Source of the DNA: Squalus acanthias
Taxonomy: Eukaryota
Assembly (NCBI GenBank): GCA_030390025.1
Contig: CM059431.1
Span: 103,790,001-103,854,000 of the forward strand
DNA: 64,000 nucleotides
Reading direction: 5' to 3'
The notes under the pieces were generated by a model. The model did not search any database, was not told the DNA's origin, and saw only the letters and a program-made list of their open reading frames with translations. This document shows, one piece after another, positions 1 through 64,000 of this stretch. Numbering within the stretch: position 1 is the stretch's first letter; every line of letters starts with the position of its first letter. Made by a program: the position numbers and the translations under genes.

Positions 1-152
1 GCACAGGGGAGATGGGCGAACGGGACTTGGTGCGAGTTAGGACACGGGCAGCAGAGTTTTGGATCACCTCAAGTTTACATTGGGTGGAATGTGGGAGGCC
101 AGCCAGGAGTGTGTTGGAATAGTCAAGTCTAGAGGTAACAAAGGCATGGATG
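1..152 (-). mobile_element. L2-type LINE ORF2 3' fragment (runs off window edge)
   Basis: Nearly identical to L2 segments at 25830-25985, 34060-34220 and 46980-47130. Confidence 0.85.
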
Positions 153-436
153 ACACTAATAATAAGAATAACACTAATACAACATCCATAAATCCAGAGG
201 AGAACCTTTGTGTTTCAAATTCCAACAAGGTTGTACAAGTAATATTCACTGTCCATTTGGATATCATTCATAAATTCAAAGCTGGCAACCATTTTATATC
301 TGCTTCATCAGTTATTCCAGAGTATCGTGAGGTGAAGAATATTCTACAATGTGACAAGCTGAAAACTGTATTGTTTGCAAATAGTCACAATGGCACTGAT
401 ATTCTGAATCTGCATGTAAACGCCAAATAAATAGGT

Positions 437-886
437 GGAAAGAACGACTTGCATTCATATAGCGCCTTTCACAACATCCCCAAGTGCTTTACGGCCAATG
501 AAGTACTTTTGAAGCGTAGTCACTGTAGGAAACACGGCAGCCAATTTGCGCACAGCAAGCTCCCACAAACAGCAATGTGATAATGACCCAGATAATCCGT
601 TTTATAGTGATGTTCATTGAGGGGATAAATAGTGGCCCAGGAAACTGAGGAGAACTCCCCTGCTCTTCTTCAAAATAGTGGCCTTGGCATCATCTACATC
701 CACCTGACAGGGCAAACGAGGCGTCAGTTTAACATCTCATCCGAATGACAGTACCTCCGACAGTGCAGCGCTCCCCTCAGCACTGGGGGGTGCCGGCATA
801 GATTTTGTGCTCAAGTCTCTGGAGTGGGGCTGTGATCCCACAATCTCTCCACCTCAGAGGTGAGAGTGCTACCCCCCTGAGCCACA
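437..886 (-). mobile_element. tRNA-derived Deu-domain SINE (SacSINE1-like), near full length
   Basis: tRNA-like head (GTGGCTCAG...), Deu-type core and L2-like tail (AAGGCGCTATAT..ATGCAAG); ~16 copies in window. Confidence 0.85.
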
Positions 887-1535
887 ACATGGAGCGGTGC
901 TCAGAATGCTGCACATGCAAAAGGAGGCTTTCGACACAAAGCTCCTTGAGGCACAGTTGAGTAAAATGCAGCTCTTTTGAGATTACAATAATCTTACAAT
1001 ACAAAATGGAGCATCGGAATGATACAGGCATTTATAATTTAGGAAGCATTTTAACCTTTCATTCCTGCCACAGACAATATTGGAGCCATTATTTTCATCT
1101 GTTTAGTAGATTTTGTTATGTTTGAATTGTCGTGTTTGGAGCTGCAATTGCACTTAGTGTGATTTGCCTTCATTAGGTTCTGAGGAAAGATCACACGTTG
1201 CAATAATAAATGTGTCAGCTCAGTTTACATGCTAGAAAACGTTTGTGTTTAGTTTACAATGTTGTTTAACATTTTAAAACTTTAGAAAAAGCGACTAGCA
1301 TGAAAAAAACAGCCACTGCATCTGGTGAGGTAAGGATTGAAAGAATGTCAATGCTTTTTTAATGGGATAGTTACTCTTCCTTCTTCCATAAGAGATTTAT
1401 ATCAATGCAGTGCCTTGGGACGTTTTACTACGTTAAAGGCGCTATATAAATGCAAGTTGTTGATGTTTACTGGAGCTGCCTGTCGATTGTACTTGGCTAA
1501 TGTTCTCTTCACTACTACAGTAGACTATGCAAACA

Positions 1536-1805
1536 TGGGGCGGTTTTAACCCGACTCGCTCAGCAGAAACCTGGCGGGCGGGCAGTTAAAATCGCCCCGG
1601 CTCTTACCTGTCCGAAAGCCGCCAATGATCGCAGCATCTGCAATTTTAACCTGCTCTCCTGAGCAGGCAGCAAGGACACACGCCCGGAGCCAACAGGGTC
1701 CTTCTTTACATCTGCGCATTGAGGCCCGATGACATCATTGAGACCCGACTGTGATTTTAACTCAGGCCCGAGCGGGGGAATCCACCTAGAGTTAAAATCG
1801 GGGCC
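1536..1805. mobile_element. GC-rich MITE, Harbinger-type
   Basis: Imperfect TIRs TGGGGCGGTTTTAAC / GTTAAAATCGGGGCC with 3-bp direct flank (ACA, or CAT in the alternative register). Confidence 0.65.
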
Positions 1806-2958
1806 ACATCATTTTCTTTTTAACTCTACTGCTAATCATTAAGACACTCTTTAGCTAGATGTTCGAGTTAGAGTTTAACACAGAGAGAACGCATGTCCAT
1901 ATTCTCCATATTCATTTTTCATTGTAAAAACAAGTTAAGGTAATGCGTTTATAATAATTAAATTGCAACCTGTCATTTCTGTCAGCCAGCCAGCCAGCAC
2001 TGTGCCACGTAAATGACTCACTCCTATTGATCAGGTGACATATCAAGATAGATTCGACGGTTGAGACTTTAGTTGCACAGTGAGAACTTTAGCTTTTCAA
2101 TGGGGAGTCAGGGATTTTATTTGCTCCATCTTGCATCCATTGCCAGTTTTCGCTTTGGTATGAAAACATATTTCCCTACAGTTCAGCTTGGCAGACATGG
2201 CCTCATTTTTTAAATTTACTAATTGTTTAATGTTTAAATCATTCTGTGTATTGTTGGAACGACTTATCCCAACCAGATGAAATGCGGGAACAGATTCTGG
2301 CTTTGTGTCTGTCCAATGCCCGTCAGATTCCCATTCAAGTCCCTTGCACTTCATCAGCTAGGAAGTAAGGAAGAAGAGACAGAGGCAGTGTTTTACTCCA
2401 ACATATACAGCAGTGTTTCTTATAGTAAAATACTCAATATGAACCATACTGCAAATATCATCATAAAACCATTCTGCAAGATCATTGTACTTTTCGCGAT
2501 GGCTGTGACTACATTTCAACATGGCTTTTGATTACTTTTCCCATTTACACAGAGCCTCGCATATTTGTATTGATTGATGTGACAAGAAAACAATAATAAA
2601 TTGTATATTTATGCAGGAAAACTGCATGTAAGAGGACAATTGAAAGGAGTTGACAATAAAAAGTGACAGTTAAGCAGCAAGCTGGATTATTGCCAAGCTA
2701 CAGCAAGGTCTCTCTGGAACACCTTTAACTCTCAGTTTCTCTCGTTAATGGGAAACAAAACATCATATTTCTTTTCTAGATTTCTATTTTCTCTTGCTTA
2801 CTGTTTGCACCAACTAAAGTCAACGCAGGGCAGTTGAAAACTCTCCTACTTCAAGCTCCCAGGGTCAGCACCAGGCACTCCCACGTTAGGTATCTCAAAT
2901 CCAAATACAGAGTAAAGCTCCTCTAGTCTCCCTGAACAAGCGATCTGATAGGAACATA

Positions 2959-3126
2959 TGTGAGAAGTCGCACAACACCAGGTTATAGTCCAACAGCTTT
3001 ATTTGAAATCACAAGCTTTCGGAGCGGCTGCTCCTTCGTTTCAAATAAAGCTGTTGGACTATAACCTGGTGTTGTGCGACTTCTCACATTTGTCCACCCC
3101 AGTCCAACACCAGCATCTCCACATCA
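2959..3126 (+). mobile_element. Fold-back Penelope-derived mini-element
   Basis: Inverted arms of GAGAAGTCGCACAACACCAGGTTATAGTCCAACAG...; 3' tail on right arm; TSD TGATAGGAA(C/T)ATA 2946-2958 / 3127-3139. Confidence 0.85.
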
Positions 3127-3129
3127 TGA

Positions 3130-4390
3130 TAGGAATATAGGAACAGGAGTAGGCCATTCAGCCCCTTGAGCCTGTTCAATGGCTGATCTGTATCCTAACT
3201 CCATCCACCTGCCTTGGCTCCATATCTTTTTATATATCCTTGGCTCGCAAAAATTTGTCGATCTCAGCATTAAAATTATTAATTGAGCTAGCGTCTACTG
3301 CTTTTTCCGAGAGAGAGTTCCACACTTCTTCCACCCTTTGCGTGAAGAAGTGTTTCCTAACTTCTCTCCTGGCTCTGATTTTACAATTATGTCCAAGACT
3401 CTACCCCACCAGTGGAAAAAGTTTCTCTCTATCTACCCTGTCGATTCCTTTCAAAATCCTAAACGCCTCAATCAAATCACCCCTTAACCTTCTATATTCC
3501 AGGGAATACAAGCCCAGTTGATGTAATCTCTCCTCGCAATCTAACCCTTGGAGCCCTGGTAACATTCTGGTTGAATTTGCGCTGTACTCCCTCCAAGGCC
3601 AATATATCCTTTCTAAGGTGCGGTGCCCAGAGCTGTACACAGTACTCCAGGTGTGGTCTAACCAGGACTTTGTATAGAAACATAGAAGATAGGAGCAGGA
3701 GCAGGCCATTCAGCCCCTCGAGCCTGCTCCGCCATTCAATGAGATCATGGCTGATCATCCAAATTCAGTACCCTGTCCCTGCCTTCTCTCCATATCCCTT
3801 GATCCCTTTAGCTTTAAGAAATATATCCATCTCCTTCTTGAATATATTTAATGAATTGGCCTCTACTGCCTTCTGTGGTAGAGAATTCCACAGGTTCACC
3901 ACTCTCTGGGTGAAGAAATTCCTCCTCATTTCTGTCCTAAATGGCTTACCCCTTATCCTTAGACTGTGACCCCTGGTTCTGGACTCTCCGACCATCGGGA
4001 ACATCCTTCCCGCATCTGGTCTGTCTGGTCCTGTTAGAATTTTATAAGTTTCAATGAGATCACCTCTCATTCTTCTAAACTCCAGCGAGTATAAGCCCAA
4101 TCGACCCAATCTCTCTTCATACGTCATTCCTGCCACCCCAGGTATCAGTCTGGTGAATCTTCGCTGCACTCTCTCCATGGCAAGAACATCCTTCCTCAGA
4201 TAAGGCGACCAAAACTGCACACAATACTCAAGGTGTGGTCTCACCAAGGCCTTGTACAACTGCTGCAGCAAAACTTCCTCCCGTTTATAGGCTAGCCCTC
4301 CAGTTATAAAGGCTAACATTTTTGATTAATTTTTGCACCTGGCTCCTAGATTTTAGTGATCTGTGTACATGGACCCCTAAATCTCTTGGG
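3130..4390 (-). mobile_element. Two nested CR1 LINE 3' fragments (younger copy ~3675-4263)
   Basis: CR1 ORF2 C-terminus ([15 protein letters not shown]...FFTQRVVNLWNSLP) occurs twice; CR1 3' tails at ~3130 and ~3675. Confidence 0.9.
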
Positions 4391-4420
4391 AATTGAATTC
4401 ATTACTGGAAACAATTCAAT

Positions 4421-4525
4421 GGGGTATAAATGTGTCTTAAACAGTTGAGCAAAACAGGTGACATCGAATCGCCAGCCTGTTTGGCGCTCGCCCGTTTTGC
4501 GCTACCGTGCTAGAATTTATACTCC
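4421..4525. mobile_element. 105-bp MITE, Harbinger-type
   Basis: TIRs GGGGTATAAAT / ATTTATACTCC, 3-bp TSD AAT. Confidence 0.6.
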
Positions 4526-4568
4526 AATGACTACACCAGGAATGGCAAGATATGGACCTGAACTGTCA

Positions 4569-4600
4569 AGTCAGCCAGTGGCTCAGTGGGCAGCACTCTC
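4569..4600 (+). mobile_element. 5' head of a DeuSINE split by the Tx1-like LINE
   Basis: GTCAGCCAGTGGCTCAGTGGGCAGCACTCTC matches the SINE head; the SINE resumes at 9502. Confidence 0.85.
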
Positions 4601-4861
4601 TAGGTGGAAGGGGCTAGGAGTGAGCAGGTGCAGCTGGATGCTTGATTATTGCAGGGAGTTGGAGTGAGTTTGTAAAAAGTTGGTGGTGTTTTTTTTGGGT
4701 TTTTCTTTCCGGTTTTAGGGCCTTTTTGGTCCTTAAACAGCAGCCAGATAGCAGGAGAAAGCAACAGCTGCCTGAAAAGTTGGGAAGGAGCATGAGAGGA
4801 GGGACGGGCCGGAGATTAAATGATGGGGGAATTATCAGGCACACTTCCCTTATTCGGAGCC

Positions 4862-7800
4862 ATGATTACATTGGTCTCGATTAATGTGAATGGACTGAGG
4901 GGTAAGAAGAAATTGCAGCAGTTGTTGCAGTGTTTTAAAGGCACTGACCTGTTGTGTTTGCAAGAAACCTTTTGGGATGAGGATATCCTAGAAAGAGTTC
5001 GGAAGGTTTGGAAGGGAGAGGTGTTTGAAAGTTGCGCAAACAATAATCGTAGAGGGGTGGCTGTTTTGGTAAGTCCATCCATAAAAGAGAACGTTGTCTT
5101 GGTGGACAAGAACATTGAGGAGAGATATTTACAGCTAAAGGTAAAAAGGAAGGAATCTAATTGTGATCTTTTTAATATCTATGGTTTTTCACTGAAGTGC
5201 CAGAGGCAGAAAACCCTTGTATAGTGGGGGATTTTAATGTATTTTTATCTCGGATGGACATTTTAGCCCAGATGACCTTTAAGGATGATAACTCCAGAGG
5301 GATGATTGTAAAAATGATGGCAAATTTAAATTTGAGAGACTTATGGAGGGAGTTCTCCAGAAGAGTGGGTGGGTGATGTTTTAAAACAGAGCCGAATAGA
5401 TATTGGCCCAGAATTTCCGATCGGAGGCTTCCTGCGGGCGGATGCCTCCAATTGGGAAAAAATCTATGCAGTTACCTGCTGGCTCCGTAGGTCCCGAGAT
5501 TTCCGATCCTGGGCCTCTCCTGGTGTGCGTGCGCAGAGGCCCAGGTATCCCAGGGGCGCAGGCGGTTCGCGATCATCCCTGGGATCACGTGGGCCATGGG
5601 GAACCAATCAAAGAAGGGAATCCCCCTTCATACTTTTGACAGGTCTCTACGCACAGATCTGTCAAAAGTATGAATGGGGATCACTTAAAAAACACAGTTA
5701 AACATTAAATAATTTTTTTTTAAATCACGTATTTAAAATGAGTTAAAATTACATTAAATTAAATATTTTAAACAAAAATTAAATTTTTTGAAAAAAAAAT
5801 GAACGTTTTTTACGGGGCTAAAAATGAACTTACCTTTTTTAAAAGTATTTTTAAATTATAAATGAGTGGGGAAAAAAAATATTTTTTAATTTTTTTAAAC
5901 TCTTATGCTGGTAAAAGCAGACCTTACGTAGGCTTTTACCGGGCATAAGATTTTTAAAGGTTTTCAGTGGGCGGAGGTTGTGAAGAAAGCGGAACTCTCC
6001 GCCCGCGGAGGCCCATCTCCCGGGCAGGCGGAGGATCTGTCAAGAGGATTCTTCACAGATCGCAAGTGCCGGGTTTTAGTGCAGGCACTTCGCATGCCTG
6101 AAACCCGGAACTTGCAAGGCCCCTACGGGTGCGTACACACCTCGTACGCACCCGTGGGGGTCGGAATACCCGGCCCCTTGTGTTAATGCAGGAAGGGTTA
6201 AGTTCTGAGGTGATGGAGATTTATTGCAAAGAAGTATTTTTTAGTGACCACTCTGCTTTAGTTCTTAGAATTAGGAACAGCAGAGTTAAGATCGGACCAG
6301 GGGTGTGGATTTTAACCAATCAATACCTGAAAGAAATTGCTTATAAAGAATGGATTTTAAATATAATAAAGAATGCTCGGAAGGAACCTTTATTCTTGAA
6401 AGAAAGAAGAGTTTGATGGGACAATTTCAAACATGAGGTAAAAGTTTTTTCGGAACGTTATGGGAAAGAGAGAGCAGCAGCTAACCAGCGTCGAGAAGGG
6501 AATATAAACAGAAGGTTTAGGGATATCTGTAAAGCAGTTGACGGAGGGGATAAGGGAGCAGAGACCCAGTGGGTGGTTTTAAAGGAAGAGTGGGAATCAT
6601 TGCAAGCTGAAAAATGCAAAGGGGCCATTCTCCCGGCAAAGGCTAAAGATGCATTGGAGGGGGAAAGATGCACCAGATACTTTCTAGAGCAAGAGAAGCT
6701 GCGACAGAGATTATCATTCATTGGAGAGTTGAAGGTTGGGGAGAAGATCTTTAATGAAAGTGGGGAGATTTTGGAGGCGGCTAGTAGCTTTTATCAAGAG
6801 TTAGAAACAAAAGAAGACATTTCCAATTTGGCGATGGAGAAGGTTAGTGCATTTATTGAAGAGGGTTTAAAGGCGGATGAGAAAAGCATGTGTGACAAAG
6901 AAGTAGGATTAGCGGAAATAAAATTAGCAATAAGTGGAATGAAGGGGGAGAAAGCCCAGGTCCGATGGACTAAGTGCAGAGTTTAATACAGAATTTTTAG
7001 AGATTTTATGTCCATTGCTCTTAGAGGTTTTTAAGGAGATTAAAATTGAGGGAAGCCTGGCCCATCTATGAGGAGAGGTGTCATAAGCTTAGCTTATAAA
7101 AATAAAGGGGATAGAAGGAATCTAAAGAATTGGAGGCCCATCACATTATTAAATGTGGATTATAAGATCTTGGCGAGGGTTATGGCAAATCGTATGAAGG
7201 AGGTGATGCCACAGATAGTTTTGCTCTCTCAGTCCGATGGAGTCATGGACCGGGACATCACGGACTCTGTGGTCTCAATCCGAGATGCGATAGAGTTCAT
7301 GGAAGAGAGTGGGAGGGAGGCTTATGTGTTAAAGATTGATCAAGAGAAAGCCTTTGATAGGGTCTCATGAGTTTTTATTGATGGTTTTGGAAGCATTTGG
7401 TTTCGGGAAAAATTTAATTGAGTGGATAAGGATTTTTTATTCAAACATATTTAACTGTGTTAAATGTAATGGTTTTTTATCCAAGTATTTTCAGATATAG
7501 AGGTCAGTGAGACAGGGTTGTCCCCTGTCCCCATTGTTGTACACATTGGTAGCAGAACCATTAGGTTACATGAATCGAAAGGAACAAAGCGTAGTCGGGA
7601 TTGCGGTTCCCAGTTCCGGGCTGGTGTCGGTGATACACCAATATGCAGATGACACAACCTTAATGTTGAGAGATGGGGAGTCAGTGAGGAAAGCTATGGA
7701 TGTAGTGGAGGAGTATTGTAGAGCTTCAGGAGCCAGAGTGAATTATAGTAAGTCCCAATGCCTAGTTGCGGGAAGGGGTAGGGGGGAATGGTTGGAGGAA

Positions 7801-9439
7801 AGTCCCTTTAAGGTGGAGGAGGTTTTGGAAGTTCTGGGGGAGCATATGGGGTGCAAGAAAGACAGGGATGAAGTGGATCGATTAAATTGGGAACCGAAGG
7901 TTATGAAAATTAAAAAGATTTTGGGAAGATGGGAAAGAAGGTGGTTGAAAGTGCAAGGAAGCTCTTCTGCTATCTAAACTATGGTACTTATTGACGATGG
8001 AGGATATTCCTGAGTGGGCGGAAAAGTCCATCCTTGAGGCTTGTGTGAGGTTTTTATGGGAAGGGAAACCAGCCTTGGTGGCTTACAATACCATCATTGG
8101 ACGGAGAAATCAGGGAGGTCTTAATTTCCCAGATATTGATTTGAAGAAAAAATCCTTTAGAATCAAATGGGTGAAGAGATTTCTTCAGAAGTCAAATACA
8201 AGTTTTTGGAAGAGTTGTTTCGAGCATTTTTTGAGATGAAGTGGGATAGGAAGGCAGGGGATATTGTATATGGAATACAATAATATGTTTTTGAAATCGA
8301 TTAAACCTCTCCTTAGGCTTTATAAGGGGGTTGTAGAGACTTGGGCCCAATTTTTAAAAGTGTGCAGTGTATGCCCAAGGTTCTTGAGGAATTTTGAGAA
8401 CAGCCCTTATTTTTGAACAAATGGGTCAACATTGAAGGATAGGTATTATTTAATCAAGCTTTTATAAAAGCTGGTATTATATATGTGAAAGATGTATTAT
8501 ATGAGGTAATTCCAGGTTGGTTGCCGGAAGCGGTAGTGAGGGACATGGTGTGGGAGGAGGATCAGGAGGTAGAGGAAAAAGCAATAGGGATCATGTATGA
8601 GAAGATTGTGAGGGCAATGCCACAGGATTGGATGGAAGAAATAAATGCGGAAATCTCCAAAGGAAGTAAAATGCGTCCCGCTTTTCCAAGCTTTCTGCTG
8701 GAGAAAGGGGAGGAGTTGGTCCAATTTGACAACTGTAATACTCGAGATTTCTATGGGGTATTTAGAGAATGGAGATTCAAGACACCTGCTGGTCAGGAGT
8801 TTTGACAGTATCTACCCACAGCTAGACTTCAACAGGATTTGGAAGGGAGTGTGGGCGAATTTTAAATGTCCAGAGTGTATTGAACTGGATTTCAAATTAG
8901 CTCATAACCGGATTTTTACCGTGACGGTCTTGTGTAAGATTGGACGAGTGGAGGGGGCAATTTGCCCAGTGTGTGGGACACGGGATGAGACGCTGTCCCA
9001 TTTACTGGTGTTATGTCCGCAGGTAAAGGATTTTAAGTACTATGTTCGACAGTTGTGTGAGGTTTTTTTGCTGGGTGGGGACCGAAGAGCGAGAATGGGA
9101 ATCCCGTGGGACTCAATTTTGAGATGGGGATTGCAGGAGAGTCTGCCCAAGTCTAGCGGAGTGGCAATTAATTTAATGTTCAGTTTTGCTAGATTCGTGA
9201 TTGTGCAAAGAAGAAATGCTCTGTTTTTAAAGGGGAGGAGAATAAATCTAAATGAGTATTTTAAATATAAGCTAAAAGATCATTATAAGGCTCTGTGGAT
9301 GTTTTATTCAGAAAGGAGTTTAAAGATAGTATTTTATGATCAATTTTTAAAGTACAATAGATTAATATATGTTACGGGAGACAAATTAAACTTCAGGTGG
9401 AGGAATGGCTGTGCAGAGCAGCAGAATGGATTTGTATGA
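4862..9439 (+). pseudogene. Tx1-like ORF2 (APE endonuclease - reverse transcriptase - Cys/His domain), disrupted
   Basis: SINVNGLR, LCLQET, SRIDI, SDHSAL, NWRPITLLNVDYKILA, DQEKAFDRV, RQGCPLSPLLY, QYADD, CPVC..ETLSHLLVLC; several stops/frameshifts and a MITE insertion. Confidence 0.92.
5405..6176 (-). mobile_element. ~770-bp MITE with AT-rich core, nested in Tx1 ORF2
   Basis: Imperfect TIRs GGCCCAGAATTTCCGA / TCGGAATACCCGGCCC; removing it plus 3 bp restores SRIDI-VLMQEG; related to the 23459 family in opposite orientation. Confidence 0.85.
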
Positions 9440-9501
9440 TACAATGGAATGATCACGATGTTGTAAATGTTTTTAATGTTCAATAAATAATATATTTAAA
9501 A

Positions 9502-9949
9502 AGTGGGTAGCACCCTCACCTTTGAGTCAGAAGGTTGTGGGTTCAAGCCCCACTCCAGAGACTTGAGCACAAAATCTAAGCTGAAACTCCCATTGTAGTA
9601 GCGAGGGAGTGCTGCACTGTCGGAGGTGCCGTCTTTCATATGAGATGTTAATCCGAGGCCCGTCTGCCCTCTGAAGTGAACGCAAAAGATCCCATGGCAC
9701 TATTTTGCAGAAGAGCAGGGGGAGTTATCCCCGGTGTCCTGGCCAATATTTATACCTCAACCAACATCACTAAAACAGATTATCTGGTCATTTATCACAT
9801 TTCTGTTTGTGGGAGCTTGCTGTGCGCAAATTGGCTGCTGCGTTTCCTACATTACAACAGTGACTACACTCCAAAAAGTACTTAATTAGCTGTAAAGCGC
9901 TTTGGGATGTCCTGAGGTGAAAGGCGCTATATAAATGCAAGTCTTTTTT
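9502..9949 (+). mobile_element. DeuSINE (SacSINE1-like), remainder after Tx1 insertion
   Basis: B-box-like GGTTCAAGCCC, Deu core, L2-like tail. Confidence 0.9.
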
Positions 9950-10216
9950 ACGCCAAGCATCAATTTCATGAACTTTTCCCTTTCTCCAGCTGTCCTTAGT
10001 CCATAATAAGATTGCACTGTACACTTCCCAGCCCTCCCTTGTCCCTTACGGCCTCCTACAGTAGGAACTTGTACTGTACAACCCTCCGCCAACTCCTTCC
10101 TTGTAAAGCTCCTGTTTCAATCTTCCCTGAACCTATGGATACCACCGTGATATATGTGGTTTCAGTATACGTTATGAGTCAATGGCAACTACTCAATAAA
10201 TGCCACGATTCTTTTA

Positions 10217-10427
10217 TGAGAAGTCGCACAACACCAGGTTATAGTCCAACAGTTTTATTTGAAATCACAAGCTTTTGGAGCGCTGCTCCTTCGTCACCTT
10301 CACTTCACCTGACGAAGGAGCAGCGCTCCGAAAGCTTGTGATTTCAAATAAAACTGTTGGACTATAACCTGGTGTTGTGCGACTTCTCACATTTGTCCAC
10401 CCCAGTCCAACACCGGCATCTCCACAT
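10217..10427 (+). mobile_element. Fold-back Penelope-derived mini-element
   Basis: ~80-bp inverted arms plus 3' tail; perfect 13-bp TSD CACGATTCTTTTA 10204-10216 / 10428-10440. Confidence 0.9.
10305..10341 (+). ncRNA. Minimal type I hammerhead ribozyme motif
   Basis: TCAC-CTGACGA-A-GGAGC(AGC)GCTCC-GAAA-GCT-T-GTGA: CUGANGA/GAAA core, helix II, palindromic AGCT helix III, helix I TCAC/GTGA. Confidence 0.75.
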
Positions 10428-10764
10428 CACGATTCTTTTAGGATAAGAAGGCAGTGTAACAAGAGGGAATGGCTGAATGCAAGAGGCCGACTGTCTAAGT
10501 TGCACTTTTGAGCACAGGGCTCCCCATATACAGGGATGGGACTTGGAATGGGAAGGAGGAGACATGACTCCCAGCTCAAGCTTCTGCAACACTTATCCTT
10601 CCTTTACTCTGCATCCTATCCAGTCACGTACTCCGTGATGCCAGAGCTTGCACTGAACATCGGGTTCATGTTAGTGCTGTGGCGAAGGCTGCATGACACC
10701 AAGTTGTAATGGGGATCTCCAGGACCCAGCTTTTAAAAGAAGGATGCCTTCTAAGTATCATAGA

Positions 10765-11112
10765 ATCATATAGACTCATACAGCATGGAAGGAGGCGATT
10801 CGGACCATCGTGCCTGTGCCGGCTCTTTGAAAGAGCTCTCCAATTAGTCCCACTCCCCCCTGCGCTTTTCCCAATAACTGCAACTATTTCCTTTTCAAGT
10901 ATTTATCCAGTTCCCTTTTGAAAGATACGATTGAATTTGCTTCCACCGCCCTTTAAGGCAGCGCATTCCAGATCACAACAACTCGCTGCGAAAAACAAAA
11001 TTCTCCTCATCTCCCCCTCTGGTTCTTTTACCAATTACTTTAAATCTGTGTCCTCTGATTACTGACCCTCCTGCCAGTGGAAATGGTTTCTCCTTATTTA
11101 CTCTGTCAAAGC
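10765..11112 (-). mobile_element. CR1 LINE 3' fragment
   Basis: ATCATAGA tail repeats and CR1 ORF2 C-terminal similarity. Confidence 0.8.
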
Positions 11113-11384
11113 CCCACATACGAGTATGACAGACTGTTGGGGGTCATCGGGGAATGGGCCTAGCAGTTTTTTATCACACGGTTACTTCCACAACCTGCAC
11201 ATCTGGCCTTTTGCTGCATGGGACAGAAACTCTGCCATCTACCTTGGAACCTGTGGCAAGTCTCGGAATATCTGCAGCACAGCCCAATGCAAAGACCCCC
11301 AATGCCAGCATTTACATTGCTCATGGGTGTTCAGACTGCTGCTGTACAGGCTTTTTGGGCTGCAATTTTTGGGCACGTTAGCTC

Positions 11385-11850
11385 TTTTTTTTTTCGTTTA
11401 TGTGATGTGGGCGTCACTGTCAAGGCCAGCATTTATTGCCCGTCCCTAGTTGCCCTTGAGAAGGTGGTGGTGGGCCGCCTTCTTGAACCGCTGCAGTCCG
11501 TGTGGTGATGGTACTCCCACAGTGCTGTTAGGGAGGGAGTTCCAGGATTTTGACCCAGCGACGATGAAGGAACGGCGATATATTACTAAGTCAGGATGGT
11601 GTGTGACTTGGAGGGGAACTTGGAGGTGGTGGTGTTTCCATGCGTCTGCTGCCCTTGTCCTTCTAAGTGGAAGAGGTCGCGGGTTTGGGAGGTGCTGCCG
11701 AAGAAGCCTTAGCGAGTTGCTGCAGTGCATCTTGTAGATGGTACACACTGCAGCCACGCTACGCCAGTGGTGGAGGGAGTGAATGTTTAAGGTGGTAGAT
11801 GGGGTGCCAATCAAGCGGGCTGCTTTGTCCTGTATGGTGTCGAGCTTCAT
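11385..11850 (-). mobile_element. 3' fragment of the CR1-group LINE seen at 58085-61312
   Basis: LDTIQDKAARLIG...FKKAAHHHLLKGN and the same 3' UTR/A tail. Confidence 0.88.
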
Positions 11851-12139
11851 TGAAAGACGGGACACTTCAGCAACATCTTTGATGCAGTTTGGATCTGGTG
11901 ATCTCTGACCTTGTGGACCTATGTTGGTGCCCGCTTCCCCCAATGCCTCAAGTTTAAAATCCTCGGCCCTGCATTTAAATTCCTTCATGACCTCGGCCCT
12001 CCCTATCTCTGTAACCTCTTCCAACCGCTCGTCAAACAACTAATTCAGTGTTTGGTTCACTGCCACCTCTCTTCTAGGAATGCCCACCTTGAAGAAGTTC
12101 TGCTCTTCTCTTCGACGGGATCTCCGTTTGGCTCTTCAA

Positions 12140-12342
12140 CCTTGTTCATCTTCATTGCTTTCAGTTTCCCTTCTCGTGTTTGCTATTCCTCCCCCCAGCC
12201 TCCCCCTTGCTTTTTTATCTGTTTCATTTCCTGCTTTTTTCTCAGTTCTGACGAAAGGTCTTCGACCTGAAACGTTAACTCTGTTTCTCTCTCCACGGAT
12301 GTTGCCTGGCCTGCTGAGTTTTTCCAGCGTTTTCTGTTGTTG
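12140..12342 (+). mobile_element. Penelope-like element 3' end (second family)
   Basis: Pyrimidine-rich tract, hammerhead motif and tail shared with 49230-49395. Confidence 0.7.
12244..12280 (+). ncRNA. Minimal hammerhead ribozyme motif (second family)
   Basis: AGTT-CTGACGA-A-AGGTC(TTC)GACCT-GAAAC-GT-T-AACT; palindromic ACGT helix III, helix I AGTT/AACT. Confidence 0.75.
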
Positions 12343-13199
12343 AACTAAGTCATAGGTTTGGACTTCACAGGCCTGAATATGAACCATGAACTCCTTTAAA
12401 AAAAAAATAAAAAATCTTTTTATCCTTTCCTGTGCACCTCTGTGCACGAGTTTCTTTTTATTGACCGAACAATCTTTTGTTAAGAAGTCGCAGCGATATA
12501 ACTTAGTTACGTGTTCTATGAAAGTACATACATAGTCACTCAAAAACATAAAGATAAAACAGCTAGGTCACCCTCTTTTCTGCAAATGTCTACTCCTTCT
12601 CCACACATGGTTCTCGCCCACTTATTCTTCCAGTTTGACATTTGGATACTGATCATCAGATCAACTCTATTTATTATGAGAGACTGCGTTTGACTGCCTA
12701 ATAATCTCTTCCCAGTCTTTCTTTGTGCGATTAAGGATTCAGGTGGGGTTAATGTGCTTTGAAAAATGGAAGGTTTGTTTGCCTCGATGAACCTAAGCTT
12801 TCTGCTGATCTTAATTATAGTTGCCATTTTCCAGTGAGCTCTGCAATTGGCGCTGCCATGCATTGACTTAAAGAGGTCAAGGGCTTCATTTATGACATCT
12901 TCTGCTGCATTACTGTGAAAATTGCTAAAATCTTATGACTGCTTGTCTTAATCTCATACCAGCAGTAAGTTAAGAGGTAATGTATCACAAAACTGTGACT
13001 AATTCACTCTGTGGCAACTTAACAAGGTAAGCATCTCATTTCTGGCCATTGTCTCTTCACAGCTGAAGGTCCAAAAATAGAGCTCCTGGTCGTTTGATGT
13101 TGCACCCTTCATGGTTCAGGTTTGTGAAATGTAAAATACCTTCAGCTGTAACAGTAAATGCTGGAAACACGCAAGCAGCATCTGTGAAGAAAGAAACAA

Positions 13200-13510
13200 A
13201 GAAAGAAACAAAGACTTGCATTTCTACAGCGCCTTTCATGACCTCAGGACATCCCAAAACACTTTACAGTCAATGAAGTACTTCTGAAGTGTGGTCACTG
13301 TTGTAATGTAGGAAACGCGGCAGCCAATTTGCGCACAGCAAGCTCCCACAAACAGCAATGTGATAATGGCCAGATCGTCTGTTTTAGTGATGTTGAATGA
13401 GGAATAAATATTGACCAGGACACTGAAAATAACTCCCCTACTCTTCTTAGAAATAGTGCCATGTGGATCTTTTACATCCACCTGAGAGAGCAGACGGGGC
13501 CTCGGTTTAA
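13200..13510 (-). mobile_element. DeuSINE, 3' two-thirds
   Basis: Matches other copies. Confidence 0.85.
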
Positions 13511-13805
13511 GAACATAAGAAATAGGAGCAGGAGTCGGCCATACGGCCCCTCGAGCCTGCTCCGCCATTCAATAAGATTATGGCTGATCTTTGACCTCAA
13601 CTCCACTTTCCCGCCCGATCCCCATATCCCTTGATTCCCCGAGACTCCAAAAATCTCAGCCTTGAATATACTCAACGACTCAGCATCCACAGCCCTTCGG
13701 GGTAGAGAATTCCAAAGATTCACAACCCTCTGAGTGAATAAATTCCTCCTCATCTCAGTCCTAAATGGCCGACCCCTTATCCTGAGACTGTGACCCCTAG
13801 TCCTA
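13510..13805 (-). mobile_element. CR1 3' fragment, interrupted by Harbinger (resumes 17835-17895)
   Basis: Aligns with the CR1 at 3680-4030; sequence continues across the Harbinger at CTA. Confidence 0.85.
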
Positions 13806-14281
13806 GGGTGGAAAAATACGATGCCTTAGCGCCTCCCATTAGTGCCAGCTAACGGGGCGCTGGAGCATTCACGCTGGGGCGAGGCGAATCCCGATCCCCC
13901 GCAGTGCCGCCGCTAACAGTTACCGCCCGGAGCATCAACGGCGGGTGGATCGTGGCGTCAGTGAGTGTGCAACTCTCACTGAGCACCTGATCTGCTAAAT
14001 TGATTGTCGCCACCTACCTTAGCGCCTGGAGTAAACAGCGACAGGGAGAGCTGGCATGAAGCAGCAGGAAGCCGGCTCCAGGGATGTTATTTAAAGGGAT
14101 CGTCAGTAATGACTCGCAGCTGTCAGGTTAGTGGAGTTTCAGTGGTTTTTTGTCAGTTTCACATAGTGCAACAGTTTAATTCAGTAATTTCAAGGTTATT
14201 TTGTATGAGGAGTGTTGTGGTAACTAAAAAGTAGTTACATTTATTATTTAAAAATTCAAACTTCTACACTTGGTTACATTA

Positions 14282-15430
14282 ATGGGGGCTGTACTGGCAG
14301 TCAACCTCGCGCTCCAGGATCTATGTTGGAGGGAGCGGAGGCAGTGAGAAAGACTGGAACATGTGCCCAGAGGGAGGAGGAGGGCCATCAGGGCTCTCAA
14401 CAGGAGGCCTTACCCTCCGAGGGTATTCCGAGAGCACTTCTCCTACCTCCTATTAAGTGAGGAGCAGTGTATTGGATGGCTCTGCTTTACCAAGGAGGTG
14501 GTCACAGAACTCTGCCACCTCCTGCAACCAGACCTCCAGCCTCAGACCAGGGTGACCACGGTGCTCCCAGTGGCAGTCAAGGTCACCATTGCCCTCAATT
14601 TCTTTGCCAGCGGATCCTTCCAGTCTGCAACAGGAGACATAGCTAACATTTCACAGTTCGCCCTCCATCGCTGCATCCGGGAGGCCACAGAGGCTCTCTA
14701 CAGTAGGAGAAGGGACTACATTTCCTTCCCATCACCAGAGAGAAGCAGGACGAGCATGCGTGTGGCTTTGCCAGGATAGTGAGTTTCCCCATGATGCAGG
14801 CCGCCATTGAATGCACCCACGTGGCTTTGCAGACACCGCATAACAATCCTGAGATCTTCCGTAACCGCAAAGGCTACCACTCACTTAATGAGCAGTAGGT
14901 GTGCGACCACAGGCAGTGAATCTTCAATGTGAATGCCCGCTATCCTGGCAGCAGCCATGATGCCTTCATCCTGCGCCAGACCGTTGTACCAGCACTCTTC
15001 CAGCCACCACGTCAAACTCGTGGCTGGCTGCTCGGAGACAAGGGCTATCCGCTCTCCACCTGGCTCATGGTTCCCCTCCGCAACCCCAACACTCCCGCCC
15101 AGCACTCATATAATGAGAGCCATGCTACCACCAGGAACATCATTGAGCAGACCATCGGCCTACTGAAGCAACGGTTCTGCTGCCTTGACCGCTCGGGAGA
15201 AGCCCTCCAGTACTCAGCTGAGCGGGTGTCCCATTTCGTCGTGGCGCAGCCCTTGCCACCAGGGATTGCGGGACAACCTCAGGAGGAGGAAGAAGGAGAG
15301 GAGGAGGATGAGGAGGAAGAGGAAGAAGAGGAGGACGAGGAACAGGAGTGAGGTAAGAAGCATCCACTGAATTGGCCTTCCGGAAGGGCGGTCCGTGATC
15401 GCCTCATCAGACTGCGGTTTGAATGGATTA
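14282..15430 (+). pseudogene. Harbinger DDE transposase (HARBI1-like)
   Basis: [66 protein letters not shown]; stops and frameshifts; acidic tail. Confidence 0.92.
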
Positions 15431-15588
15431 AACCCCAGATCCCCATTGTTCACCACATCCCCATCATTCCATCCCTGTCGCAGGCCATATCACAGCGCAA
15501 AGCTGAAATGAGAGACACCACAAAAGAATCCAAACTGAATTAATACATTTATCAATAATCAGTGAACACATATTTACAACAATATTAA

Positions 15589-17484
15589 CTATTCACCCTT
15601 GTACAATCCTTTAGTGCCTCTCGTTACTGTGCCTTTGCCTACTCTAGTGCTCCTACGAAGTGTTGGCCCAGTGGCTGCAGCATGGCTGGTGGAAGGCTGC
15701 TGAGTGTCCGTGCGGGAAACTTCAGATGGTCTTGCAGGACGTCCTCGACCAGCTCTGGGCCTGGAAGGCCCGGCTCTAGACTGCACCACCTCAGCATGGG
15801 CGGCAGTAGTCTGGGCTGGCTGGATGACAGGCAGCGACAAGGACAATGGCGGTGTGGCAGTGGTGGGAGCAGGAATGCTGTCATCCTGAGAGAGGACAGC
15901 AGCTTCCTGCTCCACTGACCCGCTGCCACTCCCCCGGGGCAGCACCTCAGCATCCCTAGCAATCTGTTGGAACACAGATTGCTGGCCTGCTCCGACACCG
16001 TGAAAGCTCCGGTGGAAAGTGGTCAGCCCAGCCACGATGGCAGCAGTCAGAACTTGCGTGGCATCAAGTTAAGACTGCATGAGAGCAGTCTGAGATTGGA
16101 TGCCACCAACCATAGACTCCATTACAGCACTAAGAGGTTGCGTTGCTACCGCCTGTGCTGCAATGGAAGCTGCGACATCGCCCATCACACGCGGCATCAG
16201 GTCTGGGTCGCCACGGTCTCTCTGGGAGTCTACCATCCTTTGCAGACTGAAAATGATGGGCTCCATGGTGTGTGCAGAGCTCTGTGCAATGTTGGAGATG
16301 GACTCCTCCACACACCTTATCATTGCTGAGAGGCTGTCGGGCACCCTTGCCATTGCACCTATCATCTCCGTGTGCATGCCCATCACCCTTTTTCTAAAAG
16401 CCTCCCCATCGAGGTCTTCATCTGAGTCGTGTGCAGCAGAACTCGCACGTGAACTCGCCCTCCGGGGAGCTGACTCCCAAGCTACCCTTTTCCCCTGGCC
16501 TTGCTGCAGCCCGCTCATCCCCGGTGTCTCACCCTGTGCAGATCCCGCTACTATACTAGCCTCTAAAGAATGCGTAGTGCCAGTATCTGAGCTGGTGCCT
16601 GCGGGTGAGACATGCAGTGACGCGGTGTGTTGTTCCTCCTCCTCTTCTCCCGCCTCGCTCCCTACGGTGCACTCAGGGACAGGCTGCTCAGGTGCTTGCT
16701 CATTATCTGAAAGTATAAAGGCACAAGATTCAGGTTAAGGTGAGGGGAGGGGGGCAGGAAGGGAGAAATGCATGCATACAAGCATGAATAGCTAGAAAGT
16801 GCGAAACGCTTGTGGGGTGAGGGGGAAGTGGGATGTGAGAAGAAGGAGTAGGGATGAACATACTGTTGTTGTCCCCAAGGGGGTCAATGTCACCGGTGGC
16901 CACGGCGCCCACCACCTGGCGCCCAATAATCTCCAGCACTCCATTCTCCAGCGCAGACAGTGGTTGGGTGTCGGCTCATCCCCCGTCTGCGCACTCCTGC
17001 TCCCTCCTGTTGAGAGCCACCTTGGCCTGCAAGAGAAAGGAAAGTGTGTGAGTGAGTGTGGAGCAATGTGTTTGGATGACGTGCTTTCCATAGTTTAATA
17101 GCTGTCATTGTGTGCAAGGTGTGAGATGTGGGTGTGAGTGTTGGTAGGAGGAGATTGTTGGTGGGTGACGCTGGGGGCGTGGTGCTTTGGCCAGTGTGTG
17201 AAGACTGTGGTTCAGATTGTGGTATGCAGCATTTGTTGAAGCATTGACTCACCCTGACCACCCGAGTGAGGTCGTTAAATTTCTTCCTGCACTGTGTGAG
17301 GGTCCTGGGGACCACAGTGCTGCCCGAGACGTGCTGGGCTACCTCCCTCCACATGGTGCGGAAGACTTGCGGTGAGGGCCTCCTGCCACTTGTCGGGTAG
17401 AGCACCGCCCTCCGTCTCTCCACAGCAAAGACCAGCGCCTCCAATGCTTGATCGCAGAATCTTCAGGTTCTCTCCCTGGGGCAT
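15589..17484 (-). pseudogene. Harbinger Myb/SANT-like DNA-binding protein, 3 exons (17484-17253, 17026-16864, 16706-15589)
   Basis: EALVFAVERRRAVLYP..MWREVAQHV..RTLTQCRKKFNDL; GT-AG introns keep frame; in-frame stops in exons 2 and 3. Confidence 0.85.
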
Positions 17485-18629
17485 GGATCTGCCATCAGTT
17501 CAGCTGCTTCAGTCCTTCTGCTCCTTCTCCTTGACCTGCTGCTGCCTGTTGAGGCAGCTGCACAGCCAGCAATGCTGAGAATGAGGTTCTGCAGCATCAA
17601 TGGACCTCCCCTTTAGGTAGTGAAAAAAGCCTGTGGCAATCATGACTTGCAATTAGACTACACCCTTTGAGTATAACGCCAATGAGCTTGGGCTTTAAGA
17701 CTTGAAATAGAGCTCCAATCATTTCTTTGAGCAGTGAGCATGAATTTTCGGTGCAGTCTAAAGCATTAGCACATGACGGTAATTCTCCAACTCTTCTAAT
17801 GATACCGCCCATTCCTGGGCTATAATGAATTTCTCTAGATTCTCCAGCCAGGGGAATCAACCTCTCAGCATCTATCCTGTCAATCTCCTTCTGAATAATG
17901 GAGTGGTACATTTGTCTTTGTATTTTGAGGTGGGAGGTACATTCGGAATGTGGAACTGAATAAATAAAAACATATCCTTAGTCTAATTAACTGTGCAGGG
18001 AATATTATAATGCTTTGCAAACAAAGAGCTGGAACAGCAAGCTAGTTCTATTTGGTAACATAATTGTGCAACAAAAACTTCATAAAAGCTTTATTTATTT
18101 TTAAAAGTATTAGCTATTCTTCAGGTCTTCCAGTGCTGGGCAGACGGGGTAGCCAGGGAAATGGCTCCCAGCTCTCTGCAGCCTTGATCCACGGCAGCAG
18201 TCTACCAAATTTTCCCTCCCCAATTCCCAGTAGAGAGGCTCCATGCTCTACATCCCATTTGACAGCACCAGCAATGTGTGGATTGGGAAAATTTTCAGTA
18301 GAAATTCACATCCCACCACTCTGATATATCACAGTGTAACAGTAATGCACGGTGCAAAATCTATTCATCTTAACATTTGAGCCTATTACTACTCATCAAT
18401 TAGCTTTCTTTATGTTATTGCTATCGTACCTATCTCTTCTTTTAAATGCATTATTGAGGAAACCTCGGTGAAGGGTTAGGATCCATAACATGGCACCATT
18501 AAGGTTGAAAAACAGGAGGAGAAACAAAGTAAATCGAGAAGTCGTGGCTAGGTCAAGCAATGCTCAAATATTATAAGCCTGGGCCTTGAAGGGGGAGGGA
18601 AGAAAACTAGGAGGTAAGAATTCCAGTTT

Positions 18630-19300
18630 TAAGGCCTAACATCTCATCTGAAAGACGGCACCTCCGACAGTGCTGCTCTCCCTCAGTACTGCACTGGAGT
18701 GTTAACCTAGATCTATTTTTTTTATATTTGTTTTTATGGGATGTGGGCGTTGCTGGCAAGGCCGGCATTTATTGCCCATCCCGAATTGCCCTTGAGAAGG
18801 TGGTGGTGAGCCGCCTTCTTGAACCGCTGCAGTCCGTGTGGTGAAGGTGCTCCCACAGTGCTGTTAGGGAGGGAATTCCAGGGAACGGTAGTGTAATGGT
18901 AATGTCACTGGAGCTAGTAATCCAGTAGGCCTGGACTAATGATCCAGAGATACGAGTTCAAATCCCACCACAGCAGCTGGGGAATTTAAATTCAGTTAAT
19001 TAAATAAATCTGGAATAATTACTAGTATCAGTAATGGTGACCATGTAATTATTGGATTGTTGTAAAAACCCATCTGGTTCACTACTGTCCTTTAGGAAAG
19101 GAAATCCTCTGGCCTATATGGTGACTTCAGACCCACAGCAATGTTGGTTGACTCTGAACTGGCCTAGTGAGCTACTCAGTTGTAACAAACTGCTATGAAA
19201 CAAAAAAAGATCTATTGTGCTCAAGTCTCTGTGAGTGGGACTTGAACCATGCAACTTTCTGACCCTGAGGCGAGAGTGCTACCCACTGAGCCACAGCTGA
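18630..19300 (-). mobile_element. DeuSINE 5' half split by a rearranged LINE-derived insertion
   Basis: SINE sequence at 18630-18718 resumes at 19208-19300. Confidence 0.8.
18719..19207. mobile_element. 5'-inverted insertion: LINE 3' tail (-) joined to tRNA-like 5' head (+)
   Basis: 18719-18882 matches 58090-58250; 18882-19207 matches the reverse complement of ~60950-61290; TSD AGATCTATT. Confidence 0.85.
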
Positions 19301-19470
19301 GAGAGAAACAGGGTTAACATTTCAGGTCAATGAACTGCAAGATGTTAGAGATTTAAGAGGTTTTTATGCAAGTACAGAGCCAGGGAGAAAGGGATGGTGG
19401 GGTGGGTGTGGGAAGGGGAAGAGAACAGAAAGGGAATGTCTGTGATCGGGTGGAGGGCAGGAGTGATTAA
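19298..19470 (-). mobile_element. Penelope-like 3' fragment with partly deleted hammerhead
   Basis: Reverse complement resembles 49180-49350 (GACCTGAAATGTTAAC). Confidence 0.65.
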
Positions 19471-20394
19471 AGGGGGTGGCACAGATTTTTTTTTTGCCTG
19501 TCTTTAATTTCCAGTACAGACAAATGCAAGTTGTCTCATTAGCTGTTGGCCACCTAAGATGTGAAATGTAAATTTGTGCAAAAAAAACAGCTTTCATTTG
19601 GGAAGCTAAGTTGTTTATTTTGTTTCCTGTGGGTTACTTTGCTTCCCAGCTCCCAGCGTGATCGGCGGATTAGTTGTCCAGACACTTGATTTTTTTTGTG
19701 GTTAAATGGCTACACAATGAAGTAAAGCCGTGCTGTGCTGGGAAAGCTCGAACCTTTTAGAAAATGCCTACGGCAAAGATAACAGCCAGTCTAGCAGAAC
19801 AAACACCTGATCTCCATGCAGAAATAAGGAAGGGTAAAACAGAAAATAACAAGCAGAGCCCAGTTACCGAGGGTCTTACAGATACAAGCATTTACCTTTT
19901 AATATTTGACCAGGCCATGGGGCGGTCAGTGTAATGTTATTCACTCAAATCCTCTTTCTCATACACCCTGTTACTACATCAGGTGTGATTCCCTTGTTGA
20001 CTGGTGTACAAGACGAGACTCCTAGGTGTCTTTCTCTTGGCTTTATTTTACTTCCAGCCCCAGAGCAACTTTTCTTCCCCAGGGTTTATGGATTTGTTTC
20101 TCTCTTTTTTTTTTAACCATTTAGTTTATAGAACAAAAGAGAAATAATGTTGTAAAGATGCTTCACGTGAATGACCAGCTAAGTGAAACGATGGCTAGTA
20201 TTCTGTAAACATCAGGAAATTCGCAGGTGATTAAAATTTAAATATATACGGTTGAAGGGAAACAAGCTAACACTTCCGGTTTGTCCAATTGGTGGGTGAT
20301 TTCATTACTAGCTGGCGATATGGAATGACTTTAACTGGAGGAAACTCCTCATGGCTCTTCTTTCCAGCTCTTTTCCAGCACTGAATTCAGGTCC

Positions 20395-20625
20395 ACTGCA
20401 CAGTATTGCTGTCTTTTGGATGAGACGTTAAACCGAGGCCCCGTCTGCTCTCTCAGGTGGACGTAAAAGATCCCGCGGCCACTATTTCGAAGAAGAGCAG
20501 GGGAGTTCTCCCCGGTGTCCTGCCTCACATTTATCCTTCAACCAACACCATTAAAACAGATTACCCGGTCAGTATCACATTGCTCTTTGTGGGAGCTTGC
20601 TGTGCACAAATTGGCTGCCACATTT
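20395..20625 (+). mobile_element. DeuSINE central fragment
   Basis: Deu core match. Confidence 0.85.
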
Positions 20626-21076
20626 CAACAACAACAACAACAACTTGTATTTATACAGCGCCTTTAATGTAGTAAAACGTCCCAAGGCGCTGCACAGGAG
20701 TGTTATAAGACGAAAAAAAATTGACACCGAGCCACATAATGAGAAATTAGGGCAGATGACCAAAAGCTTGGTCAAAGAGGTAGGTTTTTAAGGAGCGTCT
20801 TAAAGGAGGAAAGAGAGGTAGTGAGGCGGAGAGGTTTAGGCAGGGAATTCCAGAGCTTAGGGCCTAGGCAACAGAAGGCACGGCCACCTATGGTTGAGCG
20901 ATTATAATCAGGGATGCTCAAGAGGGCAGAATTAGAGGAGCGCAGATATCTCGGGGAGGGTTGTGGGGCTGAAGGAGATAGAAACATAGAAACATAGAAG
21001 ATAGGAGCAGGAGTAGGCCATTCGGCCCCTCGAACCTGCTCCGCCATTCGATGAGATCATGGCTGATCATCTAAAC

Positions 21077-24000
21077 TCAGTACCCTGTACCTGCCTTCTC
21101 CCCATATCCCTTGATACCTTTAGCTTTAAGAAATATATCTAACTCATCCTTGAATATATTTAATGACTTCGCCTCAACTACCTTCTGTGGTAGAGAATTC
21201 CACAGGTTCACCACTCTCTGGGTGAAGAAATTCTTCCTCATTTCTGTCCTAAATGGTTTACCCGTTATCCGTAGACTATGACCCCTGGTTCTGGACTCTC
21301 CGACCATCGGGAACATTCTTCCTGCATCTAGTTTGTCCAGACCTGTCAGAATTTTATATGTTTCGATGAGATCCCCTCTCATTCTTCTATACTCCAGTGA
21401 GTATAAGCCCAATCGACCCAATCTCTCCTCATATGTCATTCCTGCCATCCCAGGTATCAGCCTTGTGAATCTTCGCTGAACTCCTTCCATGGCAAGAACA
21501 TCCTTCCTCAGATAAGGCGACCAAAACTGCACACAGTACTCAAGGTGTTGTCTCACCAAGGCCCTGTACAACTGCAGCAGGACATCCCTGTTCCTATACT
21601 CAAACCCTTTCGCTATGAAGGCCAACATACCATTTGCCTTCTTCACCGCCTGCTGCACCTGCATGCTTACTTTCAGCGACTGGTGCACAAGGACACCCAG
21701 GTCTCGTTGCACTTCCCCTTCTCCCAATCTATTTCCATTCAGATAATAGTCTGCCTTTCTGTTTTTGACACCAAAGTGGATAACCTCGCACTTATCCACG
21801 TTATATTGCACCTGCCACGCTTCTGCCCACTCACCCAACCTGTCCAGATCATCCTGGAGTTTCTCGCTATTCTCCTCGCTGCACACACTCCCACCCAGCT
21901 TTGTGTCATCTGCAAACTTGGAGATATTACATTTAATTCCCTTATCTAGATCATTAATGTATATTGTGAATAGCTGGGGTCCAAGGACCGATCCCTGCGG
22001 TACCCCACTAGTCACTGCTTGCCACTCGGAAAAAGACCCATTAATTCCTACGCTCTGCTTTCTGTCCGCCAACCAGTTCTCTATCCAAGTCAATACCTTG
22101 CCCCCAATCCCATGTGCCTTAACTTTACCCGCTAATCTCTTATGCGGGACCTTATCGAAAGCCTTTTGAAAGTCCAAATACACCACATCTACTGGTTCTC
22201 CCTTATCTATTTTCCCAGTTACAGCCTCAAAAAATTCCAGTAGATTAGTCAAGCACGATTTACCTTTTGTAAATCCATGTTGACTTTTTCCGATCCTGTC
22301 ACTGTTTTTCAAATGCTCAGCTATTACATCCTTTATAATGGACTCTAGCATTTTCCCCACTACCGATGTCAGGCTTACCGGTCTGTAATTCCCCGCTTTC
22401 TCTCTACCACCCTTTTTGAATAGTGGGGTAACATTAGCTACCCTCCAATCCATGGGTACAGTTCCAGATTCCATCGAATGTTGGAAGATGATCAGCAATG
22501 CATCTACTATTTCTAGGGCCACTTACTTAAGTACCCTAGGATGTAGATTATCAGGCCCTGGGGATTTATCGGCCTTCAATACCGTCAATTTCCCTAACAC
22601 CATTTCCCTGCAAATACTGATTTCTTTCAGTTCCTCCCTTTCATCAGACCGTATGTTCTCCAACATCTCTGGGAGGTTATTTGTGTCCTCCTTTGTGAAG
22701 ACAGAACCAAAATATGCATTTAATTGGGCTGCCATTTCTTTGTTCCCCATTATAACTTCCCCCGCTTCTGACTGCAAGGGACCTACACTTGATTTCACTA
22801 ATCTTTTTCTCTTCACATATCTATAAAAGCTCTTACAGTCAGTTTTTATGTTCCCAGCAAGCTTACTTTCATATTCTATTTTCCCCTTCTTAATTAATCC
22901 CTTTGTCCTCCTTTGTTGAATCCTAAACTGCTCCCAATCCTCAGGGCTACCGCTTTTTCTGGCCAATTTATATGCCCTCTCCTTGGATCTTATGCTATCC
23001 CTAATTTCCCTTGTTAGCCACGGTTGAGTCACCCTTTTTGTTTTATTCTTATGCCGCACTGGGATGTACAAATTCTGTAGTTCATCCATGCAGTCTTTGA
23101 ATGTTTGCCATTGCCTATCCACCGTCAACCCCTTGAGTGACATTCCCCAATCAATCCTACCCAATTCGTGCCTCATACCATCGTAGTTTCCTTTATTTAA
23201 ATTCAGGACCCTAGTCTCTGATTCAACTACTTCACTCTCCATCCTAATGAAGAATTCTATCATATTATGATCACTCTGACCCAAGGGGCCTCGTACAACA
23301 AGATTGCTAATTAATCCTTTCTCGTTGCATAATACCCAGTCTAAGATGGCCTGATCTCTGGTTGGTTCCTCGACATATTGTTCCAGAAAACCATCTCGTA
23401 AACATTCTAGGAATTCCTCCTCCACAGTATTTTTACTAATTTGGTTAGCCCAATCTATGGCCCAAAAATTAGTGTTGCTACGCGAGAGTACGCACTGTGT
23501 ACTCTCGCGTATTCTGTCTCCAATTGCCGGTTTTCTGCATGCACTGCGCATGCGCTGAAAACCGGCACTTGTTGGTGATTTCAAAAGGGGGCGGTTCCTA
23601 GGTGAACCGCGTGCGCGCTACAGGCTGCGCGCACGCAGTGCACTTAGTGCTTTGAACGCGCAGGTAAGCATGGAAGATTTTGCACATAAAGAAAGGAGGC
23701 GTAAGACCCTCTTTTAACAAGGTAAGTAGTTAATTAAGTATTATTTTGAATTTTTTTCAACAGGTATATCTTTTTTAGAGACTTTAAAGAAAGGTAAGTT
23801 TATTTTTATAACTTTTTAAAAGATTTTAAATTTTTTCAAAAATTTAATTTTTTGTTTAAAATGGTTAATTTATTTATCTATACTTATTTTATTAATGTGA
23901 TGGTTTTTAAAAAAAAATTAATTGAGGTTTAGCTGTTCTTTTGGGGGGGTATAGATTCATAGCTTTCACAGCACTTTTGTGAAAGCTATGAATGAAAGAT

Positions 24001-24640
24001 GGTGTGCTGCCATTGGCTCTAACTGAGTCACGTGATCCCACAGCTCGCACGAATTAACTGCGCCTGTGGGATACGGAAGCCCTGCACAGCTGCTGTCCAG
24101 AACATCAGGTTCGTGCGAGCTGGGAATGAAAAAGCCAGCGCGCAGTGAGAGATCGCGGGGAAGCCTTACCCTCGCACGAAGGCTCCGTCACTAATTTTTG
24201 GGCCATTATGTAAATTAAAGTCACCCATGCTGACTGCTGTGCCCTTACTGCATGCTTCTCTAATTTCCCTTTTAATGCCGTCCCCAACCTCCGTATTACT
24301 GTTTGGAGGTCTATATACCACTCCCACTAACATTTTCTGCCCCTTGTTATTTCTCAGTTCTACCCATTCAGATTCCGCATCATCAGAGCTAATATCCTTC
24401 CTTTCAATTGTGTTAATCCCCTCTTTAACCAGCAATGCTACCCCACCTCCCTTTCTTTTTTGCCTATCTTTCCTAAATATTGAATAACCCTGGATGTTGA
24501 GTTCCCAGCCTTGGCCACCCTGGAGCCATGTTTCTGTAATCCCAATCAAATCGTATTCATTTACCTCTATTTGCGCAGCTAATTCATCCACCTTGTTCCG
24601 AATGCTCCTTGCATTAAGACACAAAGCCTTCAGGCTTGTT
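21077..24640 (-). pseudogene. CR1 ORF2p (APE + RT), broken by one stop (22523-22525) and one MITE
   Basis: CLNARSIRNK, GITETW, VYRPP, GDFN, SDHN, DFQKAFDKV, GVPQGSVLGP, KFADD. Confidence 0.95.
23459..24204 (+). mobile_element. 746-bp MITE nested in CR1 endonuclease
   Basis: Perfect TIR GGCCCAAAAATTAGTG; splits GDFNLH/IDWAN; close copy at 54531-55273. Confidence 0.93.
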
Positions 24641-24795
24641 TTTTAACGCTGAATTATTATTTACTGTGACCATGTTTGATTTAAACCGTTGAGTTCTTTG
24701 CCTTCTACTTTTGTTTTTCTCCTTCCTGTCTTTAGCTTTTATCCTTATTTCCCTTTCCTCTGTCTCCCTGCTCAGGTTCGCAACCCCCTGCCACT

Positions 24796-25726
24796 TTAGT
24801 TTAAACCCTCCCCAACAGCACTAGCAAACACTCCCCCTAGGACATCGGTCCCGGCCCTGCCCAGGTGCAGACCGTCCCGTTTGTACTGGTCCCACCTCCC
24901 CCAGAACCGGTTCCAATGTCCAAGGAATTTGAATCCCTCCCCCTTGCACCATTCCTCTAGCCACGTATTCATTTGAAATATCCTCCTATTTCTACTCTGA
25001 CTAGCACGTGGCACTGGTAGCAATCCTGAGATTACTACCTTTGAGGTCCTCTTTTTTAATTTACCTCTTAACTCCCTATATTCTGCTTTTAGGACCTCAT
25101 CCCGTTTTTTACCTATATCGTTGATGCCTATGTGCACCACGACAACTGGCTGTTCGCCCTCCCCCTCCAAAGTGTTCTGTAGCCGCTCCGAGACGTCCTT
25201 GACCCTTGCACCAGGGAGGCAACACACCATCCTAAAGTCTCGATTGCGGCCGCAGAAACGCCTATCTATTCCCCTTACAATTGAATCCCCTATCACTATA
25301 GCTCTTCCACAATTTTTCCTCCCAGCCTGTGCAGCAGAGCCACCCATGGTGCCAGGAAGTTGGCTGCTGCCACCTTCCCCTGATAAGTCATCCCCCCCAA
25401 CAGCATCCAAAGTGGTATATCTGTTTGAGAGGGGGATGGCCACAGGGGACCCCTGCACTACCTGCCTGCACCTGTTACTCTGCCTGGTGGTCACCCATTC
25501 ACTTCCTGCCTGTACACCCTTTACCTGCGGTGTGACCAACTCACTAAACGTGTTATTCACGACGTTCTCAGCGTCGCGAATGCTCCAATATGCATCCATC
25601 CGCAGCTCCAGCGCCGTAATGCGGTCCGTCAGTAGCTGCAGCTGGATACATTTCCCACACACATGGTCGTCAGGGACACAGGAAGTGTCCCTGATTTCCC
25701 ACATATTGCAGGAGGAGCATATCACG
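24796..25726 (-). CDS. CR1 ORF1p: zinc-finger/leucine-zipper plus SGNH esterase domain (open, native start missing)
   Basis: CSSC..CGKC, coiled coil, VIGDSIVRG, CLPGARVKD, VHIGIND, DGLHL. Confidence 0.88.
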
Positions 25727-26569
25727 ATTACAGAGATAGGAAGGGGTGAGGCCATGGAGGCATTTGAAAACAAGGATGAGAATTTTGAATTGGAGCCGCT
25801 GCTTAACCGGGAGCCAATGTAGGTCAGCGAGCACAGGGGTGATGGGCGAACGGGACTTGGTGCGAGTTAGGACACGGGCAGCCGAGTTTTGGAAGACTTT
25901 AAGTTTACGTAGGGTAGAATGTGGGAGGCCAGCCAGGAGTGCATTGGAATAGTCGAGTCTAGAGGTAACAAAGGCATGGATGAGGGTTTCAGCAGCAAAT
26001 GAGCTGAGGCAGGGGCGGAGACTGGCGATGTTACGGAGGTGGAAATAGGCGGTCTTAGTTATGCCACAGATATGTGGTTGGAAGCTCATTTCAGTGTCAA
26101 ACATGACAGCAAGGTTGCAGACAGTGTGGTTCAGCCTCAGACAGATGCTAGGGAGAGGGATGGGGTCGGTGGCTAGGGAACGGAGTTTGTGGCGGGGCCC
26201 AAAGACAATGGCTTCGGTCTTCTCAATATTTAATTGGAGAAAATTTCTGCTCATCCAGAACTGGATGTCGGACAAGCAATGTGTTAATTTGGTAGAACAG
26301 TGGACTTCCGTAAAGTTAATTATTTGTGGCAGGTACCAGGAAAGTGAGCATTAGAACGCATGTTATGATGGTCACAAAGGACTTGTAGGTTGAGGGAATG
26401 GATTCATTTTCTGTTGTAGAAGCTGATGAAATTGGTGAAGGGAGCACACATGGCCATGCGTGTAAAATCTTGTAGTTTGGGTAATCCAAACACTCTAGTT
26501 ATGCTGGTCCATTTGATAGCTGATGTACTGTAGCTCTAGCAAACAATGAGAAGATGAGAATGGAATCAA

Positions 26570-26955
26570 AACAACAACTTGCATTTATATAGCGCCTTCG
26601 ATGTAGTAAAACATCGCAAGGCGCTTCACAAGAGCGATTATCAAACAAAATTTGACACCGAGCCACATAAGGTGATATTTGGACAGGTGACCAAAAGCTT
26701 GGTCAAAGGTAGGTTTTAAGGATCATCTTAAAGGAGGAGAGAAGTGTAGAGGTTTAGGAAGGGAATTCCCGAGCTTAGGGACAAGGCAGCTGAAAGCGCG
26801 GCCGCCAATGGTAGAGCAGAAAAAAATCAGAGATGTGCAAGGGGCCAGAATTGGAGGAGCGCAGAGATCTCGGAGGGTTGTAGGGCTGGATGAGTTTACA
26901 GAGATAGGGGGGGAGGGGGGCGAGGACATGGAGCAATTTGAAAACAACGATGAGA
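26570..26955 (-). mobile_element. L2 3' fragment
   Basis: (CAA)n tail and L2 3' similarity. Confidence 0.85.
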
Positions 26956-27229
26956 ATAAGCAGACACCCATAGTCTGCGGCAGATATTGTTTGCTTCCGT
27001 TGCTTGAGCATGCACTCAGTGTGCTCATGATGGAATCAGCAAGTATTTCCGTTATGAAAAAATTTAAATCAGCTTGAATTCCTCTAACTTTAATAGAGAG
27101 GACAGTAATTCAATTCAGTGATGGTAGATTGTTTACACCGCTCTGAATTAAATGATCTCACCATGTAGCAAATTTAAATCCTTATCTTGAAGGTAAAATA
27201 TTTTACTCTTCAGAATGTTCAGAGCAAAA

Positions 27230-27700
27230 AAGAAGACAGATTTGCATTTCTATAGCGCCTTTCACGAACAACGGATGTCTCAAAGCGCTTTACAGTCAAC
27301 AAAGTACTTTTGAAGTGTAGTCACTGTTGTAATGTAGGGAATGCGGCAACCAATTTGCGCACAGCAAGCTCCCACAAAAAGCAATGTGATAATGACCAGG
27401 CAATCTGTTTTTAGTGATGTTGGTGGAGAGATAAATATTGGCCCAGGACACCGGGGATATCTCCCCTGCTCTTCTTCGAAATAGCGGCTGCAGGATCTTT
27501 TACATCCACCTGTGAGGGCAAACGGGGCCTCGGTTTAACGTCTCATCCGAAAGGTGGCACCTCCGACAGTGCAGCGCTCCCTCAGTACTGCACTGGAGTG
27601 TCACCCTAGATTTTTGCGCTCAAGTCTCTGGAGTGGGGCTTAAACCCACAACCTTCTGACTCAGAGATGAGGGCACTACCAACTGGACCACTGGCTGACA
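27230..27700 (-). mobile_element. DeuSINE, full length
   Basis: Head, core and tail present. Confidence 0.9.
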
Positions 27701-27817
27701 AGTAAATTTGAACTCTTTAAGAACCAATTTAGTATAATTCATAATTCTGTTAAAACAAAAACAGATTAGCAGCCACCATTTAAACAGAGCGCCAGATTCT
27801 GCACGGACAAATACAAT

Positions 27818-28581
27818 AGCCCGAAAATTAGACCTAATACGGGAGATTACGCACTGTGTACTCTCACGTATTAGGTCCCGAAGTGCCGGTTTTTTGCATG
27901 CACTGCGCATGCGCGGGAAACCGGCACTTTGGGTATGGCAAAGGGGGCGGTTCCTAAGTGAACCGTGTGCGCGCTACAGGTTGCACACACGCAGCACACT
28001 TAGATTTTTTTCAGGTTTGAACGCGCAGGTAAGTGTTGAAGATTTTACACATGAAGAAAGCAGGCGTAAGACCCCCTTTTAACAAGGTAAGTAGTTAATT
28101 AAGTATTATTTAAATTTTTTTTCAACAGGTTTATCTTTTTTAGAGACTTTAAAGAAAGGTAAGTTTATTTTTATAACTTTTAAAAAGAATTAAAAAATTT
28201 TCAAAAATTTAAATTTTTGTTTAAAGTGGTTAATTTATTTAACTATAGTTATTTTATTAATGTGATGGCTTTTTTTTAAATTTAATTGAGGTTTAGCTGT
28301 TCTTTTGGGGGCTTGTTGTATTCCTAGTTTTGACAGCTCTTCCTGTCAAAACTATGAATGAAAGATGGTGTGCTGCCATTGGCTCTAACTGGCCCACGTG
28401 ATCCCAGAGGTAGCATCGAACTAACTGTGCCTCTGGGACACGCACACACTGCGCGCCGGCACCAGGGAGAGGCCCAGGAACTGAAGTTCGTGTGGGCCAA
28501 AACCATAAAGGCAGGCGCGGAGTGCGATATCGTGGGGGATCCTTACCCCCGCGGCAACCATCGAAGTCCAATTTCTGGGCC
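27818..28581 (+). mobile_element. MITE, subfamily related to 23459-24204
   Basis: Ends AGCCCGAAAATT / AATTTCTGGGCC; shared AT-rich core. Confidence 0.9.
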
Positions 28582-28769
28582 ATTGTTTTTCTAACAATAT
28601 CGATCAATATAAACATTTTGGCCGCATCCTTCATACTTCAGTGATTACATTTCAAAATGTCAAAACTACCAAAAAGTTTGTGTTTTTTTTCTGACCTGTA
28701 ACAGAAATTTACAAGCATTTGCCAATCAGCAAACCTCCTTTAGCAAACAGCAATTAACCTCTGACCTAT

Positions 28770-29098
28770 TTCGCTTAGCAGAGCGAGGTCAATAACCAGG
28801 GGGGAATAAATTTAAAGTAATTGGTTGGAAGTTTAGAGGAGAGTTGAGGAGAAATGTTTTCACCCAGAGGGTGGTGGGGGTCTGGAACTCACTGCCTGAA
28901 AGGGTGGTAGAGGCAGAAATCCTCATCACATTTAAAAAGTACTTGGATATGCTCTTGAAGTGCTGTAACCTACAGGGCTACGGACCAAGAGCTGGAAAGT
29001 GGGATTAGGCTGGGATAGCTCTTTTACGGCCGGCACAGACATGATGGGCCGAATGGCCGCCTTCTGTGCTGTAATTTTCTATGATTCTATGATTCTAC
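28770..29098 (+). mobile_element. CR1 3' fragment
   Basis: FTQRVVGVWNSLP region and (ATTCTATG)n tail. Confidence 0.88.
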
Positions 29099-30069
29099 GA
29101 TCCTCTGACTGACCTGACGCTGTATTTACTCACAGCAATAAGAACATTGTGGCCTATAGGAACAGATTACAAAAAACATAGCTTTGCATTAGCAACAGAA
29201 TAATAAATTCATATCTGGTGTACCATAAACAATACAATGGGAGATCTGCCTGTATAATTAAAAGTTTTAGTCTGTCATGTAGGGAAACATGTCCATAAGG
29301 GCTTGGAAAGTTCCTGACCTGTCCCTTGTGCATAAAGCATGTTGAATCAAATTTCACATTCAGTAGAAATCAACTAATCAAGAAAAAATTAAGAGATTGA
29401 CGTCTTCAGCAAACAAATCCCATGCTGCCCGAGCGGCTGAGTGTTTCCAGCGCCTTCTGTTTTTATTTCAAATCAAACAACATCTAACTTTTAACCAATA
29501 TAACTGCATATGGTGAGCCACAGATCGATGTTTTGATAGTATCGGAAGAAAATCTCATGCGATTGTTTGGCCCGCAAAGTCTGGAATGGGAGACTGAAAC
29601 TGAACTTCAAGCATCTGCCAATGACTATAGTAAATGTTTTCCGAATGCTATATTTTACCATGCATTGTACCCAGTAGGAACTTTAATCTGCTATATGATA
29701 GGCCTTGTTTATGCATCAAGAATATGTTCTGCTTTCATACTCTACCTTGACCCTTCTGTCTAAACAATGTGATGAGCCAAAGTGGATTTGGATCTTCCAC
29801 CACTGGGACTCTTGGTTGAAAGTGAGCAATGTGGACACCACCTCAGCTATCTAGTCCCAGGGTGAGAAGTACATGGCTCGCATGGGAGGAGGACACGCAA
29901 TGCACACAGATGTCACATATGCCACCGCAACAGTAAGTTTCCAATGTGACCAGGAGACAGACAGGCTTGCCTGCGGTTAATCATTTGTTGTACAAGTCTG
30001 TGTAATGTTCCCAATGGATGTGAGGTGTTATTTCTGATGAGTGACTGTATCAGCCATATCACAAAAATT

Positions 30070-31067
30070 GGACGTGTGGTTGATAGTGAGGAAGAAAAGC
30101 TGCAGACTGCAGGAAGATATCAATGGACTGGTCAGGTGGGCAGAAAGGTGGCAAATGGAATTCAATCCGGAGAAGTGCGAGGTAATGCATTTGGGGAGGG
30201 CTAACAAGGCAAGGGAATACACAATAAATGGTAGGACACTGAGAAGTGTAGAGGAACAGAGGGACCTTGGAGTGCTTGTCCACAGATCCCTGAAGGTAGC
30301 AGGACAGGTAGATAAGGTGGTTAAGAAGGCATACGGGATACATTACTTTATTAGCCAAGGCATAGAATATAAGTCCCAGGGAAGGAGCGATAGCTCCGAA
30401 AGCTTGTGATTTCAAATAAAACTGTTGGACTATAACCTGGTGTTGTGCGACCTCTCAATAGAATATAAGAGCAGGGAGGTTATGCTTGAACTGTTTAAAA
30501 CACTAGTTAGGCCACAGCTAGAATACTGCGTACAGTTCTGGTCACCACATTACAGGAAAGGTTTAATTGCACGAGAGAGGGTACAGAGACGATTTACGAG
30601 GATGTTGCCAGGACTGGAGAATTTTAGCTATGAGGAAAGATTGGATAGGCTGGGGTGTTTTCTTTGGAACAGAGGAGGCCGAAGGGAGGCTTGATTGAGG
30701 TGTATAAAATTATGAGGGGCCGAGATAGAGTGGATAGGAAGGACCTATTTCCCTTAGCAGAGAGGTCAATAACCAGGGGGCATAGATTTAAAGTAATTGG
30801 TAGAAGGAATAGAGGGGAGCCGAGGAGAACTTTTTTCACCCAGAGGGTGGTGGGGGTCTGGAACTCACTGCCTGAAAGGGTGGTAGAGGCAGAAACCCTC
30901 ATCACATTTAAAAAGTACTTGGATATGCACTTGAAGTGCCGTAACCTGCAGGGCTACGGACCAAGAGCTGGAAAGTGGGATTAGGCTGGGATAGCTCTTT
31001 TTCGGCCAGCACAGACACGATGGGCCGAATTGCCTCCTTCTGTGCTGAAAATGTCTATAATTCTATG
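30070..31067 (+). mobile_element. CR1 3' fragment (~1 kb)
   Basis: WAERWQMEFNPEKCEVMHLG...LEYCVQFWSP...; ATTCTATG tail. Confidence 0.92.
30374..30457 (+). mobile_element. Single-arm Penelope-derived mini-insertion inside CR1
   Basis: Arm sequence with truncated hammerhead; 12-bp TSD ATAGAATATAAG 30362-30373 / 30458-30469. Confidence 0.88.
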
Positions 31068-31395
31068 ATCAGCCAATCCAATATATGACATTATTCACCA
31101 CAGCAAGGACCATTCCCTTACCTGAAATGGGTAGCGATCCCATTTTCCTGAAGCTCCCATTCATCTTGCTCTTCATCAGAGAGGATTGTGGGCGACTGGA
31201 GGACAACCTCAAATCTCGCTCTACTGGGTTTAGTAAAAACCTCCTCTTACTTTGAGCTGGATGTGTAGTGGACAGATCTGGAAGCCTCTTAATTGTGCGG
31301 AATCCGCAACAGAACCATCTGAATTGGGTAACAACTCTGGTTAATGGTGTTAACAGGTGTTGGAACCTTATAACATCTAGTCCTGAAGAAGGAAT

Positions 31396-31988
31396 ATCCT
31401 GACTTTTACCAACATGGCATTTTCCAGGCATTGTTCTGCCATTGGGGGGGAAAAAAACTTCTAACGTGCAGAACTTTCCCTGCCCCTGCTGTAGGCCGCA
31501 TGCTCTGACCCTGACCTGGCGTATTTCCCACCCTCCCAAGATGGCGAGCTGGCCGTCCGTGCTCAGTAAATAAACAACCAAGAAATCCAATCGGGAATTC
31601 AGGAGAAACTTCTTTACCCAGAGAGTGGTGAGAATGTGGAACTCGCTTCCACAGGGGAGTGGTTGAGGCGAATAGCACAGTTGCGTGTAAGGGGAAGACT
31701 GGATAAACACATGAGGGAGAAAGGAATAGAAGGTTATGCTGATAGGCTGAGATGAAGTAGGGTGGGAGGCGGCACAGTAGCTTGCATAGACCAGTTGTGC
31801 CGAATGGGCTGTTTCTGTGCTGTAAATTCTCTGTAATTCTATGTAATTGCACTGGCAGCTCACCAGCTATATTTAAATGAGGCTCGACCATCAAACATGG
31901 TTTGAGCCTCTCGCTAACATCGGGCGGGCATTGCGATCACTTCATCCGCTGCCCGCCTGATGTATGCCAAGGACAAAAGTCGGGGCCC
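31396..31988. mobile_element. Old MITE containing a CR1 3' fragment (31570-31847, +)
   Basis: Ends CCTGACTTTT / AAAAGTCGGGGCCC; internal CR1 tail. Confidence 0.55.
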
Positions 31989-33623
31989 ATATCTCTTCAC
32001 TTAGTTCATGTGGAGAGATTTATATCCACTTCAAAGGTGTATTCTCCCCCACCCCCCACCCACTCTTAAAACAATGACAGGAAAGTATGAACACAATCAA
32101 TGTCTTCTCACATCTTTATTTTCTTTGATGTGACTGCTGATTTTTTTGAAGTTGTGAATTTCAATCACACCATTAGAGGAATTGGAGGGGTGGAGTTGAC
32201 TGAGAGAATTGATTTAACATCAGTAGATAAATCATTAACCTGGGGTGATTCAGTGATCTTGACGTTTCAACTGTGCACGTTAATTAACTCCTTCGCACTG
32301 CCAGGCTCTAACTCCTCCCAGCCGGTTCCCTAATGAGCTCATTAGCACAAACAAGCAAAAAAACTAAAAAGGAAGGAACACAAATATATATATATATATA
32401 TATATCATAATATGTAATCATTGAATTTTTAAAGGGGATATTAAGGTTCTGATAGAAGCAGAGCACTTCCTGGCTTCATATTCTAAAATTTCTGCATTAT
32501 ATGAATTGTCATATGAAATTGTACTTCATGTGAACAGAATTGTTGATGGGAAGTGAATTAGAACAATGCATGTTATTTACTCAGCATGTATACATTTCTG
32601 CGATGGACGATTTGTTCAGCCGATTCTCCAAGGTGTTGCTGATTGCCTCAATTTACCAACCCAATGTAACAGACACATGGTTTTGAGATGCTAACACAAT
32701 GCGAGATTGCTATCTCATATTGGGAACCAGGCTAATTAATGCGCAAATCATGAACAATCAAAACCTATTACAATGCCTTGGAAGGCTGGCCTTATAGCTC
32801 AATGACAAAATTGATTAATTGTATAGCTGTTCAGGTAGTTTGCACGTAAAGGCAGATGAAAGACTGGTGTCAGGAAGTTCCTCAACCAAAGAATGAGCAA
32901 TGGAGTTCTAGGAGGCAAGTGAAGGCAGTAATGTATAGCAAGGTTCTGAAGGATACAACAGTTTACCGGAGCACTGCCTGCTAGCACCAGTTCACAGGCA
33001 TAGCTATCAGATTCAAAGAATTGTAGAAAGTTTAACACAGAAAAAAGAAAAGAAGGTTTATATAGTGCCTTCATGACCTCAGGACGTCTCAAAGCGCTTT
33101 ACAGCCAATGAAGTACTTTTGAAGTGCAGTCACTGTTGGAAGGGTGCCATTTGGCCCATTGTGACTGTCAATCAGTGATGGGGTGAAACTTGAGTGAGAT
33201 TCTGAGGAGGAGTTATCCGATGAATAAGTCAGGAAGTGTAGAGCAAAGACATGGGTTTGGTGAGTTGCCTACAAATGTATTGTACAGTGTTCCAGCCTCT
33301 CCAGTAAGTACAATGCAGCACCTGGGCCCTGTAGAAGGCCCTTACCTGTTGTCCATCGAAGAGGGAATGATCAGCTTTCCTCACTGCCACACATCTAAGA
33401 GCAAATCACCTGGCAACTGCAGTATGCAGGACGTCATTGAGGAATGAGTGGAGACATCCAATATTAAGGGACTCCAAGACAATTGAGGTGGGGTTCTCCT
33501 AGATCCGGGAACATGCAAAGAAGAAAGCCTACAACATGACCAGGAGTGCAAAGGCACAAGAGCAACTGGAAATGACTGGTTATGCTGTTTCATGGCTATG
33601 GCTTTTCATGACGCCTTTGAAAT

Positions 33624-34240
33624 CAACAACAACAACAACTTGTATTTATATAGCGCCTTTAACATAGTAAAACGTCCCAAGGCGCTGCACAGGAGTATTG
33701 TAAGACAAAGAATTTGACACCGAGCCAAATAAGGATAAATTAGGGCAGGTGACCAAAAGCTTGGTCAAAGAGGTAGGTTTTAAGGAGCGTCTTAAAGGAG
33801 GAGAGAGAGGTAGCGAGGCGGAGAGGTTTAGGCAGGGACTTCCAGAGCTTAGGGCCCAGGAACAGAAGGCACGGCCGCCAATGGTTGAGCGATGATGCTC
33901 AAGAGGGCAGAATTAGAGGAGCGCTGATATCTCGGGGGGTTGTGGTGCTGAAGGAGATTACAGAGATAGGGAGGGAGCGAGGCCATGGAGGGATTTGAAA
34001 ACAAGGATGAGAATTTTGAAATCGAGGCGTTGCTTAACCGGGAGCCAATATAGGTCAGCGAGCACAGGGGAGATGGGTGAACGGGAATTGGTACGAGTTA
34101 GGACACGGGCAGCCGAGTTTTGGATGACCTCAAGTTTACATAGGGTAGAACATGGGAGGCCAGCCAGGAGTGTGTTGGAATAGTCAAGTCTAGAGGTAAC
34201 AAAGGCAGGGATGAGGGTTTCAGCAGCGGATGAGCTGGGG
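33624..34240 (-). mobile_element. L2 3' fragment
   Basis: (CAA)n tail; similarity to other L2 copies. Confidence 0.9.
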
Positions 34241-34697
34241 CATGGAGATGCGAGTGAGTTACAGGAAGGATCCTCCCTGCTACTGATGAAGGCACGTTAA
34301 GAGTATCGCAGGCAGCTAGCCACTTGACTCAGCAGAGACCAACACCTTCTATTCACTCATATGTGGAAAGACGCAGAAGTAGCAGACAGTTGGGTATTTA
34401 TGACGAAGGTGATATGTCTGAAAGAGTGAACACCATAGGGAGAAAGACTGAAAAAATAGACCAGCAGAGTGGATCACCCACCTCTTATAGAACCCGCCCA
34501 ATTTTCGTCCCATTGATTTTAGTTAAACAAGCTATTAAACAAATTATGTTCTTATCTGTCTGTTAATTGCACTTCAACACTTGAACACTGCAGAGGGAGC
34601 CAATGCATGGTGTTAGAAAGGCTGATTTCCATGACTTTACCTGCAACACCAGAATTCAACTGCATTGAATGCACATCTAACAATTCTTAAAACAGGA

Positions 34698-35150
34698 TGT
34701 CAGCCTTGTCTCAGTGGTTGCCGAGTCAGAAGCTCGTGGGTCCAAGTCCCACTCCAGAGGCTTGAGCATATCATTTCGGCTGATATTCCAGTGCAGTGCA
34801 GAGGGAGCGCTGCACTGTCGGAGGTGCCGTGTTCCAGATGAGATGTTAAACCGAGGCCCCGTCTGCCCTCTCAGATGAATGTAAAGATCCCATGACACTA
34901 TTTGGAAGAAGAGCAGGGGAGTTCTCCTCGATGTCCTGGGGCCAACATTTATCCTTCAACCAACATAACAAAAACAGATTATCTGGTCACGATCACATTG
35001 TTGTTTGTGGGGGCTTGCTGTGCACAGATTGGTTGCTGCGTTCCCTGCATTACAACAGTGATTACACTTCAAATGTACTTCATTGGCTGTATAATGCTTT
35101 GGGATGTCCTGAGGTCATGAAATGCATTATATAAATGCAGGTCTTTCTCT
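34698..35150 (+). mobile_element. DeuSINE, near full length
   Basis: Head, core, tail. Confidence 0.88.
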
Positions 35151-35224
35151 TTTCTTATTATGCTCAGATTAAAGGATCACCCCAGTGTCCAGGATGATAT
35201 TATTCCCTTTAATTTCCACAATAT

Positions 35225-35632
35225 TTTGCTTTAAAATTCTCATTCTTGTTTTCAAATCCCTCCACGGCTTTTCCCCTCCCTATCTCTGTAACCTCCTCCA
35301 GCCCCACAACCGTCCGAGATCTCGGCGCTCCTCCAATTCTGCCCTCTTGAGCATCCCGATTATAATCGCTCCACCATTGGCGGCCGTGCCTTCAGCTGCC
35401 GGGGGCCCTAAGTTCTGGAATTTCCTCCCTAATCTTCTCCATCTCTCTCTCTCCTCCTTTACGATGCTCCTTAAAACCCACCTCTTTAACCAAGCTTTTG
35501 GTCACCTGCCCTAATATCTCCTTATGTGGCTCGGTGTCAAACTTTGTTTGATAATCGCTCCTGTGAAGCACCTTGTGGACGTTTTACTACGTTAAAGGCG
35601 CTATATAAATACAAGTTATTGTTGTTGCTGTT
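35225..35632 (+). mobile_element. L2 3' fragment
   Basis: FKILILVFKSLHG..PPYL; (TTG)n tail. Confidence 0.88.
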
Positions 35633-36404
35633 GTGTTCCTCCAGCTTGTGCGGAAATGACCTCCATATTAGTTTTATGCCTCATTGCAATGAGCCAAGTA
35701 ATGAAGTGCAGCATAAATAGCTGCCATTTTTATACCATTTTACCTACGTCACAATAGCCAACAATGATTGGTTACAAAAGCACAGCTGTATTGTGGATCG
35801 AGATAGCTCTCTTAGGTTTAAAGGAAGACACACTAGTTTACCAAATATCCTGACTTGCACTGTCTTCGGGGATTCAGATTTACTAAGCTAATATCGTGTA
35901 ACCTGCATGGTGAGTTTCACGATGCTTTGCAGTGCCAGACCAATTCCAGGCCGCTGATAGCAGTGCAGGTCACTGCAACATTCGCCCATGCTACCGACAC
36001 CTTTCAAAGCAACTGTGTTCGGCAATCAGTCAACAATCCGCAAAGTAATTTCTTAAGTTACTGCCACTTTGCAAAGCTGAACACTACACTCCAGACAACA
36101 TTTTACTCATATGGGCCCAGATGTTCCAACTGAAAAGGCTGGCGGTTACCATCGGTGTTACAATCAGAAAACCAAGGCCGTTGTATCGGGGTAAAATGAG
36201 CTTGCGTTTTTTGATAAACGTATTTACTACAACTCTTTTTAGGTTGCATTCCGTCTCTTTACTTCCCTCTGCCACCATTTGACATGGTGCGTACGTATCT
36301 TTTTCTGGTTCAAGCACTGTTTAAGTGTCAGGCGTTTTTCTCTACCTTGTGTAGAACATGCAGAGAAACTGTTCCAAATCACTACCAGCCCTCTCATTTA
36401 GGAA

Positions 36405-37205
36405 GGTAGGAACAGGAGCGTAGGCCGTTCAGCCCCTCGAGCCTGTTCTGCCATTCAATTAGATCATGGCTGATCTGCGACCGAACTCCATAAAAAGAAA
36501 GAAAGACTTGCATTTATATAGCGCCTTTCACGACCAACAGATGTCTCAAAGTGCTTTACAGCCAATGAAGTACTTTTGAAGTGGAGTCACTGTTGTAATG
36601 TAGAAAACGCGGCAGTCAATTTGCGCAAAGCAAGCTCCCACAAACAGCAATGTGATAATGACCAGATAATCTGTTTTTGTTATGGTGGTTGAGGGATAAA
36701 TATTGGCCAGGACACCAGGGATAACTCCCCTGCTCTTCTTCGAAATAGTGCCATGGGATCTTTTACGTCCACCTGACAGAGCAGACGGGGACTCGGTTTA
36801 ACATCTCATCTGAAAGACGGCACCTCTGACAGTGCAGCGCTCCCTCAGCACTGCACTGGAGTGTCAGCCTAGCTTTATGTGCGCAAGTCCCTGGAGTGGG
36901 AACCCACAACCTTCTGACTCAGAGGCGAGTGTGCTACCCACTGAGCCACAGCTGACACATATACCTGCCTTGGTTCCTAACCTTTAATACCCTTGCCTAA
37001 CAAAAATCTATCAATCTCAGTTTTGAATTTTTTAATTGACCCCCAGCCTCAACAGCTTTTTGGGGGAGAGAGTTCCAGATTTCCACCACCCTTTGTGTGA
37101 AGAAGTGCTTCCTGACATCACCCCTGAATGGCCTAACTCTAATTTTAAGGTTATTTCCACTTGTTCTGGACTCCCCCCACCAGAGGAAATAGTTTCTCTT
37201 TATCA
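36405..37205 (-). mobile_element. CR1 3' fragment with nested full-length DeuSINE (36492-36957, -)
   Basis: CR1 3' UTR 36405-36491 continues at 36958. Confidence 0.85.
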
Positions 37206-37837
37206 ACTCTGCTGCTCAATTGATTGGAGACCTGAAATTTACTCAAAAACCTCTTTGCGTGCTCCAAGAAGAGTAGAGCACACCACAGATTGTACTGGGG
37301 ATGTTTTTTGGGCTTTTGGAAACTGGAACGTTAATCTCATCATTTTTGCACTACAATTAGAAACCCTAATTACTTCAGTCTTCCACTGGTTGAGTTGATT
37401 CTATACGATTCATTAGCATTGCCAGCCGAAAGCTGGCCAATCAGGACTTGCCTGCAATAATGATCATTTCATGCCTTTCAAGTGCCTTATCAGCCAGTTA
37501 ACTAGTCAATAATAGCCAAGAATATTAATCCAGCTTTTGGAGATTGGGAAACTGTAGGGAATTAAAGCAGTGCAGCGCATTTGTACAGCTCAATTCACTG
37601 GCACGCCTTTTTGGAATTTGCAAGACAGTTTTCTAGTTCTAGAGCAATCGAAACCAAAGTATTTCCTCTTGTGTACACTATCAACCTTTGAGTTTCAAGC
37701 CGGAAACCGAGTAAACGACAGGTTTTAAAAATAACGTGCAACATCCGCGTGTGAAGTTTGGATACTTCAATTAATATTTTGGTTAGCTCTGGCCTTCTTT
37801 CTGCTTGTGATGATTCATTCTAAACGGCCAAGGCTCT

Positions 37838-38050
37838 TGGTCCTGGAGTTTCCGCTCGGTTGCGTTGGTATTTCCAGCGCGATTCGCCCGAAACCGGCCA
37901 AGCCAGCGCGAAAGACCGAGGAATTTCAAGCGCAAATTTCATCCAGCGCTAATCGAGTTCCCGTGATCATGTGCGCTGGTTTAAAAAAATTGCGCTGAAG
38001 CTGGCCCCGCCCACAAAACTGGCCACGCCCCCAAGGTCGAATTGATCACC
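37838..38050 (+). mobile_element. Truncated MITE (related to 42298-42750)
   Basis: Shared start CCTGGAGTTTCCGCTCGGTTGCG. Confidence 0.7.
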
Positions 38051-38064
38051 TAGAGATTGCTGAG

Positions 38065-39567
38065 AAAAGAAAGACTTGAATTTCTATAGCGCCTTTCACC
38101 AACTCAGGACGTCCCAAAGCGCTTTCCAGCCAATGAAGTCCTTTTGACGTGTATTCATTGTTGTAATGTAGGAAACGCGGCAGCCAATTTGCGCACAGCA
38201 AGCTCCCACAAACAGCAATGTGATAATGACCAGATATCCTGTCAGGCGTTTGGTTTCCTCATCCTTACAAGGGTTCTTTGACTCTGGGTTTTACAGGAAC
38301 AAAATGTTAGACGACACAAAGGTTTAGGTTCAACCCAAAACTGTTAGTTTATTAAAACCAACAAAACACGGACAAAAACCCTGTTGAGATTTGGCTGAAA
38401 CTTACAATCACCCATCCGGCCGGTCGTTACCGTTGTGGATTGTCGGCCTGGATCGGAGATGACCTGTCCCCGTCCTCCTTTATCTGACTGCAGCTGCCTA
38501 CACAGCGCAAACCCCTTGTAGAGTCAACTGAATACTTACAATCACCCGTCCGGCTGGTCGTGGCTGACGTCGATTGCAGGCTGGGAGCTGGAGATGACCG
38601 TCTTCCCTTCCTTCTTACACCTGGCAGTTCCTGTAGTCAGAGCTAGCTTCCCAGAGAGAGAGCTTCCAAGCGAGAGCTTCCTAGCGAGAGCTTCCGAGAG
38701 AGCTTCTGAGTGAAAAGCAGAGAGAACTGTGGGTGTGGTTCCTTCTTATACTTCTTTTAGTCACCTGGCCTCATGCTGGGCTTTCCCCAACCAGTTTCGG
38801 TTGTCGGTTTGCTGAACTGTCCGACATTCACACCTCGTCAACCTGTAATCCAATCACCGGAGGTGTACAGAGTTGTGAGATCGAAGATAACTCCTTATTT
38901 CCTCTCCCGCTTTCTGTAACGCATATTCAATGTGATTTCTATTACTGTTGATGGGCGGTTGGCTGATTGTCTGCTCGGGACTTGTGTATCTTCCATTCAT
39001 GTCAGGAAGTCGATCGTGACCCCCATTGTTTCAGTTAAACTCAGAGCGTTGTCCAGATGTTAATTTTTCCCATCGAAACCAATCATGATTCAAGGCCTCA
39101 TAGTTCAATGTCAATGTCCTTTTCAGAGTTAATCATGAGCCAAAGCTTTTCATTGTCCAGTATCCATGTGTTCTCCAAGAACTGCAGACTTTGATGACTG
39201 GCACCTTTCCTGTGCCTTGAAGTTTAACCGTTTCATGCCCTTATGCTGGGGCCAAACTGTTCCAAGAAACTTACAATCCTTTTTTTTAGTGATGTTGATT
39301 TGAGAGATAAATATTGGCCCCAGGACACCACGGAGAACTCCTCTGCTCTTCTTCGAAATAGTGCCGTGGGATCTTTTACGTCCAATTGAGAGGGCAGACG
39401 ATTAACGTCTTGTCTGAAAGATGGCACCTCCGGCAGTACAGCACTCCCTCAGCACTGCACTGGGAGTGTCAGGTATAGATTTTATGCTCAAGTCTCTGAA
39501 GTGGGACTTGGACCTACAGCCTTCTGATTTAGAGGTGAGAGTGCGACCCACTGAGCCACGGCTGACA
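38065..39567 (-). mobile_element. DeuSINE split by a solo LTR (38065-38239 + 39276-39567)
   Basis: SINE sequence continuous across the LTR. Confidence 0.88.
38240..39275 (-). mobile_element. Solo LTR, 1036 bp
   Basis: TG...CA ends, 4-bp TSD ATCC; minus-strand TATAA (38746-38750) and AATAAA (38348-38353). Confidence 0.85.
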
Positions 39568-40232
39568 TAGGACACATGAGCAAGGCACTGGAACACAATT
39601 GAACAGTTCACTACTTACCTGTTTAAAGAGTCTACAGGCCAAGCACTGGTTGAAGTGCTGGTAAGCACAGCGCAATCCAATTAACTGTTTGAAAGCTCCA
39701 GTAGTAATGGGTGCCTGGTCTTTGGGAGGTGTCAGCTTCCCAGGCAGTTATCCCCCCCTCAACAATGACACCGAACTGGTTAAAAAATCACAGCGAGATG
39801 CAGGCCAAACTGAAATTTTGCCCAAGAGATTTCGTTATTCAATCATCGAATTCTGTCAAGCGAACCATGTGAGCTCATTTCTTCCTGGTTCTTTTAATTA
39901 CCCTCAACTGAAAATTAGAAAGTCTTTCTATGGTACTCGTTAACCAGCAGCAGCATGCTTTTCAAAATAAATTTCAGAACTTCCCTTGCCTTTTTATTTA
40001 GAAAGCAAAAACCTGGAGTATCTCCTGCTTATCCTTTCATTGTCATGGTCACCTCCTTGGTCAGTGCTATTAGAAAACATGATTGCTCCAGTGATGGTCT
40101 CCAGTTACTTCAGGTAAGCTGCTCGTCCAAAACCCCTTTGATTCAGGGGAACATATAAACTTATCCTGGAACCACAAAAAGCTACTGACTTCATTTACAG
40201 TTAGCGCACAGATGGCAGATCTGTAGCAGGAC

Positions 40233-40687
40233 AAGAAAGAAAGACTTGCGTTTATACAGCGCCTTTCACGACCACCAGACGTCCCAAAGCGTTTACAGCC
40301 AATGAAGTACTTTTGAAGTGTGGTCGCTGTTGTAATGTAGGAAACGCGGCAACCAATTTGTGCACAGCAAGCTCCCACAAACAGTACATGTGATAATGAC
40401 CTAATAATCTATTTTTTAGTGATGTTGATTGAGGGATAAATATTGGCCAGGACACCGGGGAGAACTCCCCTGCTCTTTGAAATAGTGAATCCACCTGAGA
40501 GAGCAGACGGGGCCTCGGTTTAATGTCTCATTGGAAAGACGGCACCTCCGACAGTGCAGCACTCCCTCAGCACTGCACTGGAGTGTCATCCTAGATTTTT
40601 ATGCTCAAGTCTCTGGAGTGGGACTGTGAACCCACAACCTATCTGACTCAGAGGCGAGCATGCTGCCCACTGAGCCACAGCTGACAC
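40233..40687 (-). mobile_element. DeuSINE, full length
   Basis: Head, core, tail. Confidence 0.9.
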
Positions 40688-40694
40688 TAACACT

Positions 40695-41080
40695 GACAAT
40701 GGCGGTGGATTTACTCCCTTGGCAGCTTGCTGGAGAAAGGATTTCCAATCAAGTACCTTCAAACTCCCATTTGATGGAAGAACTTCCCAAGGAGTGGAAG
40801 ATCCTTTTGGGAGTACTTTACAAGCTACCATCTGCTGATGATCCATCCTACTATCAAACACCCTTGACGGAATTGAATTCTCCATCAGAAAATGCACATT
40901 CTGCTTCTGTTGGCTTCAAAGGTGAGAATGAGGATTGGCTAAGAAGAAAAAGAAAGCTCAGACCACAAGGACCTTGCATTGATGAATGCTCTCACTCAGT
41001 TGATTTTCTTTTGAACTAAAGGTAATACCTACTTGGATCTAGCATTGACTGACTACCCTGATCACCTGAAAGTAATCTGT
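40695..41080 (+). pseudogene. Old LINE APE-endonuclease fragment
   Basis: ILLGVLYKLPSADD...VGFKGENEDWL resembles LLITTYCPPSADE...VGDFNFHHQEWL of the 58-61 kb LINE. Confidence 0.5.
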
Positions 41081-41384
41081 ATTGATGCCAAGTCGCGTGC
41101 CAAGTGACAACTTGGGGGGTAATTGTAACCTAACTCGCCAGGCGGGTAACCCACAGGATCAGGTGGAACGCCAGTTTTACACCCCCCGCCCGATATTATT
41201 CCCCGTTGACTTCAATGCTCATAATCATGTGCACAGCAAGATCCCACAAACAGCAATGTGATAATGACTAGGATAATGCTTTTTAGTGATGTTGGTTGAG
41301 GGATAAATATTTGCCCCAGGACACCGGGGGAGAACTCCCCTGCTCTTCTTCAAAATAGTGCCGTGAGACCTTTAATGTCCACCT

Positions 41385-41962
41385 GACTATTCCAACGCAC
41401 TCCTGGCTGGCCGCCCACATTCGACCCTACGAAAACTTGAGGTCATCCAAAACTCGGCTGCCCGTGTCCTAACTCGCACCGAGTCCCGTTCGCCCATCAC
41501 CCCTGTGCTGACTGACCTACATTGGCTCCCGGTTAAGCAGCGACTCGACTTCAAAATTCTCATCCTTGTTTTCAAATCCCTCCATAGCCTCCTCGCCCCT
41601 CCCTATCTCTGTAATCTCCTCCAGCCCCACAAACCCTTCCGAGATATCTGCGCTCCTCTAATTCTGGCCTCTTGAGCATCCCTGATTATAATCGCTCTAC
41701 CATTGGTGGCCGTGCCTTCTGTTCCTAGGCCCAAAGCTCTGGAATTCCCTCCCTAAACCTCTCCGCCTCGCTACCTCTCTTTCCTCCTTTAAGATGCTCC
41801 TTAAAAACCTACCTCTTTGACCAAGCTTTTGGTCACCTGCCCTAATTTATCCTTATGTGGCTCGGTGTCAAATTTTTTGTCTTAAAATACTCCTGTGCAG
41901 TGCCTTGGGACGTTTTACTACGTTAAAGGCACTATATAAATACAAGTTGTTGTTGTTGTTGT
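41385..41962 (+). mobile_element. L2 3' fragment (preceded by a DeuSINE fragment 41225-41387)
   Basis: L2 ORF2 end and (TTG)n tail. Confidence 0.9.
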
Positions 41963-42297
41963 GAGGGCAGGTAGACACCGGTGGGCAGTACGGTCCCTAC
42001 AATTCAGTGCCCAGTTAATGAGTTCAAAGCAGCACCGCTTACAGTTCGCATGTGCTCCCTCAAGAGTACAGCAGAATTAGATTGTGTAACTATTCGCCTT
42101 ATTTATTATACTCCATTTACCATAATGATGTAGCAGCTGTGGCCAGTTACCCTTCTGAAAAGTGATGGCATTATGAAAGTTCTCGTACAGTCCTGTTCCT
42201 GCACCCTTTCCCTTCCCCAGGCATCTCACTTCTGACAGGTTTACCGTAGTGTCATGGATTGTAATGCTGAGCCTAAACTACTAAAACTAAACACCTG

Positions 42298-43310
42298 GGC
42301 CTGGAGTTTCCGCTCGGTTGCGCCGTTTTTTTTTTCAGCGCAATTCGCCCGGAATCAGCCAAACCAGCGCGAAAGATCGAGGGATTTCAAGCGCAGATTG
42401 CGTCCAGCGCAAATCGTGGTTCTGAGATCTTCTGTGCGAGTTTTAAAAAAATATCGCGCTGGAAGCTGTAGTAATCAAAACTGTACCAGGTTACCACTCT
42501 TAAATATATCAGGGAATATTTTTTAAAGCAGAACGTTTTTTTTTTAAATGACGTTCTAAAACGCTGCCCGATTGCGCTGGTTCGTGGCAGATTTTACGTT
42601 CGGTGATATGCAAATAAGTTTGAGCGGAAACTTGAGAAATAAAAACACTTCTCAAAACGGGTGCAATTTTGGGCGCAGTTCGCACCCGAATCGCCGACTG
42701 AACCCAAAGCGGAAATGTTGCTTTTTTACACAAGCGCAGTGAGTTTAATTCTGCTCGTCTTTCTCTCTCTCCTACTGAAGGCACGGCCGCCAATGGTGGG
42801 ACGAAGGAAATCGGGGTTGAGCGAGAGAAACATAGAAACATAGAAGATAGGAGCAGGAGTAGGCCATTCGGCCCCTCGAGCCTGCTCCGCCATTCAATGA
42901 GATCATGGCTGATCATCCAAATTCAGTACCCTGTCCCTGCCTTTTCCCCATATCCCTTGATCCCTTTAGCCTTAAGAAATATATCTAACTCCTTCTTGAA
43001 TATATTTAATGAGAGGCCAGAATTGGAGGAGCGCAGAGGTCTCGGAGGGTTGTGGGGCTGGAGGAGGTTGCAGAGATAGGGAGGAGAGGGGGCGAGGAGG
43101 CCATGGAGGGGATTTGAAAACAAGGATGAGAATTTTAAAATGGAGGCGTTGCCAGACCTGGCGCCAATGTAGGTCAGCGAGCACAGGAGGTAATGGGTGA
43201 ACGTGACTTGGTGCGAGTTTTGAATGAGCTTAAGTGGGTGCAAGGTAAGGATGTCGGCAAGGAGAGCATTGGAATAGTTGAGTTTAGAGATAATAAAGGC
43301 ATGGATATGT
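42298..43310. mobile_element. Nested cluster: truncated MITE (42298-42750), L2 (42775-43310, -) with CR1 tail inserted (42826-43010, -)
   Basis: Similarity to other copies in the window. Confidence 0.75.
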
Positions 43311-43539
43311 AAGAAGGCCTCAAATCTCGAAGGTCCTTTGGCAAATGTGTATATGTAGCTGTGGCTCTGGTGTTTGACAACAGCCAAATGCACCAGATAC
43401 AGTAAGGATTAAAATTAACTCATTTAGTCGGACTCCAGTAGGCTAGCTGTTCAAACATCCATTACCCCTCTTCAAGGGTCACACTATTTGGTCGGCGCTC
43501 CTCCATTGTGGATTAGTAATGATCTCCATAAATAATCAA

Positions 43540-43730
43540 CATAACTAAAAAAAAACAGATTATCAGATCATTATCACATTGCTGTTTCTGGGAGCTTGCT
43601 GTGCGCAAATTGGCTGCCGCGTTTCCCACATTACAACAGTGACTCCACTTCCAAAAGTACTTCATTGGCTGTAAAATGCTTTGAGATCATAGTGGTCGTG
43701 AAAGGCGCTATATAAATGTAAGTCTTTTTT
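43540..43730 (+). mobile_element. DeuSINE 3' fragment
   Basis: Matches SINE 3' half. Confidence 0.85.
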
Positions 43731-44871
43731 TCCATATTTTGCTTTGTGCCATCAATCACCAGATCCACTCTGATGCTTTGAAGAAATTCGGGAAGGCCGA
43801 CATCAATGCAGATCAGAAGCGGAATGTATCTGGCAGCTTGAACTTGCGTTTTATGCCTTCAACTGAAATGGATTTATCAACTCCCTTGAGACACTGAAAG
43901 TGAGAATGTGTTATGCACACAAATTAACAATTCGGCCTATATTAACTTGCCAATGTCTCTGCATTAGCAACAGCAACACAAAGAGGCATTCTTTGCCACT
44001 GCTATGTTTCCTCATGTTTTGGTCAACTATACATAACCACCCATGCATCAGCTGAGAGTGTTGTGTGTCTATTGTAACGCTGGGTGGTATTATGGTAAAC
44101 CTGTTAGCAGTGAAATGCCTGGGGGAAGGGAAGGGAAGGGTGCTGGGACAAGGCTGTACAGGAACTTTCATAATGCCATCATCTGTAATCACTTTTCAGA
44201 AGGGTAATTGGGCACAATTGCCGCATTATCATAGGAAATGTAGTATAATAAATAAGGATAATAGTTATGCAATCTTATTCTGCTGTATTCTGGAGGGAAC
44301 ACATGCGGACTGTAAGCGTGTGCAGCTGCAAAATCTTTAACTGGGCCCAGAATACTGAAGAAGAAGAGGGTTGCAGGGAGAAAAAAACAGTTTTTCCAAG
44401 GATTTGACCTCATTATTTCCTAGATAAAAGTTCTTCCAGAAATGACAGAAAATAAAAAGCGAGAGCTTTTCTAACCGTGCAGTGTCAGTGTTTGGTAGAA
44501 TTTAGCTTTAGGATTTGGGATTTTCAAACTAAGCACAGCGTCTTCAGCCAGCAGGTCAGTCACCACACCTCAGAGTGGAAGAGTGCAAACCAATTATTTT
44601 CAATCCTGCAGGAAAAATAAATGGGGGCTGCTATCGGAACTTAACGACTGATAGAAGGAAAGTGATAAGGAAGGTCAATAAAGACCCCAAGTTTTACTTA
44701 AATGTTGCACCAAGATTTTATTTTATCTCATTATTTTGAGATCCGTTGTGGAATTTTCTTGCCATTTTTGCTTCAGTTGGGGCATTTTGGAAATGGTTTT
44801 TGTATTTGACCATTTGTTCAGCAAACTACACCTTTGATAGTTTGCTTTTAGTATTTTAGAACGTGTGTGAG

Positions 44872-45588
44872 AAGCATTTCTATAGCGCCTTTCACGACCA
44901 CTGGGTGTCTCAAAGCGCTTTACAGCCAATGAAGTACTTTTGAAGTGTAGTCACTGTTGTAATGTGGGAAACGCGGCAGCCAACTTGCGCACAGCAAGCT
45001 CCCACAAACAGCAATGTGATAATGACCAGATCATCTGTTTTAGTGATAAATATTGGCCCCAGGACACCGGGGATAACTCCCCTGCTCTTCTTCGAAATAG
45101 TGCCTGGGATCTTTTACGTCCACCTGAGAGAGCAGACGGGGCCTCGGTTTAACATCTCATCCGAAAGACGGCAAGATGCAAGGAAGTCCCATTCCCCACC
45201 ACTGCTACTGCTGAAAGATGTTTCTCTTTAGCTGACTAGGCTGGTAGACTTGGGATTGTCTGAGTTCTGAATCAATCGGTGGGAAGTGGAACAGGCGGGC
45301 TTGTTTAACCAGATGCTTCTTGCTGTGGGGTTAGCTTGCAAAGAGAACTCCCCTGCTCTTCTTCAAAATAGTGCCAGTGGGATCTTTTATGTCCACCTGA
45401 GAGAGCAGACAGGGCCTCGGTTTAACGTCTCATCCGAAAGACAGCACCTCTGACGGTACAGCACTCCCTCAGTACTGCACTGGGAGTGTCAGCCTAGATT
45501 ATGTTCTCAAGTCTCTGGAGTTGGACTTGAACTCACGACCTTCTGACTCAGAGACGAGAGTGCTACCAACTGAGCCACGGCTGACACC
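44872..45588 (-). mobile_element. Two overlapping-coverage DeuSINE pieces (44872-45172, 45343-45588)
   Basis: Both include the ACTCCCCTGCTCTTCTTC core segment. Confidence 0.8.
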
Positions 45589-45606
45589 ATTGCATACAAA
45601 TCAAAA

Positions 45607-45700
45607 GTGAGAAGTCGCACAACACCAGGTTATAGTCCAATAGTTTTATTTGAAATCACAAGCTTTCGAAGCTGCTGCTCCTTCGTCAGGTGAAGTGAAG
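45607..45700 (-). mobile_element. Single-arm Penelope-derived mini-element with intact hammerhead core (45656-45693, -)
   Basis: Reverse complement reads TCAC-CTGACGA-A-GGAGCAGCAGCTTC-GAAAGCTT-GTGA; TSD unclear. Confidence 0.8.
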
Positions 45701-45819
45701 GAATACGAATCGGCAAATCAAATCAAAGGTTAATACAAGTGACACTGTGCCTTGACCTTTATCTGTTAATTTCATGAATTCTTTCACACAATGGCAGAGG
45801 GCTGCTAACTTCTCAATAA

Positions 45820-46045
45820 TGCGGAGATGCCGGTGTTGGACTGGGGTGGACAAAATTGAGAGGTCGCACAACACCAGGTTATAGTCCAACAGTTTTATTT
45901 GAAATCACAAGCTTTCGGAGCTATCGATTGCTCCTTCCTCAGGTGAAGAAGACACTTCACCTGAGGAAGGAGCAATCGATAGCGCCGAAAGCTTGTGATT
46001 TCAAATAAAACTGTTGGACTATAACCTGGTGTTGTGCGACCTCTC
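45820..46045 (-). mobile_element. Fold-back Penelope-derived mini-element with back-to-back hammerhead motifs (45905-45946 -, 45957-45998 +)
   Basis: ~95-bp inverted arms; perfect 13-bp TSD AACTTCTCAATAA 45807-45819 / 46046-46058. Confidence 0.9.
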
Positions 46046-46524
46046 AACTTCTCAATAAGCCCAAGATTTTTCTCCATTTTTCTTTGTTACTTCAGTATAG
46101 TTAATAAAATTAACAGAATTTCTTGACAAAGCTAAGCTCAGGGAAATCTAATTAGGTGTGGACCAGCCCCTAGGATTTGCATTAAGTAAAGCCTAGAAAT
46201 TGCTGATTGCGTGGTATGTGGAGGTCACCGTGGGTTGCTACATGTTTTTGGTAGAATTTACTCCTTCTGGTTTACATACACTTTTGCTGTGATTGCATGA
46301 TTGCGCGATAAAGCCCATACTACAACCAGAATCATTATCAAAATCCTCCATGGTCTCTCCACCATTGTCCAACTTCATGGGACCACTCTTGCATGGATCT
46401 ATGAATCTCCACCAGAAGCTTCTCCACTTAGCCTTCCATAGTCACCTCTGTCGAGCAACCTCCTTTCTCCTCTGGTTCACAACAACACGTTTCGAGTAAG
46501 CACGAGACTTCGTAGTGGAGTGTA

Positions 46525-47195
46525 CAACAACAACAGCAACAACAACTTGTATTTATATAGCGCCTTTAATGTAGTAAAACGTCCCAAGGCGCTTCACAGG
46601 AGTATTAAAAGACAAAAAATTTGACACCAAGCCACATAAGGAGAAATTAGGGCAGGTGACCAAAAGCTTGGTCAAAGAGGTCGGTTTTAAGGAGCGTCTT
46701 AAAGGAGGAAAGAGAGGTAGCGAGGCGGAGAGGTTTAGGCAGGGTATTCCAGAGCTTAGGGCCTAGGCAACAAAAGGTAGGCCACCAATGGCTGAGCGAT
46801 TATAATCAGCGATGCTCAAGAGGGCAGAATTAGAGGAGGGCAGATATCTCGGGGGGGTTGTGGGGCTGAAGGAGATTACAGAGAGAGGGAGGGGTGAGGC
46901 CATGGAAGGATTTGAAAACAAGGATGAGAATTTTGAAATCGAGGCGTTGCTTAACTGGGAGCCAATGTAGGTTAGCAAGCACTGGGGTGATGGGCGAACG
47001 GGACTTGGCGCGAGTTAGGACACGGGCAGCCGAGTTTTGGATGACCTTAAGTTTATGTAGGGTAGAATGTGGGAGGCCAGCCAGGAGAGCGTTGGAATAG
47101 TCAAGTCTGGAGGTAACAAAGGCATGGATGAGGGTTTCAGCAGCGGATGAGCTGAGGCAAGGGCGGAGACGGGCGATGTTACAGAGGTGGAAATA
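46525..47195 (-). mobile_element. L2 3' fragment
   Basis: (CAA)n tail; L2 similarity. Confidence 0.9.
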
Positions 47196-47573
47196 TACGG
47201 AACAGACTTTATTGGTACACAGAAAGGTGATTGGCCTTGAACTGTATACAGAGAGTGACTTTACCGGTTTCTGTATCTATCGAGCACACTCTGAGGTACT
47301 GTTGAAAACCATGATCCTGTAGACACCATATTTTAACTACATCAAAGGAAAATGTCAAAATGACGTATCTATTTCCCAAATCCTCTGAAACCAGACTATT
47401 GATGAAAACAGTTTGCAATTGTTTACCTCAGAACCATTCCCTTAAACAAAACTTCCGTTACCTGCTGTTATCTTTAGCAAAAGGACTCGCTGCCCCTGTT
47501 TTATTACTAACACTTATGTCCTTACACAAGCACTTTACACCTCAGAAGACAAGCTGTGCTTTCTCCTTTTACG

Positions 47574-47994
47574 TGGAGATGCCGGCGTTGGACTGGGGTG
47601 GACAAAAATGAGAAGTCGCACAACACCAGGTTATAGTCCAACAGATTTATTTAATTATTTAATTTATGTCACGATACAGAACGTGACTTGACATCATGGC
47701 CGGTCTTCCCAGGTGTTTTTTTTTTTAAAAAGACTAACACAAGAACACAAATTGACAGGATATGCAGCCAGCAGGTGGTTTGACACGTTGGACCCCCCGG
47801 GACACATCTCATTGTCTTGGCTGTGCTCTTTGTTGTAGGGAAAAATGTGAATAGATTTTGTCTGTGTTTAAATTGTGAATTCTGGGAGATTCTCTCACTG
47901 CTAACTTACCTGACGAAGGAGCGAACTGCTTCGAAAGCTTGTAAAATTAAATAAATCTGTTGGACTATAACCTGGTGTTGTGCGACTTCTCATT
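47574..47994 (-). mobile_element. Fold-back Penelope-derived element with ~250-bp internal segment and hammerhead (47906-47944, +)
   Basis: Inverted arms; 14-bp TSD TTTCTCCTTTTACG 47560-47573 / 47995-48008. Confidence 0.9.
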
Positions 47995-48099
47995 TTTCTC
48001 CTTTTACGACACCTCAATGTCATCCTGTTTATATGGGAAAGCCTGTTGCTTTAAGATACAAAAGTTCGACCGTTAAACTTTGGACTCCCCAAGATGTGC

Positions 48100-48810
48100 A
48101 ACTTGCATCTCTCCAGGATGTCTAACAACATCCCAAGGATTTATCCTTGGCCCATTCTTCTTCTTCTTCAGCTATATACTGTCATTTGATGATATTAACT
48201 GCAGCTTCCATATGCATACAGATGACACCCAGCACTACATCTCCACCACTTTCTTTGACCCTATGACCCTCGCTGCACTATTGCCTATTTGTATCCGATA
48301 TTAAGTTGTGGTTGAGCATTTCTACTTCCTTCTACACAACATCGCCCACCTCCACCTATAGTTCACCCCATTACCAAAACCCTTAGCAAAGCCTTTCTCA
48401 CCTCACAATTGATTTTCTGTAATATCCTTCTTACTGCCCCCCCAACTTCCTCCCTCCGTCAACCTTAACTTGTTCAAAACTCCAATACCCTAATCTGCAC
48501 TAGATCTTGCACCATCCTGCTCTCTGATATTCATTGGCTCCCTGTGGCCCAATGCATTGAAATGTAAACCCCTTGTCCAAATCCCTCAGACTCACCCCGC
48601 TCTACCTTTGCGACCTCCTCCAGCCTCCCCTGCGCTCCCACACTCCTTCCTACTCCAATTCTGGCCTTCTGTGTATCTCCCCTCCCTTTGCCCTACCACA
48701 GTAGCCGAGCCTCAGCACTCCTATCCGGCACTCCCTCTCTGAAACTCCCTCCCTGAACTCCTTTGCCTCTCTGGTTCTCTGCTTGCCTACAAAAACCTTC
48801 TTAGCGCCCT
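48100..48810 (+). mobile_element. Old, highly diverged L2 RT/3' fragment
   Basis: QGFILGP...FHMHTDDTQHY (decayed YADD region). Confidence 0.75.
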
Positions 48811-48842
48811 CCTCCACCTGCGTCCTTGTAGAAATTCTCACA

Positions 48843-49397
48843 GGAACCAGTCTGTCGGTCGCCGGTCACTTTAATTCTCCGCTCCACTCCCACTCTGACC
48901 TCTCTGTCCTCGGCCTCTTACACTGTTCCAATGAAGCTCAACGTAAGCTCGAGGAACAGCACCTCATCTTTCTATTAGGCACTTTACAGCCTTCTGGACT
49001 CAACATCAAGTTCAACAATTTCAGACCATAACCTCTGCCCCTATCATTTTTTTCTCTCTCTCTCACATGGCAGCTGTCGATCATTCTGCCATTGCCATTT
49101 ACACTTCATCTAGAGTCATCTTTTGTTTCTTAACTTGTGCCATTACCACCATCTTTTGCCTTGCACCATCATCCCTTTTGTCTCTTAATCTCTCCTGCCT
49201 TCCATCCTATGACAGACCTTCCCTTTTGTTCTTTCCTCCCCTCCCCCCTTTCCCTGCCCCTACACTTGCTTAAAAACCTGTTCCATCTCCAACTTTTTCC
49301 AGTTCTGACGAAGGGTCATCGACCTGAAACGTTTAACACTGTTTCTCTCTCCACAGATTCTGCCTGACTGGCTGAGCATTTCCAGCATTTTCTGTCT
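48843..49397 (+). mobile_element. Penelope-like element 3' end: GIY-YIG C-terminus, UTR and hammerhead (49301-49337)
   Basis: VAGHFNSPLHSHSDLSVLGL..RKLEEQHLIFLLGTLQPSGLN, typical PLE C-terminus; CTGACGA..GGTC/GACC..GAAACGTT. Confidence 0.88.
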
Positions 49398-49839
49398 GTA
49401 AAGCTGTCTGTCCTCGCACTGTGACGCCAAATTATGCAGCGATTTTGCTGTGCAAACATTCTCCTTTGCACTCCCAGTGGTGTTCCAACCACTTCCTAAT
49501 TGCAAGTCACGGATAATTAAGAGGATTAGCGCTTCTGCCTTTTAATTATTTGCCCCGCTGCGTGGGAGACTGGAGCTCGCATTCTAGCCCACAGACACAC
49601 ACACGTGAGGAAACTTTTGCTTGTCACCGCTGAAAACTGTGACGACTCAAAGCTCGCCCATTAAATAGGGCACCAACAGCAATTCCTTGGCAACTGGCTC
49701 ATCAGAAACGCATGGCAAGCGAGGCATGGTGAGTGACTACGTTACGTGACACTAATTATTAAAGACTGTGTGACTTTGTGGGCCAGTACCTTTGCACGAC
49801 ATTGCAGGAGAAGCCAGTGCTGATTTATGCAGGATAATT

Positions 49840-50268
49840 AGGCCTATACTCTTTGGAGTTTAGAAGAATGAGAGGTGATCTTATTGAAACATATAAGATT
49901 CTGAAGGGGCTTTGACAGGGTAGATGCTGAGAGGATGTTTCCCCTCGTGGGGAAATCTAAAACGAGGGGGCATAGTTTCAGAAAAAGGGGTCGCCCATTT
50001 AAAACGGAGATGAGGAGGAATTTCTTCTCTCAGAGGGTCGTGAATCTTTGGAATTCTCTACCCCAGAGAGCTGCGGAAGCGGAGTCATTGAATATATTCA
50101 AGGCTGAGATAGACAGATTTTTGAGCAACAGAGGAGTCAAGGGTGATGGGGAACAGGCAGGAAAGTGGAGTTGAGGCCAAAATCGGATCAGCCATGATCT
50201 CATTAAATGGCGGAGCAGGCTCGAGGGGCCGAATGGCCTGCTCCTGCTCCTATTTCTTATGTTCTTAT
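49840..50268 (+). mobile_element. CR1 3' fragment
   Basis: LYSLEFRRMRGDLIE...; TTCTTATG tail. Confidence 0.9.
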
Positions 50269-50857
50269 GATTTACAGCGTGTATCGTTCCAGCAGAAGCA
50301 GAACCCATATTTTGTGCTGAGAGTGCAAGCAATGAAAACCACACGAGCAGCGTCCTGGCCATATCGAGTCGCAGCTCCAGTGAGCCAGGTGAAATGATGT
50401 GAGAGGAAGGAGCGAAGACTGACTACAAGGGCCATGTGTGACCGTGGGCTGGGCTTTTGGAAATGGCAACGGAAGTAACCACTGTATACACCCCTCAGAA
50501 GGCAGGCACCCTTCCTCAGACAGTCCAAACTGCTGAGATGTGGGGCTATATTTCCTGGTCTGCCCAAGCAGCTAAAGTGTTGCAATGAGCATTTAGTAAA
50601 AGCATTTTTCTTTAACTTTACCCACAGGAAAATATGGGGTTTATATTTACACCAATTGATTTCAATGGAAAAAAAACCGCGCAGAGTGTAATACGGGCTG
50701 CTGATTCACCATATTGCTCTCTTGCCCAAAATAGATTTCACCCCCCGATATATCTCAGATAGTTCCACCTCAGTAAGTAAATTAACATCAGGCTTCCCTA
50801 AATTAGGACGTTGCGGTTGTTGGATTGTTTCTAAATTGAGGAAAGTATCAAATATTT

Positions 50858-51583
50858 ACATAGAACTACATAGAATTTACAGCACAGAAACAGGCCATTC
50901 GGCCCAACTGGTCCGTGCCGGTGTTTATTGCTCCACACGAGCCTCCTCCCACCCCTCTTCATCTCACCCTATCGACATATCCTTCTATTCCTTTCTCTCT
51001 CATGTAATTATCTAGCTTGTCCTTAAATGTATCTATACTATTTGGCTCAACTACTCTTTCAAAATTCTCATCCTGGTTTTCAAATCCCTCCATGTCCTCG
51101 CCCCTCCTTATCTCTGTAACCTCCTCCAGCCCTACAACCCCCTGAGATCACCGCGCTTTGCCGATTCGGGCCTCTTAAACATCTCCGATTTTAATCGCTC
51201 CACCATTGGTGGCCGTGCCTTCAGCTGCCTGGGCATCAAGCTCTGAAATTCCCTCCCTAAACCTCTCCGCCTCTCTACCTCTCTCTCCTCCTTTAAGATG
51301 CTCCCTAAAACCTACCTCTTTGACCAAGCTTTTGGTCACCTGTCCTAACATCTCCTTATGTGGGTCGGTGTCAAATTTTGTTTGATAATCGCTCCTGTGA
51401 AGCGCCGTGGGACATTTTACTATGTTAAAGGCGCTGTATAAAAATGCAAGTTGTTGTTGTAGCGAGTTCCACATTCTAACCATTCTCTGGGTAAAGAAGT
51501 TTCTCCTGAATTCCCTACTGGATTTACTGTGACTACCATATATTTACGGCCCCTAGTTTTGGACTCCCCCCACAAGTGGAAAT
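50858..51583. mobile_element. CR1 3' fragment (-) interrupted by L2 3' fragment (51058-51460, +)
   Basis: CR1 resumes after the (TTG)n tail. Confidence 0.82.
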
Positions 51584-52721
51584 TTAAAAAACAATGAGAG
51601 GGGACTCATTGTTTGGTGGGCCAGAAGGCTGCCTTAAAATGAAGGCATTGCATCAATTCTGTACTTTTGTAATCATAGGAACAGGTGGAGGCCGGTCAGC
51701 CCCTCGGGCCTGCTCCGCTGTTCAATTGGATCCATCCACCCGCCTTGGTTCCATAACCCCTTAATACCCTTACCCAACAAAAATCTATCAATCTCAGTTT
51801 ACATTTACAATAAAACTACTTCTTAAAGCTTTCAAATGAGAAAGGGTTAATTCCAGTCCACTCACACAGCGTGGTAAGATTTCTGACTATGCGATAGTGT
51901 AAGACGGGTGCTAGCGAGTCAACAGCCTGTTTTTACATCTCTCCCAGTTTTTATTTCCAGTGACTTTGATGTAGAACAGGTTTGCCGATTCGCTATCACC
52001 CATTTTACAATATCGCACAAAGACCAGACCAACCCCATGAGTGTCTATTTCTGATACCTGTCTTAAGCTTAGGGTCGCCCACTCCCAAGTTTTGCTATAT
52101 TTGATTCAGCTGGCAGAAGGCACACGAGATGGGCCAGGAAGAGACAAGGTTGTCGCTTTCCTCACATCAGAGGATACCCGCCGACCCACGATTTAGACAA
52201 GACCTGACGGGAACGATCACACATATTGGTTAAGCAGCTCGGAGTGCTGTCAACCGTTGATCTTGTTACGAGAGACAGTGAACTCCAAGCTCCCGACAGG
52301 AAAGGCAGTCCCACAGGATGCTTCAAATAATAAGTTTACAAGTTGCAGCTTGTTTAATGCAATTTAGATACCATAATTTCTCAATCAAGCGGCTCCCCCG
52401 TAAGGGTCTGTGATTGAGTCACAGTAGACAACACTCCGCACAAAATGATTGACGATTAATCTTTTAACAGCAAAGGTACTGTGCTACTAGTTCTTCGATT
52501 TTGAAAGGAAACTCAAACAATCAAAGAAAATTTCACCTAAATTAATCACAGTCTAGCTTGAAGGTAGTCTTGCAGCACTGGTGCTGTATGATAAGTATGC
52601 AGTAGTGCCTGGAAGTGTGATGTGTTTGCATCACAACACTCCTTTGTCATCAGGCGTGATACGTTTTCAGTGTATGGAATATTCAGATGGCGTCCTCTTA
52701 TTCAACGTTACTACAGATTCT

Positions 52722-52933
52722 TTTTTATTCGTATATGGGATGTGGGCATCGCTGGCAAGGCCAGCATTTATTGCCCATCCCTAATTGCCCTTGAGGTGGT
52801 CGTGGTGAGCCGCTTTCTTGAACTGCTGCAGTCCGTGTGGTGAAGGTGCTCCCACAGTGCTGTTAGGGAGGGAGTTCCAGGATTGTGACCCAGCGACGAT
52901 GAAGGATCGGCCGATATACTTCTAAGTCAGGAT
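52722..52933 (-). mobile_element. 3' tail of the CR1-group LINE seen at 58085-61312
   Basis: Matches 58095-58300. Confidence 0.85.
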
Positions 52934-53097
52934 TAAATATACATGTGAGGAAAAAGCATGAATATGCAGTCATGTGACTCAAAGATAAAGCAGGCAAGAG
53001 CTTAGATTGTCAAAGCTTTCCACAGATCTCTCCACATCTAACTGCTTCCAAAATTATTGTACATCATTTAAAAAGAAAAGGAAATATAAATATATAG

Positions 53098-53405
53098 TAG
53101 AGGGGTCAACAACCAGGGGGCATAGATTTAAAGTAATTGGTCGGAGGTTTAGAGGGGATTTGAGGGGAAATTTCTTCACCCAGAGGGTGGTGGGGGTCTG
53201 GAACTCACTGCCTGAAAGGATGGTAGAGGCAGAAACCCTCATCACATTTAAAAAGTCCTTGGATATGCACTTGAAGTACCGTAACCTACAGGGCTACGGA
53301 CCAAGAGCTGGAAAGTGGGATTAGGCTGGATAGCTCTTTGTCGGCCGACACAGACTCGATGGGCTGAATAGCCTCCTTCTGTGCTGTAAATTTCTATGAT
53401 TCTAT
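53098..53405 (+). mobile_element. CR1 3' fragment
   Basis: FFTQRVVGVWNSLP; ATTCTATG tail split by a MITE. Confidence 0.88.
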
Positions 53406-54281
53406 GGGGGAGAAATTCAGTATCGCCCCATTTGGGGCGCAATTATCGGCCGGGCGCAGAGATTAGCGCCTGGCGCTAATTATCGCCTCCGACTGCAAAC
53501 TTGACTTTTATCGCCCCTGGAGGTGATTGGAGCGCTAAATCAGGCGCTACACACCTGTCTTAAGGCGCAAAGGACGAGGAGCGAGGCGCTAACTCAGAGC
53601 GCTGGCGAAGCTCATGTGATGTCAGTCAGCAATGGAACACAGACACAATGGCGCCGGCCAGTTCTTAAAGGGGAGGGTTGATCTTGCTTTCCATCCACAT
53701 CCTGCTCATTGCAGCCTTGAATCTCGGCCTGGAGAGACCTGTACATCAAATCTGCTGGAAAGAACAATGGAGAGGACCAGGGAAAGAGCTCAGATTGCAA
53801 CCCCCACAGTCTCTTCTAAATCGATACAAGGAAGAGCAAATCAAAATGAACCTGCAAAGTGCTGCTCAGTACCCAAAACTCCTTCACACAGCATTGAATC
53901 TCTCCAGAAGTCTCTCTCTCTCTCACAGAATGTGTGGTTCAAAAATGTCACCAACAAATAAAGGCAGGAAGCGGTCACCTTTAAATAGCGCTCCCCCAGT
54001 CCCTTCCTGACTGTAAAACGCTCCCCTCAACCTGTTGTTGCTAGCGGCAGGCGGTAAAGCAGGGGGCGCCACTCAATATCCGCTCCGGGGCGCTACCGGG
54101 GCGTTGCGCACTCGACTGACGTCACGATCTGCCGGCGCAGGAGATCGTGGCGGTAGTGTTTAGCACCGCCGGAAAATGTCTAGTTAATTTTGCGAGTGGT
54201 GCAAACATCGCCGCGCCCAGGCGCTAGTTGCTTTGCGCCCCATTAGCGCCCTCTTAAGGCAAACAACTGAATTTTTCCCCG
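53406..54281. mobile_element. 876-bp GC-rich non-autonomous Harbinger element
   Basis: TIRs GGGGGAGAAATTCAG / CTGAATTTTTCCCCG; 3-bp TSD TAT in a CR1 tail; (TA)GCGCC motifs like the left end of 13806 element. Confidence 0.88.
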
Positions 54282-54530
54282 TATGATTCTATGATAAAGG
54301 GAGGAATACAATTAAGAGACTGGACTGTCAGACATACTGCGGTTGGTGATGCATAGCCAAGTATGCATTTTCAAGTAAAAATAATGAAATTAAGTGCCCT
54401 GAAGATTAGTAAGAGTCTGCATTTACTTTTATTCAGAGCAATAAATGTAAGTAACCCATGAACCTTATCAGCAAACTAAAGACCACTTGATGTTATGTTC
54501 AGGGTGGTAGGTGCCCTATTTTTAGATAAT

Positions 54531-55273
54531 GGCCCAAAAATTAGTGCCGCTACGCGAGAGTACGCACTGTGTACTCTCGTGTATTCTGTCTCCAATTGCC
54601 GGTTTTCTGCATGTACTGCGCATGCGCTGAAAACCGGCACTTGGTGAATTCAAAAGGGGGCGGTTCCTAAGTGGACCGCGTGCGCGCTACAGGCTGCGCG
54701 CACGCAGTGCACTTAGTGCTTTGAACGCGCAGGTAAGCACGGAAGATTTTTGACATAAAGAAAGGAGGTGTAAGACCCTCTTTTAACAAGGTAAGTACTT
54801 AATTAAGTATTATTTTGATTTTTTTTTAACAGGTATATCTTTTTTAGAGACTTTAAAGACAGGTAAGTTTATTTTTATAACTTTTGAAAAGATTTTAAAT
54901 TTTTTCAAAAATTTTATTTTTTGTTTAAAATGGTTAATTTATTTAACTATACTTATTTTATTAATGTGATGGGTTTTTTTTATAATTTAATTGAGGTTTA
55001 GCTGTTCTTTTGGGGGGTATAGTATTCATAGCTTTCACAGCACTTATGTGAAAGCTATGAATGAAAGATGGTGTGCTGCCATTGGCTCTAACTGAGTCAT
55101 GTGATCCCACAGCTCGCACGAATTAACTACGCCTGTGGGATACGAAAGCCCTGCACAGCTGCTGTCCAGAACATCAAGTTCGTGCGAGCTCGGACTGAAA
55201 AAGCCAGCATGCAGTGAGAGATCGCGGGAAGGCCTTACCCTCGCACGAAGGCTCACTCACTAATTTTTGGGCC
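54531..55273 (+). mobile_element. MITE, close copy of 23459-24204
   Basis: Perfect TIR GGCCCAAAAATTAGTG; colinear over full length. Confidence 0.93.
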
Positions 55274-55509
55274 ATTATGTTATACAGTACTGCAACTTAC
55301 ATTATTATCAGTTGTAATCCAATCATATTACATTAGTACAGTTATCACTAGTGAGTGCCGTAAAAGAAACCCTAAGGGAAAATCTTGACTTCCATAACTT
55401 ATTACACAGCACAAAACCATGGTTACAGCAGCTGTGGTGAATCTGGCTATATCAAGGAGGGGTGTGGAAGCCAGCAGATGGATGACTTTAATACATACCA
55501 TCCTCCTCC

Positions 55510-56530
55510 CAACCACACACACACAGAAACGCTCGGGCTTACACACACAGACACTCGCCTGCCCCCACACATTCTTACTTACACAGACACATCCCCCCAC
55601 AAACACATAGGGCTGGATTTTCAATGACCCGTGGAGTCGGGTTTGGAGGCGTGTGGGGGGTTAAAGTTGCAGATTCGGGGGTCCCGACCCCATCCCAACT
55701 CCATCCCACCTCCACGCAATTTTGACAAAATCGGTCGCGGGGTTCCCGACTCCGTCCCGCCTCCAAGAGGCGGGAGAGGCCATTAAAGCCCTTAACAAGC
55801 CCTAAATTGGCTCTGTAATGCCATTTTGAAACGTTTTAGCTAGTTTAACCCTTTTCCGATGTGAAGCACGCCTGATGTGAAACACGCCAGTGAAACCTGG
55901 CGGGAGCACAAGTGGATAGCTGACTATCAGCTGCAGGTCCACTATTACAACGGAGATGTGATGAAGGTAGTAGTAGTATCAGGTCTGAAAGTCGCCTCTG
56001 ATGCTACTGCATTGAATGTCTTCAGAGACTGCCTGAGAGGACTTGGTTGCAAAAAAATTCTCTCTCTCTCTCTCTCTCTCTCTCTGAGATGCTGCTCATT
56101 TTGCATCCAGGTCCTCTCACAGCAAAGGCCAGGCAATCTCTGAGACCAGGCAGTCTCTGACCTGCAATGATGACATCATCAGAGGTGACTTTCAGACTGA
56201 AACCACGAATTGGTTCATGGGTTCCCACATGCTGGAACTCAATTGCCCAATTAAGTGAAAATTGCATCAATCTCCCACATCCAATTGCAGGCGGGTGGAT
56301 AACATGAAATGCGGATGACACGACCCCAACCTGCCCCAGTATCAAAATCCAGCCCATACACTCACACTTACACACAGAGACACTAACCCCCCACACATAC
56401 ACTCGCACTTATAGACATAGACACTCCCCTACACATTGCACAAATGCTCGCGCTCACACATTCCCCCACACACACACTCACGCTTACATACACAGACACC
56501 TCCCCCCCCCCCCACCACACACACACACAC
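55510..56530. repeat. Degenerate (CA)n tract split by a MITE
   Basis: CA-rich sequence 55510-55609 and 56356-56530. Confidence 0.8.
55610..56355. mobile_element. 746-bp Harbinger-type MITE
   Basis: TIR GGGCTGGATTTT / AAAATCCAGCCC, TSD ATA. Confidence 0.88.
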
Positions 56531-57316
56531 AAACAAGGCACCTCCAACAGTGCTGCACTGAAGGAGATGATTCTGTCACCGACAACACCACCACAGCAGA
56601 AAACACCAACAACACGAGTAAGCGTCCGGATAAAGGATTTGACACTTACATCCAACACAGCCATTGGTACTGTATCAGACCTACAAGAAACCTGTGATGT
56701 AGTATTTAAGTAAAGGAAGGCTAATGATTTAGACCCATTGTGGCTCATAAATGTTTCTGCTCTCGGCCTCAAGAAGAGAAACAAGTGATCCCAGTCTCTA
56801 TAAGTTCAGGGCAATATTACTGGTGCAATAGCATTCAAGGGACATTTTAATTAGGCATCTACAGTGTTCTATCAATCACATATTATAGAAAGCTCCATCA
56901 ATGTAGAGCACAGTGTGCTGGACTCCAGGTACACTGCAATCCATTCATATTGGATCATTTCAACTGACATAGGGATGGAATAGTGACGCATGGAGGAAAC
57001 AACAAAGGAACATAACTGACAGAGACTCAAATAGGGGGTGAACTCTTCAAGTAAGGTAGGATTGATAGAAACCTTGAGGCATACTTGACAGATCTTAGTG
57101 CGGAACTGTAGGCAGCTATTAAGGAGGTTAGGATTGTCATTCAGATTGATTTTAGCAGTCAATGGCTCCATTCATCATCTCTGAGACATGATGGATTATA
57201 ACTTGAGATATCATAAGCAGGACCATGAGTGTCTGTTGCAGTAGTTTGTCTGCTTTGGTGTATACCCCAAGCAACATATACCACAAGCACCAGTACAGAC
57301 GTTGAGCTCAGATATC

Positions 57317-57728
57317 AAAGAAAGACTTGTGTTTATATCGCGCCTTTCATGACCACTGGACGTCCCAAAGCGCTTTACAGCCAATTAAGTACGTTTGAAG
57401 TGCAGTCACTGTAGAAACACGGCAGCCAATTTGCACACAGCAAGATCCCACACACAGCAGTGTGATAACGACCAGTGATGTCGATTGAGGGATAAATCTT
57501 GCCCAGGATACCGGGGATAACTCCCCTGCACTTCTTCGATATTGAGCCGTGGGACCGTTTACGTCCACCTGAGAGAGCAGACGGGACCTCGGTTTAACGT
57601 CTCATCTGAAAAACGACCTCTCTGACAGTGCGGCACTCCCTCAGATTTTTATGCTCAAGTCTCTGGACTGGGACTTGAACCTTTGACTCAGAGGCGAGAG
57701 TGCTACACAACTGAGCCACGGCTGACAC
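57317..57728 (-). mobile_element. DeuSINE with internal deletions
   Basis: Head, core, tail. Confidence 0.85.
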
Positions 57729-58084
57729 TCAATGTGCATCACCACATTAAAATTGGCCAATGAGGCTGATTCTTCTTGAGCCAGAACAATTACAGTTTTA
57801 AGCAGGTTTAAGGGTGCATGAAATGAACATTCTGATTTCCACCGAAACTTGGAAATGAATTTTATATAAGCACATAAGTAATGGAGGATGCAGTCAATAC
57901 TTGGAGGAACCCGTGGCGCCTCTTTCTGCTTTGACTGCCCAATGGTAAGGCCCCTCTGAAAGTGCCAGCGTTGTCATTATTGGGGTGGTAAGCCTATCAA
58001 CTCCATTTTGTGGCCATTAATGCCCCATTGATGCCAATTTTGGCAAGTTAAAACTGACATGATCTGTCTAAGGATGAAGCATAT

Positions 58085-61000
58085 TTTTTTTTAAATTTGT
58101 TTATGGGATCAGGGTGTCGCTGGCAATGCCAGCATTTATTGCCCATCCCTCGTTGCCCTTGAGAAGGTGGTGGTGAGCTGCCTTCTTGAACCGCTGCAGT
58201 CCTTGTGGTGATGGTACTCCCACAGTGCTGTTAGGTAGGGAGTTCCAGGGTTTTGACCCAGCGACAATGAAGGATCGGCGATATACTTCTAAGTCAGGAT
58301 GGTGTGTGACTTGGAGGGGAACTTGGAGGTGGTGGTGTTCCCATGCACCTGCTGCCCTTGTCCTTCTAGGTGGAAGAGGTCGCGGGTTTGGGAGGTGCTG
58401 CCGAAGAAGCCTTGGCGAGTTGCTACAGTGCATCTTGTAGATGGTACACACTGCACCCACGGTACGCCTGGTGGTGAAGGGAGTGAATGTTTAAGGTGGT
58501 AGATGGGGTGCCAATCAAGCGGGCTGCTTTGTCCTGGATGGTGTCGAGCTTCTTGAGTGTTGTTGGAGCTGCACTCATCCAGGCAAGTGGAGAGTATTCC
58601 ATCACACTCCTTACTTGTGCCTTGTAGATGGTGGAAAGGCTTTGGGGAGTCAGGAGGTGAGACACTCGCCGCAGAATACCTAGCCTCTGACGTACTCTTG
58701 TTGCCACAGTATTTATATGGCTGGTCCAGTTAAGTTTCTGGTTAATGGTGACCCCCAGGATATTGATAGTGGGGGATTCGGCGACGGTAATGCCATTTAA
58801 AGTCAAGGGGAGTTGGTTAGACTCTTGCTTGTTGGAGATAGTCATTGCCTGGCACTTCTGTGGTGTGAATGTTACCTGCCACTTATCGGCCCAAGCCTGA
58901 ACGACGTCCAGGTCTTGTTGTATGTGGGCATGGACTGCTTCATTAGCTGTGGAGTTGTGAATGGCGCTGAACACTGTGCAGCCATCAGCGAACATCCCCA
59001 TTTCTGACCTTATGTTGGAGGGAAGGTCATTAATGAAGCAGCTGGGCCTAGGACACTGCCCTGAGGAACTCCTGCAGTGATGTCCTGGGTCTGTGATGAT
59101 TGACTTTCAACCACCACAACCATCTTCCTTTGTGCTAGGTATGGTTCCAGCCAGTGGAGCGTTTTCCCCCTGATTCCCATTGACTTCAGTTTTACTAGGG
59201 CTCCTTGATGCCACACTCGGTCAAATGCTGCCTTGATGTCAAGGGCAGTCACTCTCACCTCACCTCTGGAATTCAGCTCCTTTGTCCATGTTTGGACCAA
59301 GCCTGTAATGAGGTTGGGAACCCAACTGGGCATCAGTGAGCAGGTGCCGCTTGATAGCGCTGTCGATGACACCTTCCATCACTTTGCTGATGATTGAGAG
59401 TAGACTGATGGGGTGGCAATTGGCCATGTTGAATTTGTCCTCCTTTTTGTGGACAGGACATACCTGGGCAGTTTTCCACATTGTCGGATAGATGCCAGTG
59501 TTGCAGCTGTACTGGAACAGCTTGGCTAGAGGCGCGGCTAGTTCTGGAGCACAAGTCTTCAGCACGATAGCCGGGATGTTGTCAGGGCCCATAGCGTTTG
59601 CTGTATCCAGTGCACTCAGCTGTTTCTTGATATCACGTGGAGTGAATCGAATTGGCTGAAGACTGGCTTCTGTGATGGTGGGGACCTCGGGAGTAGGCCG
59701 ATATGGATCATCCACTGGGCACTTCTGGCTGAAGTTGGTTGCAAATGCTTCAGCCTTGTCTTTTGCACTCACATACTGAGCTTCACCATCATTGAGGATG
59801 GGGATATTCTTGGAGCCTCCTCCTCCCGTTAGTTGTTTAATGGTCCACCACCATTCACAACTGGATGTGGCAGGACTGCAGAGCTTTGATCTGATCCATT
59901 GATTGTGGGATTGCTTAGCTCTGTCTATAGCATGCTGCTCCTGCTTTTTAGCATGCATGTAGTCCTGTGTTGCAGCTTCCCCAGGTTGGCACCTCATTTT
60001 TAGGTACACCTGGTGCTGCTCCTGGCATGCTCTTCTACACTCGTTGTTGGTAATGGTAGAGTGAGGGATATACAAGGCCACGAGGTTACAGATTGTGGTG
60101 GAATACAATTCTGCTGCTGCCGCACAGCACCTCATGGATGCCCAATTTTGAGCTGCTAGATCGGTTCTGAATCTATCCTATTTAGCACAGTAGTAGTGCC
60201 ACACAACACGATGGAGGGTGCCCTCAGTGTGAAGATGGGACTTCATCTCCCCAATGACTGTGCTGGTGGTCATTGCTACCAATACTGTCATGGACAGATG
60301 CATCTGCGACAGGTAGATTGGTGAGGATGAGGTCAAGTAGGTTTTTCCCCTCATGTTGGTTCTCTCGCCACCTGTCGCAGGCCCAGACTGGCAGTTATGT
60401 CCTTCAGGACTCTGCCAGCTCGGTCAGTAGTGGTGCTACCGAGCCACTCTTGGTGATGGAAATTGAAGTCCCCCACCCAGAGTACATTCTGTGCCCTTGC
60501 TACTCTCAGTGCTTCTTCAACATGGAGGAGTACTGATTCATCAGCTGAGGGAGGGCAGTAGGTGGTAATCAGCAGGAGGTTTTCTTGCGCATGCCTGGCC
60601 TGAAGCCATGAGACTTCATGGGGTCCGGAGTCAATGTTGAGGACTCCCAGGGCCACTCCTTCCCGACTGTATACCGCCCCTGGTGGGTCTGTCCTGCCGG
60701 TGGGACAGGATATACCCAGGGATGGTGATGGAGGAGTCTGGGACATTGGCTGAAAGGTATGATTCTGTGAGTATGACTATGTCAGGCTGTTGCTTGACTA
60801 GTCTGTGGGACAGCTCTCCCAATTTTGGCACAAGTCCCCAGATGTTGGTGAGGTGGACTTTGCAGGATCGACTGGGCTGAGTGCGCCGTTGCCATGTCCA
60901 TAGCCGATGCCAAGGTCGATGCCGGGTGGTCCATCCGGTTTCATTCTTATTATTTTGTTTCGTAGCAGTTAGTTACAATTGAGTGGCTTGCTAGGCCATT

Positions 61001-61312
61001 TTAGAGGGCAGTTAAGAGTCAACCACATTGCTGTGGGTTTGGAGTCACATATAGGCTAGACCAGCAGGTTTCCTTTCCTAAAGGACATTAATGAACCAGA
61101 TGGGTTTTTACAACAATCTGATAGTTTCATGGTTACCATTACTGATACTAGCTTTTATTCCAGATTTATTTAATTAACTGAATTTAAATTCCCCAGCTGC
61201 TATCGTGGGATTTGAACTCACGTCTCTGGATCATTAGTCCAGACCTACTGGATTACTAGCCTAGTGACATTTCCACTACACTACCGTCCCCATTACCACT
61301 ACGCTACCGGCC
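58085..61312 (-). mobile_element. Single-ORF CR1-group LINE (APE-RT), apparently full length, with tRNA-like 5' end
   Basis: ~350-nt leader, ATG at 60944, DIVILTES, VGDFN, ALDIKAAFDRVWH, GVPQGSVLGP, MFADG; stop 58101 region; A-rich tail; frameshifted. Confidence 0.88.
61205..61290 (-). promoter_or_regulatory. Pol III type-2 promoter-like A and B boxes
   Basis: Minus strand TAGTGTAGTGG ... GAGTTCAAATC; same boxes at 18888-18965 (+). Confidence 0.65.
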
Positions 61313-61954
61313 CAAAAGAACACAAGACAACATCACTTAAGATTATTCAATGTTCCCACAGTCCCAGAGTTTTGGGAAGGTGGCTATGCCCAGGAAGATG
61401 TATCGCAATTGACGGATTGTACACAGGTTAACTAATATTATTTTAATGATGGTTATCTAAACCCGGAAGCTAAGAGCCTCAAATTGGATGGATCACTGAA
61501 CAAATAAGGATCTCTGATAAGAAATGTAAACTATTTGTATTTTGAACTGTTAAAGTCGCGATTGAAATCAACAGCTGTTAGCTGAATGTCGGTTCGTTAA
61601 TAAATCTATATATTTTAAAAATTGTCTCACAGAGTATTTCTGCATCAATCTCACGAACTCAATTTCTGTACACTCCTTTGTGAGGAGTTGCAGAATTCTG
61701 GGGGGTTTTCCGGACCCTCATAATATCCAGAAGGTTACAGTCTAGTCAAACTTGTTAAAAGTGCTATCCGGAGGATGGTAACATCTTCAGGTCGTTTCTT
61801 TCCTTTAGGGAGAGATAGTCTGACCTTTAGACCCAATTAAGCGTCTTATAGGATTTGGCTATCTCCATCTTTAGTTGAAGGTGAACGTCTGGGGAATATG
61901 CCTGATCTGGGGTAGCCCGAAAAGGGCTAGGACTTGTAATTATCCCTTCACGCT

Positions 61955-63362
61955 AACCCTGTGCTCGCTGACCTACATTGGATCCTGGTTAAGCAACGCC
62001 TCAATTTTAAAATTCTCATCCTTGGTTTCAAATCCCTCCATGGCCTCGCCCCTCCCTATCTCTGTAATCTCCTTCAGCCCTACAACCCCCTGAGATCTCT
62101 GCGCTCCTCTAATTCTGCCCTCTTCAGCATCCCTGATTATAATCGCTCCACCATTGGTGGCCGTGCCTTCAGCTGTCTGGACCCTAAGTTCTGGAATTCC
62201 CTCCCTAAACCTCTCCGCCTCTTTACCTCTCATTCGTCCTTTAAGATGCTCCTTAAATCCTACCTCTTTGACCAAGCTTTTGGTCATCTGCCCTAATTTC
62301 TTTTTATGTGACTCGATGTCAATTTTTTTTGCCTTATAATACTAGGGACAGAGAGACCTGGGAGTTAATGTGCATAGGTCCCTGAAGGTGGCAGGACATA
62401 TTGAGAGAGTGGTTAGCAAAGCATATGGGATCTTGGGCTTCATAAATAGAGGTAGAAAAGCAGAGAAGTTATGCTGAATCTTTATAAAGCGCTGGTTAGG
62501 CCACAACTTTAGTATTGCGTCCAGTTCTGGTCACCACACTTTAGGAAGGATGTGAAGGCCCTTGAGAGGGAGCTGAGGAGATTTCCCAGAATGGTTCCGG
62601 GGATAGCGCCCCGGAAAAATTAGCGCCCCCGCGACAGAAATTGAGTGGTAGCGCCCCAAAAGGGAAGCGGGGCGCCACTGGAAGCGCCCCGCCTCCCTCT
62701 TGGGGTGCTGTGAGAGAACATTGCGGCGCTACGTGCCGCAGCGCCACGGTATTGCAGGCCTTTCTCCCCTTCTTAAAGGGGAGGGGCATTGCGCAGCGCA
62801 ACCCGGGGCCCAGCTGGGTCCCAGGGATCAGAGTGCCGGCAAAAGAGCCTGGCACTCAAGGGAAGTGCCGGGCTCACGGAGAGTAGCCTGGCACTCCATG
62901 GGGGGCCGGTTAATGAGGCCGGGGACGGGAGCGGGGGCAGGTGCTGGCAGGCGGCCAGCAACAAACATGGCCGCCCGGCACCTCGCCTTTAAATAGCGTC
63001 GCCTCAGCCGCAGGTTGGCCCCCCTGATCCTGTCGGACATAGCATCCGGTGGTAAGTCAGGGGGCGCTACCGAAGATTGCGGCCGGGGCGCGAGCAGGGC
63101 GCTGCGCACGGCGATGACATCATCAGTGGCGGCGCAGCGCCGCAGGGCGCTAACGGTTACCTGCCGCCACTAACCTCCCGCTGAATTTCGCGGGAGGCGT
63201 TAGCGGTGCCACACCCGGGCGCTAGTTGCTTTGCGCCCCATTAGCGCCCTAAGAGGAGGCGCAAAGCAACCAAATTTTTCCCCCATGACTCCTGTGCAGC
63301 GCCTTGGGACGTTTTACTACGTTAAAGGAGCTATATAAATACAAGTTGTTGTTGTTGTTGTT
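61955..63362 (+). mobile_element. L2 3' fragment (61955-62343 + 63288-63362) split by an internal CR1 piece (62344-62603) and a left-truncated GC-rich Harbinger MITE (62605-63284)
   Basis: L2 tail AATACT|CCTGTGCAG rejoined; MITE right end AAATTTTTCCCCC similar to 54100-54281. Confidence 0.8.
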
Positions 63363-63864
63363 CATGCTGCACACTAAGGCGCAAAGCATTCACATTCTTT
63401 TCCTGTTAGCAAACACAAAGTGCTGTTGATTCACAACATTAATCCTCTGGGAGTACATAATAAAACCAGGAAGCAATGCTTGCATTAGTATCGAACAGAT
63501 ACCGACACACTCCAGTGCATCGTGATGCTGTGGAAAGGTTTTTCTTTGCAAGCAAAAGCAGAAGATGGGGATGGTTTTTTAATTCAGATGGATGGCCAGA
63601 CGATATTTACTGCAGGGCATTGGGAAAGGGCAGCTTCCCACCTCTGCATACTTCTGCACACCTTTGCCCCTGGTTGATCTTTAGCAAGGCCTTTAACAAG
63701 CAATTTGACTTTACAAAGGGAGCAAGGCTCAGTGCTAATGGATGAAAGCCGTGCTGCTTGCTTAATTAAAATTAATACTCTGAGGAAAATAACAGGCCTG
63801 ATCTCACTGGAGTGGGGCATCTCGCAGTGTGTCCTGTAAGTTAAACTTTTTACTGCACCCTTCA

Positions 63865-64000
63865 GAAAGACTTGCATTTCTATCGCACCTTTCAGGATGT
63901 CCCAAAGCGCTTTACAGCCAATGAAGTAATTTTGAAGTGTAGGCACTGTTGTAATGTAGGAAATGCTGCAGCCAATTGCACGCAGCAAGCTCCCACAAAC
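63865..64000 (-). mobile_element. DeuSINE 3' end (runs off window)
   Basis: Matches SINE tail. Confidence 0.85.

Follow-up and report, generated by a model that had tools for sequence, protein, structure and literature searches.

The window analysed here, a 64,000-nt stretch of Squalus acanthias contig CM059431.1, contains six TSD-flanked insertions of one non-coding module, four of them fold-backs. They come from a Penelope-like element (PLE), as extreme 5'-truncated insertion units likely produced by dual priming. The arm of the module corresponds to the 3'-terminal ~90 nt of the PLE pseudo-LTR (pLTR), and its tail to the 5' leader, which spans the interval between the pLTR end and the ATG of the RT-encoding ORF. 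The finding is real but ordinary, as the "inverted copy plus tail" pattern was previously described for PLEs. According to the available excerpts of Craig et al. (2021; PMC8557442), PLE insertion units include a 5'-truncated copy in inverted orientation, together with a tail of 30-40 bp that is often present at a single end. In vitro, both target strands are nicked and extended, and the tail corresponds to the interval separating two RT start sites (Frangieh et al. 2024, PMC11167929).

The 29-mer of the arm, TGTTGGACTATAACCTGGTGTTGTGCGAC, was found 10 times in the window (<=1 mismatch), with zero matches expected from 100 shuffles, and the 34-nt tail occurs four times. A BLAST search with a full genomic copy matched the identical six places and detected no piece of the ORF in the window. 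These matches confirm the original prediction of six insertions of one module, four of them hairpins with a tail on one arm. The fold-backs are insertions 1, 2, 5 and 6 (4/6), with arm-to-arm identities of 48/48, 79/80, 91/92 and 44/44, respectively, and the single-arm copies are insertions 3 and 4. In each fold-back one arm ends in ..GCGAC(T/C)TCTCA and the other continues through a tail of ~40 nt, which is restricted to that arm in 4/4 cases. The TSDs of insertions 1 to 6 measure 12 (one mismatch), 13, 12, 9, 12 and 14 bp. The features are located as follows:

2947..2958, no strand: left TSD of insertion 1, gataggaacata, pairing with 3128-3139 with one mismatch
2960..3039, minus: tailless inverted arm of insertion 1, outer end GCGACTTCTCAC, inner end at about x=+5
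3040..3087, plus: forward arm of insertion 1, inner end at about x=+37, terminating in ..CTTCTCAC
3088..3127, plus: tail of insertion 1, the 5' leader up to ..CATCAT
3128..3139, no strand: right TSD of insertion 1
10204..10216, no strand: left TSD of insertion 2, cacgattctttta, same as 10428-10440
10217..10296, minus: tailless inverted arm of insertion 2
10297..10390, plus: forward arm of insertion 2
10305-10341, plus: complete minimal hammerhead motif within the forward arm of insertion 2, predicted to cut after 10337
10391..10427, plus: tail of insertion 2
10428..10440, no strand: right TSD of insertion 2
30362..30373, no strand: left TSD of insertion 3, atagaatataag, followed by six unassigned bases (30374-30379)
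30380..30457, plus: lone tailless forward arm of insertion 3, beginning inside helix II, without CUGANGA
30458..30469, no strand: right TSD of insertion 3
45597-45605 and 45719-45727: 9-bp TSD of insertion 4, caaatcaaa
45607..45715, minus: lone tailless inverted arm of insertion 4, extending ~29 nt upstream of CUGANGA
45808..45819, no strand: left TSD of insertion 5, acttctcaataa, same as 46047-46058
45820..45855, minus: inverted tail of insertion 5
45856..45948, minus: inverted arm of insertion 5, inner end at x=-6
45949-45953: 5-nt filler between the arms of insertion 5
45954..46046, plus: tailless forward arm of insertion 5, beginning at ACTTCACC (x=-7)
46047..46058, no strand: right TSD of insertion 5
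47560..47573, no strand: left TSD of insertion 6, tttctccttttacg, same as 47995-48008
47574..47656, minus: inverted tail (47574-47608) and short inverted arm (47609-47656) of insertion 6
47663..47994, plus: tailless forward arm of insertion 6, a whole sister-subfamily pLTR from the ORF end to ..CTTCTCATT
47995..48008, no strand: right TSD of insertion 6

Two details of the earlier description were revised. Insertion 4 ends at 45715, not at 45700, and its upstream part matches L017. In insertion 6, the inner portion of 333 nt (47663-47995) is the whole sister-subfamily pLTR rather than foreign DNA, the forward arm being 97.6% identical to L114 over 333 nt.

The parent element was identified from full copies elsewhere in the 3.7-Gb genome, which encode a protein of ~845 aa of the RT plus GIY-YIG type. 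Walking upstream from the arm, the ORF end is reached first and then the RT ORF, which matches Pfam RVT_1 (E=1.4e-9, 38.4 bits, cut-off 29.6) and contains a YIDD motif. The genome-wide protein search returned at least 100 matches, with frames of up to ~846 aa among the matches listed. In L075, L076 and L078, which are full copies, the arm and tail lie immediately before the ATG and the arm is found again after the ORF, as pseudo-LTRs, and L075 has an adjoining inverted 5'-truncated copy. The element's own ORF gave no Pfam match to PF01541 (GIY-YIG), and no PDB relative of it was found. This domain is precomputed in 13/67 homologs, 3/4 of the scanned homologs exceed the cut-off, and their GIY-YIG region aligns with ..VVYLIRC..WYIGET..R..H..E..GLN of the element, which by homology is thus predicted to have a C-terminal GIY-YIG endonuclease. 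The proposed origin of the module from a PLE with an RT/GIY-YIG-type ORF was borne out by the full copies, the RVT_1 match and this homology.

The terminal 29-mer has 91,440 exact matches in 3.713 Gb, as anticipated for a high-copy family; the hammerhead 47-mer has 12,403 and the ORF-end 45-mer 1,917. Hairpins had been suggested about every 10 kb here; the local density, six insertions in 45 kb, exceeds the genome-wide average, in which exact arms occur once per 40.6 kb.

Outer ends were analysed in a sample of 97 arms, the first ones along contig 1, of which 39 end at -7..+2, 19 at +3..+13, 38 at +32..+49 and one runs into the ORF. The outer ends are discrete, falling at two positions, ..CUUCUCA and ..CAUCA(UG), which are separated by 40 nt. 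From 33 -/+ neighbour pairs, 28 fold-back units were obtained after dropping five (four non-abutting pairs and one full-length unit). All 28 have exactly one tail, each outer site being used once per unit. The inverted termini plus tail of the original prediction are seen in these units as in the 4/4 window fold-backs. TSDs are mostly 12-13 bp, and an exact TSD run of 12-15 bp was found in 24/28. Inverted termini with flanking duplications would also be produced by fold-back or MITE-type DNA transposons whose terminal inverted repeats happen to derive from the PLE. We give this practically no chance, given that the termini are asymmetric, with the tail on one side only (28/28), arm lengths vary between copies, single-arm copies with TSDs exist (insertions 3 and 4), and full-length units with the RT ORF share the ends and TSDs of the hairpins.

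In contrast to the sharply discrete outer ends, the inner ends of the 97 arms form a broad truncation series, with arm lengths from ~35 nt to >650 nt and one hot spot (described below). The original prediction had opposed a discrete short unit to a continuous Penelope truncation series, and the inner ends largely follow the latter. A discrete non-autonomous, retrozyme-like family, hammerhead-processed, possibly circular and mobilised in trans, was accordingly rejected and is very improbable: the arms are the pLTR end of the autonomous element itself, without unit length. The very high copy number, the type-I minimal hammerhead motif with covarying helices and, in the available part of PMC11722881, the description of metazoan retrozymes as LINE- or PLE-mobilised would fit such a family. 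However, direct tandem units are absent, with no same-strand neighbour within 1 kb for any of the 97 arms, and the catalytic box is missing from insertions 1 and 3. The junction of a test hairpin occurs only three times, all within 0.55 Mb, and therefore hairpins do not multiply as units. The mini-copies are non-coding dead ends.

The hammerhead is a predicted PLE-type minimal type-I motif carried along as part of the pLTR. Its presence in the module was foreseen, but it is complete in only 4/6 window insertions, insertions 1 and 3 stopping short of CUGANGA. Across 24 lineage variants C3, G5, A6, G8, A9 and GAAA are invariant, in type-I order, and U4 is kept in 22/24; in one lineage, which has long copies, CUGA is replaced by CCGA. 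In helices I and II, 97.2% of 216 cells are paired, a score reached by 0/500 shuffles, and pair 10-50 is CG in 13 variants, UA in 10 and UG in one, a covariation that involves few independent events. Aligned with the list of Cervera and De la Pena (2014, PMC4209133), the motif shows the extra base between 9 and 10.1, G10.1-C11.1 and the palindromic 15.2-16.2. No Rfam hammerhead match was found at the gathering score, nor at E<=10 on 10150-10500 or 45550-48050, a miss that is expected because the motif has no helix III. Sub-threshold Rfam matches, on their part, suggest miRNA-like hairpins. The predicted cleavage site has just 2/97 inner ends within 4 nt of it, and the inner ends of the sampled arms gave no sign that the motif sets the unit ends.

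Under dual priming, the RT/endonuclease of the element would nick both target strands ~12-13 bp apart and prime one cDNA per strand. The two outer sites would correspond to two positions at the pLTR-ORF junction of the RNA where RT starts internally, and from there both cDNAs would extend toward the RNA 5' end before joining head to head. We infer the start sites and the cDNA joining from Frangieh et al. 2024 together with the present data, and the dual priming from the lizard element studied in vitro. Alternatively, with the same parent and RT start sites, a single strand could be primed, its cDNA snapping back or switching template to copy itself into the second arm, and the far end being resolved at the inner start site to leave one tail. 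The 28/28 one-tail rule would be natural with a single primed start, the arms of one hairpin are nearly identical, and several near-symmetric pairs are centred on palindromes of the element (-27/-27 at GAGAATTCTC, -36/-36 at ATATAT and +8/+8 in helix II). This alternative is nevertheless improbable, as the Anolis PLE protein nicks and extends both strands in vitro (PMC11167929), many arms are very unequal (e.g. -54/-355 and -187/-423), and fillers of 5-13 nt separate arms that both end near x=-7 (insertion 5 of the window; C1:2777741). The tail should also be copied, unless something halts copying exactly at the inner site. A point against the dual-primed reading is that, as read by eye, the longer arm does not track the tail-bearing one, the tailless arm being longer in ~12/18 resolvable pairs.

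Returning to dual priming, the template would be the element's own mRNA, whose 5' end would lie just 89 nt before the first start site, which is the likely reason why many cDNAs stop within ~90 nt. The inner-end hot spot holds 18/97 ends at x=-4..-9, or 3 per nt compared with 0.2-1.2 per nt nearby, and a TATA-like box conserved in all subfamilies is located 30-34 nt upstream of it. Nested exact counts of 18,189 (x=+5), 12,403 (x=-3), 9,242 (x=-7) and 6,268 (x=-11) show gradual loss with no single sharp step, part of it being CpG decay and variants. The base preceding ACTTCACC is G in 1,497 cases, T in 405 and A in 154, where the element itself encodes C, and G precedes 8/10 ends at x=-7 versus 30/105 other ends. 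The G+ACTT form is present in only 1,497 of the 12,403 47-mer arms, and 6,268 extend upstream. At 30 G-loci that were checked, the G is often readable as templated by the partner arm, and therefore the cap reading rests on the G excess. The inner-end peak and the untemplated G likely reflect run-off at the capped 5' terminus of the RNA, the predicted RNA start. There, one cap-templated C would be added to the cDNA, which would use that base to jump onto its sister cDNA. We tentatively propose that the mini-hairpins are run-off copies of the capped mRNA leader, in which an enzyme dimer would use two UCA sites, one per target strand, that lie 40 nt from each other immediately ahead of the start codon, with 89 nt to the cap, a cap-templated C and a single-base jump.

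The family resembles canonical EN+ PLEs (Penelope/Poseidon, Neptune and Nematis), as described in the available parts of PMC8557442 and PMC11167929, in its pLTRs around one RT-EN ORF, heavy 5' truncation, adjoining inverted 5'-truncated copy, 30-40 bp tail at one end and pLTR hammerhead motif, although the tiny copies are unusually numerous here. Its pair of neighbouring, discrete 3' end points is consistent with two internal RT start sites like those of the Anolis PLE, which lie 111-118 nt inside the ORF (PMC11167929), whereas here they lie before it, at the pLTR end and start codon. The hammerhead agrees with minimal type-I PLE hammerheads (PMC4209133) in its CUGANGA and GAAA boxes, 4-bp helix I, G10.1-C11.1, a single unpaired base separating 9 from 10.1, and a palindromic AGCU where helix III would be, suggestive of dimer use; helix II has 5 bp, compared with 7-8 bp in Schistosoma families. 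Opposite-strand pairs of hammerhead motifs with a spacing of 100-700 bp had already been noted in Schistosoma (PMC4209133). Metazoan retrozymes, in the part of PMC11722881 at hand, are likewise non-coding, hammerhead-bearing and reliant on the RT of another element, but form direct-tandem units of 170-400 nt that circularise, unlike these inverted stubs of an autonomous element without unit length.

A further parallel is the family's likeness to LINE-1 in the proposed second-strand priming with an inverted 5' part and in the extra 5' G. In LINE-1 twin priming, another cDNA is started from the second target strand, giving an inverted 5' part, and the untemplated G at the 5' end of full-length L1 is ascribed to the cap. 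LINE-1 begins at the poly(A) end and its inversions join different RNA parts without near-palindromes, whereas the element described here would begin at internal sites and yields near-palindromes.

The chief use of these results is in annotation: the ~91,000 arms should be masked as LINE/Penelope fragments, and should not be called miRNA-like hairpins or new ribozyme-bearing elements. The near-perfect hairpins could putatively seed dsRNA or genome instability. To our knowledge, what is known of the PLE integration mechanism comes from a single in vitro study. Because the family is both young and huge, its junctions, one-tail rule and extra G are a natural data set on PLE integration. If the proposed mechanism is true, thousands of genomic junctions would map vertebrate PLE transcription start at single-base resolution, and would be the first in vivo record of dual internal initiation, so far seen only in vitro.

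The arm 29-mer, taken from the last ~90 nt of the element's pseudo-LTR (pLTR), matched ten times in the window and the 34-mer of the tail beyond it four times, with no match for either in shuffled sequences. Together these matches resolve into six insertions, as in the original prediction. Four of them are fold-backs, with two inverted arms head to head (arm identities 48/48, 79/80, 91/92 and 44/44), and in each of these one arm stops at ..GCGAC(T/C)TCTCA while the partner arm continues through the ~40-nt tail. Target-site duplications (TSDs) of 12, 13, 12, 9, 12 and 14 bp flank insertions 1 to 6, respectively. Two details had to be amended: the right limit of insertion 4 is at 45715, and the interior of insertion 6, taken to be foreign, is an entire pLTR belonging to a sister subfamily (identity 97.6% over 333 nt). 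Within the window, a complete copy of the parent element taken from the genome matched at the six insertions and nowhere else, and the protein of the element had no match at all.

Exact-pattern searches of the 3.71-Gb genome gave 91,440 copies of the terminal arm 29-mer and 12,403 of a 47-mer across the hammerhead core. Longer copies extend upstream of the arm into the end of an ORF, where a 45-mer has 1,917 genome copies; upstream of this end lies a reverse transcriptase (RT) ORF (Pfam RVT_1, E=1.4e-9), for which a protein search gave at least 100 matches, with frames of up to ~846 aa among the matches listed. The full copies at loci L075, L076 and L078 have the arm with its tail immediately 5' of the ORF; the tail terminates at the ORF's ATG (..CACATCATGG, the M of MATIDTTNCRLK), and the arm is found again ~420 nt past the stop codon. 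This layout identifies the arm as the end of the pLTR and the tail as the 5' leader. The module had been read as either retrozyme-like or a strongly truncated Penelope-like element (PLE); the RT ORF beyond the arm and the pLTR/leader layout bear out the PLE reading and refute the retrozyme-like one.

The last ~90 nt and the tail are common to at least four subfamilies, which diverge upstream. The element's own C-terminal domain gave no match to Pfam GIY-YIG; it can be aligned with the PF01541 region of homologs, 13 of 67 of which carry PF01541, the cut-off being passed by three of the four homologs scanned. A PDB sequence search with the protein found no relative. Earlier reports place PLEs in every vertebrate lineage, including sharks (PMC4350176, PMC8455134). 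Pieces of the PLE ORF with 75-79% identity also occur in public shark gene models P0057, P0062 and P0064 (named PPP1R12A-like, follistatin-related 5 and one uncharacterised protein), probably as transposon exons taken up during gene annotation. A 4.2-kb inverted pair at locus L031 was rejected as a full element, being satellite-rich duplicated DNA; in L031, segments 5743-6330, 8458-8835 and 9444-9986 (20.12 Mb on genome contig 1, C1) are a tandem satellite with long open frames on both strands, adjoining duplicated PLE hairpins.

Insertion ends were mapped in an arbitrary sample, the 97 arms fetched of the first 100 listed on contig 1. Outer ends fell into a ..CTCA class (39 at -7..+2 and 19 at +3..+13) and a ..CATCA(TG) class (38 at +32..+49), and one arm continues into the ORF; the 19 ends at +3..+13 probably represent the same ..CTCA site, blurred by microhomology with AT-rich targets. 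Leaving out four non-abutting pairs and one full-length unit, the 33 -/+ neighbour pairs yielded 28 fold-back units, all 28 with exactly one tail, where about half would be expected with independent ends. This one-tail rule is a modest new detail. Exact TSD matches of 12-15 bp flank 24 of the 28 units. Inner ends, the truncated junction-side ends, were mapped by alignment to long ORF-linked references, which replaced an all-against-all extension confounded by other hairpins and shared LINE flanks. Measured from the GCGAC close to the outer end of the arm, their distances run from 34 to over 650 nt (over 500 nt in 25/97). Multiplication of the hairpins as units was rejected, since a test junction common to three loci has just three copies in the genome, which lie no more than 0.55 Mb apart.

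Two sites in a CR1/L2-like LINE, ATAGAATAYAAG and ..TTCATAAATAGA.., were each struck by independent insertions that differ in their inner ends, and this repeated use suggests that target choice is strongly biased, over and above AT-richness. The loci are:

Window 30362-30469, insertion at a CR1/L2-like LINE site
C1:889390, 906657 and 1467846 (loci L107, L109, L118), insertions at these sites
L008, L014 and L029; C1:1932308, 2899848 and 3049965, further loci at these sites

The hammerhead motif is real. Rfam gave no hammerhead model match in the window; 24 lineage variants conserve the CUGANGA and GAAA boxes, an additional base following A9, G10.1-C11.1 and the AGCU palindrome. In helices I and II, 97.2% of cells are paired, and the observed score was reached in 0 of 500 shuffles. 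One helix pair is divided between subfamilies (CG 13, UA 10), and the covariation probably reflects only a few evolutionary events. One lineage with long, ORF-linked copies has CCGA in place of the CUGA box and a compensatory change in helix II (GGAGU..ACUCC); an intact catalytic core thus seems dispensable for spread. Its copies are:

L071:3324-3377, CCGA copy
L126, CCGA copy
L109:3527-3580, CCGA copy
L111:1333-1386, CCGA copy

Cleavage by the hammerhead was rejected as what defines the ends, because just 2/97 inner ends come as close as 4 nt to the predicted cut, and the motif has no role in shaping these copies. With x=0 set at the C of CUGANGA, the 7 nt around the predicted cut (x=+29), x=+28..+34, contain 8 of 145 inner ends, slightly more densely than the preceding stretch; these could be a minor group of cleaved templates, or chance. 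Separately, the hairpins at window 45880-46023 and 10213-10398 give sub-threshold Rfam matches to several models of miRNA precursors from plants and animals. A miRNA identity was rejected, as all scores are far below gathering (e.g. 81.7 bits vs 249) and reflect hairpin shape only, an artefact that could mislead miRNA finders.

Inner ends concentrate elsewhere: 18/97 lie at x=-4..-9, or 3 per nt, compared with 0.2-1.2 per nt nearby, and most often at the A of ACTTCACC (x=-7). Exact counts of nested patterns drop from 18,189 (x=+5) to 12,403 (x=-3), 9,242 (x=-7) and 6,268 (x=-11), a broad loss zone with no single step. The base before ACTT is C in the element; where it differs, it is G in 1,497 copies, A in 154 and T in 405, the T count including a templated variant. 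Among 145 distinct arms, G precedes 8/10 ends at x=-7 vs 30/105 other ends, and at 30 loci with this G the partner arm usually starts immediately after an element C. A run-off cDNA would gain one extra C that could pair with a sister cDNA, and a partner arm starting after an element C is what such pairing would produce. All subfamilies have a TATA-like box 30-34 nt upstream of x=-7. The inner-end peak, the G excess and this box point to a likely capped transcription start at x=-7. PMC8754658 and PMC6885630 describe a cap effect on template switching for other RTs, and a literature search on the subject returned no paper linking it to PLEs. Parts of the element are present as contigs in 24 sequencing runs, for most of which the RNA status is a guess.

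Craig et al. 2021 (PMC8557442) describe PLE insertions with an inverted 5'-truncated copy and a 30-40 bp tail, in many cases at a single end. In work on an Anolis PLE, the protein nicked and then extended each of the two target strands, its reverse transcription began at two adjacent internal RNA sites with the tail as the stretch between them, and hammerhead mutants inserted normally (Frangieh et al. 2024, PMC11167929). In the present element, base pairing is possible between GUUGGACU in the arm and AGUCCAAC in the tail (window 10355-10413, spanning arm end and tail); the stem so formed would put the inner RT start site (..CUUCUCA) in its loop and may correspond to the AC-rich stem-loop in Anolis. 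RNA folds of arm plus tail reproduced helices I and II and the stem around the inner start site, with energies no better than shuffles (z = -0.85 and -1.11). Minimal PLE hammerheads were defined by Cervera and De la Pena 2014 (PMC4209133), who had recorded pairs of the motif on opposite strands, separated by 100-700 bp, and took them for probable truncated PLEs. The kind of element is known already, the G signature at inner ends being a modest new detail, and everything seen in the original prediction is known PLE architecture in miniature.
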